This document shows, in pieces, positions 1-64,000 of a stretch of DNA of 64,000 nt; the stretch's first letter is position 1; each line of letters opens with the position of its first letter. The stretch covers positions 19,247-83,246 of the forward strand of contig JBDRUV010000005.1 in assembly GCA_039801505.1 (NCBI GenBank), given 5' to 3'. The stretch comes from a candidate division WOR-3 bacterium (lineage in GTDB: Bacteria; Hydrothermota; Tepidihabitantia; Tepidihabitantales; CAIPLT01). The position numbers and the translations under genes are program-made. Under the pieces are notes generated by a model. The model worked only from the letters and a program-made list of their open reading frames with translations. It had not been told where the DNA came from and searched no databases.

Positions 1-1507
1 CTTCTTCGCGCGAAATTTTTATATGTTGATTGTCAAATTTCCATTCTAACTCTGTAAGATTATGCTCAGAGATGAGTTTCACTAGTTCCCGAATAAGTTC
101 TATTCCGGTTTTGTTTTCTAATTTCATATTTGATACCTCATGTTTTTCATTACCATCCTCAATAACATTTGAGGGATTTTCTCGATACTCAAAAAATTTT
201 ATTGCCTGTTCGGGAAACAATGCATATGTGATAAGATCTTCATCTTTTTTTATATACTTAGGATCTAACTCTTCTTGGGCTTTGGGTAAAATTGGTTCTA
301 AAAGATCTGCCGGGCGAAAATCAATTGGCTGCTCTCGACCTAATATTTTTTTTCGAAGGGATTCTTTAATCGGAACGGGGGGTCGGCCATACAACCCACG
401 CACATAATCTTTAACTTCGTTAGGAATAATTTTATACGGCTCACCCGATAGGACATTTAATACGGCTTGAACTCCCACGATCTGGCTTGTGGGTGTAACT
501 AGTGGTGGATAGCCCAAATCCTTACGTACCTTGGGAACTTCGGCTAATACTTCTTCTAGACGATCAAGCGCATTCTGTTCTTTTAATTGAGCAATCAAAT
601 TTGAAGTCATACCCCCAGGTATTTGATGAATTATAACGCTCTCATCAACTAGCCGGTCGTATTTAATGCCCTTTTTCTCTTTGACTTCATTAAAATAGTC
701 AGTGACCTCTTCTACTAACCGAGTATTAATTTGAGGAGTATATGCTGTATCACTGAGCATGGCAATTATAGACTCTACAGCTGGAAGTGATGTGCCAAAT
801 GCCAACGGGGCATGGGCAGTATCTATAATATCAGCCCCAGCTTCAATTGCCTTTAAATAACTAGCTACAGCCATTCCGCTGGAAGCATGTGAATGAATTT
901 GAATTGGTAGTTTAACTTCATTCTTTAGTTCTCGTATCAAATTATATGCAGCAGTTGGAGTAATAATTCCAGCCATATCCTTGATACAAATACTGTCAAC
1001 TCCAAGATCTTTAAGTTGTTGAGCAAATTTTATAAAGTATTCAATGGTATGGACTGGACTTACAGTGTAACACAAAGCGCCCTGGGCATGTTTTTGGTAT
1101 TTCTTAACAAATTTAATCGCCGCCTCAACATTTCGAGGATCATTAAGAGCATCAAATATTCTAAAGATATCAATACCACGTTCGGAAGCTTTTTCAATAA
1201 ACATTTCTAAAAGATCATCCGGATAATTTCGATATCCGACAATATTTTGACCTCTTAAGAGCATTTGAAGCTTGGTTTTTTTTATATATTGGCGAATTGT
1301 GCTTAATCGTTCCCAAGGGTCTTCCATTAGGTAACGAATGCAAACATCAAAAGTCGCTCCTCCCCAAACTTCTAGCGACCAATATCCAATTTCATCTAAT
1401 TTACTGAGAATCGGCAATGTCTCTTCTAATTTTAGCCGCGTTGCCCACAACGACTGATGAGCATCTCTTAAGGTTGTGTCAGTGATTTTAATTGGTTTTC
1501 CGACCAT
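1..1507 (-). CDS. Oxaloacetate decarboxylase alpha / pyruvate carboxylase subunit B-like carboxyltransferase (5S subunit), 3' part beyond the window edge
   Basis: Reverse-strand translation from the ATG at 1507..1505 gives MVGKPIKITDTTLRDAHQSLWATR, the conserved N-terminus of the OadA/PycB HMGL-like carboxyltransferase domain. The open frame runs to position 1. The ORF track does not list it because it leaves the window. Confidence 0.75.
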   Translation of the reverse strand, partial: MVGKPIKITDTTLRDAHQSLWATRLKLEETLPILSKLDEIGYWSLEVWGGATFDVCIRYLMEDPWERLSTIRQYIKKTKLQMLLRGQNIVGYRNYPDDLLEMFIEKASERGIDIFRIFDALNDPRNVEAAIKFVKKYQKHAQGALCYTVSPVHTIEYFIKFAQQLKDLGVDSICIKDMAGIITPTAAYNLIRELKNEVKLPIQIHSHASSGMAVASYLKAIEAGADIIDTAHAPLAFGTSLPAVESIIAMLSDTAYTPQINTRLVEEVTDYFNEVKEKKGIKYDRLVDESVIIHQIPGGMTSNLIAQLKEQNALDRLEEVLAEVPKVRKDLGYPPLVTPTSQIVGVQAVLNVLSGEPYKIIPNEVKDYVRGLYGRPPVPIKESLRKKILGREQPIDFRPADLLEPILPKAQEELDPKYIKKDEDLITYALFPEQAIKFFEYRENPSNVIEDGNEKHEVSNMKLENKTGIELIRELVKLISEHNLTELEWKFDNQHIKISREE

Positions 1508-2873
1508 ATCTGGTTATTAATTTTTCTACAATTGTTTCCATTTTCATAGCCCTTGAGCCTTTAATAAGTATTTTATCATTATTTTTGAAGATGTCAACTA
1601 AATTATTGTAAACATCATTTAAATCACAGCATTTATAGATTTGTAATGCTAAATTTTTTTTCTGGGCTTCCTGACCAATATAGTGTGCGTATTTACCAAC
1701 GGTTACTAAAATATCAATTCCGTTAGGAAACTCTTTTCCAACCAGTTGATGCAAAGAAATTGTTTGAGCACCAAGCTCACACATATCGCCCAATACCGCA
1801 ATTTTTCGTCCTGATGTGGAAAAATTTGAGAAAGCAAAAAGTGCTGCAAGCATCGATTGGGGATTGGCATTATATGCGTCATTAAATATTGTTATGCCAT
1901 TTAATAAAGTTATCTTTTCCATGCGCATACTGGGTGGTATAAAATTAGCGAGATTATCAACCATATCAGAAATTTTTAGATCTAAAAGAACCCCGACGCC
2001 AATTGCCGCTAAGGCGTTATAGATATTATATATGCCCGGAATTTTTAGCCGTAAGAAATATTTACCGTTAATTAAACATTCAATGCCGTCTTCAGATAAC
2101 GACATAATCCTTTCAGCCCATAAGTCACCTTTTTTACTTTTAATTCCAAAAAATAACTTTTTATAAAAACGAAACGGCCGTGCAATTTTAACAACCCATG
2201 GGTCATCGCGATTTAATACAACAGAACCATGCTCACTAATTACTTCTAATAGTTCCTGTTTTTCTTTTGCGACACCCTGGCGGTCTTTTAGAAATTCTAA
2301 ATGGGTGTCACCGATGTTAGTAATTACTCCGATCTCAGGCATCGCAATTTGGGCAAGTTTTGTTATACCACCTGGTTCGTTCATTTCCATTTCTAAAACT
2401 ACAATTTCTGTTTCGGGACGAATCTGAAACAAAGTCAAGGGGACTCCAATGTCGTTATTAAAACTGTTAGGCGCTTTTACTACTTGAAAATTTTGAGCTA
2501 AAATATGAGCGGCCATTTCCTTTGTCGTTGTTTTGCCGTTACTTCCGCTTATTGCTATTACCCTGACTGGAAATTTTTGACGGTAATAACTAGCAAGCTG
2601 TAATAATGCATCCTTGGTATTAGATACCAGAATAACGTTAGTTGCTTGCTCTAAAGTATTTTCTATTTTATGAACAATTATCGTCTCTGCTCCTCTGTTT
2701 ATAGCATCAGTAATGAACTGATGACCATCAAATTGTTTACCTAAAATTGCGATAAAGGCGTCTTTTTTCTTTATAGTTCTTGAATCGATGCTAATATTAG
2801 TAACAATTGCGTTCGGATTTCCTCTGATAAGTTTTCCCTGGGTTGCTTCAAGAATTTCGCTAACTGTAAACAT
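1488..2873 (-). CDS. murF: UDP-N-acetylmuramoyl-tripeptide--D-alanyl-D-alanine ligase
   Basis: 461 aa with Mur ligase motifs (GSNGKTTT P-loop, central and C-terminal Mur ligase domains). 12-nt overlap with the upstream gene. Confidence 0.85.
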   Translation of the reverse strand: MFTVSEILEATQGKLIRGNPNAIVTNISIDSRTIKKKDAFIAILGKQFDGHQFITDAINRGAETIIVHKIENTLEQATNVILVSNTKDALLQLASYYRQKFPVRVIAISGSNGKTTTKEMAAHILAQNFQVVKAPNSFNNDIGVPLTLFQIRPETEIVVLEMEMNEPGGITKLAQIAMPEIGVITNIGDTHLEFLKDRQGVAKEKQELLEVISEHGSVVLNRDDPWVVKIARPFRFYKKLFFGIKSKKGDLWAERIMSLSEDGIECLINGKYFLRLKIPGIYNIYNALAAIGVGVLLDLKISDMVDNLANFIPPSMRMEKITLLNGITIFNDAYNANPQSMLAALFAFSNFSTSGRKIAVLGDMCELGAQTISLHQLVGKEFPNGIDILVTVGKYAHYIGQEAQKKNLALQIYKCCDLNDVYNNLVDIFKNNDKILIKGSRAMKMETIVEKLITRYGRKTN

Positions 2874-2876
2874 CTT

Positions 2877-3863
2877 TTATTGCCCTAAGTTTTCTTTTTT
2901 GTATTTGTAAGCCGCCTTTTTAAGACGTTCCATTATCGCCCGCCCCAGACCAATTTCTTTTATCTTTTGGGCATATATTACATCTAAATTAGATTCATCA
3001 AGTCGATGGAGCGCTTCGAATAAATTAGCTGCGGCTTCCACATAGTTACCATTTTTCGAGAGGACTTCTATTTTATGAAAACCGTTGATTTTCGAAGGCA
3101 TTCGAAAAGCCAAAAGTCCGGCTCTTTTTGTAAAATCGATCCTGGTCCGGTTGTTTAGTATTACAATTGGGGTTTTAGGCGCATAATGCTTCAGCAGTGT
3201 ACCCGGAGAAAGCGGCTGGACAGATTTTTTTATTGTTTTTACCCTGCCAATCACATTTTCAATTTCTTCCTGCGGTAGCGCACCATGCCGTAAAATCACC
3301 GCGTCATTGTTTTCAAAATAAACCACAGTGGATTCAATTCCCCAATTACATTTTCCGCCGTCAATAATTAACTCAATTTTTCCAGATAGTTGTTTTGCAA
3401 CATGCTCAGCAGTTGTGGGACTTAAATAGCCAAATTTATTAGCACTTGGGGCAGCAATCGGTACTTGGGCTTTTTTTATTATTGCCTGGGTCACGCGATG
3501 GGCCGGCATGCGGATTGCAACGCTCGGTAGTCCAGCAGTAACAATTTCAGGTACCTTAGATGTTTTGGGTAAGACTACCGTTAACGGCCCAGGCCAAAAT
3601 TTATCGATAAGTTTTTGGGCCTTGGGTGGGCAGGTCTTTACTAAAAGTTCAAGGTCAGATAACTTGGCAATATGTACAATTATGGGATCAAAATGAGGTC
3701 GATTTTTAACCTTAAAGATTTTAGCTACCGCATAAGGATTAAATGCAGAGGCCCCTAGACCATAAACCGTCTCGGTGGGAAAAGCCACAAGACCACCCTG
3801 GCGAATAATTGCCGCAGCTTGAGTAATTGCCCTGGGAGTTGGTGGTAAAATTTGCGTCTTCAT
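2877..3863 (-). CDS. L-threonylcarbamoyladenylate synthase (Sua5/YwlC-type TsaC with C-terminal Sua5 domain)
   Basis: 328 aa with the YrdC/Sua5 fold N-terminus (VAFPTETVYGLGA) and a C-terminal Sua5 extension. Confidence 0.8.
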   Translation of the reverse strand: MKTQILPPTPRAITQAAAIIRQGGLVAFPTETVYGLGASAFNPYAVAKIFKVKNRPHFDPIIVHIAKLSDLELLVKTCPPKAQKLIDKFWPGPLTVVLPKTSKVPEIVTAGLPSVAIRMPAHRVTQAIIKKAQVPIAAPSANKFGYLSPTTAEHVAKQLSGKIELIIDGGKCNWGIESTVVYFENNDAVILRHGALPQEEIENVIGRVKTIKKSVQPLSPGTLLKHYAPKTPIVILNNRTRIDFTKRAGLLAFRMPSKINGFHKIEVLSKNGNYVEAAANLFEALHRLDESNLDVIYAQKIKEIGLGRAIMERLKKAAYKYKKENLGQ

Positions 3864-3878
3864 AGGTCGTGTCTTTAA

Positions 3879-4901
3879 CTAATAAATAAACATTGCATCG
3901 CCAAAGCTATAAAATCGGAATCGATTACGAATAGCATAATCGTAAGCCTGAAACACATATTCCATAGGAGCAAATGCGCAGATAAGCATTAAGAGGGTCG
4001 ATTTTGGCAGGTGGAAGTTAGTTATTAACGCGTCAACGATTTTAAATTCGTAGCCTGGATAAATGAATAAATTCGTAAAACCTTTGTTGGGTACTACCTG
4101 CCAAGTATTATTTCTTCGGACCTGAGCCTGGGCTTCTAGGGCTCGGACAACCGTAGTGCCAACCGCGATGACTCTGCGGCCTTCCAGTTTGGCTTGGTTT
4201 ATCCTCTGGGCGACATCTTCAGTAATTTCTAACTCTTCTTCATACATTGTATGATCTTCAACTCGCTCTACTTTTACCGGGCGAAAAGTTCCCAAACTGG
4301 CATGCAATGTAATTTTTAGTATTTCCACACCGTGTTCTTCTATCTTTTCTAAAAGTTCGGAGGTAAAATGTAACCCGGCAGTTGGGGCCGCAACTGCACC
4401 ATTGCGCTGGGCATAAACAGTTTGGTAACGCTCGAGATCAACTGCGGAATTTTTTATATAGGGGGGTAGCGCAATCATTCCTTCTTTTTTTATTAATTCC
4501 TCAGCCTCAGCGCCAATAAATTCCACGATTCGAATTCCAGAGGGCTTTAGTTCTATTACTCTAACTTCACCGGTTTTAAATTTTACAATGACTCCGGGTT
4601 TTAATTTTTTAGCTGGGCGCGCTAACGCTTCCCAAATGTTTTTTTTGACTTTTCTAATCAATAAAAACTCAACTTGTTTGCCATCTAGATTACCATAAAT
4701 TCGGGCTGGAATTACCCGAGTTTGATTTAACACCAAGACATCGCCATTATTTAAATAACCAATTAAATTCCGGAAAATTCCTTCAGCGATTTTGCCGGTT
4801 TTCCGTTCCAATACTAATAATCGGGATTCATCACGCTTTGGGGCCGGTTCTTGGGCGATCAGCTCTTTGGGTAATTCGTAGTCGAATTCCTTGACAAGCA
4901 T
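3879..4901 (-). CDS. queA: S-adenosylmethionine:tRNA ribosyltransferase-isomerase
   Basis: 340 aa with full-length similarity to QueA (LPPYI, AAPTAGLHF motifs). Confidence 0.9.
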   Translation of the reverse strand: MLVKEFDYELPKELIAQEPAPKRDESRLLVLERKTGKIAEGIFRNLIGYLNNGDVLVLNQTRVIPARIYGNLDGKQVEFLLIRKVKKNIWEALARPAKKLKPGVIVKFKTGEVRVIELKPSGIRIVEFIGAEAEELIKKEGMIALPPYIKNSAVDLERYQTVYAQRNGAVAAPTAGLHFTSELLEKIEEHGVEILKITLHASLGTFRPVKVERVEDHTMYEEELEITEDVAQRINQAKLEGRRVIAVGTTVVRALEAQAQVRRNNTWQVVPNKGFTNLFIYPGYEFKIVDALITNFHLPKSTLLMLICAFAPMEYVFQAYDYAIRNRFRFYSFGDAMFIY

Positions 4902-5080
4902 ACAAATATAGCATAAAGAAATTATTACTAATCGTCAAGAAAGACCGAAGGTCGGTTTGTTTAAAACAAACTCAGACAAATCTTTATGGTGAAATGTTAC
5001 TTATAAATAACATTTTTTATCTTAGATTTTTCCGTATAATGTCTTAAGAATCAGATAGTTAGCCGATTTAGGCTTAGAAT

Positions 5081-5104
5081 GACCGTACCGTCCCCTGGAC
5101 GGTC
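5081..5104. repeat. GC-rich palindromic intergenic element, copy A (GACCGTACCGTCCCCTGGACGGTC)
   Basis: Member of the CCCCTGGACCGTAGGGG / GGGGATGGTC motif family described in the findings. Confidence 0.5.
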
Positions 5105-5364
5105 TAAATAAAATAATCTCTTGTCTTTTTTGTGGCAGGTTTTCTGCCGGCTTCTGGTAATTAAGCTTGGTTATTAGCCGGCCTGTGGTTGATGAGCCGG
5201 CAGAAAATAGCAGGTTTATAAGCCAAAACCTATGTGTGATAGGTGTTGTGCCGATAGAGTAATCGTGTTTAGCTTGCAAGAATAAATTGTAGATTATCGG
5301 TGGTAATTTCAGGCACGATAAATGGATTTTTAAATTAATCTTGGCTGTCACCAATTAGTCGCTG

Positions 5365-5393
5365 TTGAAATATCTTGAATATCGGTCTATAAT
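5365..5393 (+). promoter_or_regulatory. sigma70-type promoter TTGAAA-N17-TATAAT, 10 nt upstream of the uvrA ATG (leaderless arrangement)
   Basis: TTGAAA at 5365-5370 and TATAAT at 5388-5393. The ATG (MVNDF...) is at 5404. Confidence 0.5.
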
Positions 5394-5403
5394 AAAATAT
5401 TGT

Positions 5404-8223
5404 ATGGTGAATGATTTTATTGTGATCAAGGGTGCCCGTGTCCACAATCTCAAAAACATTACGGTTAAGATTCCTCGCAATAAACTGGTAGTGATTACAG
5501 GGATTTCCGGTTCGGGCAAATCATCATTGGCCTTTGATACAATTTATGCTGAGGGACAGCGTCGTTATATTGAATCTCTCTCAGCATATGCTCGGCAATT
5601 TTTAGGGATGCTTGACAAACCGGATGTTGATTACATTACTGGACTTTCCCCAGCAATTGCGATTGAACAACGAACTGCAGCAAAAAATCCACGTTCGACA
5701 GTTGCTACTGTGACTGAGATCTATGATTATCTTCGGGTGCTATTTGCCCGGATTGGTAAGCCCTATTGCCCCAATTGTCAGAAGCCAATAAGTTCTCAGG
5801 GCGTGGACTCGATTGTTGATACGGTACTTTCCTTATCCGATAATAAACGAGTTGCTATTTTAGCCCCGATTGTCCGGGGTCGAAAAGGTGAATACCGGGA
5901 TCTAATTGATAAGGTTAGGCGGAAAGGCTATCTCCGAGTACGCGTTGATGGTACTATTTACGACATAGAGACAGTTCCCAGTTTAGAAAAGTATAAAAAG
6001 CATAATATCGAAATTGTAATTGACCGGATAAGTATTCTTAAAGAAAATCGGCCAGAACCAGAAATTGTAAGTCTGCGCAAACGGATTGCTGATTCTGTGG
6101 AGCTAGCCTTAAAAGAGAGTGGCGGACTAATTGCGATTTCAGAAATTGATGAAACCGGCCAAACTACCAAAGAAGACCGAATCTTTTCTACAGCTTTTGC
6201 CTGTGTGGACTGTGGCTTTAGCTACGGCGAGATCTCACCGCGGCTTTTCTCGTTTAATGCCCCATATGGAGCGTGCCCGGTTTGTCATGGCTTAGGAATA
6301 AAAATGGAGGTCGACGAGGAACGCATTATTGCCAATCCGGACTTAAGTATCGTTGACGGTGCGATTGCCTCGTGGGGTGAGGTTACTAGTGAATGGTTTT
6401 TAGAGGAATTAGAAGAATTGGCTCGAAACTACAATTTTGATCTAAAGACCCCATGGAAAAAACTACCCAAGACCGTTAAAAATATTATAATATACGGTCC
6501 CGATGATGGATCATTTGAAGGTGTCGCACCACATATTATGAGACTTTATAATGAGACAGAATCAGATGCGGTACGGGAATGGGCTGAAAGATTTATGTCG
6601 GTGCTACCCTGTCCGACTTGTCAAGGTTCAAGACTTAAAGCTGAGGCGTTAGCCGTAAAGATTAATGAATTAAATATCGCTGACATTACCAAGATGTCGA
6701 TAAGCGAGGCTTACGAATTCTTTACACGAAAGATTCAGCTTACTGAGAAAGAAACTCTAATTGCTAAAGAAGTCATTAAAGAAATTACCCGTCGTTTAGG
6801 ATTTTTAATTTCCGTGGGACTTGATTATCTAACCTTAGATCGCCGGACCGATACTTTAGGTGGGGGCGAAGAACAACGGGTAAGACTGGCAACGCAAATC
6901 GGTTCCGGTCTGGTGGGAGTGATTTATATTTTAGACGAACCAAGCATTGGTCTGCACCAACGGGATAATCGTAAGCTTCTCCAAACTCTGCTTCAATTGC
7001 GAGATTTAGGCAATACCGTGATCGTCGTCGAGCATGATGAAGAAACAATCCGAAATGCCGATTATGTAATTGACTTAGGACCAGGTGCTGGGGAAAACGG
7101 CGGTCGGGTTGTCGCTTCAGGTACACCCGAGGAGATTATGAAAAATCCTCGGTCTCTTACCGGTGCTTATCTTAGTGGTCAAAAGACAATTTCTCTACCT
7201 GAAATTCGGCGTAAGCCCCGAGGCGAATTTTTAATTATTAAGGGAGCTCGGGAAAATAATTTAAAAAACATCGACGTCAAAATACCTTTAGGGCTTTTTG
7301 TCTGTATTACCGGAGTTTCTGGATCTGGAAAAAGTACTTTAATATTTGATATTTTATATAATAAATTGGCTCAAATATTTTATGACTCAAAAGTCCGAGC
7401 TGGTGCCCACGATACAATTCTTAATATTGATAAGATTGATAAAGTAATTAATATTGATCAGTCACCCATCGGTCGGACACCGCGATCTAATCCGGCGACC
7501 TATACCAATGTGTTTACCCCAATTCGAGAGCTTTTTGCCCAAACCAAGGAAGCCAAAATGCGTGGTTATAAACCCGGGAGATTTTCTTTTAATGTTTATG
7601 GGGGACGTTGTGAACGGTGTCAGGGGGATGGCATAATCAAAGTCGAGATGCATTTTTTACCACCAGTTTATATTCCCTGCGAAGAATGTCGTGGACGTCG
7701 ATATAATCGGGAAACCCTAGAAGTCAAGTATAAAGGTAAAAATATTTATGAAGTTTTAGAAATGTCTGTAAATGAAGCCTGTGAATTTTTCGCTAATATT
7801 CCGCCGATCAAACGCAAACTGGAATTACTAAAAGATGTTGGCTTAGGCTATATTAAATTAGGGCAGCCGGCACCAACGCTCTCTGGGGGTGAAGCGCAGC
7901 GAGTAAAAATTTCTAAAGAACTTTCCAAAATTGGGACCGGTCGGACCTTGTATTTGCTTGATGAGCCAACTACTGGTTTACATTTTGAAGATGTGAAATT
8001 ACTTTTGAACGTGCTAAATCGTCTGGTAGAAAAAGGTAATACTGTAGTGGTTATTGAGCACAATTTAGAAGTAATTAAATGTGCTGATTGGATTATTGAT
8101 TTAGGACCTGAGGGGGGAGAGCGTGGTGGTTATATTGTAGCCGAAGGCCCCCCTGAAGAAATTATTAAAGTCAAAAATTCATATACCGGCCAGTTTTTAA
8201 AACCCTTACTGAAAAAGCGATAA
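5404..8223 (+). CDS. uvrA: Excinuclease ABC subunit A
   Basis: Two ABC ATPase modules ([20 protein letters not shown]) and zinc-finger cysteines. The true start is taken as the ATG at 5404 because the ORF-track start at 5365 lies inside the promoter hexamers. Confidence 0.95.
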
Positions 8224-9282
8224 ATGAGAGAAAAAGTATTAGTGGCGATGAGTGGTGGGGTAGATTCCACAGTCGCCGCCTTGCTACTTAAGGAAAAAGG
8301 ATATGAGGTTTTAGGGGCTACCTTAATAACGAATGGCAATACTTTAAATAACTCTCAGTGGTTAATTGAGACTAATAACCGAATATGTAATTATCTTAAA
8401 ATCCCCTTGGAAATATTTGATGTTCGCGAGTTATTTAGGAAAACTGTGATTGACGAGTTTGTAAGGAATTATCTTCTTGGTATGACCCCGAATCCTTGCA
8501 TTAGTTGCAATCGGCTTATTAAGTTTGAATTTTTACTTTCCAAGGCAAAAGAACTTGGTGCCACGAAAATTGCTACTGGACATTATGCCCAAAATATTTA
8601 TGATACTCAAAGAAAAATTTGGTTACTAAAAAAGGGTGTTGATATCCAAAAAGACCAGTCTTATTTTTTATATACCCTAAATCAAAATTTGTTACCGCAT
8701 ATTTTATTTCCCTTGGGAGATCTAACCAAAGCCGAAGTCAAAAAAGTAGCTCAAAAAGCCGGTCTGAGTGAACTTGTCCGGCCAGAAAGTCAAGATATTT
8801 GCTTTATTCTCGGTGGCGATTATATAAAGTTCATTAAAGAATATGTTAGTTACTCACCACAACCCGGGCCAATCCGTAACCGCAACGATGAGGTCATTGG
8901 ACAGCACAAAGGAATAATTTATTACACAATTGGACAACGAAAAAGGATCGGGGTTGCCAATAAGACGCCACTTTATGTCACAAAAATTGATTATAGTAAT
9001 AATACAATTTATGTTGGCGAAGCCCATGAGGTTTATAACAAAAGTTTTTTAGTATCTAATCTTAGTTTTGTTTATCTGAATAAATTAGAAAGTCCGCTAT
9101 GGGTATCTACCAAGATCCGCTACACTCATATCCCAGCCCGCGCTCAAATAATTCCCCAAAATGATGAAGTTATGGTAGTTTTTGATGAACCCCAATGGGC
9201 GATAACACCTGGTCAAGCTGCCGTTTTTTACGATCAAGACATTGTAATTGGGGGAGGAATCATAAAAAAATTGTTTTCGTAA
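8224..9282 (+). CDS. mnmA: tRNA-specific 2-thiouridylase
   Basis: PP-loop SGGVDS and the NPCISCNRLIKF catalytic cysteine motif. 352 aa. TAAATG overlap with uvrA. Confidence 0.9.
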   Translation: MREKVLVAMSGGVDSTVAALLLKEKGYEVLGATLITNGNTLNNSQWLIETNNRICNYLKIPLEIFDVRELFRKTVIDEFVRNYLLGMTPNPCISCNRLIKFEFLLSKAKELGATKIATGHYAQNIYDTQRKIWLLKKGVDIQKDQSYFLYTLNQNLLPHILFPLGDLTKAEVKKVAQKAGLSELVRPESQDICFILGGDYIKFIKEYVSYSPQPGPIRNRNDEVIGQHKGIIYYTIGQRKRIGVANKTPLYVTKIDYSNNTIYVGEAHEVYNKSFLVSNLSFVYLNKLESPLWVSTKIRYTHIPARAQIIPQNDEVMVVFDEPQWAITPGQAAVFYDQDIVIGGGIIKKLFS

Positions 9283-9296
9283 ATGTACAAATGTTG

Positions 9297-9324
9297 TTGA
9301 CAAAACAAATTTTTTTTTTATAAT
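9297..9324 (+). promoter_or_regulatory. Near-consensus sigma70 promoter TTGACA-N16-TATAAT, 8 nt upstream of the nfnA ATG (leaderless arrangement)
   Basis: TTGACA at 9297-9302 and TATAAT at 9319-9324. The ATG is at 9333. Confidence 0.5.
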
Positions 9325-9332
9325 TTAAAAAT

Positions 9333-10181
9333 ATGTTTAAAATTTTATCGACTAAAGCATTGGCTCCAAATATAAAATGTTTTGAATTTGAAGCTCCCTA
9401 TATTGCACAAAAGGCCCAGCCTGGTCAATTTGTTGTTGTGCGTATAAACGAAACGGGTGAACGAATTCCCTTGACGATCGCCGACACGAAAAAGGATCAA
9501 GGTGTAGTTATTATTGTCTTTCAAGAAGTTGGCAAAACCACTAAATTATTAGGAACGCTAAAGGCCGGCGATTACGTATTAGATTTACTAGGTCCTTTAG
9601 GTAAACCCTCGGAGATAAAATATTACGGAACAGTAGTATGTATTGGGGGTGGGGTGGGGACGCCGGAAATATATCCAATTGCTCGAGCGCTTAAAGAAAT
9701 TGGCAATAAAGTTGTTACAATTATCGGTGCCCGAACTAAAGAATTGTTGATAATGGTTGAAGAGATGCGGTCAGTCTCGGATGAATTATACATTACGACC
9801 GATGATGGCAGTTACGGCACAAAAGGACTAGTTACTGATGAATTGAAACGGTTAATTTCTCAAGGAATTAAAATTGATAAAGTTTTTGCGGTTGGCCCGG
9901 TAATAATGATGAAGGCGGTGAGTGAGACAACTCGGCCTTATAATATTCCCACTGTGGTTAGTCTTAACCCAATTATGCTCGATGCTACCGGGATGTGTGG
10001 GGTATGCCGTGTTGAGGTTGGTGGTGAGACAAAATTTGCTTGTGTCGATGGACCAGAATTCGATGGCCATCAAGTAAATTTTGATACCTTAATGATGCGG
10101 CTCAAAACCTATCTAAAAGAGGAACGCGTTTCACTTGAGCTTTTCGAAAAGCAATCACATAAATGTTGTGGGGGACAATAA
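9333..10181 (+). CDS. NfnA / sulfide dehydrogenase beta-like subunit (PyrK-like FAD/NAD-binding, 2Fe-2S)
   Basis: 282 aa with a PyrK/GltD-partner fold and C-terminal cysteines (CGVCRV...C). Immediately followed by a gltD-like gene. Confidence 0.75.
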   Translation: MFKILSTKALAPNIKCFEFEAPYIAQKAQPGQFVVVRINETGERIPLTIADTKKDQGVVIIVFQEVGKTTKLLGTLKAGDYVLDLLGPLGKPSEIKYYGTVVCIGGGVGTPEIYPIARALKEIGNKVVTIIGARTKELLIMVEEMRSVSDELYITTDDGSYGTKGLVTDELKRLISQGIKIDKVFAVGPVIMMKAVSETTRPYNIPTVVSLNPIMLDATGMCGVCRVEVGGETKFACVDGPEFDGHQVNFDTLMMRLKTYLKEERVSLELFEKQSHKCCGGQ

Positions 10182-11578
10182 TGGCAAAAGTCTCAGAAAA
10201 AAAAGTGCCAATGCGCGAACAGGATCCTAAAGCGCGCATTAAGAATTTTCAAGAGGTACCTTTTGGTTATACTGAAGAAGAGGCGGTTTTAGAGGCTAAA
10301 AGATGTTTACAATGTAAAAAACCGGGTTGTGTTAAAGGATGTCCGGTAGAGATTGATATTCCGGCATTTATTGCCCGGATCGCGGAAAGGGATTTTAAAA
10401 ACGCCATCAAAATAATTAAGAAAAAGAATGTGCTGCCGGCAATTTGTGGTCGGGTCTGTCCGCAAGAAGACCAGTGTGAAAAGGAGTGCGTATTAGCTAA
10501 AAAGATGGAACCAGTAGCAATTGGCCGTTTAGAGAGATTTGCGGCCGATTGGGAAGCTGAAAATAATCTCGTAGAAATTCCTCCCAAACAGCCTTCAACC
10601 GGTAAACGAGTTGCGGTTGTCGGTTCCGGTCCAGCCGGTTTGGTCTTCGCCGGTGATTTAGCTCAGTTAGGACACGAAGTGGTAATTTTTGAAGCTCTTC
10701 ATAAGCCCGGCGGGGTTTTAATTTATGGTATCCCAGAATTTCGTTTACCCAAGGCAATTGTTGAGCGCGAGATTGAATACGTTAAACAGTTAGGAGTTAA
10801 AATTATTACAAGTTTTGTGGTTGGTCAGACTAAAACCGTCGACGAGCTATTACAGGAGTTTGATGCAGTTTTTATCGGTACAGGTGCCGGATTACCGTGG
10901 TTTATGAATATTCCGGGTGAACACTTGAATGGAATTTATTCGGCCAATGAGTATTTAGTGAGAACCAATTTGATGAAAGCCTATCTTTTTCCGGAGTATG
11001 ATACCCCAATTGTTCGGGGTCGGCGGGTTGCGGTAATTGGAGGTGGTAATGTAGCGATGGATGCGGCACGAACCGCATTAAGATTAGGTGCAGAGACTTC
11101 TACAATCGTTTATCGTCGCAGTCGAAAAGAGATGCCAGCCCGAGAAGAGGAAATTGTGCATGCGGAGGAAGAGGGAGTAAGATTTGAGTTTTTAACACTT
11201 CCGGTTAGATACTACGGCACAGAAGACGGATGGGTAAAAGAGATCGAATGTGTACGAATGGAACTTGGTGAGCCGGATGCCTCAGGCCGACGTCGGCCGA
11301 TCGTGATTCCCAATTCAGAATTTCGGATACCGGTTGATACTGTCGTGGTGGCAATCGGTCAGAGCCCGAACCCTTTAATTCCTAAAACAACCCCAGGTTT
11401 AGAGATTGGTAAACACGGCAATATTATGGCAGATGAAAAGACCGGCAAAACTACTAAAAAGGGCGTTTTTGCCGGTGGTGATATTGTTACAGGTGCTGCA
11501 ACAGTAATATTAGCCATGGGAGCGGGCCGAATTGCGGCTCGAGCCTGTGATGAATACTTAAAAACCAATATTTGGTAA
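10181..11578 (+). CDS. NfnB / glutamate synthase small-chain-like NADPH-dependent FAD oxidoreductase
   Basis: GltD-family 4Fe-4S cysteines (CLQCKKPGCVKGCPV...) and two Rossmann GxGxxG motifs (VVGSGPAG, VIGGGNVAMD). The start is taken at MAKVSEKK, overlapping the nfnA stop (TAATG). Confidence 0.8.
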   Translation: MAKVSEKKVPMREQDPKARIKNFQEVPFGYTEEEAVLEAKRCLQCKKPGCVKGCPVEIDIPAFIARIAERDFKNAIKIIKKKNVLPAICGRVCPQEDQCEKECVLAKKMEPVAIGRLERFAADWEAENNLVEIPPKQPSTGKRVAVVGSGPAGLVFAGDLAQLGHEVVIFEALHKPGGVLIYGIPEFRLPKAIVEREIEYVKQLGVKIITSFVVGQTKTVDELLQEFDAVFIGTGAGLPWFMNIPGEHLNGIYSANEYLVRTNLMKAYLFPEYDTPIVRGRRVAVIGGGNVAMDAARTALRLGAETSTIVYRRSRKEMPAREEEIVHAEEEGVRFEFLTLPVRYYGTEDGWVKEIECVRMELGEPDASGRRRPIVIPNSEFRIPVDTVVVAIGQSPNPLIPKTTPGLEIGKHGNIMADEKTGKTTKKGVFAGGDIVTGAATVILAMGAGRIAARACDEYLKTNIW

Positions 11579-11589
11579 GGAGGAATAAA

Positions 11590-11832
11590 ATGGTGGCTAC
11601 AGCGTATGTTTTAATAACTGTGGCTCATGGCATGGCCCGTAAGGTTTACGATGAGTTATCGAAAGTCGATGGCGTAGCCCAAGTTCATGCTATTGCAGGA
11701 CCTTATGATATTATTGCGATTGTCCAGGCACGTGATTTTAATGCGATTGGTAATCTTATCATTAATAAAATTCAACCGATAGAAGGTATTGAGCGAACTT
11801 TAACTTGTAACGTTATAGAATTTGAACAATAA
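11590..11832 (+). CDS. Stand-alone Lrp/AsnC-family C-terminal RAM (ligand-binding) domain protein
   Basis: About 80 aa with the AsnC C-terminal fold (VLITVAHG...VHAIAGPYDIIAIVQA). AGGAGG Shine-Dalgarno 8 nt upstream of the ATG at 11590. Sits between nfnB and gdhA. Confidence 0.6.
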   Translation: MVATAYVLITVAHGMARKVYDELSKVDGVAQVHAIAGPYDIIAIVQARDFNAIGNLIINKIQPIEGIERTLTCNVIEFEQ

Positions 11833-11836
11833 ATAG

Positions 11837-13189
<1,353 letters not shown>

Positions 13190-13227
13190 CAAATTTTACA
13201 TAATAAAACTTTAGGGCATCCTCCATT

Positions 13228-14223
13228 ATGGATGCCCTTTTTAATTTAATGATTAAGGCAATTGGTTTAATTTCTGGAGGATTAGATAGTATCCTTGCAG
13301 CCAAAATGGTGTTAGAACAAGGCGTCATGGTAATCGGAGTTAATTTCATCTCGCCATTTTTTGATAAATCTCAATTTGTTAACGAGACGGCCAAATTACT
13401 TGGGATTGAAATTCAGATCATCGAATTAAAAGATGACTATATTAAGCTTATTAAGAATCCAAAATATGGTTATGGAAAAAATCTTAATCCTTGTATCGAT
13501 TGTCATATGTACATGTTGCGGCTTGCTAAACAAATTATGGAAAGCGAAAATGCCGATTTCGTTTTTACCGGTGAAGTTTTAGATGAGCGCCCGATGTCCC
13601 AGAATCGTCAGGCCCTAGAAATTATTGAAAAAGAATCCGGTCTTGAGGGAAAACTATTACGGCCCCTTTCTGCTCAGTTATTAGCACCAACAGTTGCCGA
13701 GCTAGAAGGCAAGATAAAGCGAGAACTTCTTGGATGCATAAGAGGCCGGTCGCGGAAGCCTCAATTAGAACTGGCACGTAAGTTCGGCATAACCAGTTTT
13801 CCCCAACCGGCTGGTGGTTGTTTACTTACTGAACCTAGCTTCGCTGGCCGTCTCCGGGACGCTTTCCGATACGGTGAGGACACCATCTACGAGATTAATT
13901 TATTAAAAATTGGCCGACATTTTAGATTTGATGATCCCCAAAATACTAAAGTTATTGTAGGACGAGACAAAAGAGAAAACCAAATTCTTAGTAGGCTAGC
14001 CCGTGAAGTGGACTTAGTATTAGAACCGGTCGATACTACTGGACCTGTCGTCTTGGTGCCGAACCGCAAACCAACGCCACTAATTCTTAACTTGGCAAGT
14101 GGCTTATGTGCCCGTTATAGTGATAAAGTCCATAACGAAAATCTTGTCAAAGTAAAATATAAGGATATAATAATGGAAGTAGCACCTTTAAGCGATGAAG
14201 TAATAAATAAATATCGGATTTAA
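13228..14223 (+). CDS. PP-loop superfamily ATPase (MnmA/ThiI-like, putative tRNA thiolation or sulfur-transfer enzyme)
   Basis: SGGLDS PP-loop and an NPCIDCH cysteine motif resembling the MnmA NPCxxCN motif. 331 aa with no THUMP or rhodanese domain. Confidence 0.55.
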   Translation: MDALFNLMIKAIGLISGGLDSILAAKMVLEQGVMVIGVNFISPFFDKSQFVNETAKLLGIEIQIIELKDDYIKLIKNPKYGYGKNLNPCIDCHMYMLRLAKQIMESENADFVFTGEVLDERPMSQNRQALEIIEKESGLEGKLLRPLSAQLLAPTVAELEGKIKRELLGCIRGRSRKPQLELARKFGITSFPQPAGGCLLTEPSFAGRLRDAFRYGEDTIYEINLLKIGRHFRFDDPQNTKVIVGRDKRENQILSRLAREVDLVLEPVDTTGPVVLVPNRKPTPLILNLASGLCARYSDKVHNENLVKVKYKDIIMEVAPLSDEVINKYRI

Positions 14224-14243
14224 TTAAAATAATAGAGGAGACT

Positions 14244-14483
14244 ATGACCGAAGAGGTAAAAAGGAAAATTAAAGAAACAATAGAAAATAAAATTCGACCC
14301 AATCTCGTTGCCGATGGTGGGGATATTGAACTTGTGGAAATTACCGATACTGGGGTGGTTAAGGTGAGACTCAAAGGCAGATGCGGTAGTTGTCCATTTT
14401 CCCAACTGACATTAGCATTAAGTGTTGAAAAAACTTTAAAGGACGAAATTTTAGAAGTAGAAAGAGTCGAGTTAGTTGCATAA
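14244..14483 (+). CDS. NifU-like (Nfu) Fe-S cluster scaffold domain protein
   Basis: 79 aa with the Nfu signature GGDIELVEI...LKGRCGSCPFSQ. Confidence 0.75.
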   Translation: MTEEVKRKIKETIENKIRPNLVADGGDIELVEITDTGVVKVRLKGRCGSCPFSQLTLALSVEKTLKDEILEVERVELVA

Positions 14484-14489
14484 CCGAAT

Positions 14490-15509
14490 ATGCCTGAAAG
14501 AAAGAAAATAATTACCAGTGGTATGAGACCCACTGGGAGCCTACATCTTGGTAATCTAATCGGGGCCCTAGAGAATTGGGTAAAATTACAAAATAATTAT
14601 CAATGTTTTTATTTTATTGTTGACTGGCATTCTCTAACGACTCCGGGTTCGGTAAATTCTGTAGGATACCAATACACCGATAAGCTGGCTGATAATATTT
14701 ATCAAATGGCCCTTGATTGGTTAAGCGCCGGGCTTGACCCTAATCGTTCAATAATTTTTATCCAATCCCATGTACCCGAAGTTGCTGAGTTGTTTCTATT
14801 ATTAGGAATGATCACGCCATTAGGTTGGTTAGAGCGAAATCCCACATACCGAGAAATGCTTGAGGATTATAAGATCGAATACCCGACATACGGGCTTTTA
14901 GGGTATCCAACCCTTCAAGCAGCTGATATTCTAATTTACAAAGGAGAATATGTGCCAGTAGGTAAAGACCAGGAGTCTCATGTGAATTTAGCCAGAGATA
15001 TTGCCGGCCGATTCAATAACATATACGGTAAAAACGTTTTTCCACTACCCGAACCACTTCTGACCCAAATGCCCAAAGTCCCCAGTTTAGATAATCCCAA
15101 TAAAAAAATGAGTAAAAGTAGTGGAAATTATATCGCAATCGCTCATACTCCTGAAGAGACAACCGAGCGTGTGAAAAATATGTTTACTGATCCCACAAAG
15201 ATTAGAAAAAACGATATAGGACATCCCGACGGATGCGTTGTATTTAGTTTTCATGTGATTTACAGCAAAGATAAAATTAACACTATTCGTATAGAATGCG
15301 AGACAGGCAAAAGAGGCTGTGTTGACTGCAAGATGGAATTAGCTGATGCCATGAATAATGCGCTTTCGGTAATAAGAGAACGCCGTAAAGAACTAGCAAG
15401 TAAACCACAGTTTATCAAAGAAGTTTTATTAGATGGCGCGCAAAAAGCCCGTTTAGTTGCTCAGCAAACATTATCGGAAGTAAAAGATGTAATGAAACTT
15501 AAGTATTAA
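14490..15509 (+). CDS. trpS: Tryptophanyl-tRNA synthetase
   Basis: Class I HIGH-like motif (GSLHLGNLIGAL) and KMSKS. 339 aa. Confidence 0.9.
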   Translation: MPERKKIITSGMRPTGSLHLGNLIGALENWVKLQNNYQCFYFIVDWHSLTTPGSVNSVGYQYTDKLADNIYQMALDWLSAGLDPNRSIIFIQSHVPEVAELFLLLGMITPLGWLERNPTYREMLEDYKIEYPTYGLLGYPTLQAADILIYKGEYVPVGKDQESHVNLARDIAGRFNNIYGKNVFPLPEPLLTQMPKVPSLDNPNKKMSKSSGNYIAIAHTPEETTERVKNMFTDPTKIRKNDIGHPDGCVVFSFHVIYSKDKINTIRIECETGKRGCVDCKMELADAMNNALSVIRERRKELASKPQFIKEVLLDGAQKARLVAQQTLSEVKDVMKLKY

Positions 15510-15522
15510 CAGCTTTTATTCC

Positions 15523-17055
15523 ATGCCAGACCCAATTCAATTTTTTATTAGCAAATTCGAAAAATTATGTGAAGAAGAAGAAATTTTAGGGAGATATCCG
15601 ATACCCCGACCGTATCGAAACAGCGCAGTTCAGTTTCGAAAATGTAAGTTTTCTGAATTTTCCAAACGGCGAGAAATTGTTGAAGCTGTTGGCTTAAACG
15701 CTTTTTTCTTTCCAGCACGTGAAATTCCCGGATGTGATTTACTGTCGGATTCCGGAACAACGACGATGACAATAGAACAGTGGTCAAAATTACTTTTAGG
15801 GGATGAAGCTTACGGGGCAAACGAAGGCTATTTTGAATTAAAACAGCAAATAATTGATACCTTTGGTGAGGAGTGGCGGACTTATAATTCTCGGCGGGAG
15901 AATATGTTTATTTTCCATCAGGGTAGAGCGTGCGAATACGCGCTATTTAGCAATTTAGCGAAAGAATTAATCACCCAAGGATATGAACTCGGCAGAGTGA
16001 TAATACCTAGTAATGCCCACTTTGATACCACTCAAGCAAACATTGAAGCCCAGCAGATGCAAGCAGTAAATCTACCTTGTGTTGAACACCTAAACGATGA
16101 TAAGACTTTTCGTTTCCGGGGTAATATTAATCTAGAAGCACTGGAAAAACTGCTTAAAGAAAATGCTAAACATGTGCCATTGGTTTATATGACAATTACC
16201 AACAACACTGCGGGTGGACAACCAGTTTCGCTTGCTAATATCAAAAAGGCTTATGAAATGTGCCACAGCTATAATATACCTCTGTTTTTAGATGCTAGCC
16301 GGTTTGCTGAAAACTCTTGGTTTATTAAAGAAAACGAGGATGAATACAAACATCTTACGATTCCAGAGATTGTAAAAGAGACGTTTAAGTATTGTGACGG
16401 TTTTCATGCTAGTTTCAAAAAAGATGGCCTTGTAAATATTGGTGGAATATTAGTAATAAAAGAGACTGGGCTATTTTATAAAAAATACCCCGAGTTTTGG
16501 CAAAAACTTATTGATCATCAGATTCTTATCGAAGGAAATCCGTCCTACGGAGGTTTAGCAGGAAGAGACCTAAAGGCATTAGTTGAGGGGCTAAGGGTTG
16601 TGGTTACAGAAGATTATTTGAAATTTCGCATCCATCAAACAAGAAGATTTGGGACTAAATTGGTCGAATATAATATTCCCATTGTTTTACCCGTAGGTGG
16701 TCATGCAATTTATATAGATGTTGACAAGTTTTTTAAAGAAAAAACTCAAGATGAAGATTTTAAAGGAATTTCCATTGTTGCATTGATATTAATTGCCGGA
16801 CATCGTTTATGTGAATTGGGCGTATTTGCCTTCGGTAAGTATAGAAATGGTGTCGAAATCCCTCCAGATCCTAGGGTTAATTACATTCGTGCGGCTGTAC
16901 CCAGATTGGTGTATGAAGATCAGGATTTATTTTCCGTTGCTGAGGCCATTAAGATACTTTATGAATATCAAGATTATATTCCAGCAGTGAATATAATTTA
17001 TGGTCGAAATTTATCATTAAGACATTTTAAAGCTCGATTTCAATTTAGGATCTAA
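15523..17055 (+). CDS. Tryptophanase / tyrosine phenol-lyase family (beta-eliminating lyase), with an N-terminal extension of about 40 aa
   Basis: 510 aa with overall collinearity with TnaA/TPL (PLP-fold beta-eliminating lyase; SDSGTTTM and NNTAGGQPVS regions). Confidence 0.7.
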   Translation: MPDPIQFFISKFEKLCEEEEILGRYPIPRPYRNSAVQFRKCKFSEFSKRREIVEAVGLNAFFFPAREIPGCDLLSDSGTTTMTIEQWSKLLLGDEAYGANEGYFELKQQIIDTFGEEWRTYNSRRENMFIFHQGRACEYALFSNLAKELITQGYELGRVIIPSNAHFDTTQANIEAQQMQAVNLPCVEHLNDDKTFRFRGNINLEALEKLLKENAKHVPLVYMTITNNTAGGQPVSLANIKKAYEMCHSYNIPLFLDASRFAENSWFIKENEDEYKHLTIPEIVKETFKYCDGFHASFKKDGLVNIGGILVIKETGLFYKKYPEFWQKLIDHQILIEGNPSYGGLAGRDLKALVEGLRVVVTEDYLKFRIHQTRRFGTKLVEYNIPIVLPVGGHAIYIDVDKFFKEKTQDEDFKGISIVALILIAGHRLCELGVFAFGKYRNGVEIPPDPRVNYIRAAVPRLVYEDQDLFSVAEAIKILYEYQDYIPAVNIIYGRNLSLRHFKARFQFRI

Positions 17056-17057
17056 AT

Positions 17058-18320
17058 TTATTTTTTAATTATTTTCGTGATATCATTAAAAAAGGCGAAA
17101 ATTACAAGTAACCCAACGATGGCATAGCCTAAATAAAATGCGATTTCCCATATTTTTTTGCTAAATCGTTTCTTTATAATACTTTCAATGCCATATAGTA
17201 AAAATCGACCGCCGTCCAAAATCGGAATAGGAAAAAGATTAATGACACACAAATTGATGGAAAGTACTGACCACAATCCTAATAAATATTTAATTCCCCA
17301 TTGAGCTCCTTCGTAAGTTAATTTTCCGACCATTACCGGCCCACCGATTGAAGATTTGGAAATTTCTCCAATAATTACTTTATAGATTATCACAAAAGTT
17401 TGAACTGCCACATATATTGTACGTTCCGTCGATGCAATAAACGCCTGAATTATTGACAATTTTTTTTCAGGAAGTTTAACCCAGACCCCAATAACACCGC
17501 GTTTTTGCGTCCCTATTTCATCCTTGGTAAATGAAATCTCAATACTATCTTCGTATGTATTATTTCCTCTCTGCCATTTTATATAACGTTTTGTAGCACT
17601 TGACGTTCGAATAAGTTCAGTGAATTGGTACCAATCATGAATAGGAATATCGTCAACCTGTAAGATTCGATCGTCTTTTTTAAGGCCGATTTTTTCTGCC
17701 GGACTTTGTTTTTTGACAATATCAATTACCGGTTCAAGATACGGCCTAAAAAAAATGGATTCTGGTCTATTCGGTATATTTACTGAAATTGTTACCATAT
17801 TTTCATTTCGTTTTACTATAAAAGTTACAGATTGGTCTGAGTATTTAGCTATAAGTTTTTCTAAAGTCATCCAATCAGGTGCTGTGTCGTTATTAATTTT
17901 AATAATTTCATCGGCGAGCTGCAAACCATATTCTTCTCCCTTGGTATCCGGCACAATTTTAGTACCAAAGGTTGAAATTCCAAAAATACCATATAAAGCC
18001 CAAGTTAAAATTATTCCCAAAAGTAAATTGAAGGTCGGGCCGGCTAATATTACTAGCGCCTTTTTACTTAACGGAGCAACATTAAAACCATAATTAGCAC
18101 TAATTTCGTCGCCAGATAGTTTAATATAGCCACCTAAAGGAATTAGTGATAGTCGATATTCGGTTTCCTTGAAGCGTTTTTTTAGCAGGACTGGACCAAA
18201 TCCCACAGAAAACTGTTCAACAGGTAAAGCACATAGTTTGGCTAAAATTAAGTGCCCAAATTCATGAACAATTATAAGCGAACCGATAACAATTGCTACT
18301 AAAATTATTGATGAGAACAT
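17058..18320 (-). CDS. rseP: RIP site-2 zinc metalloprotease
   Basis: HEFGHLILAK motif, PDZ domain, C-terminal TM segments, 420 aa. Overlaps dxr as in the conserved dxr-rseP operon. Confidence 0.85.
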   Translation of the reverse strand: MFSSIILVAIVIGSLIIVHEFGHLILAKLCALPVEQFSVGFGPVLLKKRFKETEYRLSLIPLGGYIKLSGDEISANYGFNVAPLSKKALVILAGPTFNLLLGIILTWALYGIFGISTFGTKIVPDTKGEEYGLQLADEIIKINNDTAPDWMTLEKLIAKYSDQSVTFIVKRNENMVTISVNIPNRPESIFFRPYLEPVIDIVKKQSPAEKIGLKKDDRILQVDDIPIHDWYQFTELIRTSSATKRYIKWQRGNNTYEDSIEISFTKDEIGTQKRGVIGVWVKLPEKKLSIIQAFIASTERTIYVAVQTFVIIYKVIIGEISKSSIGGPVMVGKLTYEGAQWGIKYLLGLWSVLSINLCVINLFPIPILDGGRFLLYGIESIIKKRFSKKIWEIAFYLGYAIVGLLVIFAFFNDITKIIKK

Positions 18321-19468
18321 ATTAGTTTTTCAGCAAAATTTCTTGCAGTTTTTTCCCACCTTATAAGTTCGTCTAATTGTGGGTCTTTTATTGAAGGTGC
18401 CCAATAAAGTGTTTTCTTGATAATTTGCGGTATCGCCGAAAATTTGATCCGACCCTCAAGAAAGTTTTTCACTGCTACTTCATTAGCAGCATTATATACA
18501 CAGGGAGCTATACCATCAAGCTTTAATGCTTCATAAGCTAATTTAAGGGCTAAAAAACGACGAAAATTCGGCGAATAAAATTCTAAACTTCGATATGATG
18601 TAAGATTTAGACTATTAGTTTGTGATTCAAACCGTCGCGGGTAGGTTAAGGCATATTGAATACAAAGTTTCATATCTGGTTGGGACAACTGGGCAATTAT
18701 TGAATGGTCCTTAAGTTCAATCAATGCATGAATAATGCTCTGCGGGTGAATTAAAACTTGAATTCTATCTCCTGATATTTCAAAGTATCGCGCAGTTTCG
18801 ATAACTTCTAATCCTTTATTAGCTAGTGTTGCAGAATCAATTGTAGTTTTAGGCCCCATTTTCCAGGTTGGGTGCTTGAGAGCTTCTTTAATCGTAATGT
18901 TTTTAAAATTACTCCGACGCCAAAATGGACCCCCTGATGCCGTAATAATTATCTTTTTTATTTCACTTGCTTTATGCCCCTGTAGACATTGATGAATCCC
19001 GACAAGCTCAGAATCAATTGGTAAAAGCACTGTATTATATTTTTTGACTCGTTCCATAATAATTTTACCAAAACTCACCATTAATTCTTTGGTAGCCAGT
19101 AAAATTCGCTTACGCTCTTCAATGGCCTTGAGGAAAGGCATAATGCCTTCGGTACCTGTCATTGCCATCACAAAGTATTCAACCTTTGGATCCGTGGCAA
19201 GTTCGGTAAGCCCCTTTGAGCCCCATATAACTTTGGGAATTGGCCCCTGGAGTTTTTTTAAGAGCGCTAGTAATTTTTCTTTAGTTTCTTCATCTTGAGT
19301 TACAACAACTTTCGGATTAAACAAACAAATTTGTCGGGCAAGTAATTTGTAATTATATTTGCTGGCCAAGGCATAAACCGAAAATAACGACTTTAAATGT
19401 TTTATCACCTCTAGGGTCGATTGTCCGATTGATCCGGTGGCACCAATTATCGCTACTTTTTTCGCCAT
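18305..19468 (-). CDS. dxr: 1-deoxy-D-xylulose 5-phosphate reductoisomerase
   Basis: VAIIGATGSIGQSTL N-terminus, 387 aa, full-length Dxr similarity. Confidence 0.9.
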   Translation of the reverse strand: MAKKVAIIGATGSIGQSTLEVIKHLKSLFSVYALASKYNYKLLARQICLFNPKVVVTQDEETKEKLLALLKKLQGPIPKVIWGSKGLTELATDPKVEYFVMAMTGTEGIMPFLKAIEERKRILLATKELMVSFGKIIMERVKKYNTVLLPIDSELVGIHQCLQGHKASEIKKIIITASGGPFWRRSNFKNITIKEALKHPTWKMGPKTTIDSATLANKGLEVIETARYFEISGDRIQVLIHPQSIIHALIELKDHSIIAQLSQPDMKLCIQYALTYPRRFESQTNSLNLTSYRSLEFYSPNFRRFLALKLAYEALKLDGIAPCVYNAANEVAVKNFLEGRIKFSAIPQIIKKTLYWAPSIKDPQLDELIRWEKTARNFAEKLICSHQ

Positions 19469-20127
19469 AACTTGTAAATAAATAGTAAGTCGTCTTTCTC
19501 AGTAATTTTTATATTAGTCTTTTCACCTCGGAAGGTATACACAGGGACGCCAAAGCGTTCAATAATTCCTGAATCGTCACTTTGATAAATATTATGTTTA
19601 TACGCATACTCATAGGCTTTTTTAATTAGGGTAATATCAAAAAATTGCGGAGTTTGAACATAATAAAGTGAGGAGCGGTCTAGCGTCTTTATAACTATGT
19701 GGTTTTTTATTTCCTTTACCGTATCATAAATCGGCAATACTGGGATACACGCCTGGTATCTTTTTACATAAAAAAATCCTTTTTTTATCAAATCTAGCGA
19801 CACCAGAGGCCGTGCGGCATCATGAATTGCCACATATCCGGTATCTGGTAGTAAGCTAAGGGCATTATTAACCGAATCCTGGCGTTCCTTGCCACCAGTG
19901 ATTACGGCACGAACTTTATTAAACTGACATTTTACCACAAGTTTTTTAAGATAAGAAACTTTTTCTTTTAAAGTAACTAGAATAATACTTTTCACTAATG
20001 GGGACTTGTTAAATTGAGCTACTGAATAATAAATCAATGGTTTTTTATCCAGTAATACGAATTGCTTTTGTCGTCCAAATCTTCGAGCTTGGCCAGCAGC
20101 TAAAATAATTGCAAAATTCATTGCCAC
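19453..20127 (-). CDS. ispD: 2-C-methyl-D-erythritol 4-phosphate cytidylyltransferase
   Basis: AIILAAGQARRFG nucleotidyltransferase motif, 224 aa. Heads the ispD-dxr-rseP operon. Confidence 0.85.
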   Translation of the reverse strand: MAMNFAIILAAGQARRFGRQKQFVLLDKKPLIYYSVAQFNKSPLVKSIILVTLKEKVSYLKKLVVKCQFNKVRAVITGGKERQDSVNNALSLLPDTGYVAIHDAARPLVSLDLIKKGFFYVKRYQACIPVLPIYDTVKEIKNHIVIKTLDRSSLYYVQTPQFFDITLIKKAYEYAYKHNIYQSDDSGIIERFGVPVYTFRGEKTNIKITEKDDLLFIYKLWRKK

Positions 20128-20216
20128 TATTATATTTTATTTACTATTAAAAGTCAATTAGAAATCTTAATACGTTATAGGTTCACTTTACTTAGCGTCT
20201 AAAATAATTCTTGTAA

Positions 20217-20245
20217 TTGACTTTTCAACGTTTCTTAATTAAATT
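20217..20245 (+). promoter_or_regulatory. Promoter TTGACT-N17-TAAATT, 7 nt upstream of the purM ATG (leaderless arrangement)
   Basis: TTGACT at 20217-20222 and TAAATT at 20240-20245. The ATG (MKPQKAEAYK) is at 20253. Confidence 0.4.
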
Positions 20246-20252
20246 TTTATAT

Positions 20253-21287
20253 ATGAAGCCCCAAAAAGCCGAGGCTTATAAAAATGCCGGAGTTGATATC
20301 GAATTTACCTCAAAGCTTAAGTCTCAGATTAAAAGGCTGGTGCCCAAAACATTTAACGACTACGTGCTTTCTGGTATTGGACTTTTCGGTGGACTTTACC
20401 AAATCCCCGACCCGAAATCATCCAATGTCTTAGTTGCTAGTTGTGATGGAGTGGGCACCAAGCTGTATATTGCGCAAATGATGAACAAACACGATACGGT
20501 AGGCGAAGATATTGTTAATCACTGTGTTAATGATATTTTGACCTTAGGTGCCCGACCGCTTTTTTTTCTTGATTATATCGGTTATTCTGATATTAGTGCG
20601 AAAGTTATGGCCGAAATTATTAAAGGCTTAACTAAGGCCTGTCAAAAAAATGGCTGTGCCCTAATCGGTGGCGAGACAGCAATGATGCCCGGAATGTATG
20701 AACCGGGTCGATATGAACTTGTCGGGTTTATTGTTGGAATTGTTGATAAAAAAAGAATTATTGACGGTCAGAAAATTAAAGTCGGTGATTACTTAGTTGG
20801 ATTACCATCATCTGGGCTTCATACCAATGGTTATTCGTTGGCGCGGAAAGTGTTATTTGAAGACCATAAGCTTAGTGTCGATACGATATTATCAGAACTT
20901 AAAAAACCACTTGGTGAAGTACTTCTAGTGCCACATCGTTCTTACCTTCAGGAAGTCAGTAAGGTATTAGATCTGCTTACCGGAATTGCGCATATTACCG
21001 GCGGTGGTTTTTATGAAAACATTAGCCGGATCTTACCTGCTGGCACTTCTTGTGTGATTAACCGTTACCGTTGGAAGGTGCCCGAAATTTTCCAGGTGAT
21101 TCAAAAATTAGGAAATATTAGTACCGAAGAAATGTATCAGGTATTTAATATGGGGATCGGAATGGTGCTATTTGTTCGACCGAAGAGCTTAAATATAATA
21201 TTAAAAAAACTACCCCAAGCCCAAATAATTGGTCGAGTAGTTAAAGGCCGATTTGGCGTAAAAGTGGCGGACTACGATGCCGAATAA
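20253..21287 (+). CDS. purM: Phosphoribosylformylglycinamidine cyclo-ligase (AIR synthase)
   Basis: AIRS N- and C-domains (DGVGTKL). The start is taken at MKPQKAEAYKNAGVDIE rather than the upstream in-frame ATG, which lies within the promoter. Confidence 0.9.
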   Translation: MKPQKAEAYKNAGVDIEFTSKLKSQIKRLVPKTFNDYVLSGIGLFGGLYQIPDPKSSNVLVASCDGVGTKLYIAQMMNKHDTVGEDIVNHCVNDILTLGARPLFFLDYIGYSDISAKVMAEIIKGLTKACQKNGCALIGGETAMMPGMYEPGRYELVGFIVGIVDKKRIIDGQKIKVGDYLVGLPSSGLHTNGYSLARKVLFEDHKLSVDTILSELKKPLGEVLLVPHRSYLQEVSKVLDLLTGIAHITGGGFYENISRILPAGTSCVINRYRWKVPEIFQVIQKLGNISTEEMYQVFNMGIGMVLFVRPKSLNIILKKLPQAQIIGRVVKGRFGVKVADYDAE

Positions 21288-22992
21288 GAATAAAGAACTT
21301 GCTGAGATTTTTTATAAAATCGCTGATGCTTTAGAATTTAAGGGTGAGCAGGTATTTCGAGTTTTAGCTTATCGCAAAGCAGCGCGGGTGCTAGAGGAAC
21401 TTACCGATGATGTTGAAGAACTAAATCGAACCGGTAAGCTGCGCACAATTCCCGGTATCGGTGAGGGGATCGCAAAAAAGATTGATGAATACTTAAAGAC
21501 CGGCCAGATGAAAAAATATCAGGAAGCGATGGCCGGGATTCCTGAAGAACTACTTGCGCTGCTTAATATTCAAAACTTAGGGCCGAAGACCTTAGCCCTG
21601 GCTCATAAGGAGTTAGGAGTCAAAAACTTAGCTGACCTCAAGCGAGTTATTGAGGACGGTTCCTTAGCTAAGCTATTTCGGATGGGCCAGAAAAAGGTGG
21701 AAAATATTAAAAAAGGCATTGCTTTATATGAGCAAGCCCAAAAACGAATTCCGATCGATGTCGCCACCAAAATTGCCGATATGGTAGTTGATTACTTAAA
21801 GCACGCTCCGGGGCTTAAAGATATTTCTCCCTCAGGTTCGTTACGCCGCATGAAAGAGACCATTGGTGACATTGACATTTTAGTGTCTGCTAAGAACGGA
21901 GCGAAAATCATTGAGTATTTTACTAAAATGCCCAATGTGGTTCAGGTATTAGCAGCTGGCGACACTAAAGGCTCGGTGATTATTAAAACCGAAACCGAGA
22001 CACTCCAGGTTGATGTTCGGATTGTTGATGAAGATTCCTACGGTTCGGCTCTACAATACTTTACTGGTTCCAAGGACCATAATGTGACCTTACGCACTTT
22101 AGCTAAAGAAAAGGGGCTAAAACTTTCTGAATACGGCGTGTATAAAGGTGAGAAAAAAGTTGCTGGTCGCACCGAAGAGGAGGTCTATCGGATCTTAGGG
22201 CTTAAATGGATTCCGCCCGAGCTTCGAGAAAATCGCGGCGAGATCGAAGCTGCCCGGGCCGGCACTCTGCCGACGCTGATTGGCTATGATGAAATTAAAG
22301 GCGATTTTCAAGTTCATACCAATAATTCTGATGGTTCGGCTACGATCGAGGAGATGGTGAAAGCGGCAATAGCCCGGGGTTATGAGTATATTGCGATTAC
22401 AGACCATTCCAAGTCGGCTAATTATGCCAATGGTCTATCTGTCGAGCGGCTGTTGGCCGAATGGGAAGAGATTGACCGGTTGCAGCGGAAATATAAGAGT
22501 ATTAAAATCCTTAAAGCCACCGAGGTTGATATTTTAGCCTCGGGTAAACTTGATTATCCGGATAAAATTTTAGCTCAGGCTGATCTAGTGGTGGCTGCGG
22601 TTCATCAAGGATTTAAGCACCATGTGACCGAGCGGCTCTGCGCGGCTATTGAGAATCCACATGTGGATATCATTGCGCATCCCTCAGGTCGGCTTATTAA
22701 TAAACGTGAAGGCTATGAGGTTGATTTAGAAAAGGTATTAGAGCATGCCCGGAAGTATCAGAAGATTCTTGAAATCAATGCCTATCCGAATCGGTTAGAT
22801 CTGAACGACATCTGGGCCCGCCGGGCTAAAGAGATGGGCATAAAATTGGCAATTAATACCGATGCCCATAATGTCAATGACTTGGCCTGGATGCGCTTTG
22901 GCATTGGGGTGGCTCGGCGCGCTTGGCTAGAAAAAGACGATGTGGTTAATACCAAAAGTTACGCTGAGCTTAAAAAATACCTAAAACTCTAA
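21277..22992 (+). CDS. polX: Family X DNA polymerase with C-terminal PHP phosphoesterase domain
   Basis: 571 aa with helix-hairpin-helix motifs, the Pol beta nucleotidyltransferase GDIDIL motif and the PHP domain (HTNNSDG, ITDHS). Confidence 0.85.
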   Translation: MPNKNKELAEIFYKIADALEFKGEQVFRVLAYRKAARVLEELTDDVEELNRTGKLRTIPGIGEGIAKKIDEYLKTGQMKKYQEAMAGIPEELLALLNIQNLGPKTLALAHKELGVKNLADLKRVIEDGSLAKLFRMGQKKVENIKKGIALYEQAQKRIPIDVATKIADMVVDYLKHAPGLKDISPSGSLRRMKETIGDIDILVSAKNGAKIIEYFTKMPNVVQVLAAGDTKGSVIIKTETETLQVDVRIVDEDSYGSALQYFTGSKDHNVTLRTLAKEKGLKLSEYGVYKGEKKVAGRTEEEVYRILGLKWIPPELRENRGEIEAARAGTLPTLIGYDEIKGDFQVHTNNSDGSATIEEMVKAAIARGYEYIAITDHSKSANYANGLSVERLLAEWEEIDRLQRKYKSIKILKATEVDILASGKLDYPDKILAQADLVVAAVHQGFKHHVTERLCAAIENPHVDIIAHPSGRLINKREGYEVDLEKVLEHARKYQKILEINAYPNRLDLNDIWARRAKEMGIKLAINTDAHNVNDLAWMRFGIGVARRAWLEKDDVVNTKSYAELKKYLKL

Positions 22993-23145
22993 ATACTCCC
23001 TAATCAGAAAATTTTTCCCCATTTTAAGAGTTTTGGGCATCTATATATGTGATGAGACAAGTTGAAAGTTTTCAGCAGTTTTATTTTCGGTTCACACTAT
23101 TTGGTGGTATATTTATTCCGCCTACTCAGTATTTGGGCATTCGTT

Positions 23146-23181
23146 CCCGATACGGTCTAGGGGATCGTCTCCTTACGTATC
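23146..23181. repeat. GC-rich palindromic intergenic element, copy F (CCCGATACGGTCTAGGGGATCGTCTCCTTACGTATC)
   Basis: ACGGTCTAGGGGATCGTC core flanked by the 6-bp inverted repeat GATACG/CGTATC. Confidence 0.5.
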
Positions 23182-23353
23182 TGATATGTCCTAAGCAAAT
23201 CCTAAGGAGCTGGCTATTTAACTTAGTAATATGAAGCACGCCAGCGGGATTAATTTTAATTGCAGCCTTATTTATTCGGGCTGTAGGCTCAGGGGTAATT
23301 GCGCGAAGAATATCACTTGACTAACTATTAGTTCTCAGGTTTAATATTTAGAA

Positions 23354-25435
23354 ATGACGCGTCGGTTTTTTATTGATCTTACACTTTTGGTTTTCTTTTT
23401 CGTTCCTCAGCTGGCTCGGGCCAAGACCGGTTATTTAATTAAACCGGTGGTTGGTAGTGAGGACTTATCCGGGGATAATCAAGTTGGAGAAGTTGGCACA
23501 AGACTTAAAAAACCATTAATTGTACAAGTAGTTGATGAAGCCGGTAAACCTTTGGCCGGTAAACTTGTGAAGTTTTTTATTCTTTCCCAACCCAAGGAGA
23601 ATATCTATAGTCAAAAACCAGCCCAACTTTCTGAGACCGCGGTAACAACCGACAATAACGGTTATGCCCAGACTTATCTGACTTTTGGCGGAACCGCCGG
23701 GGAGTATTGCGTCCGAGCTAGTTTAGATAATAAAGCCGAGCAACTGTTTTCGCTTACCGCATTACCGAAGCGTTGGTACCTCGTGGTGATTTTAGGATTT
23801 TTGGGCGGCCTTTGTTTCTTTTTATTTGGGTTATATTATGGTAGTAAAGGACTGCGAAGGCTGGCCGGACCAAGTCTTCGGGAGATTGTGTTTAATCTGA
23901 CCCGGCACCGCATATTAGGAACCTTAGTTGGAATTTTGGTTACTCTAATTTTTCAATCATCAACCGCAACTTCAGTCTTGCTCATCAGCTTTGTGAGCAC
24001 CGGGCTTATCGGTTTAATGCAAGCCTTAGCTGTAATTTTAGGGTCAGATATTGGCACGACATTTACTGCGCAGCTTTTAGCTTTTAAGCTATACGACTAT
24101 GCGCTCTTTATTATTGTGATAGGATTTCTCCTCATGAATTCCTTTAAGAAAATCAAAGACTTTGGCCAAGCTCTTTTCGGTTTTGGGCTAGTATTTTTTG
24201 CGATCAAATTGGTCTTTGAGGCATCGCAGCTCTTAAAGTATTTTCCGGCCTTTATTGAAATGATCATCTCATTTGAAAATTATCCCATCTTGGGAGTGCT
24301 GTTTGCAATGATTTTTACTTTTCTGGTGCATTCTTCAGCTGCAACGATTGGTATTGCAGTTGGTTTAGCTTTTTCCGGACTATTAAGTCTTAAAGCCGCC
24401 ATTCCGATAATTTTAGGCGCCAATTTAGGAACCAGTTTTTCACCACTTATTGCTAGTCTTCGTACCAGTCTTGATGCCCGGCGGGTTGCCTTGGGCCACA
24501 CGATATTTAAGGTCATTATTGTGATTGTGCTATTGCCATTTATTAAGCCCCTGGCGGGATTTTTTGCTCAGACCGCAAATTCCGTGCCCCGCCAGATTGC
24601 TAATGCCCATACTCTAATAAATCTCATCGCTTGTATTGTATTTTTACCCTTCCTAAGTCCATTTGAGAAATTACTGCGAAATCTCTTACCGGATTATCTT
24701 CAAGATCGCTACAAAGCTCAGCCGTTATATTTAGACCCTACGGTGCTTGATACCCCGGCGATGGCTTTAGCTCAAGCCCATCGTGAGGTGCTTCATATTG
24801 GTGATATTGTATTAGCTATGTATAAGAAAAGTCTTAATGTCTTCTTAAATAATGACAAAGAAGGTCGCAAGGAGTTAATTAAAGAAGATGATCGGGTTGA
24901 TAATTTGGTGAAAAATGTTACCCGGTATTTGACGAAACTTTCAACTCCGGAGCTTCCCGCCGAACTACTAAGAAAAAATGTCGCCCTACTTTATATTATT
25001 GACGATCTCGAACATATTGGTGATATCATTTCTAAAGCCCTTATGGTTTATGCCAAAAAGAAAATTGATTATGGATTAGTTTTTTCAGATGAAGGACTTA
25101 ACGAGATCCAGCAATTTCATAAAGAAGTTGAGGAGACCCTAAAGAAAGCCCTGGCAAGTCTTGGCAGCTGGGACGAGAAGTTAGCCTTAGAGGTTAGTGC
25201 GCGACGAGAATTTGGTAATATTAGATTACAAGAGCTCCATAACCGGCACCTGGCTCGGCTGGTGGCTGGTCTTAAAGAAAGTATTGATACCAGCACGATT
25301 CATCTAGATTTTATTTCTGACTTAGAACGCATTAACTACCATGGTGCCAAAATCGGCATCTCGGTGATTCAAGCTCTAAAGGTTGAAGAGGTAAGTATAA
25401 TTACTCCTCACGAAAAAGAAAACCTTGAAAAATAA
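23354..25435 (+). CDS. Na+/Pi-cotransporter family membrane protein with C-terminal PhoU-like domain and an N-terminal signal peptide plus Ig-like extracellular domain
   Basis: 693 aa with duplicated NptA motifs (GSDIGTTFTAQ and GANLGTSFSP), a PhoU-like tail, and an N-terminal ~130-aa region with bacterial Ig-like character (LIVQVVDEAGKPLAGKLVKF...TDNNGYAQTYLTF). Confidence 0.7.
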   Translation: MTRRFFIDLTLLVFFFVPQLARAKTGYLIKPVVGSEDLSGDNQVGEVGTRLKKPLIVQVVDEAGKPLAGKLVKFFILSQPKENIYSQKPAQLSETAVTTDNNGYAQTYLTFGGTAGEYCVRASLDNKAEQLFSLTALPKRWYLVVILGFLGGLCFFLFGLYYGSKGLRRLAGPSLREIVFNLTRHRILGTLVGILVTLIFQSSTATSVLLISFVSTGLIGLMQALAVILGSDIGTTFTAQLLAFKLYDYALFIIVIGFLLMNSFKKIKDFGQALFGFGLVFFAIKLVFEASQLLKYFPAFIEMIISFENYPILGVLFAMIFTFLVHSSAATIGIAVGLAFSGLLSLKAAIPIILGANLGTSFSPLIASLRTSLDARRVALGHTIFKVIIVIVLLPFIKPLAGFFAQTANSVPRQIANAHTLINLIACIVFLPFLSPFEKLLRNLLPDYLQDRYKAQPLYLDPTVLDTPAMALAQAHREVLHIGDIVLAMYKKSLNVFLNNDKEGRKELIKEDDRVDNLVKNVTRYLTKLSTPELPAELLRKNVALLYIIDDLEHIGDIISKALMVYAKKKIDYGLVFSDEGLNEIQQFHKEVEETLKKALASLGSWDEKLALEVSARREFGNIRLQELHNRHLARLVAGLKESIDTSTIHLDFISDLERINYHGAKIGISVIQALKVEEVSIITPHEKENLEK

Positions 25436-25455
25436 GCTGGATTTTTGTAATATCA

Positions 25456-27612
25456 ATGATTATGAAGAAATATTTAATAATTTTTTGGGGATTTTTTCAA
25501 ATAATTAATTATCTGAATGCCGGTCCCCCTTATGATTTTTGTGGAACGATCAAAGCGTTAGAGGAATACCATCGAGGTATCATAAGACAACGGCCTACCC
25601 TTTCAGGACCGGTTCAATATATTGAATATCCTAATTTTCGAGTTCATTACACCACTCAAGGTAGCGACGCAGTGAGCCGCCAATATGCCGAAACTGTAGC
25701 TGTAGCTATGGCCTATAGTTGGGCTAAGCTAGTTGATACCCTGGGTTGGGCACCGCCACCGCCGGATTTCAATTTAGGCGGTGACAATCGCTATGATATT
25801 TATATTATGCAACTGTCCTCCGGCGTGGCTGGTGTAACTTATGCCGAGAATAGTTATCCCAATCCTTATCCCAATGGTGTTTCATCTCATTTTCGAATTA
25901 CCCGAGGCTTGGACTATAATTATCTAAAATCAACGGTCTGTCACGAGTTTCACCATGCAATCCAATTTCGTTATAGCAGTGTTGAGGGTAGCTGGTGGAT
26001 GGAGAATTGTGCGACCTGGAGCGAAGACGTGGTCTACGATGACTACAATGATTACTTAGGATTTCTCTCAACTTCACCTGGGCCATTTACAACTCCAGAA
26101 TATCCGATTAGCACTTTTAACAATTTATATCAGTATGCTGGTTGCGTGTGGCCAATTTTTCTAACGGAACGATATGGGCCAAATTGTGTAAAACAGATTT
26201 GGGAGTATCAAGGGCAGATTTCCGGGCAAAACACAATAAGTGCCATGGATTATATCTTAACTAACAATTATAATAGTAATTTAGTTACAGCACTTCAAGA
26301 ATATGCGGTCTGGCGTTATTTTACCGGACAACGAGCTGATACGGTTCATTACTACTCCGAAGGGCATCTCTATCCCCAGGTGCGCATCTTACGAACCCAT
26401 TATAGTTATCCGGCATCCGGTGACCAAGGCAACTATCCGGTTTCTAATCCGGGCGGTACAAGTTATATTCAGTTTTCTAATGGCGGCGGCGACTTTTTAA
26501 TTTTCTTTAATGCCCAGAGTGTATACCGTTGGCGTTGTCAAGTAATTGGTTACCAGAGTGGCGGAAACTCTTCGGTTTACCAGATAGCATTAAATACTTC
26601 GGGCGCTGGTGGCGACACTTTCAGCTGGGGAGCAAACGAGTATTTTGCATTAGTTCCAACCGCAGTGCAATGGGAATACCAGACTGGTTCGCTGCCGTTC
26701 TTCTATACTGCTGATGTTCGGATTTCTCACGATGTTGGCATAGCCAGTTTTACTGGTATCCCCAGCTTTGCCGATTCCAATAATATTATTTTGCCTCAAG
26801 CCACTGTGAAGAATTACGGGGTAAGCAGCGAAACATTTCCAATAAAATTGGCCATTGGCAATTTCTACCGAGATTCTTTAATTGTATCACTCAATCCAAA
26901 TGAATCTTTATTGATAAATTTTCGACCCTGTACCTTGCAAGCTCGTGACTATCAAAGTTATCTTTGTAAAACATATTTAACATTTGATGAACGACGAAGT
27001 AATGATTCAGTAGTCGGCCAAATTTTCGTCCGGGTGAGAGATGTTGGGGTTCTTGAAATTTTGGCCCCTACCGGGCAAGTAAACTACGGCAGCTATATCA
27101 CACCGCAAGCTCGAATTAAAAATTATGGTAATGCTCGGGAAATTTTTGATGTTGATTTTAGAATTGGCGACTGGCAGACAAGTAAACGAATATCGCTTTC
27201 TGCAGGTTTTGAATTTGATTTCGCCTTTGATAGTTTGTGGTTAGCTTATCCAGTAGGTATTTTCCCGGTTAAATGTTCAACGAGGCTTATTGGTGATATG
27301 AACAATAGTAATGATTTTGCTACTAGTCAATGCACAGTATTTACTAGTGGTTATCATGAGGAAAAAAGTCGCAATTATTTATCAGGATTTTCAGGTCGGA
27401 TCATAAGTCTCGGGAGATCAATAATTGTTGATAATTTAAATGATGGAAATCAATATGAATTTATAATTTATGATCCTACGGGTCAGATAATTTATCAGAA
27501 TAAAATTTCACTACGCCGGTTCATTCTTAATAAATCTTTAAGCGCAGGTGTGTATTTTATTCAATTTAAATCAGATAATCAGTTTTATCAGAAGAAACTT
27601 GTTGTGTATTAA
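25456..27612 (+). CDS. Secreted HEXXH zinc metallopeptidase with CARDB repeats and a T9SS C-terminal sorting domain
   Basis: Signal peptide, the HEFHHAIQF zinc-binding motif, two CARDB-like repeats (ATVKNYGVSSETFPIKLAIG and ARIKNYGNAREIFDVDFRIG) and a C-terminal ~80 aa matching T9SS type-A CTD (SAGVYFIQFKSDNQFYQKKLVVY). Confidence 0.65.
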   Translation: MIMKKYLIIFWGFFQIINYLNAGPPYDFCGTIKALEEYHRGIIRQRPTLSGPVQYIEYPNFRVHYTTQGSDAVSRQYAETVAVAMAYSWAKLVDTLGWAPPPPDFNLGGDNRYDIYIMQLSSGVAGVTYAENSYPNPYPNGVSSHFRITRGLDYNYLKSTVCHEFHHAIQFRYSSVEGSWWMENCATWSEDVVYDDYNDYLGFLSTSPGPFTTPEYPISTFNNLYQYAGCVWPIFLTERYGPNCVKQIWEYQGQISGQNTISAMDYILTNNYNSNLVTALQEYAVWRYFTGQRADTVHYYSEGHLYPQVRILRTHYSYPASGDQGNYPVSNPGGTSYIQFSNGGGDFLIFFNAQSVYRWRCQVIGYQSGGNSSVYQIALNTSGAGGDTFSWGANEYFALVPTAVQWEYQTGSLPFFYTADVRISHDVGIASFTGIPSFADSNNIILPQATVKNYGVSSETFPIKLAIGNFYRDSLIVSLNPNESLLINFRPCTLQARDYQSYLCKTYLTFDERRSNDSVVGQIFVRVRDVGVLEILAPTGQVNYGSYITPQARIKNYGNAREIFDVDFRIGDWQTSKRISLSAGFEFDFAFDSLWLAYPVGIFPVKCSTRLIGDMNNSNDFATSQCTVFTSGYHEEKSRNYLSGFSGRIISLGRSIIVDNLNDGNQYEFIIYDPTGQIIYQNKISLRRFILNKSLSAGVYFIQFKSDNQFYQKKLVVY

Positions 27613-27619
27613 AAAGACT

Positions 27620-27922
27620 ATGATTGAGAAGGACAAAACATCGGAAGAGAAAAGTCGTGTCCATATAATCGTGTCTGGAAAGGTTCAAGGGGTGTTTTTT
27701 AGAGATTTTACCCGACGGCATGCCCGACAACTAGGACTTACCGGCTGGGTGAGGAATCTTCCTTCAGGCGATGTGGAAATTATTGCTGAAGGAACTAAGC
27801 AGAAACTTTTGGCGCTAATTGAAGCTGTAAGGATTGGTCCCCAGTTTGCCCAGGTCACTGATTGCAAAATAACCTGGAATGACTATAAAGGAGAGTTTGA
27901 AGATTTTACAATCAGATATTAA
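27620..27922 (+). CDS. acyP: Acylphosphatase
   Basis: VHIIVSGKVQGVFFRDFTRRHA...GWVRNLPSGDVEI signature. The start is taken at the ATG at 27620 after the upstream stop. Confidence 0.8.
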   Translation: MIEKDKTSEEKSRVHIIVSGKVQGVFFRDFTRRHARQLGLTGWVRNLPSGDVEIIAEGTKQKLLALIEAVRIGPQFAQVTDCKITWNDYKGEFEDFTIRY

Positions 27923-27947
27923 TTAAAAATATTAGCAGTTTTTAATT

Positions 27948-29366
27948 CTAATTAAGCTGCAGGGCTTTTTTGAGCCGTTCTAAGGTGACATTTTTACCTA
28001 AAAGTTCAATTGTTTCAAACAATGGTGGACCAACTGTTTTCCCAGTTAGTGCCACTCGACAAGGATGCACCAGTTCCGCAGCTTTTATGCCCAATTTTTC
28101 AGCCAAATTTCTTAAGGCTTGTTCGATCTTTGGCGCGGTAAAATCAGTAACTTCTGAGAAAGCAGTAATTAGAGCGTTTAAATATTCTTTGGTAGTATTA
28201 TTGATATAAGTAGCAACTGCCACTTGGTCATAAGTGATTTCCTTAAGATAAAAATTGCCTACCATATTGCGTAAATCAACCAGGGTACGGACCCGGACCT
28301 TAGCAAGTTCTAGGATTTTATAATATCGTTCGTCTAACTGAGGTTCGACATTAATTTCTAGAAGATATGGTATAAGCTCGTCACCAAGTTTTTTAATATC
28401 GCGATTTTTAATATAAACGCTATTCATCCATTCTAACTTTTTAATATCAAATATCGCATTAGCCTTGTTGACCCGCTCTAGCGAAAACATCTTTATCATT
28501 GTTGTGATATCCATAATTTCTACATCGCCGCCCGGTGACCACCCTAACAGAGCCAAAAAGTTTATTAAAGCGTCTGGTAAAAATCCGGCCTTTTTATACT
28601 CCCAAAGTGATAAAGCGCCATGGCGTTTCGACAATTTTTTCTTATCCGGTCCTAAAATTAACGGTAGATGAGCAAAATTAGGCACGGGAAAGCCTAACGC
28701 TTTATAAAGTAATATTTGTTTCGGAGTGTTGGCAATATGTTCCACAGCTCTAATTACATAGTTGATTCTCATTTCAGCATCATCAATCACAACCGCAAAA
28801 TTATAAGTTGGAGTATTATCAGCCCGCATAAGAATAAAATCTTCAATGTCTCTACTTTCTTTGGTGATCTCGCCATGAATTATATCCCGGAAAGTTACCG
28901 TCTCATCGGGGATAAGAAATCTAATGGCTTTGGGTCGATTTTCTTTCTCAAACCGACTCTTTTGGTCTTGAGTAAGATATAGACAGCGCCGGTCATACTT
29001 CCAGGGAATTTTTTTGGCCCACGCCTCCTGCCGTTCTTTTTCTAATTCCTCAGGCGAGCAGTAGCAATAATAAGCTTTTTTTTCGGCAAGTAATTTTTGG
29101 GCATAACTTCGGTAAATCTCGAAACGCTGCGATTGGAAATAAGGTCCTTCATCCCAATTCAGACCAACCCACTTAAATCCCTCAATAATTGCTTCTACCG
29201 ATTCTTTGGTCGAACGAGTGGGATCAGTATCTTCGATCCGTAGAATAAACTTACCATTATGATGGCGGGCAAACAGCCAATTATATAATGCCGATCGCAC
29301 TAAGCCAACATGGACGGCGCCAGTTGGACTTGGTGCAATTCGAACTCGAACTTCTTGATTATGCAT
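27948..29366 (-). CDS. gltX: Glutamyl-tRNA synthetase
   Basis: RIAPSPTGAVHVG HIGH-region, KLSKR, 472 aa. Confidence 0.9.
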   Translation of the reverse strand: MHNQEVRVRIAPSPTGAVHVGLVRSALYNWLFARHHNGKFILRIEDTDPTRSTKESVEAIIEGFKWVGLNWDEGPYFQSQRFEIYRSYAQKLLAEKKAYYCYCSPEELEKERQEAWAKKIPWKYDRRCLYLTQDQKSRFEKENRPKAIRFLIPDETVTFRDIIHGEITKESRDIEDFILMRADNTPTYNFAVVIDDAEMRINYVIRAVEHIANTPKQILLYKALGFPVPNFAHLPLILGPDKKKLSKRHGALSLWEYKKAGFLPDALINFLALLGWSPGGDVEIMDITTMIKMFSLERVNKANAIFDIKKLEWMNSVYIKNRDIKKLGDELIPYLLEINVEPQLDERYYKILELAKVRVRTLVDLRNMVGNFYLKEITYDQVAVATYINNTTKEYLNALITAFSEVTDFTAPKIEQALRNLAEKLGIKAAELVHPCRVALTGKTVGPPLFETIELLGKNVTLERLKKALQLN

Positions 29367-29425
29367 AATTTTGATTATACTAATATATTGTTAAAAATCA
29401 AGAAAAGAGAAATTGAGGTGATAGA

Positions 29426-29932
29426 TTAATACAACCAACTTTTGTATTCAGGAGTTGCATCCTTCATGTCTTCATATAACCAAACCATTCGATCACTAAA
29501 CCACAACTTGCCAATGATCATAATAACGCCGCCTAATATTGTTAACCAGATATGTAATTTTATGAGTCCCCAAATAAAAATAATAGTACCAATGCCTATT
29601 GCCACAGAAAGAATATTAGGGAGATAAAGATGATGTTTGGGGATTAAGACTTTTTTACGATTCATCCAGACCCATTCACCGAGCACTACTTTTGACATCC
29701 AATTGTTAGTGCTTTTTGGTTCTGGAAAAATTCTGGGGTTTAACCATATCCATAAAAGAACGACGACAATTGGAACTAATGACCACCAACCAAGCCAAAT
29801 TCGACTCCAAACTGCGACACCAATAAGCGGAACACCGATAAACCGCGTATAGCCACTGTAGGGATTAGTATGACGCCGGCGGGCTTTTTCCCCCATTTTA
29901 AATAGACTAGCCACTTTTTGCTCAAAAGTCAT
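29426..29932 (-). CDS. Hypothetical Trp-rich integral membrane protein (about 4 TM helices)
   Basis: 168-aa ORF with hydrophobic segments. No recognisable family. Confidence 0.45.
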   Translation of the reverse strand: MTFEQKVASLFKMGEKARRRHTNPYSGYTRFIGVPLIGVAVWSRIWLGWWSLVPIVVVLLWIWLNPRIFPEPKSTNNWMSKVVLGEWVWMNRKKVLIPKHHLYLPNILSVAIGIGTIIFIWGLIKLHIWLTILGGVIMIIGKLWFSDRMVWLYEDMKDATPEYKSWLY

Positions 29933-29946
29933 AAGGGATAATTAAG

Positions 29947-30037
29947 CGGAGAGGGTGGGATTCGAACCCACGGCACGGTTTTACCCGTGCGACCGCTTAG
30001 CAAGCGGGCGCCTTAGACCTATCTCGGCCACCTCTCC
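29947..30037 (-). tRNA. tRNA-Ser (anticodon GCT)
   Basis: The reverse complement GGAGAGGTGGCCGAGATAGGTCTAAGGCGCCCGCTTGCTAAGCGG...GGTTCGAATCCCACCCTCTCCG folds as a cloverleaf with a long variable arm, anticodon loop TTGCTAA and a TPsiC loop GGTTCGAATCC. Confidence 0.85.
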
Positions 30038-30061
30038 ATAAAATAATTAAAAGAACCGCCA

Positions 30062-30148
30062 CGGAGGGCGGGGGATTCGAACCCCCATTCCCATTGCTGG
30101 GAGCCGGATTTCAAGTCCGGTGCCTTACCAAATTAGGACTAGCCCTCC
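30062..30148 (-). tRNA. tRNA-Ser (anticodon TGA)
   Basis: The reverse complement GGAGGGCTAGTCC...CCGGACTTGAAATCCGG...GGGGGTTCGAATCCCCCGCCCTCCG has a long variable arm and anticodon loop CTTGAAA. Confidence 0.85.
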
Positions 30149-30390
30149 GGCACAAAAATATTTTTCAAAGAGCCATTATAAATATAAGATACTAAATTTT
30201 TCACAAAAGTCAATCAGTTTGTGAAACATTTCACCCAGTGTTTAGTAACTTAAGCGGTCTCGACTCGGTAACTTCTTATTTGTAATCGTTAGATAAACCA
30301 ACATAATACCGAAGTGATATCCAAAATGGCCCGAGGTCACCAAAGAAATTATTAGACAGCACAAAATTCTTATTCCTAGCGACTGATCAA

Positions 30391-30433
30391 CCCCTGGACC
30401 GTAGGGGTAAGCGTATAGGGGATGGTCTACTGG
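30391..30433. repeat. GC-rich palindromic intergenic element, copy E (CCCCTGGACCGTAGGGGTAAGCGTATAGGGGATGGTCTACTGG)
   Basis: Contains the perfect hairpin CCCCT-GGACCGT-AGGGG plus the GGGGATGGTC unit. Best-preserved copy. Confidence 0.55.
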
Positions 30434-30552
30434 ATTTCACCCAATATTGCTTAATTCTATGAATTACATCGTATTAAATAAAGCTTTCTGTTTTAGTCAA
30501 TATCACTGAATGATTGCGTTTTGGTAGTGCTGATGTTAGATATTACTGGTGA

Positions 30553-30580
30553 TTGACATTTGAGTTTTTGTTGATAATAT
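30553..30580 (+). promoter_or_regulatory. sigma70-type promoter TTGACA-N16-TAATAT upstream of manC (leadered, with Shine-Dalgarno)
   Basis: TTGACA at 30553-30558 and TAATAT at 30575-30580, followed by AAGGAGCTAGGGAG and the ATG at 30610. Confidence 0.45.
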
Positions 30581-30609
30581 ATCAAGAGTTAAGGAGCTAG
30601 GGAGTGGTT

Positions 30610-31683
30610 ATGAAGTTATATGCAGTGATTTTAGCCGGGGGCAAAGGGGAACGATTTTGGCCAATGAGTCGGCGGTCGTTACCCAAGCAGTTTATTAAAC
30701 TTTTTGGAAGACATTCGCTAGTCGTGGAAACCTCGCGGCGCATTCGAAAATTAATACCGCTACATCGCCAGTATTATGTTTTGTCCAAAGAATTGGCCGA
30801 GATTTTGAAAAAGCAACTTCCAGTGACGGACAAGAATATTATCTACGAACCCTTAGGCAAAAATACAGCACCGGCTATTGGACTGGCCGCAATTTATTTA
30901 CAAAAAATCGATCCAACCGGCACAATGCTTGTGTTACCGGCCGACCATATCATCACGGAGCAAGAAAAATTTCTCCGATGTGTAAAATTTGCCTACGAGC
31001 TGGCTCAAAAAGACTTTCTTGTGACATTTGGCATACCACCAACGCAACCGGAAACCGGTTATGGTTATATAAATATCGCTCAGGAATTTCAAAAAAAGGA
31101 TGATCTAGTAAGTTACCAGGTTAAACGGTTTGTGGAAAAACCAGATCTTAGAACCGCGAAAGGGTATTTAAAATCCGGTAAGTACTTTTGGAATAGTGGT
31201 ATGTTCGTCTTTAAGATCCAGACGATTCTTGATGCCTATCAAACTTGTCTCAAGGATTTTTACCAGGACTTGCGTGACTTTCAAAAACACTTGGGCACTA
31301 AGCGCGAATGGCAAGCCCTAATCGATCTGTATGAGCACGCTCCGAGCACCTCAATTGACTATGGTGTGTTAGAAAAAGTCTCAAACATAATAATGGTTAA
31401 GGCCAATTTTACTTGGGATGATGTTGGTTCATGGTTGGCACTGGAAAGACATTTTCCCAAGGATAAAGGAGCTAATGTAATATTAGGTGATGTTATTAAC
31501 GCTGCCACAGTAAATTCTATAATTGTAAATGACCAGGGGTTAATTGCTACTATGGGAGTTCAAGACTTAATAATTGTAAAGACCCATGATGTAGTTTTAG
31601 TTATGAATAAACGAGAAGCTCCCAAGCTTAAAGAACTAATCGCCGAAATCAGCCGAAATCCTGAGTTTTTAAAATATCTATGA
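30610..31683 (+). CDS. Mannose-1-phosphate guanylyltransferase (GDP-mannose pyrophosphorylase)
   Basis: N-terminal nucleotidyltransferase motif (VILAGGKGERFWP) and a GMPP-like C-terminal region, about 357 aa. Confidence 0.8.
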   Translation: MKLYAVILAGGKGERFWPMSRRSLPKQFIKLFGRHSLVVETSRRIRKLIPLHRQYYVLSKELAEILKKQLPVTDKNIIYEPLGKNTAPAIGLAAIYLQKIDPTGTMLVLPADHIITEQEKFLRCVKFAYELAQKDFLVTFGIPPTQPETGYGYINIAQEFQKKDDLVSYQVKRFVEKPDLRTAKGYLKSGKYFWNSGMFVFKIQTILDAYQTCLKDFYQDLRDFQKHLGTKREWQALIDLYEHAPSTSIDYGVLEKVSNIIMVKANFTWDDVGSWLALERHFPKDKGANVILGDVINAATVNSIIVNDQGLIATMGVQDLIIVKTHDVVLVMNKREAPKLKELIAEISRNPEFLKYL

Positions 31684-32300
31684 AAAGACTGATTTTAGCT
31701 ACCCAAAATGTTCACAAGGTCCGAGAGATAAAAGAAATTTTAAAAAATTTAGATTGGGAGCTAATACCGCTCTCGGAACTGCTGCCAAATTTTGATATCA
31801 TTGAAGACGGTCAAAGTTATGAGGAAAATGCTACAAAGAAAGCTGAAAGTGTTGCCCGTTATTTTAACCAAATAGCCCTAGCCGAGGATAGCGGACTTGA
31901 GGTCGATGCCTTAGCCGGGGCTCCGGGAATATTTTCAGCCCGATTTGCTGGAGAACCAGTTAACTACGAAAATAATATAAAAAAGCTTTTAGAACTATTA
32001 AAAGAAGCGCCCGACGAGAAAAGAACAGCCCGTTTTCGATGCGTCTGCGCGGTGGCTATTCCGATGAAGTCTACTTTCCAAGTCGAGCTTTTTGAAGGAA
32101 TTTGTGAAGGACAGATTGCACTTAGAGCTCGAGGCAATCAGGGTTTTGGATATGACCCGGTATTTATTCCCCAAGGATATCACAAGACATTTGCCGAACT
32201 TGATCCCGCAGAGAAAAACCAGATAAGCCACCGGGCGCGAGCTCTAAGACAGGTCGAAATTTTTTTAAGAAAATTAAAGACTGCCGAAGGAGGGAATTGA
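31680..32300 (+). CDS. rdgB: Non-canonical purine NTP pyrophosphatase (dITP/XTP pyrophosphatase, Ham1/RdgB)
   Basis: LILATQNVHKVREIKEIL N-terminus and FGYDPVFIP motif, 206 aa. The last 19 nt overlap tRNA-Leu on the opposite strand. Confidence 0.85.
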   Translation: MKRLILATQNVHKVREIKEILKNLDWELIPLSELLPNFDIIEDGQSYEENATKKAESVARYFNQIALAEDSGLEVDALAGAPGIFSARFAGEPVNYENNIKKLLELLKEAPDEKRTARFRCVCAVAIPMKSTFQVELFEGICEGQIALRARGNQGFGYDPVFIPQGYHKTFAELDPAEKNQISHRARALRQVEIFLRKLKTAEGGN

Positions 32301-32365
32301 ACCCTCACGCCCTTGCGGGCAGCGGATTTTGAGTCCGCTACGTCTCCCAGTTCCGTCACTTCGGC
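32282..32365 (-). tRNA. tRNA-Leu (anticodon CAA)
   Basis: The reverse complement GCCGAAGTGACGGAACTGGGAGACGTAGCGGACTCAAAATCCGCTGCCCGCAAGGGCGTGAGGGTTCAATTCCCTCCTTCGGCA has a long variable arm and anticodon loop CTCAAAA. Confidence 0.85.
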
Positions 32366-32456
32366 TCAATATTCTTGTATTTAGCATACCAATAATAATG
32401 AAAATGTCAATATTTTTATATGTTGACTTTATGCGATTTTTTGATAGGCTGTTATT

Positions 32457-33881
32457 ATGAGAATTTTTTTTAACTTAATAATCCTCAGTGGATTAATTTT
32501 ATTAACTAATGTCGCATGTAGACATCAGCGTCCCAATTCTTTTAACCCAACTAATTTTGAAGAACAATGGCGAGCAATCTATTTACAAGACAAAAGAGTT
32601 GGTTACTATTATATGAAAATTATCCCCAATAAGGCTGGCTATCAAATTTCTGAGCGGGTGCGAATGACTCTGGTTACTATGGGGAAGCCTCAGACAATTC
32701 TTTCTGATTTTACCGGCCAGACCGATTCGAGTTATGCCCTTAAAAAATTTAATTATTCCTTTAAATCTCAGGACCAGAATTTTGTTCTTACTGGCAGGAT
32801 TACAAATGGTAAAGTAATATTAAAAACTCAGGACTCCAAAAATCCACCGAAAGAAATCCCAATTGCCCATGATGAAATCTATTGTAATACCCTACTTGGG
32901 CGGTTAATTGCCAAGAAAAAATTCAGTTTGCCACCAAATTTTACAGTAAAAATCTTCGAACCCTTAATGGCAACAGTTGTGAATGTTGAACTTAATGTTT
33001 TAGGGAATGAAACAGTTATTATTAAAGATCAGCCCGAGGAGCTTATAAAAGTTTCCGCCAAGATGTTAGGACTTATAAGCTATTTGTGGCTTGATTCATT
33101 GGGACGGATTAAAAAGGAATGGTCGGCGCCCGAGATGATAAGTATTGAAACAATACCAGATGAGATTTTAACCCAAATCTCAGCAGCTGAGTTGTTAGAT
33201 ATTTTAGATGTATATGCAGTTTCCTCTGATACAATCATTAATAATCCTCGTGAGGTAAAATGGGTAAAAATTACTTTTAGTGATTTAGACACCTCAGACC
33301 TTAATCTAAAAGATGATTTTCAAAAAATAATCAGTTATAATCCTCTAACACTTGAAATTGTAAGTAAAGTAAAGATGAAAGATGTTCTATTTCCGATTAC
33401 TAATTATTCAGAATATTTAGCGGCGTCATTTTATGTACAAAGTGAGCACCCTGAGATAATTGAGAGAGCTCGTAAAATTATTGGTCCAGAAAAATCGGCA
33501 ACTACCGCGGCAAAAAAACTTTTAACGTGGGTCTATAATAATATAAAAAAAGAACCTAGCGCTACTATACCTCAAGCACTTGAGGTGCTAAATAGTTTAC
33601 GCGGCGACTGTAACGAACATGCAGTGCTTTACTGTGCATTAGCCCGTGCTGTCGGAATACCGGCTGAAATATGTGTTGGGCTTGTGTATCTTGATGGTAA
33701 ATTTTATTATCACGCATGGAATAAAATATACCTTGGAGAATGGATTGCTGTCGATCCAACTTTCGGACAATTTCCGGCTGATGCATTGCACATTAAATTA
33801 AGTGAAGGCGACTTCTCCGAACAAAGTAAGGTTCTTAAGGTTATTGGTAAGGTAAAGCTTAAAATATCAGAGTATCGTTAA
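32457..33881 (+). CDS. Lipoprotein with C-terminal transglutaminase-like cysteine protease domain
   Basis: Signal peptide ending LTNVAC (lipobox-like) and a C-terminal Cys-His-Asp core (GDCNEHAVLY...YYHAWNKIY...AVDPT). 474 aa. Confidence 0.65.
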   Translation: MRIFFNLIILSGLILLTNVACRHQRPNSFNPTNFEEQWRAIYLQDKRVGYYYMKIIPNKAGYQISERVRMTLVTMGKPQTILSDFTGQTDSSYALKKFNYSFKSQDQNFVLTGRITNGKVILKTQDSKNPPKEIPIAHDEIYCNTLLGRLIAKKKFSLPPNFTVKIFEPLMATVVNVELNVLGNETVIIKDQPEELIKVSAKMLGLISYLWLDSLGRIKKEWSAPEMISIETIPDEILTQISAAELLDILDVYAVSSDTIINNPREVKWVKITFSDLDTSDLNLKDDFQKIISYNPLTLEIVSKVKMKDVLFPITNYSEYLAASFYVQSEHPEIIERARKIIGPEKSATTAAKKLLTWVYNNIKKEPSATIPQALEVLNSLRGDCNEHAVLYCALARAVGIPAEICVGLVYLDGKFYYHAWNKIYLGEWIAVDPTFGQFPADALHIKLSEGDFSEQSKVLKVIGKVKLKISEYR

Positions 33882-33885
33882 CAAG

Positions 33886-35880
33886 TTATCTATTTTCTTC
33901 TTCGGTTTTCACTTCTGCTTCAGGTTTAAGATACTTTTCGATGCGATAATTTTTTCTTATTTCACTAATAAATGTTTGATATCGTTCCTGATCCAGTCGC
34001 TGGCGCAATTTTCGTTGAATAATCGCCTTAACATCATCGAATTTTTTGACATAAGGTTCTTTAACTTCTTCTAATTTTAAGATTACAAATGTTGTATCAT
34101 TCTGTTTAATTGGCTTGCTAACCATTCCGGGTTTTAGCTTACTTAAGGCCGCCTCGATTTCTTTAGGTTTTGTTCCTGCCGTAAAAAATCCCATATCGCC
34201 CCCGGCATTTTTGCTTACAGCTCGAGAAAAAGTACGGGCTAAGGAGTCAAATGGGACCTTACCCGCAGTTGCTTCTTTATAAATTTCTTGAGCCAACGAT
34301 TCTGATGCGATAACAACCTCTCGAGCGCGGTACTGTTTAGGGACTTTATATTCTGAAATGTTCTTTTGGTATTCTTGTTGTAGATCTTCTTCGGTAATAA
34401 TGATTTTGGCTTCGACTTCGTTTTTTCTTATTAGGTTAACTAATGTCGCTCGTTTGGATTCTTCAACTTGCTGAAAAACATTATTTTTAAGCCAAAATTT
34501 AATCTTCTCAAGTTCCATGAGCCAGGTTTTTTCTAAAATTATTTGGTCTAGTATTCGCTTTTTGCCTTCAGGGGTTTCAAACTCTGACCGATAAAAGGGC
34601 GGGATTCGATTAAGATAGGTTGTTACTTCAGTTTGGGTGATTGGGATTTGATCAATATAAGCGACTGTATCTAAATTCTCACTAAAAGCATTATCGATTG
34701 TTTGGATTTTGTAAAGCTTTTTAAAATTATCTGTTTTTTCTTTAAATGTTTTTTCGATTTTTTCACTTCTTAGCCGATATTCAATCTCTGATGCTGCTTC
34801 TTTATAGGAACGGATAATTTGCGGGCGATGGTCTAAGACTTTTAATATTACATAACCACCCTTATCTTGGGAATAAATAGGTGTGCTAAGTAATTGAGGT
34901 TTCAATTTGAAAGCGACTTTTTCAATTTCCTGAGGATAAATACCTTTTCGAAAATATCCCAAATCACCGTAATTCTTTTTAGTGGGTGATATAGAATAAT
35001 TTAAAGCTATAGTATCGAAATATTCACCCGGTGCTGCCTGAAGAACTTGATATAGGCTATCGGCAAGATTTTTATCAGCAACAACAATTTCTTTGGCCCG
35101 AACTTCTTCTGGAATTATAAATTCAGTTTTCTTGTGTTTTCGATAATAGTTCTTCTTTTCTTTCTCAGTAATTTTTACTTTATTGATGATTTCTTGTTGA
35201 TACCAGTTCTGCAAAAGGGAATTTTTTCTAGTCTCAGCAATTTGATCTTTAAAGGCAGTTATTTGATGATAATTACGCCTTAGAGCCTCACAAAAAAGTA
35301 TTCGTTCGTTAATCATTTCATCAAGTAATTCGTTTTTCCGATCAAAGCTTTCATAGTTACCTGGCGCTAACGCCATACGGTCCTCGAATTCGATTCGGGT
35401 TATTGGATACTCATCAACTTTCGCTACAAGTTCTTGATAATTCTTTTTAAAACAGCGCTCAATAGCATCTAAGGCATCCTGGGCCCAAGGTGATTTGTGA
35501 TAACGAACTGCTACTTGCTCAAGCATCTGAGCTGCTTTTAGAAAATTCTCTTGTTTTTCATAGACTAATCCCAACCGATAATAAATGTCTGCCGGCGGAA
35601 TTCCTTTAGGTTGAGTGGCGAGTAAGATATTGTAGATACTTTCTGCTCTGAGGTAGTCGTTGAGTTTATCAAAGTATAGGTCGCCAAGCTCTAAAAGATA
35701 GTATGGCTTTTCGGTTGGAGGTGCATTTTCTAGAGCCTCAATAATTTTTTGTTCAGCTTGGTTAAAAGCACCTTGGATATATAAAAGTGCCAACTCGTCA
35801 ACAAGTGATTTTATGTTTGATTTAGCAAAAGCAAGGCTGGTTAAACATATAATAAGGAAAAAGAATTTAATATACCGCAT
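33886..35880 (-). CDS. SurA/PrsA-like periplasmic chaperone with two parvulin-type PPIase domains and an N-terminal TPR-like region
   Basis: Signal peptide and two parvulin domains (DLGYFRKGIYPQEIEKVAFKLK... and GDMGFFTAGTKPKEIEAALSKLK...). 664 aa. Confidence 0.75.
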   Translation of the reverse strand: MRYIKFFFLIICLTSLAFAKSNIKSLVDELALLYIQGAFNQAEQKIIEALENAPPTEKPYYLLELGDLYFDKLNDYLRAESIYNILLATQPKGIPPADIYYRLGLVYEKQENFLKAAQMLEQVAVRYHKSPWAQDALDAIERCFKKNYQELVAKVDEYPITRIEFEDRMALAPGNYESFDRKNELLDEMINERILFCEALRRNYHQITAFKDQIAETRKNSLLQNWYQQEIINKVKITEKEKKNYYRKHKKTEFIIPEEVRAKEIVVADKNLADSLYQVLQAAPGEYFDTIALNYSISPTKKNYGDLGYFRKGIYPQEIEKVAFKLKPQLLSTPIYSQDKGGYVILKVLDHRPQIIRSYKEAASEIEYRLRSEKIEKTFKEKTDNFKKLYKIQTIDNAFSENLDTVAYIDQIPITQTEVTTYLNRIPPFYRSEFETPEGKKRILDQIILEKTWLMELEKIKFWLKNNVFQQVEESKRATLVNLIRKNEVEAKIIITEEDLQQEYQKNISEYKVPKQYRAREVVIASESLAQEIYKEATAGKVPFDSLARTFSRAVSKNAGGDMGFFTAGTKPKEIEAALSKLKPGMVSKPIKQNDTTFVILKLEEVKEPYVKKFDDVKAIIQRKLRQRLDQERYQTFISEIRKNYRIEKYLKPEAEVKTEEENR

Positions 35881-35891
35881 AGCTCCTCCTT

Positions 35892-36458
35892 TTATGATAT
35901 AATTAATTTAGCAAGTTGCATTACCGCACCAGAAAGAATTGGAATAACTACATTGTCATTAACCTCGGTGGGTAATGCTTCAACAATAGTTGCGGTAATT
36001 GCGCCAATAAGAGATACTTTGAACGATAAATTTATTCCTGGTAATTTGGGAACAAAATACCCTAGTAAAACGCAACTTATAAGACAGGCCACAGTTCCCT
36101 CAAGAGTTTTCCGGAAGATTTTTTGCCGTCCGAAACTTAAACCGACCAATGCAGCTACAGTATCGCCAATTACTAAATACAGAATTGCCAACATGAAGAC
36201 CCCCCGATCTGGGAAAATCAAAATCGACACAAATGACGCCAAAAGCAGATAGGTGCCGCCTGTAAATGAATAGTGTTCTTTGCGACGGAGCATTTGTCCA
36301 AAGAGCAGTAAAAATGGCTTCTGAATTGCCTGAACATTTAGTCGCATATAGTCAATTAAAATAAAAATTACAGTGACAATTCCTAAGATTACAATTGAAT
36401 ATATTTTGGGTAAAATATAGTATAGTCCAGGAATTAAAAGCGCCACCAGATGGACCAA
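35892..36458 (-). CDS. CTP-transferase family integral membrane protein (CdsA / dolichol kinase / phytol kinase-like)
   Basis: 188 aa with multiple TM helices and the GDTVAALVGLSFGR signature typical of the CDS/dolichol kinase superfamily. Confidence 0.55.
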   Translation of the reverse strand: MVHLVALLIPGLYYILPKIYSIVILGIVTVIFILIDYMRLNVQAIQKPFLLLFGQMLRRKEHYSFTGGTYLLLASFVSILIFPDRGVFMLAILYLVIGDTVAALVGLSFGRQKIFRKTLEGTVACLISCVLLGYFVPKLPGINLSFKVSLIGAITATIVEALPTEVNDNVVIPILSGAVMQLAKLIIS

Positions 36459-36478
36459 TTTCCGAGAAACCTCGACCT

Positions 36479-37393
36479 TTAAAACGTGACACCTCCACTG
36501 AGTTTATGAATATTACCTAATTTGGCCTGGTTGAGTTGCGTGCCAAAGCCATAGTCGAAATAAAGCCGTTTATACTTAATACCGACCCCAAAAGTTGGCA
36601 CATAGTTCATCAGGCCGCCGCGCAAGATCCATAAGTTTTTATACTGATATTCCAGCCCGAAGTTGGTTTTTAATTGGCCATTTTCTATAACATATTCACA
36701 ATTCGCAGTCAAGAGAAGGTTTGAAGTTTGTGATGGAATTATATGCGAAAATCCCAAGGATATTTTCGGTATAATAAATTCGGTAGTTCTATTACTCCAA
36801 TAAATTGGTGCTATTGAAAGATTTTGGGCCTTTACGCCGACTAAGGTTAAATCACTTAAAACCAAACCAACCCCAAAATCAAAACCAGTACCTAACCCAT
36901 AGCCGATTCCTAGATAGCGATAGATAAATTTTAAATTGGTCCCCAGACTAATGAAATTATAAATTTTACGGGCATAATTAAGGTACAAAACCCAATCTGA
37001 TGCTGTGACCGTGCGCTCGACATATGGTTGGTTATCTGGGCCTGGAGGTAAGTTGGGGTTGGGCACATTGGTAATTTGAATGTCGGAAATCCAATTACTA
37101 AAAAGCCCGATGCCGTAATTAAAGTTTTTTTCCGGCTGGACAAAGCCAATAAAACTATTCTTGACAATGCCCTTTTCGTAAAACCGACCATAACTTAAAG
37201 ATAACTGGCGAGTCGAAATTAAGCTGGTTAAGCCGGGATTATAATAAATTGCTGTGGCATCGGTAGCTGAGCCGACTAGAGAGTTACCTAAGGCTAAGGC
37301 ACGAGCTGAAATCGGTAGTTCTTCAAAATCACCCAAATAAGCCGTAGCGCCAAGATAACTTCCGATTAGCATCAAGCCCAATAACCTGTTCAT
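36479..37393 (-). CDS. T9SS-associated outer-membrane beta-barrel of the PorP/SprF (PorV-related) family
   Basis: 304 aa with an N-terminal signal and the ARALALGNSLVGSATDATAIYYNPGL motif characteristic of PorP/SprF/PorV-type proteins. Start overlaps the stop of the upstream NHL-repeat gene by 4 nt. Confidence 0.55.
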   Translation of the reverse strand: MNRLLGLMLIGSYLGATAYLGDFEELPISARALALGNSLVGSATDATAIYYNPGLTSLISTRQLSLSYGRFYEKGIVKNSFIGFVQPEKNFNYGIGLFSNWISDIQITNVPNPNLPPGPDNQPYVERTVTASDWVLYLNYARKIYNFISLGTNLKFIYRYLGIGYGLGTGFDFGVGLVLSDLTLVGVKAQNLSIAPIYWSNRTTEFIIPKISLGFSHIIPSQTSNLLLTANCEYVIENGQLKTNFGLEYQYKNLWILRGGLMNYVPTFGVGIKYKRLYFDYGFGTQLNQAKLGNIHKLSGGVTF

Positions 37394-38676
37394 ACTTTTT
37401 TAATTTTGGTGCTTAACTCTTTTTTAAAATATCGGCGCTGAGCCGGATAAGTCGGAAGTAAGGTCACATTAATAGTGTATTCACCACGAGGAATAAACTG
37501 TCCTGAGTTATCACGACCATCCCAGGCAATTAGTGCTTCGCCCGGTGGCAGATAATTGTCAATTATGAGATTACGCACCAGATTACCTTGGGCGTCTGTG
37601 ATATTGATTTGGACTTCAGATAGATCGGTAAGATATAAGGCAATAGTGGTCTGGGTTTTGATTGAGTCCAGTTTATTCGGAAAACAGCCAATAATAAAAC
37701 CATCAGTAGAAAGCCAATAATAAGCCCCACCGCTGTTATCAGCAATAAAAACTTGACCAAATCGTTTCCAGATAAAAATTCCCCTTGGTTCGCTAAATGT
37801 TACCTTATCGGCACTTGCGCCACCGACAGAAATAATATAAGCCAAGTTTCGGTCAAATTTATGGACTTCATGGTTAATTAGATCTGTGACATAAATATTT
37901 GCATACCGATCAATTGCGCAATACATAAACTGAGCTTCAAGAAGTCCGATCGCTCTAGCATCAGTCATGGCTAACAGCTGGCCACTACGGGACAGTTTCA
38001 GAATGCGCTTATGGCCTTGGTCAATCACGACAATAAAATCTTCTTTCCAATAGTTATAGGGATCATCCTTATCAATAATCGCGATTGCGGTCGGCTCTTG
38101 AAATTCTCGGCGCCATTCATACAGATAATTGCCTAACGAATCATATACCACAATTCGGGAATTTTTTGAGTCTACCACATACAGGTTATTATTATAATCT
38201 AATGCCACATCAGTCGGTTGATTAAACGAATCGTAAATTACCCCGAGATATCTCAGCTCGCGGTTGGTGTATTTTAGCTTGACTATCCGATTATTACCAC
38301 AATCAGCAACATAAACATCGCCTCGGGGATTAGTGGTAATACCCATCGGCTGATAAAACTCGCCGGCTTTATTTCCCAGCTTACCATAGACTTTAAGATT
38401 AGTCAGGCCCACATTATAAAGAATTTGACCAGTGCCGGAATTGACGGCAAAAAGTGTCAGGATATGGTCATCGGTTGAGGTATTAGGGTTATCCTCTTCA
38501 ATCATTTTAGCGCCCGTAATGCCCTGGGGGTTACTTAAGCTAAACTGATCACCCAAATAAAGTTCGATATAAAACCTTGATGCCCGATAAAATCCCAAAG
38601 TATGGGCAAACGGCGGCACAACAATCGTAGAACTTATCTCGGCAATTATCATACATGTTATCAGATGGCTAAGCAT
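37390..38676 (-). CDS. NHL-repeat beta-propeller protein with C-terminal FlgD-Ig-like / T9SS-type sorting domain
   Basis: NHL repeats (YVADCGNNRIVKL, YVVDSKNSRIVVYD) and a C-terminal EVQINITDAQGNLVRNLIIDNYLPPGEALIAWDGRDNSGQFIPRGEYTINV matching FlgD Ig-like / Por_Secre_tail clan domains. Confidence 0.6.
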   Translation of the reverse strand: MLSHLITCMIIAEISSTIVVPPFAHTLGFYRASRFYIELYLGDQFSLSNPQGITGAKMIEEDNPNTSTDDHILTLFAVNSGTGQILYNVGLTNLKVYGKLGNKAGEFYQPMGITTNPRGDVYVADCGNNRIVKLKYTNRELRYLGVIYDSFNQPTDVALDYNNNLYVVDSKNSRIVVYDSLGNYLYEWRREFQEPTAIAIIDKDDPYNYWKEDFIVVIDQGHKRILKLSRSGQLLAMTDARAIGLLEAQFMYCAIDRYANIYVTDLINHEVHKFDRNLAYIISVGGASADKVTFSEPRGIFIWKRFGQVFIADNSGGAYYWLSTDGFIIGCFPNKLDSIKTQTTIALYLTDLSEVQINITDAQGNLVRNLIIDNYLPPGEALIAWDGRDNSGQFIPRGEYTINVTLLPTYPAQRRYFKKELSTKIKKV

Positions 38677-38745
38677 GTAATAAATATAATAATAATCACA
38701 ATTACTATGAGTGTCAAGTTTAATTGCTTAAAAACTCGTCCGCTT

Positions 38746-38774
38746 CCCCCTACGGTCCCGGGACGGTCCGGGGG
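38746..38774. repeat. GC-rich palindromic intergenic element, copy B (CCCCCTACGGTCCCGGGACGGTCCGGGGG)
   Basis: Two inverted ACGGTCC units within a CCCCC/GGGGG closing stem. Confidence 0.55.
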
Positions 38775-39031
38775 TTAGCCGGTTGGTCAAGCAGATAGCA
38801 GTCAGCCTAAGCCTGTGCTGATTAGAAAAGCACCAACTGCCGATACTGGATGCAGGGTGGTTTAGGTCAAATAGTTTAGATCTTCTAACTAGTTTATTTC
38901 AGGCAATTCCCACACATTAGGTAGTAAACTGTTTATTGCCACCAGTAAATTTTATTTACTTCTCGTGAAGAGTATAACTACCCGAAGCTGAGCGGTAATA
39001 AAGTTTGTTATTAGCCGGTTGAAAATAACTA

Positions 39032-39059
39032 TTTACATATTTGATAAAATCTTTATAAT
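39032..39059 (+). promoter_or_regulatory. sigma70-type promoter TTTACA-N16-TATAAT, 13 nt upstream of the cobO ATG (near-leaderless)
   Basis: TTTACA at 39032-39037 and TATAAT at 39054-39059. The ATG is at 39073. No Shine-Dalgarno site. Confidence 0.45.
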
Positions 39060-39072
39060 ATAGCAAAGTATT

Positions 39073-39582
39073 ATGGTTCAGGTCTATACCGGTGATGGCA
39101 AAGGCAAAACAACTGCAGCGATTGGCCAAGCGATTCGGGCATTAGGTCATGGTCATAAAGTACTGATGATTCAATTTATGAAAGGCGACCCCAGTTATGG
39201 TGAGGTCAAATTTCTTAAAAAACTGAAGAATTTCAAGCTGGTGCAATCCGGTCTGCCAACCTTTGTAAAAAAAGGTCAGCCCACCGAAGCGGATCTAAAA
39301 ATGGCTGAGGCTGGACTGAAATTGGCTGAGAAATTTATTGCCACCAACAAGTATCAAATGATCATCCTCGATGAGATTAATATTGCCATTGATTACGGCT
39401 TAGTTGATTTGGCTCGGGTGCTTGAGTTGATCAAAAAATGTCCAGCTAATACTGAGCTAGTGCTGACCGGTCGTTATGCGCCCCAAGAGCTTATCGAGCT
39501 TGCCGATTTAGTCAGCGAAGTCAAAGAAATTAAACATCCGTATCAAAAAGGTATTGTCAGCCGTAAGGGAATCGATTATTAA
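39073..39582 (+). CDS. cobO: Cob(I)yrinic acid a,c-diamide / cob(I)alamin adenosyltransferase
   Basis: MVQVYTGDGKGKTTAAIGQAIRALGHG P-loop typical of CobA/CobO/BtuR. 169 aa. Confidence 0.85.
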   Translation: MVQVYTGDGKGKTTAAIGQAIRALGHGHKVLMIQFMKGDPSYGEVKFLKKLKNFKLVQSGLPTFVKKGQPTEADLKMAEAGLKLAEKFIATNKYQMIILDEINIAIDYGLVDLARVLELIKKCPANTELVLTGRYAPQELIELADLVSEVKEIKHPYQKGIVSRKGIDY

Positions 39583-40539
39583 ATGGCCAGGCGTAGTGTT
39601 ACAGAGTTAATAAGAGATTTTAAGCGAAAAGATATCCGGGCATTAAGCGAGTTAATGACGATTATTGAGAATCAAGAAGAGGACAGTTATAGAATTCTTT
39701 CCGAGCTATACCCTAAAACTCCCCATGCCTGGCGAATTGGGATTACCGGACCACCGGGGGCTGGTAAGAGCACTTTAGTTGAGAAATTAGCCCGGCAATT
39801 TGTGAATAATAATTATACCGTGGGCATTATCTGCGTGGATCCGACATCGCCATTTACTGGTGGCGCGATTTTGGGCGACCGAATCCGAATGACATCCTTG
39901 TTTTTAGAGCCGAAGGTTTTTATTCGCAGTATGGCAACCCGCGGTAGTTTAGGCGGTGTAGCTAAAAGCACCAAGGCACTATGCGACCTACTTGATGCTT
40001 TTAAGAAAGATATTATAATAATTGAGACGATCGGTGTTGGCCAGGTCGAACTTGATATTGCGGATATTGCCTATACGACGATAGTTGTGTTAGTACCAGA
40101 AGCCGGTGATGAAGTCCAAACGCTTAAAGCTGGACTCATGGAGATTGCCGATGTCTTTGTGGTTAATAAGGCCGACCGGGCTGGTGCTGATAAACTTATT
40201 AAAGAAATTAATGCCGTCCTTGAGATGCAAAATCTCGTACGTCGGCCCAAGGTGATTAGGACAATTGCCACCGAAGGCACGGGAATTCCTGAGCTCTATC
40301 AAGAAATTTTAGCTCATCGGAAATATTTAGAAGAGACTGGAACATTTGCTCATAAACATCGCGAACGAATTAGAGCCGAAATTAAAGAACTAGTAATAAA
40401 ATATCTCAGTGAGAAAATCTGGCAGGATAAACGGATCAAAGAAACATTTGACCAGGCAATTGAAAAGGTGCTAATGGGCCAAGAAACACCGTATGAGGTA
40501 AGTGCAAGGATAATAAAATTATATAATAATAAAAAGTAA
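39583..40539 (+). CDS. meaB: Methylmalonyl-CoA mutase-associated GTPase (ArgK/MeaB)
   Basis: [14 protein letters not shown]-loop and a VVNKADR NKxD motif. 318 aa. Confidence 0.85.
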
Positions 40540-40553
40540 TAAGGAGGGTAAAA

Positions 40554-42221
40554 TTGGCCAAGAAGACACGTACTCGCAAAATAAACAAGAAAACTAAATC
40601 CCAACCTTGTAATATCGAAATTATTAATCGGTGTGTAATCAACGACCGGACAATCTCGGGTTTGCCGATTAAAATTGTGTATGTGCCGCAGGATATTGCC
40701 AATCTCGATTATGAGCGCGATTTAGGAATGCCTGGTAAGTATCCTTTTACTCGAGGCATTCGCGAGACGATGTATCGAGGTCGGCTATGGACCATGCGCC
40801 AGTTTTCCGGCTTTGGCACAGCCAAGGATACCAACAAGCGCTACAAGTTTTTATTGGCACATGGTGAGACCGGGCTCTCGGTGGCTTTTGATTTTCCAAC
40901 CTTATACGGACGAGATTCAGATGATCCGTTAAGCCGCGGTGAAGTTGGCAAATGCGGAGTGGCGGTTTCCTCGTTGGCGGACATGGAAACTCTTTTTGAA
41001 GATATCCCATTAGATAAAGTTTCAACCTCGATGACGATTAACGGTCCAGCTGCAGTAATCTGGGCATTTTACATCGTGACTGCTGAGAAACAAGGGGTTA
41101 AATCGCACCTCTTACGCGGCACAATTCAAAACGATATTTTAAAAGAATATATTGCTCAGAAATCTTGGCTTTTTCCACCTCAGCCCTCAATGCGCATCAT
41201 TACCGATATTATGGCCTTTGCGGCTAAAGAAGTGCCTAAGTGGAACACAATCTCAATCTCCGGCTATCATATTCGGGAAGCCGGCTCAACCGCTGTGCAG
41301 GAGCTAGCCTTTACTCTAAAAGATGGTTTTACCTATGTGGAGGAGGGTATTAAAGCCGGTTTGGATGTTGATACTTTTGCCCCGAGACTTTCGTTTTTCT
41401 TTAACTCGCACCTAGATTTCTTTGAAGAAATTGCCAAGTTTCGAGCTGCTCGCCGAATTTGGGCTCGAGAGATGCGCAATACTTATAAAGCTCAGAAAGA
41501 AGAATCCTGGTTGATGCGTTTTCATACTCAAACCGCTGGCTGTAGTTTGACTGCCCAGCAACCTGAGAATAATATTGTGCGCACTGCTTACGAAGCTTTA
41601 GCCGCAGTTTTAGGTGGTACGCAAAGTCTTCATACCAATTCCATGGACGAAACTTGGGCATTACCTACCGAAAAAGCGGTCTTAATTGCCTTACGCACTC
41701 AGCAAATCTTAGCCTATGAGACTGGCGTTGCCAATGTTATTGACCCCTTAGGTGGTTCCTATTATATTGAAGCCTTAACAAATAAATTAGAAGAAGAAGC
41801 CTATAAATATTTCAAGAAAATCGATGAACTTGGAGGAATGATTAAGGCGATAGAGATGGGGTATCCGCAACGCGAGATCGCTAATGCTGCTTATGAATAT
41901 CAAAAGGCAATTGAGGAGAAACGGCGAATCCTTGTTGGCGTCAATGATTTTATAATTCCCGATGAGGTCCTGGAAATCCCGATTCTAAAAATCGATCCTC
42001 GAGTGGAAGAAGAACAATGCCGACGTCTTCGCGAACTGAGACGCAAGCGCGATAATAATAAGGTCCAAAAGACCTTAAAGGAACTTAAAAAGGTCGCGCA
42101 GAGTAAAGAAAATATTATGTATCCAATTTTAGATTGTGCTCGAGCCTATGCGACCTTGGGCGAGATTTGTGGCGTCTTAAAAGAAGTTTTTGGGGTGTAT
42201 AAAGAACCAGTAATGTTTTAA
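40554..42221 (+). CDS. Methylmalonyl-CoA mutase, catalytic (N-terminal TIM-barrel) subunit; TTG start
   Basis: 555 aa with full-length similarity to the MCM large-subunit substrate-binding domain ([24 protein letters not shown]). AAGGAGGG Shine-Dalgarno before a TTG start at 40554. Confidence 0.9.
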
Positions 42222-42234
42222 GGGGAGGGTAGCT

Positions 42235-42633
42235 ATGAAAAAGATAAGAATTCTGATTGCGAAACCAGGTTTAGATGGTCATGACCGTGGTGCTAAGGTT
42301 GTGGCCCGAGCCTTGCGCGATGCTGGTTTTGAGGTTATTTATACTGGTTTACATCAGACCCCGGAGATGATTGTTAATACCGCAATTCAAGAAGACGTTG
42401 ATGCTATCGGCCTTTCGATACTATCCGGAGCACACATGACGATTTTTCCTGAGGTGCTTAAATTGCTTAAGAAGAAAAAAGCCACCGATATTCTGCTTTT
42501 CGGTGGTGGCATTATTCCTGAGGATGACAAAAAGAAGCTATATAAATTAGGCATCGGTCGACTATTTGGTCCGGGTACCGATACGAAAGAAATTATTGAT
42601 TATTTGAAAGAATATTTTAAAATCACAGATTAA
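42235..42633 (+). CDS. Methylmalonyl-CoA mutase, B12-binding (C-terminal) subunit
   Basis: 132 aa with the DxHxxG cobalamin-binding motif ([12 protein letters not shown]). GGGGAGGG Shine-Dalgarno. Confidence 0.85.
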
Positions 42634-42660
42634 ATAACAAAATCTCTCTAGAAGGCACAT

Positions 42661-44211
42661 ATGCGAATGGATGATGCCATTAGGAAACTTAATGAGCTTA
42701 GAAAAGAAGCAGAACTCGGTGGTGGCGAGGATAAGATAAAAAAACAACACGAGCAAGGGAAATTAACAGCTCGCGAACGGATTGATTATTTAGTCGATTC
42801 TGGAAGTTTCATAGAGTTTGATGCTTTTGTGACGCATCGGATTTACGATTTTGGTATGCAAGAACGCAAGATTTTAGGCGATGGTGTTGTAAGTGGTGTA
42901 GCCAAAATTGCTGGCCGGGATGTTGCGATATTTTCTCATGATTTTACAGTATTTGGTGGCACCTTATCTGAGGCTTTCGGTCTTAAGGTGATGAAAATAA
43001 TGGATCTAGCCTTAAAATTAGGTATTCCGATAATTGGGCTGAATGATTCCGGTGGGGCTCGCATCCAAGAAGGAGTGGTGAGCCTAGCTGCTTATGCCGA
43101 GATTTTCTGGCGCAACACTCAAGCTTCAGGGGTGATCCCGCAGATTTCGGCAATTATGGGTCCTTGTGCTGGTGGTGCCGTATATTCCCCGGCGCTAACT
43201 GATTTTATCTTTATGGTGAGAAAGACCAGTTATATGTTTATTACCGGGCCAGAGGTTGTAAAAGCTGTAACCCATGAAGATGTGACCTTTGATGAACTAG
43301 GCGGGGCTGAGATTCATGCCACGAAATCTGGCATTGCTCATTTTGTGTATGACAATGATCAAGAATGTTTAGATGGTATTAAGAAGCTTCTCTCGTATCT
43401 ACCCCAAAATAATTTAGAAGACCCACCTGAAGTGACAAGTGAAGATGATCCAGAACGGGAAGTGCCTGAGCTTAACGAAGTTATTCCTGACGACTCTAAT
43501 AAGCCATATGTAATGCGCAATGTGATTCTAAAAATTGTGGACTATGACTCATTTTTTGAAGTGCACAAAGATTATGCTCCGAATATTATCGTTGGTTTTG
43601 CTCGCCTGGATGGCGAGGTGGTGGGAATTGTTGCCCAGGAGCCTTCGATCATGGCCGGAGTGTTAGATATTCACTCCTCGATTAAAGCCGCTCGGTTTAT
43701 TAGATTTTGTGACTGCTTTAATATTCCGATTATTACCTTTGAAGATGTGCCCGGTTTTTTGCCCGGTGTAAGTCAGGAACATGGGGGTATTATCAAGCAT
43801 GGAGCTAAATTACTTTATGCCTATTGCGAAGCCACTGTGCCAAAAATTACGGTGATTACCCGGAAATCATATGGTGGCGCCTATTGTGTATTAGGTTCTA
43901 AGCAGGTTCGGGCTGATATTAATCTAGCTTGGCCAACAGCCGAACTTGCGGTAATGGGACCAGAGGGTGCCGTGAATATCATTTTTCGCAAAGAGTTGGC
44001 TGAGGCGCAAAATCCTCAGGAACTTCGTCAAAAGTTAATCGAAGAATACCGCAATAAATTTGCTAATCCTTATGTTGCGGCAAGCCGGGGCTATATCGAC
44101 GATATTATTGAGCCAGCTAAGACCCGTAAAGAGTTAATTAAGTATCTTAAATTATTAAGAACCAAACGCGAGCGGACTCCGCCGCGCAAACACGGGAATA
44201 TTCCTTTGTAA
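42661..44211 (+). CDS. Acyl-CoA carboxyltransferase (methylmalonyl-CoA decarboxylase alpha / propionyl-CoA carboxylase beta-type, 12S)
   Basis: 516 aa with duplicated crotonase-like carboxyltransferase domains ([32 protein letters not shown]). Confidence 0.85.
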
Positions 44212-44223
44212 TAAGGAGGCATT

Positions 44224-45717
44224 ATGGCCAAGATATATTATAACCTAATCGGTGGTAAATATAAACCAGCTAATTCTGGTAAAACTTATAAAAATATTAA
44301 TCCTGCTAATACCGACGATGTTATTGGTCTTTTTCCACTCTCTGACGAAACCGACGTGTATGAAGCCGTCGAAGCAGCCAAAAAAGCCTACGAGAAGTGG
44401 CGTAAAGTGCCGGCTCCGAAACGCGGAGAGATTATCCGGCGAGCCACCGAGATTTTAATTAAGCGCAAGGAAGAACTAGCTCGACTGATGACCCGCGAGA
44501 TGGGTAAGGTGTTAAAAGAGACCCGGGGCGATGTGCAGGAAGCGATTGATACTGGGCTTTATGCGGCCGGTGAAGGCCGGAGGCTTTTCTCGTATACGGT
44601 ACCCTCGGAATTGCCCAATAAAATGGGGTTTGTGATTCGCCAACCGATGGGTGTTTGGGGCATCATTACACCGTGGAACTTTCCGATGGCGATTCCTTCC
44701 TGGAAGATCTTTCCGGCAATCTTGTGTGGTAATACCGTAGTCTTTAAGCCAGCCACTTATACTCCAGCTAGTGCTCACGAGTTTGTGCGGGCCTTAGTCG
44801 AAGCTGGTTTGCCTGATGGCGTAGTAAATATCGTGTATGGCTCGGGCGGTGCGGTTGGGGAGGCAATTATTAATCATCCTGATATCTGCGGCGTCAGTTT
44901 TACCGGTTCATCTGAAGTTGGCAAGCGGATTGCCGAGGTCTGCGGCAAGACTTTAAAGCGCTGTTCATTAGAGCTGGGCGGCAAGAATGCTCAGATTGTA
45001 ATGGATGATGCTGACTTAGAGTTAGCCTTAGATGGTGTTCTTTGGGGGGCATTTGGGACGACCGGTCAACGCTGCACAGCAACCTCACGTCTCATCTTAC
45101 ACGAAAAGATTTACAATAAATTTTTAGCCATGCTGAAAGAACGTACTGAAAGATTACGGGTTGGTGATGGTCTGGACGAGAAGACCGAGGTCGGACCATG
45201 TGTTTCTGAGGCGCAGCGCGAGACTGTGCATAAATATGTTCAGATTGGTCTAGAAGAAGGAGCCAAACTAGTTTGCGGTGGAAAACCCTTGACTAGTGGT
45301 AAGTATAAAAAAGGCTATTTCTATGCGCCAACAATTTTTGCTGATGTTAAACCGCAGATGCGCATTGCTCAGGAAGAGATCTTCGGGCCAGTGCTTTCAG
45401 TCATTAAAGTAAAAAGCTTTGATGAAGCGATCACTGTGCTTAATAACACAAGGTACGGACTTTCCTCATCGATCTATACTAAAAACATTAACTTGGCGAT
45501 GCGGGCAATTGAGAATATCGAAGCCGGTATCACTTATGTCAATGCGCCAACCATCGGTGCGGAATGCCATTATCCTTTTGGTGGTGTTAAAGAGACCGGT
45601 AACGGTCATCGCGAGGGTGGTTGGACAGTTTATGATATCTTCTCCGAGCTAAAGACTGTGTATATTGACTATTCGGGTAGTCTTCAGAAGGCCCAGATTG
45701 ATACCTGGAAAGATTAG
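44224..45717 (+). CDS. NAD(P)-dependent aldehyde dehydrogenase
   Basis: 497 aa with ALDH signatures (ELGGKN, catalytic GQRCTA) and an AAGGAGG Shine-Dalgarno site. Confidence 0.8.
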
Positions 45718-45873
45718 ACTAATTAAACGATCCTAGAAAACCTAGGTTAACACTCAAATTTCTAAAGGCGAGCCGCACGCGCTTATAAGCTAAGCGTTAA
45801 GTTGTTTCATACTAGGTTTTCGCTATACAAAATGTTATAAGAACCGTCCCTATTTTAATAAGCATAAATTGTC

Positions 45874-45927
45874 CTAGGGGACCATCCCCGGGACGCTTAC
45901 CGGTAGCATCCCCGAGACCGTAGGTAA
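45874..45927. repeat. GC-rich palindromic intergenic element, copy D, opposite orientation (CTAGGGGACCATCCCCGGGACGCTTACCGGTAGCATCCCCGAGACCGTAGGTAAG)
   Basis: Aligns to the reverse complement of copy E over GACCATCCCC...ACGCTTACC...CTACGGTC. Contains the 6-bp CTTACC/GGTAAG inverted repeat. Confidence 0.55.
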
Positions 45928-45981
45928 GAAAAGATGGGGCAGAGCCGGGACTTGAGCGTGATCTTTTTTAGGGTTTTTCCC

Positions 45982-46003
45982 AACCGAAAATCGGTTTTAT
46001 TTA
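45982..46003 (+). terminator. Intrinsic terminator-like hairpin AACCGAAAATCGGTT followed by TTATTTAT
   Basis: Perfect 6-bp stem with a 3-nt loop and a T-rich tail on the plus strand, about 265 nt after the ALDH stop and about 55 nt after repeat copy D. Confidence 0.4.
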
Positions 46004-46032
46004 TCCGAAGTCCCAGAATCTCTGCCCGCATT

Positions 46033-47622
46033 TTATAGCCACTTTATAATTTTGCCCTTAGGGTATTCTAGATAATATTCTAAATTAACCTCGAATCGCG
46101 CTTGCGGGGCGACCTTTTTAGTCCACGTATACGTGCCTAATTCTTTGTTTTCTTCATAACCTGAGGGTTCAACTTTTATGACCTTGACCTCTAGATCCTT
46201 GTGTTCTGAGATTGGAACCTGTTCGGTGAGTTTTATGTTAATCTCTTTCGGATAATAATTCTCAAGTAATGTGCGATAACTGAACTCTTCGCGAATTCTT
46301 TTAGCAAATAGCCCAACTTCTGAAGTAAATCTTCTAACCTGTTCCCGCTTAACTTTGACTCGGGAATCGGTCCCAAAACTTAAATAAAGCGACTCCTGCG
46401 GATTTATCGTGGGTAGAAAAGTTTTTCCGGTATACTCCGTGCCGACATAGGTGCTAACTTCCCCAGGTAGAAGAATATACTCAGAAGTATTCTGGGCTTT
46501 GCCCGACAAGAACACAAGCTCAACCGCTTTCGGGTAGGCAAAATATTCGAATTCAGCCGGCACCTTGAAGCTGGTTACTAGAAACTTTTTGGCCGGCTCA
46601 CCAGATTTTACGGTAATTTTACCAGCTAAGGCATAGCGGAGCGAAATACCCGTTTCAACCGGACCAACCGGTTCGGCTTTAGCTTCTAAACTCATTGGAG
46701 CTTCAGTTATCATGGCTCGTTGTTGTTTGACTAAAACTGGAGTTTCTTTCTCAGCCAAAGTAATTCGCCAGGGATAGATCTCCGGCAAGAAACTGATCGG
46801 CGGGGCTTGGAGCGTCGTCAGGATCACCCTTGTTTCCTCCCAATCCTCACCGGTGCGTTGGCTGATTTTGGCATAATAGGCAACCTCGATCTCACTACTG
46901 GCCGGTTGGGCTCGGAGTTCGTAATACACCTGCCAATTAGAGCCATAGGGTATTATATAGGATAGACCGATTGAATAACTATCGTAAGTCTTACTTTCTA
47001 GCTCCGCGTACAAGTCCTTGCGGTTTTCGATGACGGCTTGAATTTCTTCAAGCTCTTTACGCCAGCTATCAAGTTTCTTTTTATATTCCGCTTTTAAGCT
47101 TAGAATCTCTAGGGAACGTTTTTTGATTTTACTAAACTCTGTGGCCAGAAAATTTAAGGCTTCACTCCAAGCCTGAGGGGCAATTTTTGCCCCCTGGAGT
47201 TCTTTACTAATAATTTCTGGGGCAGCTAATTTTATCGAATTTAGAAACTGTTCTTGGGCCTCTAGGATCTTCTCTTCATTAGTCAGCGCCTTTTCTTTTT
47301 CTTCATACAGTTTGATGCTATCTTTTAGTTCTTTGACCCGACCCGTGGGTGTTTCTAAATAACTCCGTTTAATTAAGATTTCGCCAATTTTTAATCGCTC
47401 TGCGGTAAGACGCACCGAGTTGTCATCAAGTATGCCCGAGAGATCAGGAATTCGTATCGAGGCCACACCTTCAAAGCTAATCTGACCGCTCCGAAAGACC
47501 CAGGCCCGATCCGGATATAAGATTACCGAGTCTACTTTCGTGTTAACCGTAATTGCGCCATAGCTGCGCGAGATAAAAATAAGATTTATTGCCAATACCA
47601 ACAATGCTAAAAACTTTCTCAT
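46033..47622 (-). CDS. Secreted DUF4140/DUF4139-family protein (mucoidy-inhibitor MuiA-like)
   Basis: Signal peptide, an N-terminal YPDRAWVFRSG region, a central coiled coil and a C-terminal domain as in the TIGR02231 / DUF4139 architecture. 529 aa. Confidence 0.5.
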   Translation of the reverse strand: MRKFLALLVLAINLIFISRSYGAITVNTKVDSVILYPDRAWVFRSGQISFEGVASIRIPDLSGILDDNSVRLTAERLKIGEILIKRSYLETPTGRVKELKDSIKLYEEKEKALTNEEKILEAQEQFLNSIKLAAPEIISKELQGAKIAPQAWSEALNFLATEFSKIKKRSLEILSLKAEYKKKLDSWRKELEEIQAVIENRKDLYAELESKTYDSYSIGLSYIIPYGSNWQVYYELRAQPASSEIEVAYYAKISQRTGEDWEETRVILTTLQAPPISFLPEIYPWRITLAEKETPVLVKQQRAMITEAPMSLEAKAEPVGPVETGISLRYALAGKITVKSGEPAKKFLVTSFKVPAEFEYFAYPKAVELVFLSGKAQNTSEYILLPGEVSTYVGTEYTGKTFLPTINPQESLYLSFGTDSRVKVKREQVRRFTSEVGLFAKRIREEFSYRTLLENYYPKEINIKLTEQVPISEHKDLEVKVIKVEPSGYEENKELGTYTWTKKVAPQARFEVNLEYYLEYPKGKIIKWL

Positions 47623-47640
47623 TTTATTTTATGCTCCAAT

Positions 47641-48432
47641 CTAATCTTGATAATAAAGGTCGGGTCGGCGGTCCTTAAAGATATTATTGTACTTAGTGAC
47701 ATTCTTATTCGCAGCCAGTTTGTGATAGACATTAATAATCTGAACTTCTTCATTATCCGGACCAGCTTTGGCTAAAATTTCACCGGTGGGACTGATAATT
47801 TGACTTCGGCCCCAGAATTGCAGTTGCTTTTTGCCGATTTTTTCAAAACCCACACGATTCGCCATAATAAAGAACACTCGGTTTTCAATTGCCCGGCTGA
47901 TTGTGACCCGCTCGCCAAACGGCAGAATAAGATTCGCCGGATGACAGATAATTTCAGCTCCGTCTAAGGCCAAAGAGCGCGTAGCTTCAGGAAACATATA
48001 GTCAAAACAGATGATAATACCTAATTTAGTATTCTTATAATTTACGGCCCGATATTTGAAATTACCGGGCTTAAAAATTAATTTCTCTTCAAAGAAGAGA
48101 TGTGCTTTGCGGTAGGTATAAACCTTACCCTGTGGGGTTACCAGCACCGCCGAATTATATAGATTATTCTGCTCTTTTTCGGCAAGTCCACAGACAATAG
48201 CAAAATTCTTTTTCTGGGCAATTTTTAGTAGCAGTTGTGTTGTTTCACCCTCAGGAATTTTTTCAGCCAGAGGTAAAAGAGCAGCCCGCGATTTAAATAG
48301 ATAACCAGTAGTAGCTAGTTCTGGTAGCACAATTAAATCAGTATTAAGGCCATTAAGGGTGCGCTCAATTTTTTCTAAATTGGCGACCTTATTACCAAGC
48401 ACCGGTGCAAATTGATAGAAACCAATTCTCAT
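47641..48432 (-). CDS. Carbon-nitrogen hydrolase family protein (nitrilase/amidase superfamily)
   Basis: 263 aa with the CN-hydrolase Glu-Lys-Cys catalytic triad context (LIVLPEL, YRKAHLF, IIICFD). Confidence 0.8.
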   Translation of the reverse strand: MRIGFYQFAPVLGNKVANLEKIERTLNGLNTDLIVLPELATTGYLFKSRAALLPLAEKIPEGETTQLLLKIAQKKNFAIVCGLAEKEQNNLYNSAVLVTPQGKVYTYRKAHLFFEEKLIFKPGNFKYRAVNYKNTKLGIIICFDYMFPEATRSLALDGAEIICHPANLILPFGERVTISRAIENRVFFIMANRVGFEKIGKKQLQFWGRSQIISPTGEILAKAGPDNEEVQIINVYHKLAANKNVTKYNNIFKDRRPDLYYQD

Positions 48433-48471
48433 AACACCTCACTTTTATAATATATTATACACAAAAAACTC

Positions 48472-49350
48472 CTAAATGTGAAGTTTTGTTGTGCGTGATT
48501 CAAAACCTTTTCCTAATACCTCGTAGACATCAGTAATAACCACAAAAGCATTTGGGTCAATACTTTTGGTAAGATTTACTAGCTCAGCAACTTGCCGTTT
48601 CGCTAAGACAACATAAAGCACATCCCGTGGGGTATTAGAATAAGCACCAACTCCGTGCAGCTTGGTGACGCCTCGACGGATTTGCGTAAGAATAGCTTGA
48701 GCGATTTCGTCAGTTTTGTCTGAGACAATAAATGCCGCTCGGGTATAACTCATGCCTTCTAAGACTAGATCAATAATTTTTGTTGAGAAAAATAGCGTCA
48801 GATAACCATAAAGCGCTAGCTCAAAATTGCGAAAAGCAATTCCCGAAAGAGATATGATACAAAAATCAACGGCTAAAATTGAATTGCCAGTGGAAAAATT
48901 GGAATAACGCGTGATCACCTGACCGATAATATCCGTGCCACCAGTCGAAGCACCACCTCGGAAGATTAATCCTAACCCAATTCCCAGGGTCACTCCACCA
49001 TACAGACAAGCCAGAATTTTATTATTAGTAGCGGAGGATAGGGGTAGGAAGTACGTAAAAAAATCGATGAAGAAGCTTGAGAGTAATACTCCAACAACTG
49101 ACTTGATCATAAATAACTGTCCGATAACTTTGGCCCCGGCAAGAAAAATTGGGATATTAAGAATCACAATAACGAGGCCGATCGGCGTATGAAAGAAATA
49201 ATTAATAACCAAAGAAACTCCCGAGATACCTCCGGGGACAATTTGATGAGGAATTAAGAATAAAACATAAGCCAAGGCGTAAATAATACTACCAATAACT
49301 GTAAGAATTAGATTTTTAGTTTCAAAAAGAATTTTTGTGCGACTAAGCAT
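48472..49350 (-). CDS. YitT-family membrane protein (DUF161 plus DUF2179)
   Basis: 292 aa with multiple TM helices and a YitT-type C-terminal DUF2179 domain. Confidence 0.7.
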   Translation of the reverse strand: MLSRTKILFETKNLILTVIGSIIYALAYVLFLIPHQIVPGGISGVSLVINYFFHTPIGLVIVILNIPIFLAGAKVIGQLFMIKSVVGVLLSSFFIDFFTYFLPLSSATNNKILACLYGGVTLGIGLGLIFRGGASTGGTDIIGQVITRYSNFSTGNSILAVDFCIISLSGIAFRNFELALYGYLTLFFSTKIIDLVLEGMSYTRAAFIVSDKTDEIAQAILTQIRRGVTKLHGVGAYSNTPRDVLYVVLAKRQVAELVNLTKSIDPNAFVVITDVYEVLGKGFESRTTKLHI

Positions 49351-49356
49351 TAAAGG

Positions 49357-50451
49357 TTACTTGCTAGCCAATTTACGATAACTAAGCCTTATGGCTCGTA
49401 GTGCTAAAGCTAGATCATTTTTTGTCACATTACCCATATGGCCAATTCGAACAATTTTATCTCTCAGTTCTTGTTGGCCATTGGCCAAAAGGATCTGATA
49501 ATGTTTTTTGATATGATTGATTAATTTATGGCTAGGAAGTTTTTCCGGCATTTTAATTACCGTGAGGGCATTAGATGGGGACTCGGCAAATAGCTCTAGT
49601 CCTGATTCTGTAACTGATTTTCGAACAAACTGGGCAAGATTTTGGTAATAACGCCAAGCGGCTTCAATACCTTTTTTATTGATTTTGCGTAAGGCCAAAA
49701 GTAATGCGTAAAACAGAGAAATCGCTGGCGTCCAAGGTGTTTGGTTCTTGGCAGCAAAATTCTCGGCGATTCTTAAATCAAAATAATACCGTGGTGTGCG
49801 GATATTATGCACGCGTTCCCAGGCGAATTCCGAGACGGCCATAAACGAAAGGCCAGGCGGAAGACCTAAGGCTTTTTGGGTAGCCCCGACCGCAACGTCA
49901 ATATGCCAATCATCCATAAAAAATGGATCAGCTCCCAGACCGGCAATACAGTCTACTACCAATCGCCGATTTAGACGATGGCAAATTTCGCCGAATGCTT
50001 TGATATCTTGCATAACACCCGTGGAGGTTTCTGTTAAAGTTGTGTAGACGACACGTAAGGCATCATCGCTTTTAAGTTGGCGTTCCAGTTCTTCCGGTTT
50101 TACGGCCTGGCCATAAGGCACAAATAGACTACGGACTTGAATTCCATACCGAATCAGGATTTCCCGCCACCGTTCACCAAATTTTCCGCAACTAACAACC
50201 AAGACTCGTTCACCACGACCTACAAAATTTGTTACTGCCGCTTCCATGGCACCAGTTCCTGAGGCCGTAAAGACAAATACTCGGTTTTTGGTAACAAAGA
50301 GTTTTCGAAGTTCCGCAACTACTTCTTCATACAGTTTTTCAAAGGATTCTTCTCGATGGTAAACTAATGGTTTTGCCATTTCTTTAAGGACCGGACCAGA
50401 CACTGCTGTTGGGCCCGGCGTTAAAAGTAAATAAGGTTTAGGTTTTTTCAT
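49357..50451 (-). CDS. Class V aminotransferase (alanine-glyoxylate / serine-pyruvate aminotransferase family)
   Basis: 364 aa with a PLP-dependent fold-type I class V pattern (ASGTGAMEAA, TQKALGLPPGLSF). Confidence 0.75.
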   Translation of the reverse strand: MKKPKPYLLLTPGPTAVSGPVLKEMAKPLVYHREESFEKLYEEVVAELRKLFVTKNRVFVFTASGTGAMEAAVTNFVGRGERVLVVSCGKFGERWREILIRYGIQVRSLFVPYGQAVKPEELERQLKSDDALRVVYTTLTETSTGVMQDIKAFGEICHRLNRRLVVDCIAGLGADPFFMDDWHIDVAVGATQKALGLPPGLSFMAVSEFAWERVHNIRTPRYYFDLRIAENFAAKNQTPWTPAISLFYALLLALRKINKKGIEAAWRYYQNLAQFVRKSVTESGLELFAESPSNALTVIKMPEKLPSHKLINHIKKHYQILLANGQQELRDKIVRIGHMGNVTKNDLALALRAIRLSYRKLASK

Positions 50452-50456
50452 AACAT

Positions 50457-51713
50457 CTATTTTAAGATCTGCTTACTTTTTTTGATGGCACAGAACTCGC
50501 CGCACATTGTGCAGGTGCCATTTTGTTGTGCTGGCCGTAGATTAAAAATCTCTCGAGCCCGCTCCGGATCAATTGCCAATTTAATCATCTTTTGCCAATC
50601 TAATTCAGCTCGGGCTTTGGAGATTTCGTTATCCCAGTGTTGTGCCTCTTTGTGACCCCGGGCGATATCACCGGCATGGGCTGCAATTTTTGCTGCGATC
50701 ACTCCCAGTCGGACATCTTCAGCGGTCGGTAGCCCTAAATGCTCGGACGGTGTGACATAGCAGAGAAAATCAGCGCCATAATAACTGGCTAAAGCCCCAC
50801 CAATTGCTGCTGTGATGTGGTCATACCCACAGGCGATATCAGTTACTAATGGCCCTAAAACATAAAAAGGTGCATGGTCACAAACTAACTTTTCTAGTCG
50901 AACATTAGCTTCAATCTGATTTATCGGGATATGTCCTGGTCCTTCGACCATAACTTGCACCCCAGAACTGCGGGCTTTGGCTACTAGCTCCCCAATGGTT
51001 AATAGTTCTAAGATCTGGGGTTCGTCTGAGGCATCATGGATTGAGCCTGGGCGAAGGCCATCACCAAGGCTTAATGTCACATTATACTCTTTGGCTAAGG
51101 CTAAAAGTTCGTCATAATATTCATAGAGTGGATTTTCTTTCTTGTTATAACTCATCCATTCAATCATCATCGAACCACCGCGCGAGACTACTCGCGTAAG
51201 TCTTTTATCTAACCTGGTGCGCTGCAAAATATCTTTGGTAATGCCACAATGGACTGTAATAAAATCAACACCATCTTTTAGGTGCTCTTCAATCACCTGG
51301 AAAATTTCTTTGGGGGTAAGCTCGACAAAACTCTTTTTGTGCTCTCGGGCCCATACTTGTGCCTCATAGATTGGCACCGTGCCTACGGGAACTGTAGAAG
51401 CCTCAATGATTGCTTTTCTAATTTCTCTAATATCACCTCCGACTGATAGATCCATTACAGTATCGGTGCCATACTTAATGGCTACTTCTAATTTTTTTAG
51501 CTCTTTTTGTAAATCAGCCTCAGCTGGAGAAGTACCGATATTACAATTAATTTTAGTACGCAGACCCTTACCGATCGCCAGCGGCTCGATTTTTTTCGGC
51601 CGCTTTTTATTGTAAGGGATTACGATATGACCCAAATCAAATTCTTTTTTTAATTCCGTTAAGCTGATACCTTCTTTTTGGGCAATTTTTTTAAGTATTT
51701 TCTCGTTGGTCAT
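50457..51713 (-). CDS. thiC: Phosphomethylpyrimidine synthase
   Basis: 418 aa with full-length ThiC similarity and the C-terminal CTMCGEFCA radical-SAM cysteine cluster. Confidence 0.9.
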   Translation of the reverse strand: MTNEKILKKIAQKEGISLTELKKEFDLGHIVIPYNKKRPKKIEPLAIGKGLRTKINCNIGTSPAEADLQKELKKLEVAIKYGTDTVMDLSVGGDIREIRKAIIEASTVPVGTVPIYEAQVWAREHKKSFVELTPKEIFQVIEEHLKDGVDFITVHCGITKDILQRTRLDKRLTRVVSRGGSMMIEWMSYNKKENPLYEYYDELLALAKEYNVTLSLGDGLRPGSIHDASDEPQILELLTIGELVAKARSSGVQVMVEGPGHIPINQIEANVRLEKLVCDHAPFYVLGPLVTDIACGYDHITAAIGGALASYYGADFLCYVTPSEHLGLPTAEDVRLGVIAAKIAAHAGDIARGHKEAQHWDNEISKARAELDWQKMIKLAIDPERAREIFNLRPAQQNGTCTMCGEFCAIKKSKQILK

Positions 51714-52495
51714 TGCTTATTTTCCTCAGTTTTCGGAATTTCATATAATAGACAACAACGTAGCTTTGAACAAACGCCAGAAAGTTTTTCCGGTTCAAAG
51801 ACAATATTAGCCTCCCGGATTTTGGCCAAGGTCACCGGCGGTATGTTTTTTAGAAAACTTTCGCAACATAACAGCCGGCCACAGATCCCGATCCCCCCCA
51901 CGGCCCGGGCATGGTCCCGGGTACCGACCTGTTTAATCTCAACCCGCGTCTTTAGAGTTTCAGAAGCTTGTTCATGAAGTAGCTGATAGTTAATCTTCTG
52001 CGGTGAGGTGAAATACACATAGATTTTATAACGATTGAGCGAAATATCTAGACAGACAATTTTGGCCGGCAGCTTAAACTCCCGCAGCAGATCCTCAAAA
52101 AATGTTTTAAGTCGGGGCATCTCTTTTTCTAAATTTGCTCGTAAGGCGAGATCCTCCTCAGTGGCGATTCGAATGATTTGGCAGAAATCAGGAGCGTGAT
52201 CGGTTCGATTGAATCCTGGTTCATAATGCAGATGGGGGAGATACCGGGTATAATGTTGCGTAATAGTTTCCGTATAGTTCTCGTCATAAAAAAACTTTTG
52301 CTTAGTTAGAGTGCCTAGAAGCAACTCTTTACCACAAAGGATAACCAGTTGGGTGTTCAAGGACCACTCAAATGTTTTTGCCGAACTCATTACAAAATAC
52401 TCCCGGCGAAACGGATTTATCTTTACCTCATACAAAGCAGCCTTAGCCGCTTTTGTTTGGCAGCTATCAGGATGAATTTGGCGTCTTTGCGTCAT
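51710..52495 (-). CDS. PSP1 C-terminal domain protein (RicT/YaaT-like)
   Basis: Closely matches the YaaT conserved core (ATEEDLALRANLEKE...GGIGICGRLLCCESFL...SGVCSKLRCCLLYE). 261 aa. Confidence 0.8.
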   Translation of the reverse strand: MTQRRQIHPDSCQTKAAKAALYEVKINPFRREYFVMSSAKTFEWSLNTQLVILCGKELLLGTLTKQKFFYDENYTETITQHYTRYLPHLHYEPGFNRTDHAPDFCQIIRIATEEDLALRANLEKEMPRLKTFFEDLLREFKLPAKIVCLDISLNRYKIYVYFTSPQKINYQLLHEQASETLKTRVEIKQVGTRDHARAVGGIGICGRLLCCESFLKNIPPVTLAKIREANIVFEPEKLSGVCSKLRCCLLYEIPKTEENKQ

Positions 52496-52501
52496 CGGGT
52501 T

Positions 52502-53824
52502 TTATTGTAGCTCTTCTAACTCTAAAGGATCGATATATTTTTCCCAGTTGGGTGGTTTGGTTTCGCGGTCGCTATTAGTGTAAATGAGACGGAAGTTATT
52601 ATCACCTCGAATATCGACAAAAATAAATTGTAATCCTTGTTCATAGTAATACCAGTGTTCGTGCGGCTTAGTATGCTCAACCATGGTATGAACAACTACT
52701 TCATCGGGTCGACCATATTTTATATAAATTCGACCACGATCAGTATTACGGCCCAAGAGTCGACCAACCTTGTAGTGCTCATCAGCATAGTTTATGCGCT
52801 CTTTAATTTCAGTAAAGTTATGCCCGCGCCAATATCGGCGGAGATACTCAAGTTTTCCTTGTTCAGTAAGGCGCTTGTACTGTTTCTGTTCATTTTCGGA
52901 AGCAACCATCTTAAAAATTTCTTCAGCTTCTTTAGCATCAAAGGGCAATGGTTGAACACTGCTAACTTTTTGCGGAGTAATAATCGAAAAACTTTTAGAC
53001 TTCTGGACCTGCTGATTAGTTGATAGGTCTTTTAAGGTTACCTCCAGAAGATATTGGTCCGGCGGCAGTCCTTTGGTATTTAAGGCAAAAGTATGCGCAA
53101 AATTACTACCGGTCTTGGTGATAACCTCCGGTGGTAGATCTTTAATCGGTTCGTTGTGGCGATTTAGGATCCGGTATCTGAGTTCATAAGGATTGCTATC
53201 AGCCACCAGATTATACCCTTCTAGATACGCATACAAAATACCATAGGCTTCACCAAACTCATTTCCCGGATTGGGAATGATGCGTACACCGCCCTTGGTA
53301 AATTTCGAAAAACCGCTGTCCGGGGTTATCAGTGATGCCAAGGTAATGTCACTTAAAGCCAATTTATCAGTATAGGGCAAAATCTCTAACGTGTCGATGT
53401 AGCTCAAGGTTTTTTGGGCTGTGGGCAATACTGTCAGAGTTAATTTTAAAAGATACCGGCCAGGCTCAGCGATAAAGCGATATACATCTAAGATTTTTAG
53501 ATCTTTGGCTTCGGCAATCTGAAATGAGGGCAGAATAATCCGGTGGCTTGCGGTTTCGCTGAGGCTCTGTTCGGTCGTGAGGTTTTTAAGATAAATATTC
53601 TTATGATAACGCCCAACAATAGTTTCGTTTTCCACTTGATAGTCAAAATCATAATAGGGAGCTGAAAAATACAGTTCGACTAATGATAAGTGTAAAGTGT
53701 CAGGCTGGGACAAGTTGTATTTAAAATTGGCCCAATCAACTGATAACTCACGCCCCTGAAGTATTGCTACATCGATAAGCACGAGACTTAATAAGAGAAG
53801 AAAGAATTTTTTAAGCTCGCTCAT
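52502..53824 (-). CDS. Secreted GWxTD-domain protein (paralog B)
   Basis: Signal peptide and a C-terminal GRNTDRGRIYIKYGRPDEV...HWYYYEQGLQFIFVD matching the GWxTD domain (TIGR04514-like). 440 aa. Confidence 0.6.
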   Translation of the reverse strand: MSELKKFFLLLLSLVLIDVAILQGRELSVDWANFKYNLSQPDTLHLSLVELYFSAPYYDFDYQVENETIVGRYHKNIYLKNLTTEQSLSETASHRIILPSFQIAEAKDLKILDVYRFIAEPGRYLLKLTLTVLPTAQKTLSYIDTLEILPYTDKLALSDITLASLITPDSGFSKFTKGGVRIIPNPGNEFGEAYGILYAYLEGYNLVADSNPYELRYRILNRHNEPIKDLPPEVITKTGSNFAHTFALNTKGLPPDQYLLEVTLKDLSTNQQVQKSKSFSIITPQKVSSVQPLPFDAKEAEEIFKMVASENEQKQYKRLTEQGKLEYLRRYWRGHNFTEIKERINYADEHYKVGRLLGRNTDRGRIYIKYGRPDEVVVHTMVEHTKPHEHWYYYEQGLQFIFVDIRGDNNFRLIYTNSDRETKPPNWEKYIDPLELEELQ

Positions 53825-55047
53825 ATCCGTTGCTCCGCATATAAAGTATATTCGCCAAATCCATGCAAGTCTAAGAAAATAAACTTCTTGCCAATGCTAT
53901 AATAATACCAGATCTCGGAGGCATAGTAGTAGGGTTCAAAGGGTTGCCGGTCAATATGGTCCGGTTCTCCGTATTTCATGTAGATGCGAGCTCGATCCGA
54001 ACGATAACCGCGGTCACCTCGGGAAAAGTTTTCCTCACAATAACGGATTTTAGCAAAGTATTCTTGCTCGGTCAATTTCAAGCGACCATGGGGATCAAAT
54101 TGGGCCCAAAAAGTTCGCCAGGTCGATTCCCGGGCTTGGGGTGGGACTTTTTTTAGCTTTTTCAGTTCAGCCTCTGAGGCAATATAAATTAAACGATTAA
54201 CCAATTCTTTGTAGATATCATCGTCTTCAAAGACACTACCTTTAATCTTAAAAGATTTCGCGGCCGAAAAGACTAATTGTCCTTGATTGTCATATCCCTT
54301 AGCCACAACCTGATAATTGCCGGCTTTAAGATTCGAGATTTGCGCCGGCTCGGGATTATAATAATACACATTAGGTGTCTTCTCCAATGCCAGCGCCAAT
54401 TGGGTGCTAATGATTGTTGGACACTTTGGATCTTCAGAGCAAATTATTAACGAACACGTTTGAGCATTGCTTTGTGGTAGGTAAATTCTTATACCTAAAG
54501 TCTCAGTCGGAAGTGCTGACTTTAGATATATCCGTGAAGGATTAATTTGACGATTTTTATCCAGAGCAAGATACACATCTTGGGCATGGCGCACAATCGG
54601 CAAGGTAACCTTATATATCCGAGATGAAATCTGGTCTGAAAGTTCTAGCTGACAACTAAGATTACTTCGCGGGGCCTCCGGGTTGTAGAATTTCAACTCA
54701 ACGCTGTCAAGATGCGACTGGTCATAACTTAAGGTTTGCTCGTAAGTCGGCACTTGAAACGATTTCGAAAATAGTTGCTCGGTCAGTAATTGTCGTTTGG
54801 AGAACAACCGGACAATAACGGTATGGCGGTTGGTAAAATTTACGCTGTCTTTATAAAAGAAAAGCTTACCATAAGGAATGTCGTAGAAAATCTTTAAGCT
54901 TGTTAGAGCTTCGCTAACTGGCATAAAATAATACTCGTAGTTTCGTAAAACTGCCGTATCCTGATATGCAGGGAAATAATCAAGATAAGACTGCGCCCAT
55001 AGCGCGGTTATTATCACCAAAAAGCCACAAAGCATGCGGGAGTTCAT
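53821..55047 (-). CDS. Secreted GWxTD-domain protein (paralog A)
   Basis: Signal peptide and a C-terminal GYRSDRARIYMKYGEPDHI...EIWYYYSIGKKFIFLD GWxTD-like domain. 408 aa. 4-nt overlap with paralog B. Confidence 0.6.
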   Translation of the reverse strand: MNSRMLCGFLVIITALWAQSYLDYFPAYQDTAVLRNYEYYFMPVSEALTSLKIFYDIPYGKLFFYKDSVNFTNRHTVIVRLFSKRQLLTEQLFSKSFQVPTYEQTLSYDQSHLDSVELKFYNPEAPRSNLSCQLELSDQISSRIYKVTLPIVRHAQDVYLALDKNRQINPSRIYLKSALPTETLGIRIYLPQSNAQTCSLIICSEDPKCPTIISTQLALALEKTPNVYYYNPEPAQISNLKAGNYQVVAKGYDNQGQLVFSAAKSFKIKGSVFEDDDIYKELVNRLIYIASEAELKKLKKVPPQARESTWRTFWAQFDPHGRLKLTEQEYFAKIRYCEENFSRGDRGYRSDRARIYMKYGEPDHIDRQPFEPYYYASEIWYYYSIGKKFIFLDLHGFGEYTLYAEQRI

Positions 55048-55215
55048 TTCTTAATATAAGTTTACCAGAAATATTGCTTCTCGTCAACTCTTAAATTTAG
55101 CCTGGGGCTCTTAAACTACCGTTTTATCTGGTTATACACTCAATAATAACACCCCTTGACTCTTACTCGCCGATAATTACTTATTTTTAATAATTTTTGC
55201 CTGCTTATTGGGATC

Positions 55216-55247
55216 CGTGTAGGGGACGGTCCCATGCCTATAGGGCT
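55216..55247. repeat. GC-rich palindromic intergenic element, copy C (CGTGTAGGGGACGGTCCCATGCCTATAGGGCT)
   Basis: Shares GTAGGGG...TATAGGG spacing with copy E and GGGACGGTCC with copy B. Confidence 0.5.
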
Positions 55248-55332
55248 ATTTCTTGTTAGTTTTTGATCCTCAAGCAATTATTATAATATTTTTGTAAATT
55301 CCTGTATTATTTATAACTAATGTTTTAATGAG

Positions 55333-57498
55333 CTATCGGCTGACTTTGGCGATCTTACCAATTTTCTTAAAATTCGAGCATTTTAGCACGACCAGATAGA
55401 GCCCTGAGGCGACCTCGCAGTTATTATAATTTTTCCCGTCCCAGTAAAGAGTTTCGGCATTAAAAGACTGATAACTGAATTCTTTAATGAGCTCACCGGT
55501 GAGAGTGTAAATGAAGAGAGTTGGACGAAGTCCTAAGGGGTAATCTAAGATAATTTTACAGTCATGTGCGAAGGGTGAAGGTATTGAGTAGGGTTCGGCA
55601 TATTCAGTAATATCTAAGTTTAGGGCTTCGCTTACATAGCCGATATTACCAAAGGAGTCTTGGGGCAGCACATAAAAATCATAATTGCCCCGACGGTGGT
55701 TGATAAACTGAAAACAAGTGTCATAATATGTCTGATTAATAACCTCATAGCTAGTAAACTTTGATATCTTGATATCATCCAAATAAACTCCAATATGTGA
55801 GATGGTTTGATCGGTCTGATACCGGAATCTGAGATAAAGACTGTCGGCTCTTGGTAAGAGATAGCGATGTTTACTCCAATAGGGTTTTAGGCCGTAAAAC
55901 GAATCTAAGACATAGAACTGGTTTTTGTCCAAAGAATATTCCACATATAAGATATCACATTTTCGGCAATTATTAAGATAAGTTTCCTCGGTAACATAAT
56001 ACGAATAAAACTCTAGAATTCCGCCAGCGGACAATGCGATTGGGGTTTTGAGTTGGAGATAGTGGGTGATTAAATTTCCTTCGTCAGAATAAAAGGCATA
56101 GGGTGGAGAATAGGCCTGGCGATTAGAGATTATAAATCCGGAGGTCTCCCAGTTATTAAAGTCATTGGCTGGATCGGTAAAGATGACATTAGTATTTTGA
56201 GCTCTAATTAAAGTGTAAATAACTGGCGATAAATCAAAAGCTCGGGACCAGCCTAAAAGAAAATTATTTTTATGAACCGAGCGTAATATTTTAAGTTCTA
56301 CTGGCGCTGGCTTTACATCATCCAGCCCGAAATAATCGTTTAGAAAATGAAGCCATGGAGTTTTTTTGGCCCAGAGTAAGTTTTTATATTCATTAATTTG
56401 ATACTTAAATGCATAGTAATTATCTGGGAACCAAACTGAGATGCCACTGGCATTCTTTACGACTTCCGAGGTTGTACGATTTATAATTACCGCACGATGC
56501 AACTTAGTAATTATTTTATTAAGTTCTTTTCGGTCTTGATAATTAGTGATAATTGCTTGGGTTTTTGTAAGAAAATCTAACAAGTCAATATAATCATCTT
56601 GAGCCCGAGGTGGGTCATGCTCAATAGCAAAAGTTTGCACGGTGTTGCGGATCTGTGTAGTCTGGAGATTCGGGGCATAATTTTTAAGAATTTGGGCGGC
56701 AGTATTAAAACTTATCAAGGCTTCATTAAATTTATTTAGATTAATAGCTGATAATGTTGCGGTGGTGTTATACCGGGCATAAAAATTACTGGTGCTGATT
56801 ACAATTTGTTGTGAGAGCTGTTGCGGTGTTGCGGTGGGATTATTTACCAGCCAAGTCAATATCTCATCATACGCAAGACCATCCCAGGGCATAGTATTCT
56901 CTGAAGCAACCATGATATCGACATTACTTGAAACTTCAGTTATCACCTCGACCATAGCCATCAGGCAGACATCAAAGACCAGTAATGAGAGTTTTTTTCG
57001 TAAGATGCTTTGGATTTCTGAGAGTGCCGATTTTAGTTCACCGTCGGCAACCCCAAGCCAATTATTTGAGCTTTCATCGTATATTACCGCTTTACCCTGA
57101 TAAGCGCCATAATTGCCAATTGGCCAGCCGTTACCGTGGTCCCACAATATTAAGAGATAATTTTGCGCCGGATAGACCTGAGCACAAAATCGCACAAAAT
57201 CTATGAGAGTCTGGGGATCGGCCATATCTAGTTGGCCAAGATGAACTAAGGTTTCTAACCCGGTGGTGGTAACTAAAAATCTTTGTGCTTCAGAATTACC
57301 TACTGAAGCGGGCTGGTCAACTTGTAAGATAATTTTTACTTCAGCACTTGAAGATGCCTGAGTAATTTCTAAAATGTCATCTAGGGCCTGAAGGGCCATG
57401 GAATTATCAGCGCACATATAGATCATCACAGTCCAATTAGTCCCAAAGCTGATGGTATAAAATAATGTAGCTACGAGGAGTACTGCAAGATATCGCAC
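55333..57498 (-). CDS. Secreted clostripain-family (C11) cysteine peptidase with T9SS C-terminal sorting domain
   Basis: Signal peptide and the C11 hallmarks VMIYMCADNS and LILWDHGNGW (catalytic His), then DVCLMA (catalytic Cys). The C-terminal ~80 aa match T9SS type-A CTD (ASGLYLVVLKCSNFKKIGKIAKV). 721 aa. Confidence 0.75.
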   Translation of the reverse strand: MRYLAVLLVATLFYTISFGTNWTVMIYMCADNSMALQALDDILEITQASSSAEVKIILQVDQPASVGNSEAQRFLVTTTGLETLVHLGQLDMADPQTLIDFVRFCAQVYPAQNYLLILWDHGNGWPIGNYGAYQGKAVIYDESSNNWLGVADGELKSALSEIQSILRKKLSLLVFDVCLMAMVEVITEVSSNVDIMVASENTMPWDGLAYDEILTWLVNNPTATPQQLSQQIVISTSNFYARYNTTATLSAINLNKFNEALISFNTAAQILKNYAPNLQTTQIRNTVQTFAIEHDPPRAQDDYIDLLDFLTKTQAIITNYQDRKELNKIITKLHRAVIINRTTSEVVKNASGISVWFPDNYYAFKYQINEYKNLLWAKKTPWLHFLNDYFGLDDVKPAPVELKILRSVHKNNFLLGWSRAFDLSPVIYTLIRAQNTNVIFTDPANDFNNWETSGFIISNRQAYSPPYAFYSDEGNLITHYLQLKTPIALSAGGILEFYSYYVTEETYLNNCRKCDILYVEYSLDKNQFYVLDSFYGLKPYWSKHRYLLPRADSLYLRFRYQTDQTISHIGVYLDDIKISKFTSYEVINQTYYDTCFQFINHRRGNYDFYVLPQDSFGNIGYVSEALNLDITEYAEPYSIPSPFAHDCKIILDYPLGLRPTLFIYTLTGELIKEFSYQSFNAETLYWDGKNYNNCEVASGLYLVVLKCSNFKKIGKIAKVSR

Positions 57499-57499
57499 T

Positions 57500-57545
57500 G
57501 GCTAAAATATAAACGGGGCATCTTACCGTCGATAAGATGCCCCGT
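57500..57545 (-). terminator. Rho-independent terminator downstream of the PorV-like gene
   Basis: Perfect 11-bp stem GGGGCATCTTA / TAAGATGCCCC with a 7-nt loop at 57515-57544. On the minus strand it is followed by TTTATATTTTAG. Confidence 0.6.
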
Positions 57546-57566
57546 GGTTTAAGATTTTACTGTTGA

Positions 57567-58622
57567 TTACAACTGGACGACGGCGCCTAAACGATGTGAG
57601 CCTTTAAGCCAACCCATATCGCGATAGCAGTAATCGAGCCGTAGACTTACTCCTGGCGTAAGATTCGTCATAAAGCCAGCTCCAAAGGAAAGTCCAGTCT
57701 GATACTTCATCGCCTTAGCGTATTCAAAATCGGTATTGAGAATATAACCAGCTCGGACCAAGAACACCTTGCGATAGGTATACTCCAGCCCAAAATTAAT
57801 GGTCTCGTTGATATCGTTGGGATGTAAGAGATCGGTAGCAAAGGTTAACTTATTGATTGGATCATCTAAGAAGTCATAAGCAATACCAAATCGGAATGTT
57901 ACCGGCAGTGGCGTTGGGGTTGTCAGATACTGGGCCCGGGGTTTTAAGGCAAAAGTTGTATCCTGGAACTGAATGCCGATTCCTGAGTAGGTCATTGAGG
58001 TGCCAAAATTGGTAATGGCAGCACCAAGTCTTAAGCTCTTAAAACCGGTATGATAGAGGAGTCCAAAGTCTAAAGCCGCAGCTGAGCCTGAAAGATTATA
58101 AAGCGACTGGTTAATCGCCTTAGCGGTCAAACCAAAGGCTAGTTTTTCGGTGATCTGTCGAGCAAAGCTCAGCGCGAATGCTAAATCCATCGCCCCGAAG
58201 TAGAGACCGGAGGAGTCATCTTCCCGAATTGCCGTGGCCGGATCGTCAATAGTTAACTTCTCCATATCACCCATCGTGAGGGCGGTGACTGAGAGAGCTA
58301 AGACGCCGATATTGGTAATGGGCAGAGCCACGCAGAAGTACTCGTGATTGATATCACTTATCCAGTCGATGTGATTTACGAAAAACTCACGCTTACTAAG
58401 TTGGGTGAGTCCGGCGGGATTAAAATAGCTGGCTGAGGCATCATCAGCTATGGCCGTGAAAGCATCACCCATACCAGTAGCCCGACCAACACCGATTTTT
58501 AAGAACTGAGCTGAGGTTGTGCCGACCTTGGAGAACTTAATTTTGGCTTCCGAGCTTGAGACGCCGACTAGTCCTAAGATAACTAGTAAGCTAACAGTTA
58601 TTAAAATTTTCTTGCTTTTCAT
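57567..58622 (-). CDS. T9SS outer-membrane beta-barrel, PorV (LptO)-like
   Basis: 351 aa with a signal peptide and the N-terminal SAQFLKIGVGRATGMGDAFTAIADDASASYFNPAGL motif typical of PorV/PorP-type FadL-like barrels. Aromatic-rich beta-strand pattern and a C-terminal aromatic residue. Confidence 0.6.
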   Translation of the reverse strand: MKSKKILITVSLLVILGLVGVSSSEAKIKFSKVGTTSAQFLKIGVGRATGMGDAFTAIADDASASYFNPAGLTQLSKREFFVNHIDWISDINHEYFCVALPITNIGVLALSVTALTMGDMEKLTIDDPATAIREDDSSGLYFGAMDLAFALSFARQITEKLAFGLTAKAINQSLYNLSGSAAALDFGLLYHTGFKSLRLGAAITNFGTSMTYSGIGIQFQDTTFALKPRAQYLTTPTPLPVTFRFGIAYDFLDDPINKLTFATDLLHPNDINETINFGLEYTYRKVFLVRAGYILNTDFEYAKAMKYQTGLSFGAGFMTNLTPGVSLRLDYCYRDMGWLKGSHRLGAVVQL

Positions 58623-58634
58623 AGTTACCTCTCC

Positions 58635-61469
58635 TTATTGTACAATTGCAAATTTACCAATTTGTTCGCCGACATCGGATTCGATATGGAAGATATACAC
58701 GCCACTTGACACTAGCTGGTTATGTTCGTTTAAGAGATCCCAATATTCGGTACCACCTTTATCCATTGGTAAAGTGCCGGTATCGTTATGCTCAATGATC
58801 CGCACTAGGTTGCCAGCCAGGGTATAGATACGGATCTTACAACGGGCAGGCAAATGTGTAAAGGCAATCCGGCGGTCGAACCGACCAGTCTCCCAGCGGT
58901 TCGTGATCAGATAGGGATTGGGCACGACTTTGACATTTAAGGTATAAGTGGTGTCGCTTCGAATCTCAGCCGGTTGACCATAGAAATAGAACACATTGTA
59001 ATAAGGTGCGGCAACGCTTTGCGCGCTGGCTTTGATATACCAGGTATCGCCATCGTTGATATTATTAATTAGCGCCCCCACGGTATCGTAGACGGTACCG
59101 GATACGCGATTTAGGGCGATATAACCCCAGTTCAGATAGAGATAAGCGCTTGAGGTCTTTAAGGTATCCGTACCATTTCTTAAGGTGCGGTCCACAAAGC
59201 ACCAACCATTGGCCATCGAGTCATACCAGGTCGGCGTGGTCTGGAATCTAGTCTTTGGCACCTCGACATTACCATTGGTGACATCGATTACCTTGCAGGT
59301 TTTAATATTGCCCACGACTTGCCAGATGATTTTATAATCTGAACCACGATACGCCCACTGTCCGATCGGAATTGTGACATTTCTCGGGGCCAGTCGGTCG
59401 GCTGGATAGTTTCCGGTGATCGGATACACAGTATCATACACTTGTGTTGGTAAGGTCAACGAAGTCTTGGCGATAAGCTCTACACCGCGTAACGGTGTGA
59501 GATACTGGGTCTTAGCGGTGCCGATAGTGTAATAGAAGCGCACGGTATCTTGCACCAGGCTATCGTTCTTATCAACCACCACATAACGATAAAGGGCTCG
59601 GGTCGAAGTTCCGGTATACACCGGACCGGCAAATTTAATCCGTAGCGTCTCTTTCGGTATCAGATATGGAAGCACAATCTTTGTGCTACAGCGTAAGGCA
59701 TTATTAGTGCCACCAACTATACGCTCAATATTGACCCATGAAGACGAATAATTGGGTGCTTCCCATCGGGGCCGTGCTGAAACCGGTGGAGGATTAGATT
59801 CAAAGGAGATCGTATCAATCTGCGTGCCTGCGGTTGTAAAGTTTAAGTCGTAGCTTGTTACTTTATAATAATAAGTAAAGCCATTTACCACATCTTTATC
59901 GACATAGCTATAGAAAAGTCCGCGGTCATTAGCGATCGTGGTGACACCTTCACCTGGTGTCGTATCGCCATAGAAGATCGTGTCGTTTTTGATTTTAAAC
60001 TTGATGCCATTATCTAAATCACACTGGGTAAGTAGCGTCCAATTGATGCCGTCAGCGGACTTATAGAGTTTATATCCTTCAAAGTCAAAGCGCCGGTAGT
60101 TCGGGTCATAACCAGGGCTTGTGGTATCAGAGGCCACAGCATCATAGTAGGGATCCGGGGTGCGTTCGGCAATATCATCCCAGACAATTCGGATTGCCTT
60201 GTCCATCGGATACAGCACGGCATTCGGTGCTGCCGGTGGTCCGGGTAATAACCATCCTTGATTGTAGATGAACTCAGCAGTTACCGCTAATTTACAAAGC
60301 GGCTTTAAGTCGTTAGTATCGCGATTCGGCCAGAGTTCTCCGGCATCGCCATATGGTGCGGCCAGACAGGCCACTAAGATATTCGCCACACCACCCGGGG
60401 GCAGATTGAATGGTCCAGTGCAGGCAATAAACCGTTTATCCATCGGCTGTAAGTCAATCGAGTCATACGGAGAATAAATACCAGTACGATAGTCATAGCC
60501 AGCCATGGTCAGATATTGATCGACATCCTTAGGGGGGTCAATATCGATGGTGAACTTCTTAAAGGCAGTCATGCCCAAGAGTTGTCCGGTCTCAGGATCG
60601 CGGGCACCTTCTAAGAACTTATAGGCTACAACACCAGGCGTCCCAGACTGCCAATAGCTGGTTTCTAGGTTGTTATAATCCCCGACATAACCGACATCCC
60701 GGACTGTATCGCCACCGATCACCCGCTCTTTGATTAAGCCCACCATATCACCTTCTTCTAACACATGATAACCAGATTCCCCAATATCCGGATCCATACA
60801 CGCACCTAAGATCACTTGTTTTAAGGTATCCGATGACACATTCTTCACTTTGTACATGATGAAGAAAATATCCTGATTCGTCGGATAATTCCAAGCCAAG
60901 ACTGTTTGATAGACTTCAATTCCCAGCGGTCGGCCTGGTGATACGTGAAAGTCTTCAGCTAGGTCTGAATACACACACCACATATCTTGCAAGGAGAAGG
61001 CTCGCTGTGGCACTAAAGTCGTATCATAACCAAATCGCCATTGTGGTGGTGGCCAATCTGAGGGATACTTATAGATCCGGTCATAGGCATTGCCTGAGCT
61101 CTGTTCAAAAGCCGGAGCGGGGAAGAACTCGCTATAAGCAGTATTGGGATTATAACCATTGGTCACCAAAGTATCCGACCCCTTGATTGCACCAACCCAA
61201 GGGCCGGCTCCAAAGATATACTGGTTTCTTAACGGATAGGGCCAGAATCCACCACCTTCACCGGTCGCTTCATCGTAGGCATATCGGCCTTCATTATAGA
61301 ACGGACAGCGCCAGCGGTTGATATCTAAATACTTCTTATCTCGGATTCGACTGTCGCGGGGTGGCCGAGTTAGGGAACGGGCCTCGGCTTCTGGTACTAC
61401 TAACACCAGGGCGACAATAATAAATGTTAAGCCCAATAAAAGTTTTTTAATTGAAGATTTGTGTTTCAT
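58635..61469 (-). CDS. Large secreted protein with T9SS type-A C-terminal domain, immediately upstream of the PorV-like gene (PorU-type C-terminal signal peptidase candidate)
   Basis: 944 aa with a signal peptide and a C-terminal VKVVPNPYLITNRW...CKIRIYTLAGNLVRII...SGVYIFHIESDVG sorting domain. Gene order and orientation mirror the porU-porV pair of Bacteroidetes. The catalytic assignment is not verified. Confidence 0.45.
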   Translation of the reverse strand: MKHKSSIKKLLLGLTFIIVALVLVVPEAEARSLTRPPRDSRIRDKKYLDINRWRCPFYNEGRYAYDEATGEGGGFWPYPLRNQYIFGAGPWVGAIKGSDTLVTNGYNPNTAYSEFFPAPAFEQSSGNAYDRIYKYPSDWPPPQWRFGYDTTLVPQRAFSLQDMWCVYSDLAEDFHVSPGRPLGIEVYQTVLAWNYPTNQDIFFIMYKVKNVSSDTLKQVILGACMDPDIGESGYHVLEEGDMVGLIKERVIGGDTVRDVGYVGDYNNLETSYWQSGTPGVVAYKFLEGARDPETGQLLGMTAFKKFTIDIDPPKDVDQYLTMAGYDYRTGIYSPYDSIDLQPMDKRFIACTGPFNLPPGGVANILVACLAAPYGDAGELWPNRDTNDLKPLCKLAVTAEFIYNQGWLLPGPPAAPNAVLYPMDKAIRIVWDDIAERTPDPYYDAVASDTTSPGYDPNYRRFDFEGYKLYKSADGINWTLLTQCDLDNGIKFKIKNDTIFYGDTTPGEGVTTIANDRGLFYSYVDKDVVNGFTYYYKVTSYDLNFTTAGTQIDTISFESNPPPVSARPRWEAPNYSSSWVNIERIVGGTNNALRCSTKIVLPYLIPKETLRIKFAGPVYTGTSTRALYRYVVVDKNDSLVQDTVRFYYTIGTAKTQYLTPLRGVELIAKTSLTLPTQVYDTVYPITGNYPADRLAPRNVTIPIGQWAYRGSDYKIIWQVVGNIKTCKVIDVTNGNVEVPKTRFQTTPTWYDSMANGWCFVDRTLRNGTDTLKTSSAYLYLNWGYIALNRVSGTVYDTVGALINNINDGDTWYIKASAQSVAAPYYNVFYFYGQPAEIRSDTTYTLNVKVVPNPYLITNRWETGRFDRRIAFTHLPARCKIRIYTLAGNLVRIIEHNDTGTLPMDKGGTEYWDLLNEHNQLVSSGVYIFHIESDVGEQIGKFAIVQ

Positions 61470-61479
61470 ACTTTCCCCC

Positions 61480-64000
61480 TTAAATACCGAGACTTAATCC
61501 GACGCGAATCCGTCGGGACATGCCAAAATAAGTCGGCTGGAAATAGCGATCGTTATACGCATCCATGAACGACTGATACATTTCCATTTGGGTCAGAAAG
61601 CCGTCATGGTTGAAATCTCGGGCCGGATGATAATAGGCATCACCAACCCGCAGACCGGACGAGAACTGGCCAGGTACGTACCGGATACCGCGGTCATACG
61701 GTGACCCGGTTATCGTATAGACCTCTTGGATTAGCTCAGCATTTAAGAGATTATAGATATCACAGAAAAGCGTCAACTGCAGATTGCCAATTCGTAAGGC
61801 CTTATTAAGTCGGGAATCGATTCTAAAGGTTGAAGGTCGACGCGCCGAGTTCTCATCAGCCACGCGGTTACCTCGAGCATCGGTTGGGGTATAGGGTAGA
61901 CCGGAGTTATACTGAGCAATAAACGAGGCCTCAAAGTCGCGTAAAGGAATCACAAAGAAATCACTCGGGAACATTAGCCCAAAATCTAAGTTAGCTTGAT
62001 GGCGCATATCATGATCTAATGGATAATCGATCTGTAAGGCATAACCACGAGAATATTCTGCAGTTGCGGTTGACGCGGTGCCTTTAGCAATCTGATAGGT
62101 ATAAGATGCGGAAGCGCGCCAATAGTTGGATAGTTGCTTATTTAGAGTAAACTCGGCACCCATAATTCGGGCATACTCCACATTGTAATACATACTATAA
62201 GATGGAATCGAGCGTACGGTTCGGGTACCCGAGAGGTCGTAGACATCCTTGTAATAGGTGGTTAAGTCAAAGGCAAAGATATCAGAGAGCTGAGCATCAA
62301 AACCCATCTCATAGGCCACAGTCTTTTCGGCTTCCATATCCGGATTACCGACAATGGTATTGGGTCGCTTCTGAATATCAGTCGCCGAGAATTCCACACA
62401 GCTATACAGATCACCAAATGTTGGATTCTTAAAGAAGTGTCCATATGAGAAACGGAATTTTATGCGTTCAGTCACCGGGAACGAGATACCGAGACGGGGC
62501 GAGATCCGATACTTTGCCTCTACCGGCACTAAGGAGTCGCGAATCTCAGTTCGCCCACCAATACTCTCAGGATATAGCCGCCGTTTTACCTTGGCATCTA
62601 GATAATCAAACCGAAAACCACCTCGAATCACTAAGTCTTCAAAATCAGCCCGGTCCTGAATAAATGCCGCAAAGGTTAACGGATGGACATTAAAATGCTC
62701 CCAGAAGGGATTCGGATCATTAGGCATCTGATTGGTGTATTCGGCCAAGGTGTACTGAGTTAACTCCAGACCGGTCTTAAACTCATGAATCTTATTTGGG
62801 GTCCAGGTGATATCACCCTTGGCGTATTTAGTCTGGGTGGTGCGATAATGGAAATAGGAGGGATCAGCACCGGTATAAAAGACCGCTTCATATGTGCCAT
62901 AGGGATTAAGCATGGCAATTCGTAGATCATTACCTTCGTAGTACTTTACACCCGGGGCTCGATATAAGGTGAGTAGGGCATCTTTAGTTGACAGTCCTTC
63001 CGGATTATTTAGCACCCAGTCTTCACCCATAAAGATATACCGGTCCCAAATGCCGGTCCTTCGTAAAAATCCCCAGAAGCCCGTAGTATCAGCACGCTCG
63101 CGGTCAAAGTTTCTGGGATCACGTACTAACGCAGTGTTAAAGAGTCCGGTCTTAAAGGTCCAGACAACCTTCGGTGAGATCATATGGTTTAAGTGGAAGT
63201 TGGCCTTATAAGACCTAACGCGGTTAGCAAACACCCCTTGGAGAAAATATTTCCAGGACTGAGAATAGGCTTGCCATTGATAAGTGGAGTGATGGCCATC
63301 CAGTGTTAGCTTGAGCCCTTCCTTGGTTAGTGGGAAGCTTTTCGGCACATTATAGGTCAGCTTACCATCAATCGCATACTCACCTCTTGGGGCCTGGACT
63401 TTATATAAGCACTCCCGATAATCATCAGTCTTAAAGTACTGCGTCGAGATAAAATACCGGAGTCGGTTATATAATGGAATGGGACCACCCAAAGTCCAGG
63501 TCAGTTGATTATATCCGAAGTTTAAGTCTGGCTTGGGGAAGATCTCATCTGTGGTGTATTTCACCCGGCTTGAAGTCTTTGTGCCACCTTCTTTAGTCAC
63601 AGCCTGCACAATACCGGACATCGCCTCACCATACTCGGGATCAAAACTTCCGGTGATCACGATCACCTCTTGAATTGCTTCTGTGGTTGGCTTGGGACTG
63701 GACCAGAGCACCCCATAGATCGCATCACGCGCCGCCACACCATCAATCAAATACGAGACATCGTCAAATCGGCCACCACGAATATGAGTCCAACCTCGGG
63801 TTTCATCTTGCCGGACTCCAGCCTGCAGTCCGACCAGTTGGGTTAAGGTCTGGACAGGCAATCGATTGAAGTCCTCAGCAGAAGCCGTCCGGGTCGTAGC
63901 CACAGCAGTTCTGATCACTACTTCTCGCTGGGCCTCGACAATTACCGGCTTATCGATCTCAATCACAGTTGATTTTAACTTAAAGTCCACGGTGACTGTC
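61480..64000 (-). CDS. TonB-dependent receptor-like outer-membrane protein, 5' end outside the window
   Basis: 836 or more aa with a plug-domain region (FNRLPVQTLTQLVGLQAGV...IRGG...IDGV) and a long beta-barrel with a C-terminal aromatic residue. No signal peptide at the first in-window Met, so the N-terminus likely lies beyond 64000. Confidence 0.65.
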   Translation of the reverse strand, partial: TVTVDFKLKSTVIEIDKPVIVEAQREVVIRTAVATTRTASAEDFNRLPVQTLTQLVGLQAGVRQDETRGWTHIRGGRFDDVSYLIDGVAARDAIYGVLWSSPKPTTEAIQEVIVITGSFDPEYGEAMSGIVQAVTKEGGTKTSSRVKYTTDEIFPKPDLNFGYNQLTWTLGGPIPLYNRLRYFISTQYFKTDDYRECLYKVQAPRGEYAIDGKLTYNVPKSFPLTKEGLKLTLDGHHSTYQWQAYSQSWKYFLQGVFANRVRSYKANFHLNHMISPKVVWTFKTGLFNTALVRDPRNFDRERADTTGFWGFLRRTGIWDRYIFMGEDWVLNNPEGLSTKDALLTLYRAPGVKYYEGNDLRIAMLNPYGTYEAVFYTGADPSYFHYRTTQTKYAKGDITWTPNKIHEFKTGLELTQYTLAEYTNQMPNDPNPFWEHFNVHPLTFAAFIQDRADFEDLVIRGGFRFDYLDAKVKRRLYPESIGGRTEIRDSLVPVEAKYRISPRLGISFPVTERIKFRFSYGHFFKNPTFGDLYSCVEFSATDIQKRPNTIVGNPDMEAEKTVAYEMGFDAQLSDIFAFDLTTYYKDVYDLSGTRTVRSIPSYSMYYNVEYARIMGAEFTLNKQLSNYWRASASYTYQIAKGTASTATAEYSRGYALQIDYPLDHDMRHQANLDFGLMFPSDFFVIPLRDFEASFIAQYNSGLPYTPTDARGNRVADENSARRPSTFRIDSRLNKALRIGNLQLTLFCDIYNLLNAELIQEVYTITGSPYDRGIRYVPGQFSSGLRVGDAYYHPARDFNHDGFLTQMEMYQSFMDAYNDRYFQPTYFGMSRRIRVGLSLGI

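Follow-up and report, generated by a model that had tools for sequence, protein, structure and literature searches.

A Family of 12-nt Repeat Arrays in the Long Intergenic Gaps of a WOR-3 Bacterium, Most Likely Acting on DNA

Arrays in the Long Intergenic Gaps

Dispersed short palindromic repeats are common in bacteria. We know of no repeat families or regulatory motifs described for WOR-3, an uncultured phylum. The window considered here, that is, the whole stretch of WOR-3 DNA that was analysed (64 kb), harbors six long intergenic gaps, each of which contains an array of short GC-rich units. The genes on either side are queA and uvrA (copy A), PolX and a Na/Pi transporter gene (F), tRNA-Ser and mannose-1-phosphate guanylyltransferase (E), an NHL-repeat gene and cobA (B), genes for an aldehyde dehydrogenase and a DUF4139 protein (D), and a clostripain-family gene and a GWxTD gene (C). 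A first-pass annotation of the window had listed these six loci with their sequences, and all are present where it placed them.

Copy A, 5081 to 5104, no strand assigned: GACCGTACCGTCCCCTGGACGGTC; best unit on the minus strand at 5086-5097, CAGGGGACGGTA, 10/12
Copy F, 23146 to 23181, plus strand: TCCCGATACGGTCTAGGGGATCGTCTCCTTACGTAT; unit TAGGGGATCGTC at 23158-23169 (11/12), with half unit GATACGGTC before it
Copy E, 30385 to 30433, plus strand: exact 12-mer TAGGGGATGGTC at 30416-30427, with degenerate unit GGGGTAAGCGTA before it; on the minus strand at 30385-30407, inverted pair CCCCTACGGTC-CA-GGGGTTGATC
Copy B, 38741 to 38776, plus strand: CGCTTCCCCCTACGGTCCCGGGACGGTCCGGGGGTT
Copy D, 45874 to 45927, minus strand: four units with a period of 12, ACCTACGGTC, TCGGGGATGCTA, CCGGTAAGCGTC and CCGGGGATGGTC
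Copy C, 55216 to 55247, plus strand: CCGTGTAGGGGACGGTCCCATGCCTATAGGGC; exact 12-mer TAGGGGACGGTC at 55220-55231

The repeat unit is GC-rich and 12 nt long with the consensus (G/C)TAGGGGAYGGTC, and each copy consists of 2-4 such units placed head-to-tail. Units occur on the plus and minus strands, as had been reported, and some are inverted within an array, giving rise to partial palindromes. To this extent the earlier description of the elements as palindromic holds, but the dominant regularity is a direct period of 12 nt: pooled self-identity is 0.41 at a shift of 12 versus 0.22-0.31 at other shifts, and the period of the arrays is reached in 0 of 2000 shuffles. Copy B has a period of 11 nt. 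A core, GGGGAYGGTC (at most one mismatch), is common to all six gaps, and NTAG directly precedes GGGGAY in 8 of 13 units (GTAG four times, CTAG three times and ATAG once). Every copy could form a hairpin with a stem of 4-7 bp, in a register that varies between copies.

The recurrence of the motif had been judged too frequent for chance, and counts bear this out. GGGGAYGGTC, at up to one mismatch, is found 11 times in the window versus a shuffle mean of 3.6, with 0 of 100 shuffles reaching 11. Each of the six gaps, together 2,274 nt or 3.6% of the window, has one match, and the other five are in coding DNA, at chance level. Matches to the TAGGGGAYGGTC 12-mer of 10/12 or better number six in the gaps and four in the other 61.7 kb; at 11/12 or better there are three, all of them in the gaps. 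The proposed intergenic enrichment is likewise apparent from the 8-mer ACCGTCCC, with four intergenic and no coding occurrences, and a word-cluster detector recovered five of the six loci and no other site in 64 kb.

It had further been claimed that every large gap contains one copy and smaller gaps none, and both statements stand. The other apparent gaps of more than 250 nt correspond to coding sequence: there are small genes at 11579-11848, 14224-14489 and 27613-27947 (AsnC-like protein, NifU and acylphosphatase), and 408-1487 is part of a gene running past the window edge. Gaps of 91 nt or less contain no copy. One boundary needs correction, since the TTG at 5365, taken as an ORF start, is in fact part of the uvrA -35 box, so that gap A extends not to 5364 but from 4902 to 5403. 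In the 8.5 kb to the left of the window, the sole long gap (locus L074, 14789-15273) contains a seventh copy, G, with the sequence CCCGGACCGTCCCCAATACCGTCCCCTACACGGTCTGGGGGTT. Copy G was an out-of-sample prediction that was then found in unseen sequence. The local density is seven copies per 72.5 kb; all seven are intergenic, and there is no unit cluster in about 66 kb of coding DNA, making the family strictly extragenic.

Modules Shared between Non-Orthologous Copies

Several copies resemble each other beyond the consensus. Copy D matches the reverse complement of E at 19/22 positions over GACCATCCCC-N3-ACGCTTACC, in agreement with the alignment proposed previously, but the CTACGGTC module that follows is inverted in D relative to E, with CTTACC/GGTAAG on its flanks. 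Between copy B and the reverse complement of E, 20/22 positions agree, B having one extra internal unit, and ACCGTCCCCTACACGG is identical in C and G. The GTAGGGG and TATAGGG motifs are indeed common to C and E, but their spacers are 13 and 6 nt rather than the constant 8 nt initially described. Degenerate, non-consensus modules are also exactly common to different loci, namely ACGCTTACC in D and E and CCCCTACACGG in C and G. Pairwise similarity between copies is confined to the 30-55 nt core. A longer, MITE-like body, suggested by a 123-nt alignment of gaps A and C, was rejected as flank alignments were not above shuffles.

MITEs are exemplified by the Correia, RPE and Nezha elements, and like these the arrays are dispersed, non-coding, intergenic and multi-copy. 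Unlike MITEs, they have no terminal inverted repeats, target-site duplication or 100-400 nt body, and no presence/absence polymorphism. Thus, the MITE half of the original REP/MITE-like assignment is not supported, whereas the REP-like half survives.

Orthologous Gaps and Distribution

The copies at five loci were already in their present intergenic positions when the related species diverged. A copy or a remnant is present in all of the orthologous gaps from SKYB20, JAVQRP and JAOABS, with no insertion gain, loss or polymorphism seen among them, and the assemblies of the window's species that were compared do not differ within any element. Support for a family conserved in related genomes, which the first-pass annotation had left to be checked, comes from two relatives at about 90% protein identity. 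In WOR-3 SKYB20, the core of the F ortholog is identical at 23/24 positions and is the best-conserved 20-nt window of the gap (0.95, with an average of 0.46 across the gap), forming a conserved island similar to the promoter next to it. In JAVQRP, the A ortholog has kept GGACGGTCT inside an exact TAGGGGACGGTC, while its left arm is replaced; a unit has turned over here, with CAGGGGACGGTA on the minus strand in the window versus TAGGGGACGGTC on the plus strand in JAVQRP. The F core and the kept A 12-mer suggest constraint on the unit.

In a relative at 78% protein identity, only remnants are present and their GC-rich character is lost; copies B, D and E are conserved no better there than the rest of their gaps. 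This lack of extra conservation would indicate that selection is weak, or that a trans-acting factor has been lost or changed in that lineage. No elements are present in about 286 kb of sequence from relatives that have 80-87% UvrA identity or are more distant, and among 100 loci the exact 12-mer occurs only in those of the window's species and in L078, the locus with the orthologous gap A. A scan for TTMCCSMTACGGTCYMGGG of the GTDB representative genomes, a set without the window's species, yielded 66 scattered single matches, about the chance level, the sole informative one being the F ortholog in SKYB20. JGI metagenomes queried with PolX gave distant relatives only (at most 65% identity) with no elements, and a search with the guanylyltransferase adjacent to E gave no relative above 72%. 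We also rejected a CRISPR-like origin: the large regions without gene calls in the relative L006 consist of unrelated repeats of 100-280 nt. These L006 repeats probably represent a missed repetitive gene. The family is real, narrowly distributed and REP-like.

Position Relative to Promoters

In four of the seven gaps (A, B, E and G), divergent -35 boxes flank the copy on both sides, and the copy, given this position, is probably untranscribed. For copy A, the distance to the -35 box is 143 nt on the queA side and 261 nt on the uvrA side; for copy B, which is upstream of both boxes, it is 29 nt for the NHL-repeat gene and 258 nt for cobA. Copies F and C are between co-directional genes: F lies 154 nt past the stop codon of PolX and about 136 nt ahead of the transporter gene -35 box (promoter position read by eye), and C is 86 nt past the end of the clostripain-family gene and 129 nt upstream of the GWxTD gene -35 box. 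Copy D is between convergent genes, with no promoter. Four of six arrays are 120-143 nt from the nearest -35 box, a spacing noticed post hoc. The elements reside at operon boundaries, in spacers that are probably untranscribed as judged from the -35 boxes.

Origin and Possible Function

REPs are imperfect palindromes of 20-40 bp with a defined stem-loop, stems usually of 6-13 bp, and an unpaired conserved GTAG or CGTC at one end. They exceed 100 copies per genome and are associated with a RAYT (Y1 HUH transposase) gene with repeats on its flanks. Among known systems, REP and BIME elements come closest to the arrays, above all the GTAG-tagged palindromic repeats (Nunvar et al. 2010, PMC2817692; Di Nocera et al. 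2013, PMC3733652); in published GTAG families the tag is present in more than 90% of members, and classical REPs lie mainly downstream of genes, between unidirectional or convergent ORFs (PMC3733652). Like REP/BIME elements, the arrays are 30-55 nt long, GC-rich relative to the genome, extragenic and imperfectly palindromic, with single or clustered units in direct and inverted orientation. Moreover, NTAG/GTAG adjoins a short G/C stem, as in GTAG-GGGAC-G-GTCCC of copy C and CTAG-GGGGA-CCA-TCCCC of copy D, and the family is lineage-restricted with sub-families. Unlike REP/BIME elements, the arrays are ordered mainly by the head-to-tail period rather than by one well-defined stem-loop, their stems are short, their register varies, and the copies are far more heterogeneous. 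Four of seven are between divergent promoters and not downstream of genes. No RAYT or other transposase is found among the genes of the 72 kb covered (the window and its left flank), and the stability of copy positions and the lack of elevated conservation at 78% identity also count against this assignment.

On balance, we tentatively favor, at a probability of roughly 0.45, a REP/BIME-like dispersed repeat of a narrow WOR-3 lineage that is now fixed in position and whose DNA is recognized by a protein. The copies would have arisen by copying of a common element, given that idiosyncratic modules extending well beyond one unit are common to non-orthologous copies. As no copy is seen to be gained, lost or polymorphic, we infer mobility from these shared modules alone.

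A possible but unlikely alternative is that the arrays are operators, or iteron-like sites, for a lineage-specific global regulator or a nucleoid-associated “boundary” protein, bound cooperatively upstream of promoters at intervals of about one helical turn and shaped by selection for binding without any mobile-element copying. Arrays of short tandem boxes of this kind include MetJ met-boxes, plasmid parC/ParR iterons and the direct repeats of PhoB and OmpR. Consistent with this notion, 2-4 short motifs recur at about one helical turn, with a 10-12 nt core variable in number and orientation, and the single array of each long spacer never falls within the core promoters. The post hoc 120-143 nt spacing, the conservation island at F and the site turnover at A, where the core is partly kept, also fit. 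However, the non-consensus modules exactly common to non-orthologous copies point to descent from a common source and not to convergent selection. The location of D in a convergent 3' region, neighboring genes that have no common function and hence no regulon logic, and the absence of the motif at 80-87% UvrA identity are likewise at odds with a set of operators.

Fairly improbable is the idea that the copies are decaying, neutral relics of an old REP-like or minisatellite burst, present in long spacers merely because these tolerate extra DNA. The heterogeneity of the copies, their degenerate units, the absence of a fixed distance or orientation to genes and the loss of conservation and GC-rich character at 78% identity are as such relics would have it, but the 23/24 identity of the F core with flanks at about 46%, the exact 12-mer kept at the A ortholog, and the three exact or near-exact 12-mers concentrated in the gaps are not.

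Cis-acting RNA hairpins (mRNA 3'-end stabilizers, unusual terminators or processing sites) or a small-RNA family, the latter once proposed for these elements, are hardly credible: the elements are at or near the local folding-energy minimum in most gaps (not in A, where a hairpin at 5138-5210 is more stable), some fold windows in the gaps reach z-scores of about -3 to -4, F, C and D are downstream of genes, and the plus-strand G-T pairs in F and the A ortholog would be tolerable in RNA, but the z-scores of the elements themselves are modest (about +0.4 to -2.9, with B and E no better than shuffles), the copies share neither a predicted fold nor its register, and A, B, E and G would be on neither flanking transcript. 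No gap matches Rfam at the gathering threshold or at E up to 5, as the reported lack of resemblance to a described RNA family would lead one to expect, and no T-tract or terminator-like site coincides with any element, in keeping with the earlier argument against a simple terminator role. Several narrower RNA or structural candidates were also set aside: an adjacent large hairpin, present in A, D and G only; riboswitches suggested by neighboring genes (preQ1 at queA, cobalamin at cobA), which lack Rfam support; and, by eye, Rho-utilization sites, as copies are not consistently C-rich and G-poor, and G-quadruplexes, as G-tracts are too few. Based on the -35 positions and the absence of an Rfam match, a T-tract and a common fold, a DNA-level rather than an RNA role is most likely; the 12-nt family most likely acts on DNA, with a putative function.

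Under the favored REP/BIME-like reading, the unit would be the DNA-level recognition site of a trans-acting protein, which may bind side by side along the array. The option of a DNA-binding-protein site, also raised at first pass, survives as a putative site compatible with the REP-like one. One candidate protein is a RAYT-type HUH transposase, which would have spread the repeats in the past and would act on GTAG-tagged hairpins. Alternatively, a host protein may now use the repeats, as IHF and gyrase do with BIMEs.

Implications

A 12-nt unit in every long inter-operon spacer would provide a handle for annotating operon boundaries, a marker for binning and strain typing, and a bait for the protein that binds it. 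A RAYT partner, if present, would bring a new phylum into the range of REP systems and add an atypical architecture of tandem units. If there is none and the sites are maintained by the host, they would point to a new DNA-binding system. It is also conceivable, albeit quite improbable, that the arrays are sites of a new lineage-specific chromosomal protein that marks or insulates operon boundaries, for example, by managing supercoiling between divergent promoters. Were this true, the arrays would represent a new kind of genome-organizing system and not selfish REP-like DNA.

Distribution of the elements

Each of the six GC-rich elements (copies A-F) lies in a long intergenic gap (gaps A-F), and the GC-rich strings quoted in the first-pass annotation match exactly at all six loci. 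GC content is 33-44% in the gaps and 40.9% in the window. The common denominator of copies A-F is the 10-mer GGGGAYGGTC, which, with at most one mismatch, has 11 matches in the window; shuffles average 3.6, and none of 100 reaches 11. Six of these matches fall in the six gaps, one in each (3.6% of the window), and the remaining five are in coding DNA, at about chance level. The 12-mer TAGGGGAYGGTC occurs at 11/12 or better three times in the gaps and nowhere in the remaining 61.7 kb of the window, with exact occurrences at two sites:

30416-30427, exact TAGGGGAYGGTC, copy E
55220-55231, exact TAGGGGAYGGTC, copy C

A simple word-cluster detector found five of the six loci and no other place in the window. 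The enrichment over shuffles upholds the earlier statement that the recurrence is not chance, a reading that is excluded or disfavoured.

The rule of one copy per long non-coding gap and none in short gaps is correct, because the other apparent gaps above 250 nt prove to be coding: each is a small gene or belongs to a gene that runs off the window. It also succeeded outside the window: a contig of the same species (L074, 99.96% identical) reaches 8.5 kb past the left edge, and the sole long gap there, between tRNA-Ala and rnfC, holds CCCGGACCGTCCCCAATACCGTCCCCTACACGGTCTGGGGGTT, the predicted seventh copy (copy G), with two units at 11/12. In total, 72.5 kb were read of the source species, a candidate division WOR-3 bacterium to which GCA_039801585.1 and GCA_965649175.1 also belong.

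Anatomy of the copies

Likeness among the copies is restricted to 30-55 nt, and flank alignments between copies are no better than shuffles. The strongest regularity inside the elements is a direct 12-nt period, with a pooled self-identity of 0.41 at shift 12 versus 0.22-0.31 at every other shift (shuffle maxima, mean 0.31 ± 0.016; 0 of 2000 reach 0.41). Each copy consists of two to four units placed head-to-tail, with the consensus (G/C)TAGGGGAYGGTC, as in two examples:

Copy D, minus strand, units ACCTACGGTC, TCGGGGATGCTA, CCGGTAAGCGTC, CCGGGGATGGTC
Copy G, minus strand, units TAGGGGACGGTA, TTGGGGACGGTC

Some units are inverted, resulting in partial palindromes; to this extent the elements are palindromic, as first described, but the direct period is the stronger feature. 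The previously quoted ACGCTTACC is a degenerate unit in reverse complement. Of 13 units, 8 have an NTAG tetranucleotide ahead of GGGGAY.

Long idiosyncratic modules are common to non-orthologous copies (reverse-complement E versus B, 20/22; D versus reverse-complement E, 19/22), and ACCGTCCCCTACACGG is the same in C and G. Such shared non-consensus modules indicate common descent of the copies, which would have spread by copying, as a dispersed repeat. The alternative, in which selection alone produced operator-type or iteron-like sites bound by a regulator or nucleoid protein, appears unlikely, albeit the strongest competitor. Two details of the earlier alignments required correction: GTAGGGG and TATAGGG, first described as 8 nt apart, are separated by 13 nt in C and by 6 nt in E, and D carries the CTACGGTC module in the opposite orientation to E.

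Conservation in related genomes

The close relatives compared are fragmentary MAGs. A GTDB scan gave one informative match, the ortholog of F in the WOR-3 genome SKYB20 (PolX 90% identical), in which the F core TTCCCGATACGGTC[T/C]AGGGGAT is 23/24 identical in the aligned gap. This core is the most conserved 20-nt window of its gap, reaching 0.95 where the gap as a whole averages 0.46, and it equals the downstream promoter in conservation. In the queA-uvrA gap of GCA_033582495.1 (UvrA 89% identical), the ortholog of gap A, GGACGGTCT is kept and the left arm is replaced, a change that yields an exact CTAGGGGACGGTC in the register of the other strand. The unit is thus kept at about 90% protein identity while the surrounding spacer is essentially randomised, which argues that something recognises it, putatively a protein that reads it as DNA. 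The occupation of orthologous gaps shows that the elements are old and positionally stable.

The search of related metagenome-assembled genomes proposed earlier yielded orthologs of F and A, and little at greater distance. GCA_026418235.1 (MeaB 78% identical) has perfect synteny over E, B and D with equal gap sizes, but its arrays are only remnants, for instance CTGATACGGTCCAGTGGAT in the B gap, and its elements are no more conserved than their gaps. No arrays were found in a combined total of about 286 kb, made up of relatives at 80-87% UvrA identity, which have rearranged neighbourhoods, and less closely related WOR-3 contigs. The exact 12-mer is present in only 4 of the 100 loci compared, three from the source species and the fourth from GCA_033582495.1. 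Assemblies of the source species show 75 differences, none inside an element. That the copies are neutral relics is improbable, more so than purely selected sites.

Position relative to promoters

Near-consensus sigma-70-type promoters lie close to gene starts. In the divergent gaps A, B, E and G, the element sits between both -35 boxes, 29-261 nt from either, and, judged by these predicted promoters, would lie outside both flanking transcripts and probably not be transcribed. The remaining copies are placed as follows:

Copy C, with the next -35 box 129 nt downstream
Copy F, with the next -35 box about 136 nt downstream (promoter read by eye)
Copy D, between convergent genes

The nearest -35 hexamer is 120-143 nt away in four of the six promoter-adjacent copies (A 143, E 120, and C and F), and closer for B (29 nt) and G (51 nt); this shared spacing was noticed post hoc in small numbers and may be coincidence.

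RNA hairpins are a very improbable reading: hairpins are predicted, but their register varies among copies (z-scores of about +0.4 to -2.9), and both the lack of a common fold and the inter-promoter position disfavour an RNA role. None of the gaps matched an Rfam family, even with E values as high as 5 allowed, in agreement with the first-pass annotation, and known RNA families are excluded or disfavoured. The same holds for an intrinsic terminator, already doubted there, as no T-tract follows any element, and for coding sequence and a MITE. Screening of the genes in roughly 72 kb revealed no transposase domain.

Other structures and repeats in the gaps

Directly right of copy D, a long-stem hairpin of about 95 nt (45937-46030, GGGCAGAG...CTCTGCCC, inner stem AACCGAAAATCGGTT) folds far more stably than shuffles (plus strand, z -4.1; minus strand, z -5.6), lacks an Rfam match, and is 85-95% conserved in GCA_026418235.1, much the best-conserved part of gap D. 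The genes on either side, for an aldehyde dehydrogenase and a DUF4139 protein, are convergent, and the hairpin may act as a bidirectional terminator or encode a small RNA.

The right end of gap A is 5403, further than first placed. The TTG at 5365, a mechanically assigned start for the uvrA ORF, falls on the uvrA promoter TTGAAA-N17-TATAAT (5365-5393); database gene calls start the 939-aa uvrA at 5404, giving gap A a length of 502 nt, equal to that in GCA_033582495.1. At 5138-5210 it holds a perfect 13-bp inverted repeat, TTTTCTGCCGGCT / AGCCGGCAGAAAA, around a structured loop of 42 nt (MFE -35.5 kcal/mol, z -3.9), not conserved in that relative. An AT-rich palindrome at 4993-5020, AAATGTTACTTATAAATAACATTT, is among the best-conserved 20-nt windows in the same comparison (0.85). 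It precedes the queA -35 box by about 55 nt and is a possible operator.

Gaps A and B also share a second short repeat that has no relation to the GC-rich family: GGTAATTAAGCTTGGTTATTAGCCGG (gap A, 5156-5181) and GGTAATAAAG-TTTGTTATTAGCCGG (gap B, 38994-39018) match at 23/26. Each of these long copies is upstream of a gene on the plus strand, uvrA in gap A and cobA in gap B. Gap B has two occurrences of TTAGCCGGTTG (38775-38785 and 39011-39021). Between copy G and the rnfC promoter, a strongly structured segment (L074, 15116-15195, GGCCTATCCGACTAG...CTAGTTGGATAGGCT, z -6.2) has a promoter-like TTGATA...TATAAT just upstream and is possibly a leader or small RNA that lacks annotation.

Sub-threshold Rfam matches to 'Plastid-psbl-rps4 3UTR' (29947-30000 and 30062-30112, plus strand), antisense to the two tRNA-Ser genes, almost certainly arise artefactually because that model contains tRNA-like sequence. 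In a relative with 81% UvrA identity (L006), two roughly 3-kb stretches without gene calls (7167-10000 and 17580-20949) are not CRISPR arrays; the first is made up of diverged direct repeats of 100-280 nt and is probably a missed repetitive surface-protein gene.

Relation to REPs

The nearest described class is the GTAG-tagged repetitive extragenic palindromes (REPs; PMC3733652). Like these, the WOR-3 elements are short, extragenic and lineage-restricted, can carry a stem rich in G/C next to an NTAG tag, and have units that are single, tandem or inverted. They differ in their order as 12-nt tandem units, their very short, variable stems, their heterogeneous copies and their preference for divergent promoter spacers, whereas published REPs are located mainly downstream of genes (PMC3733652). 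The family is best regarded as a variant of that kind and is not filed as a REP member, since copy number and association with a RAYT (REP-associated transposase), both defining REP features, extend beyond the 72.5 kb read. Among the readings first proposed (REP/MITE-like, structured RNA family or protein-binding site), REP-like dispersal and DNA-level protein recognition are favoured over MITE and RNA. The leading interpretation, to which we assign a probability of about 45%, is a REP/BIME-like family whose arrays may be recognised, as DNA, by a protein.
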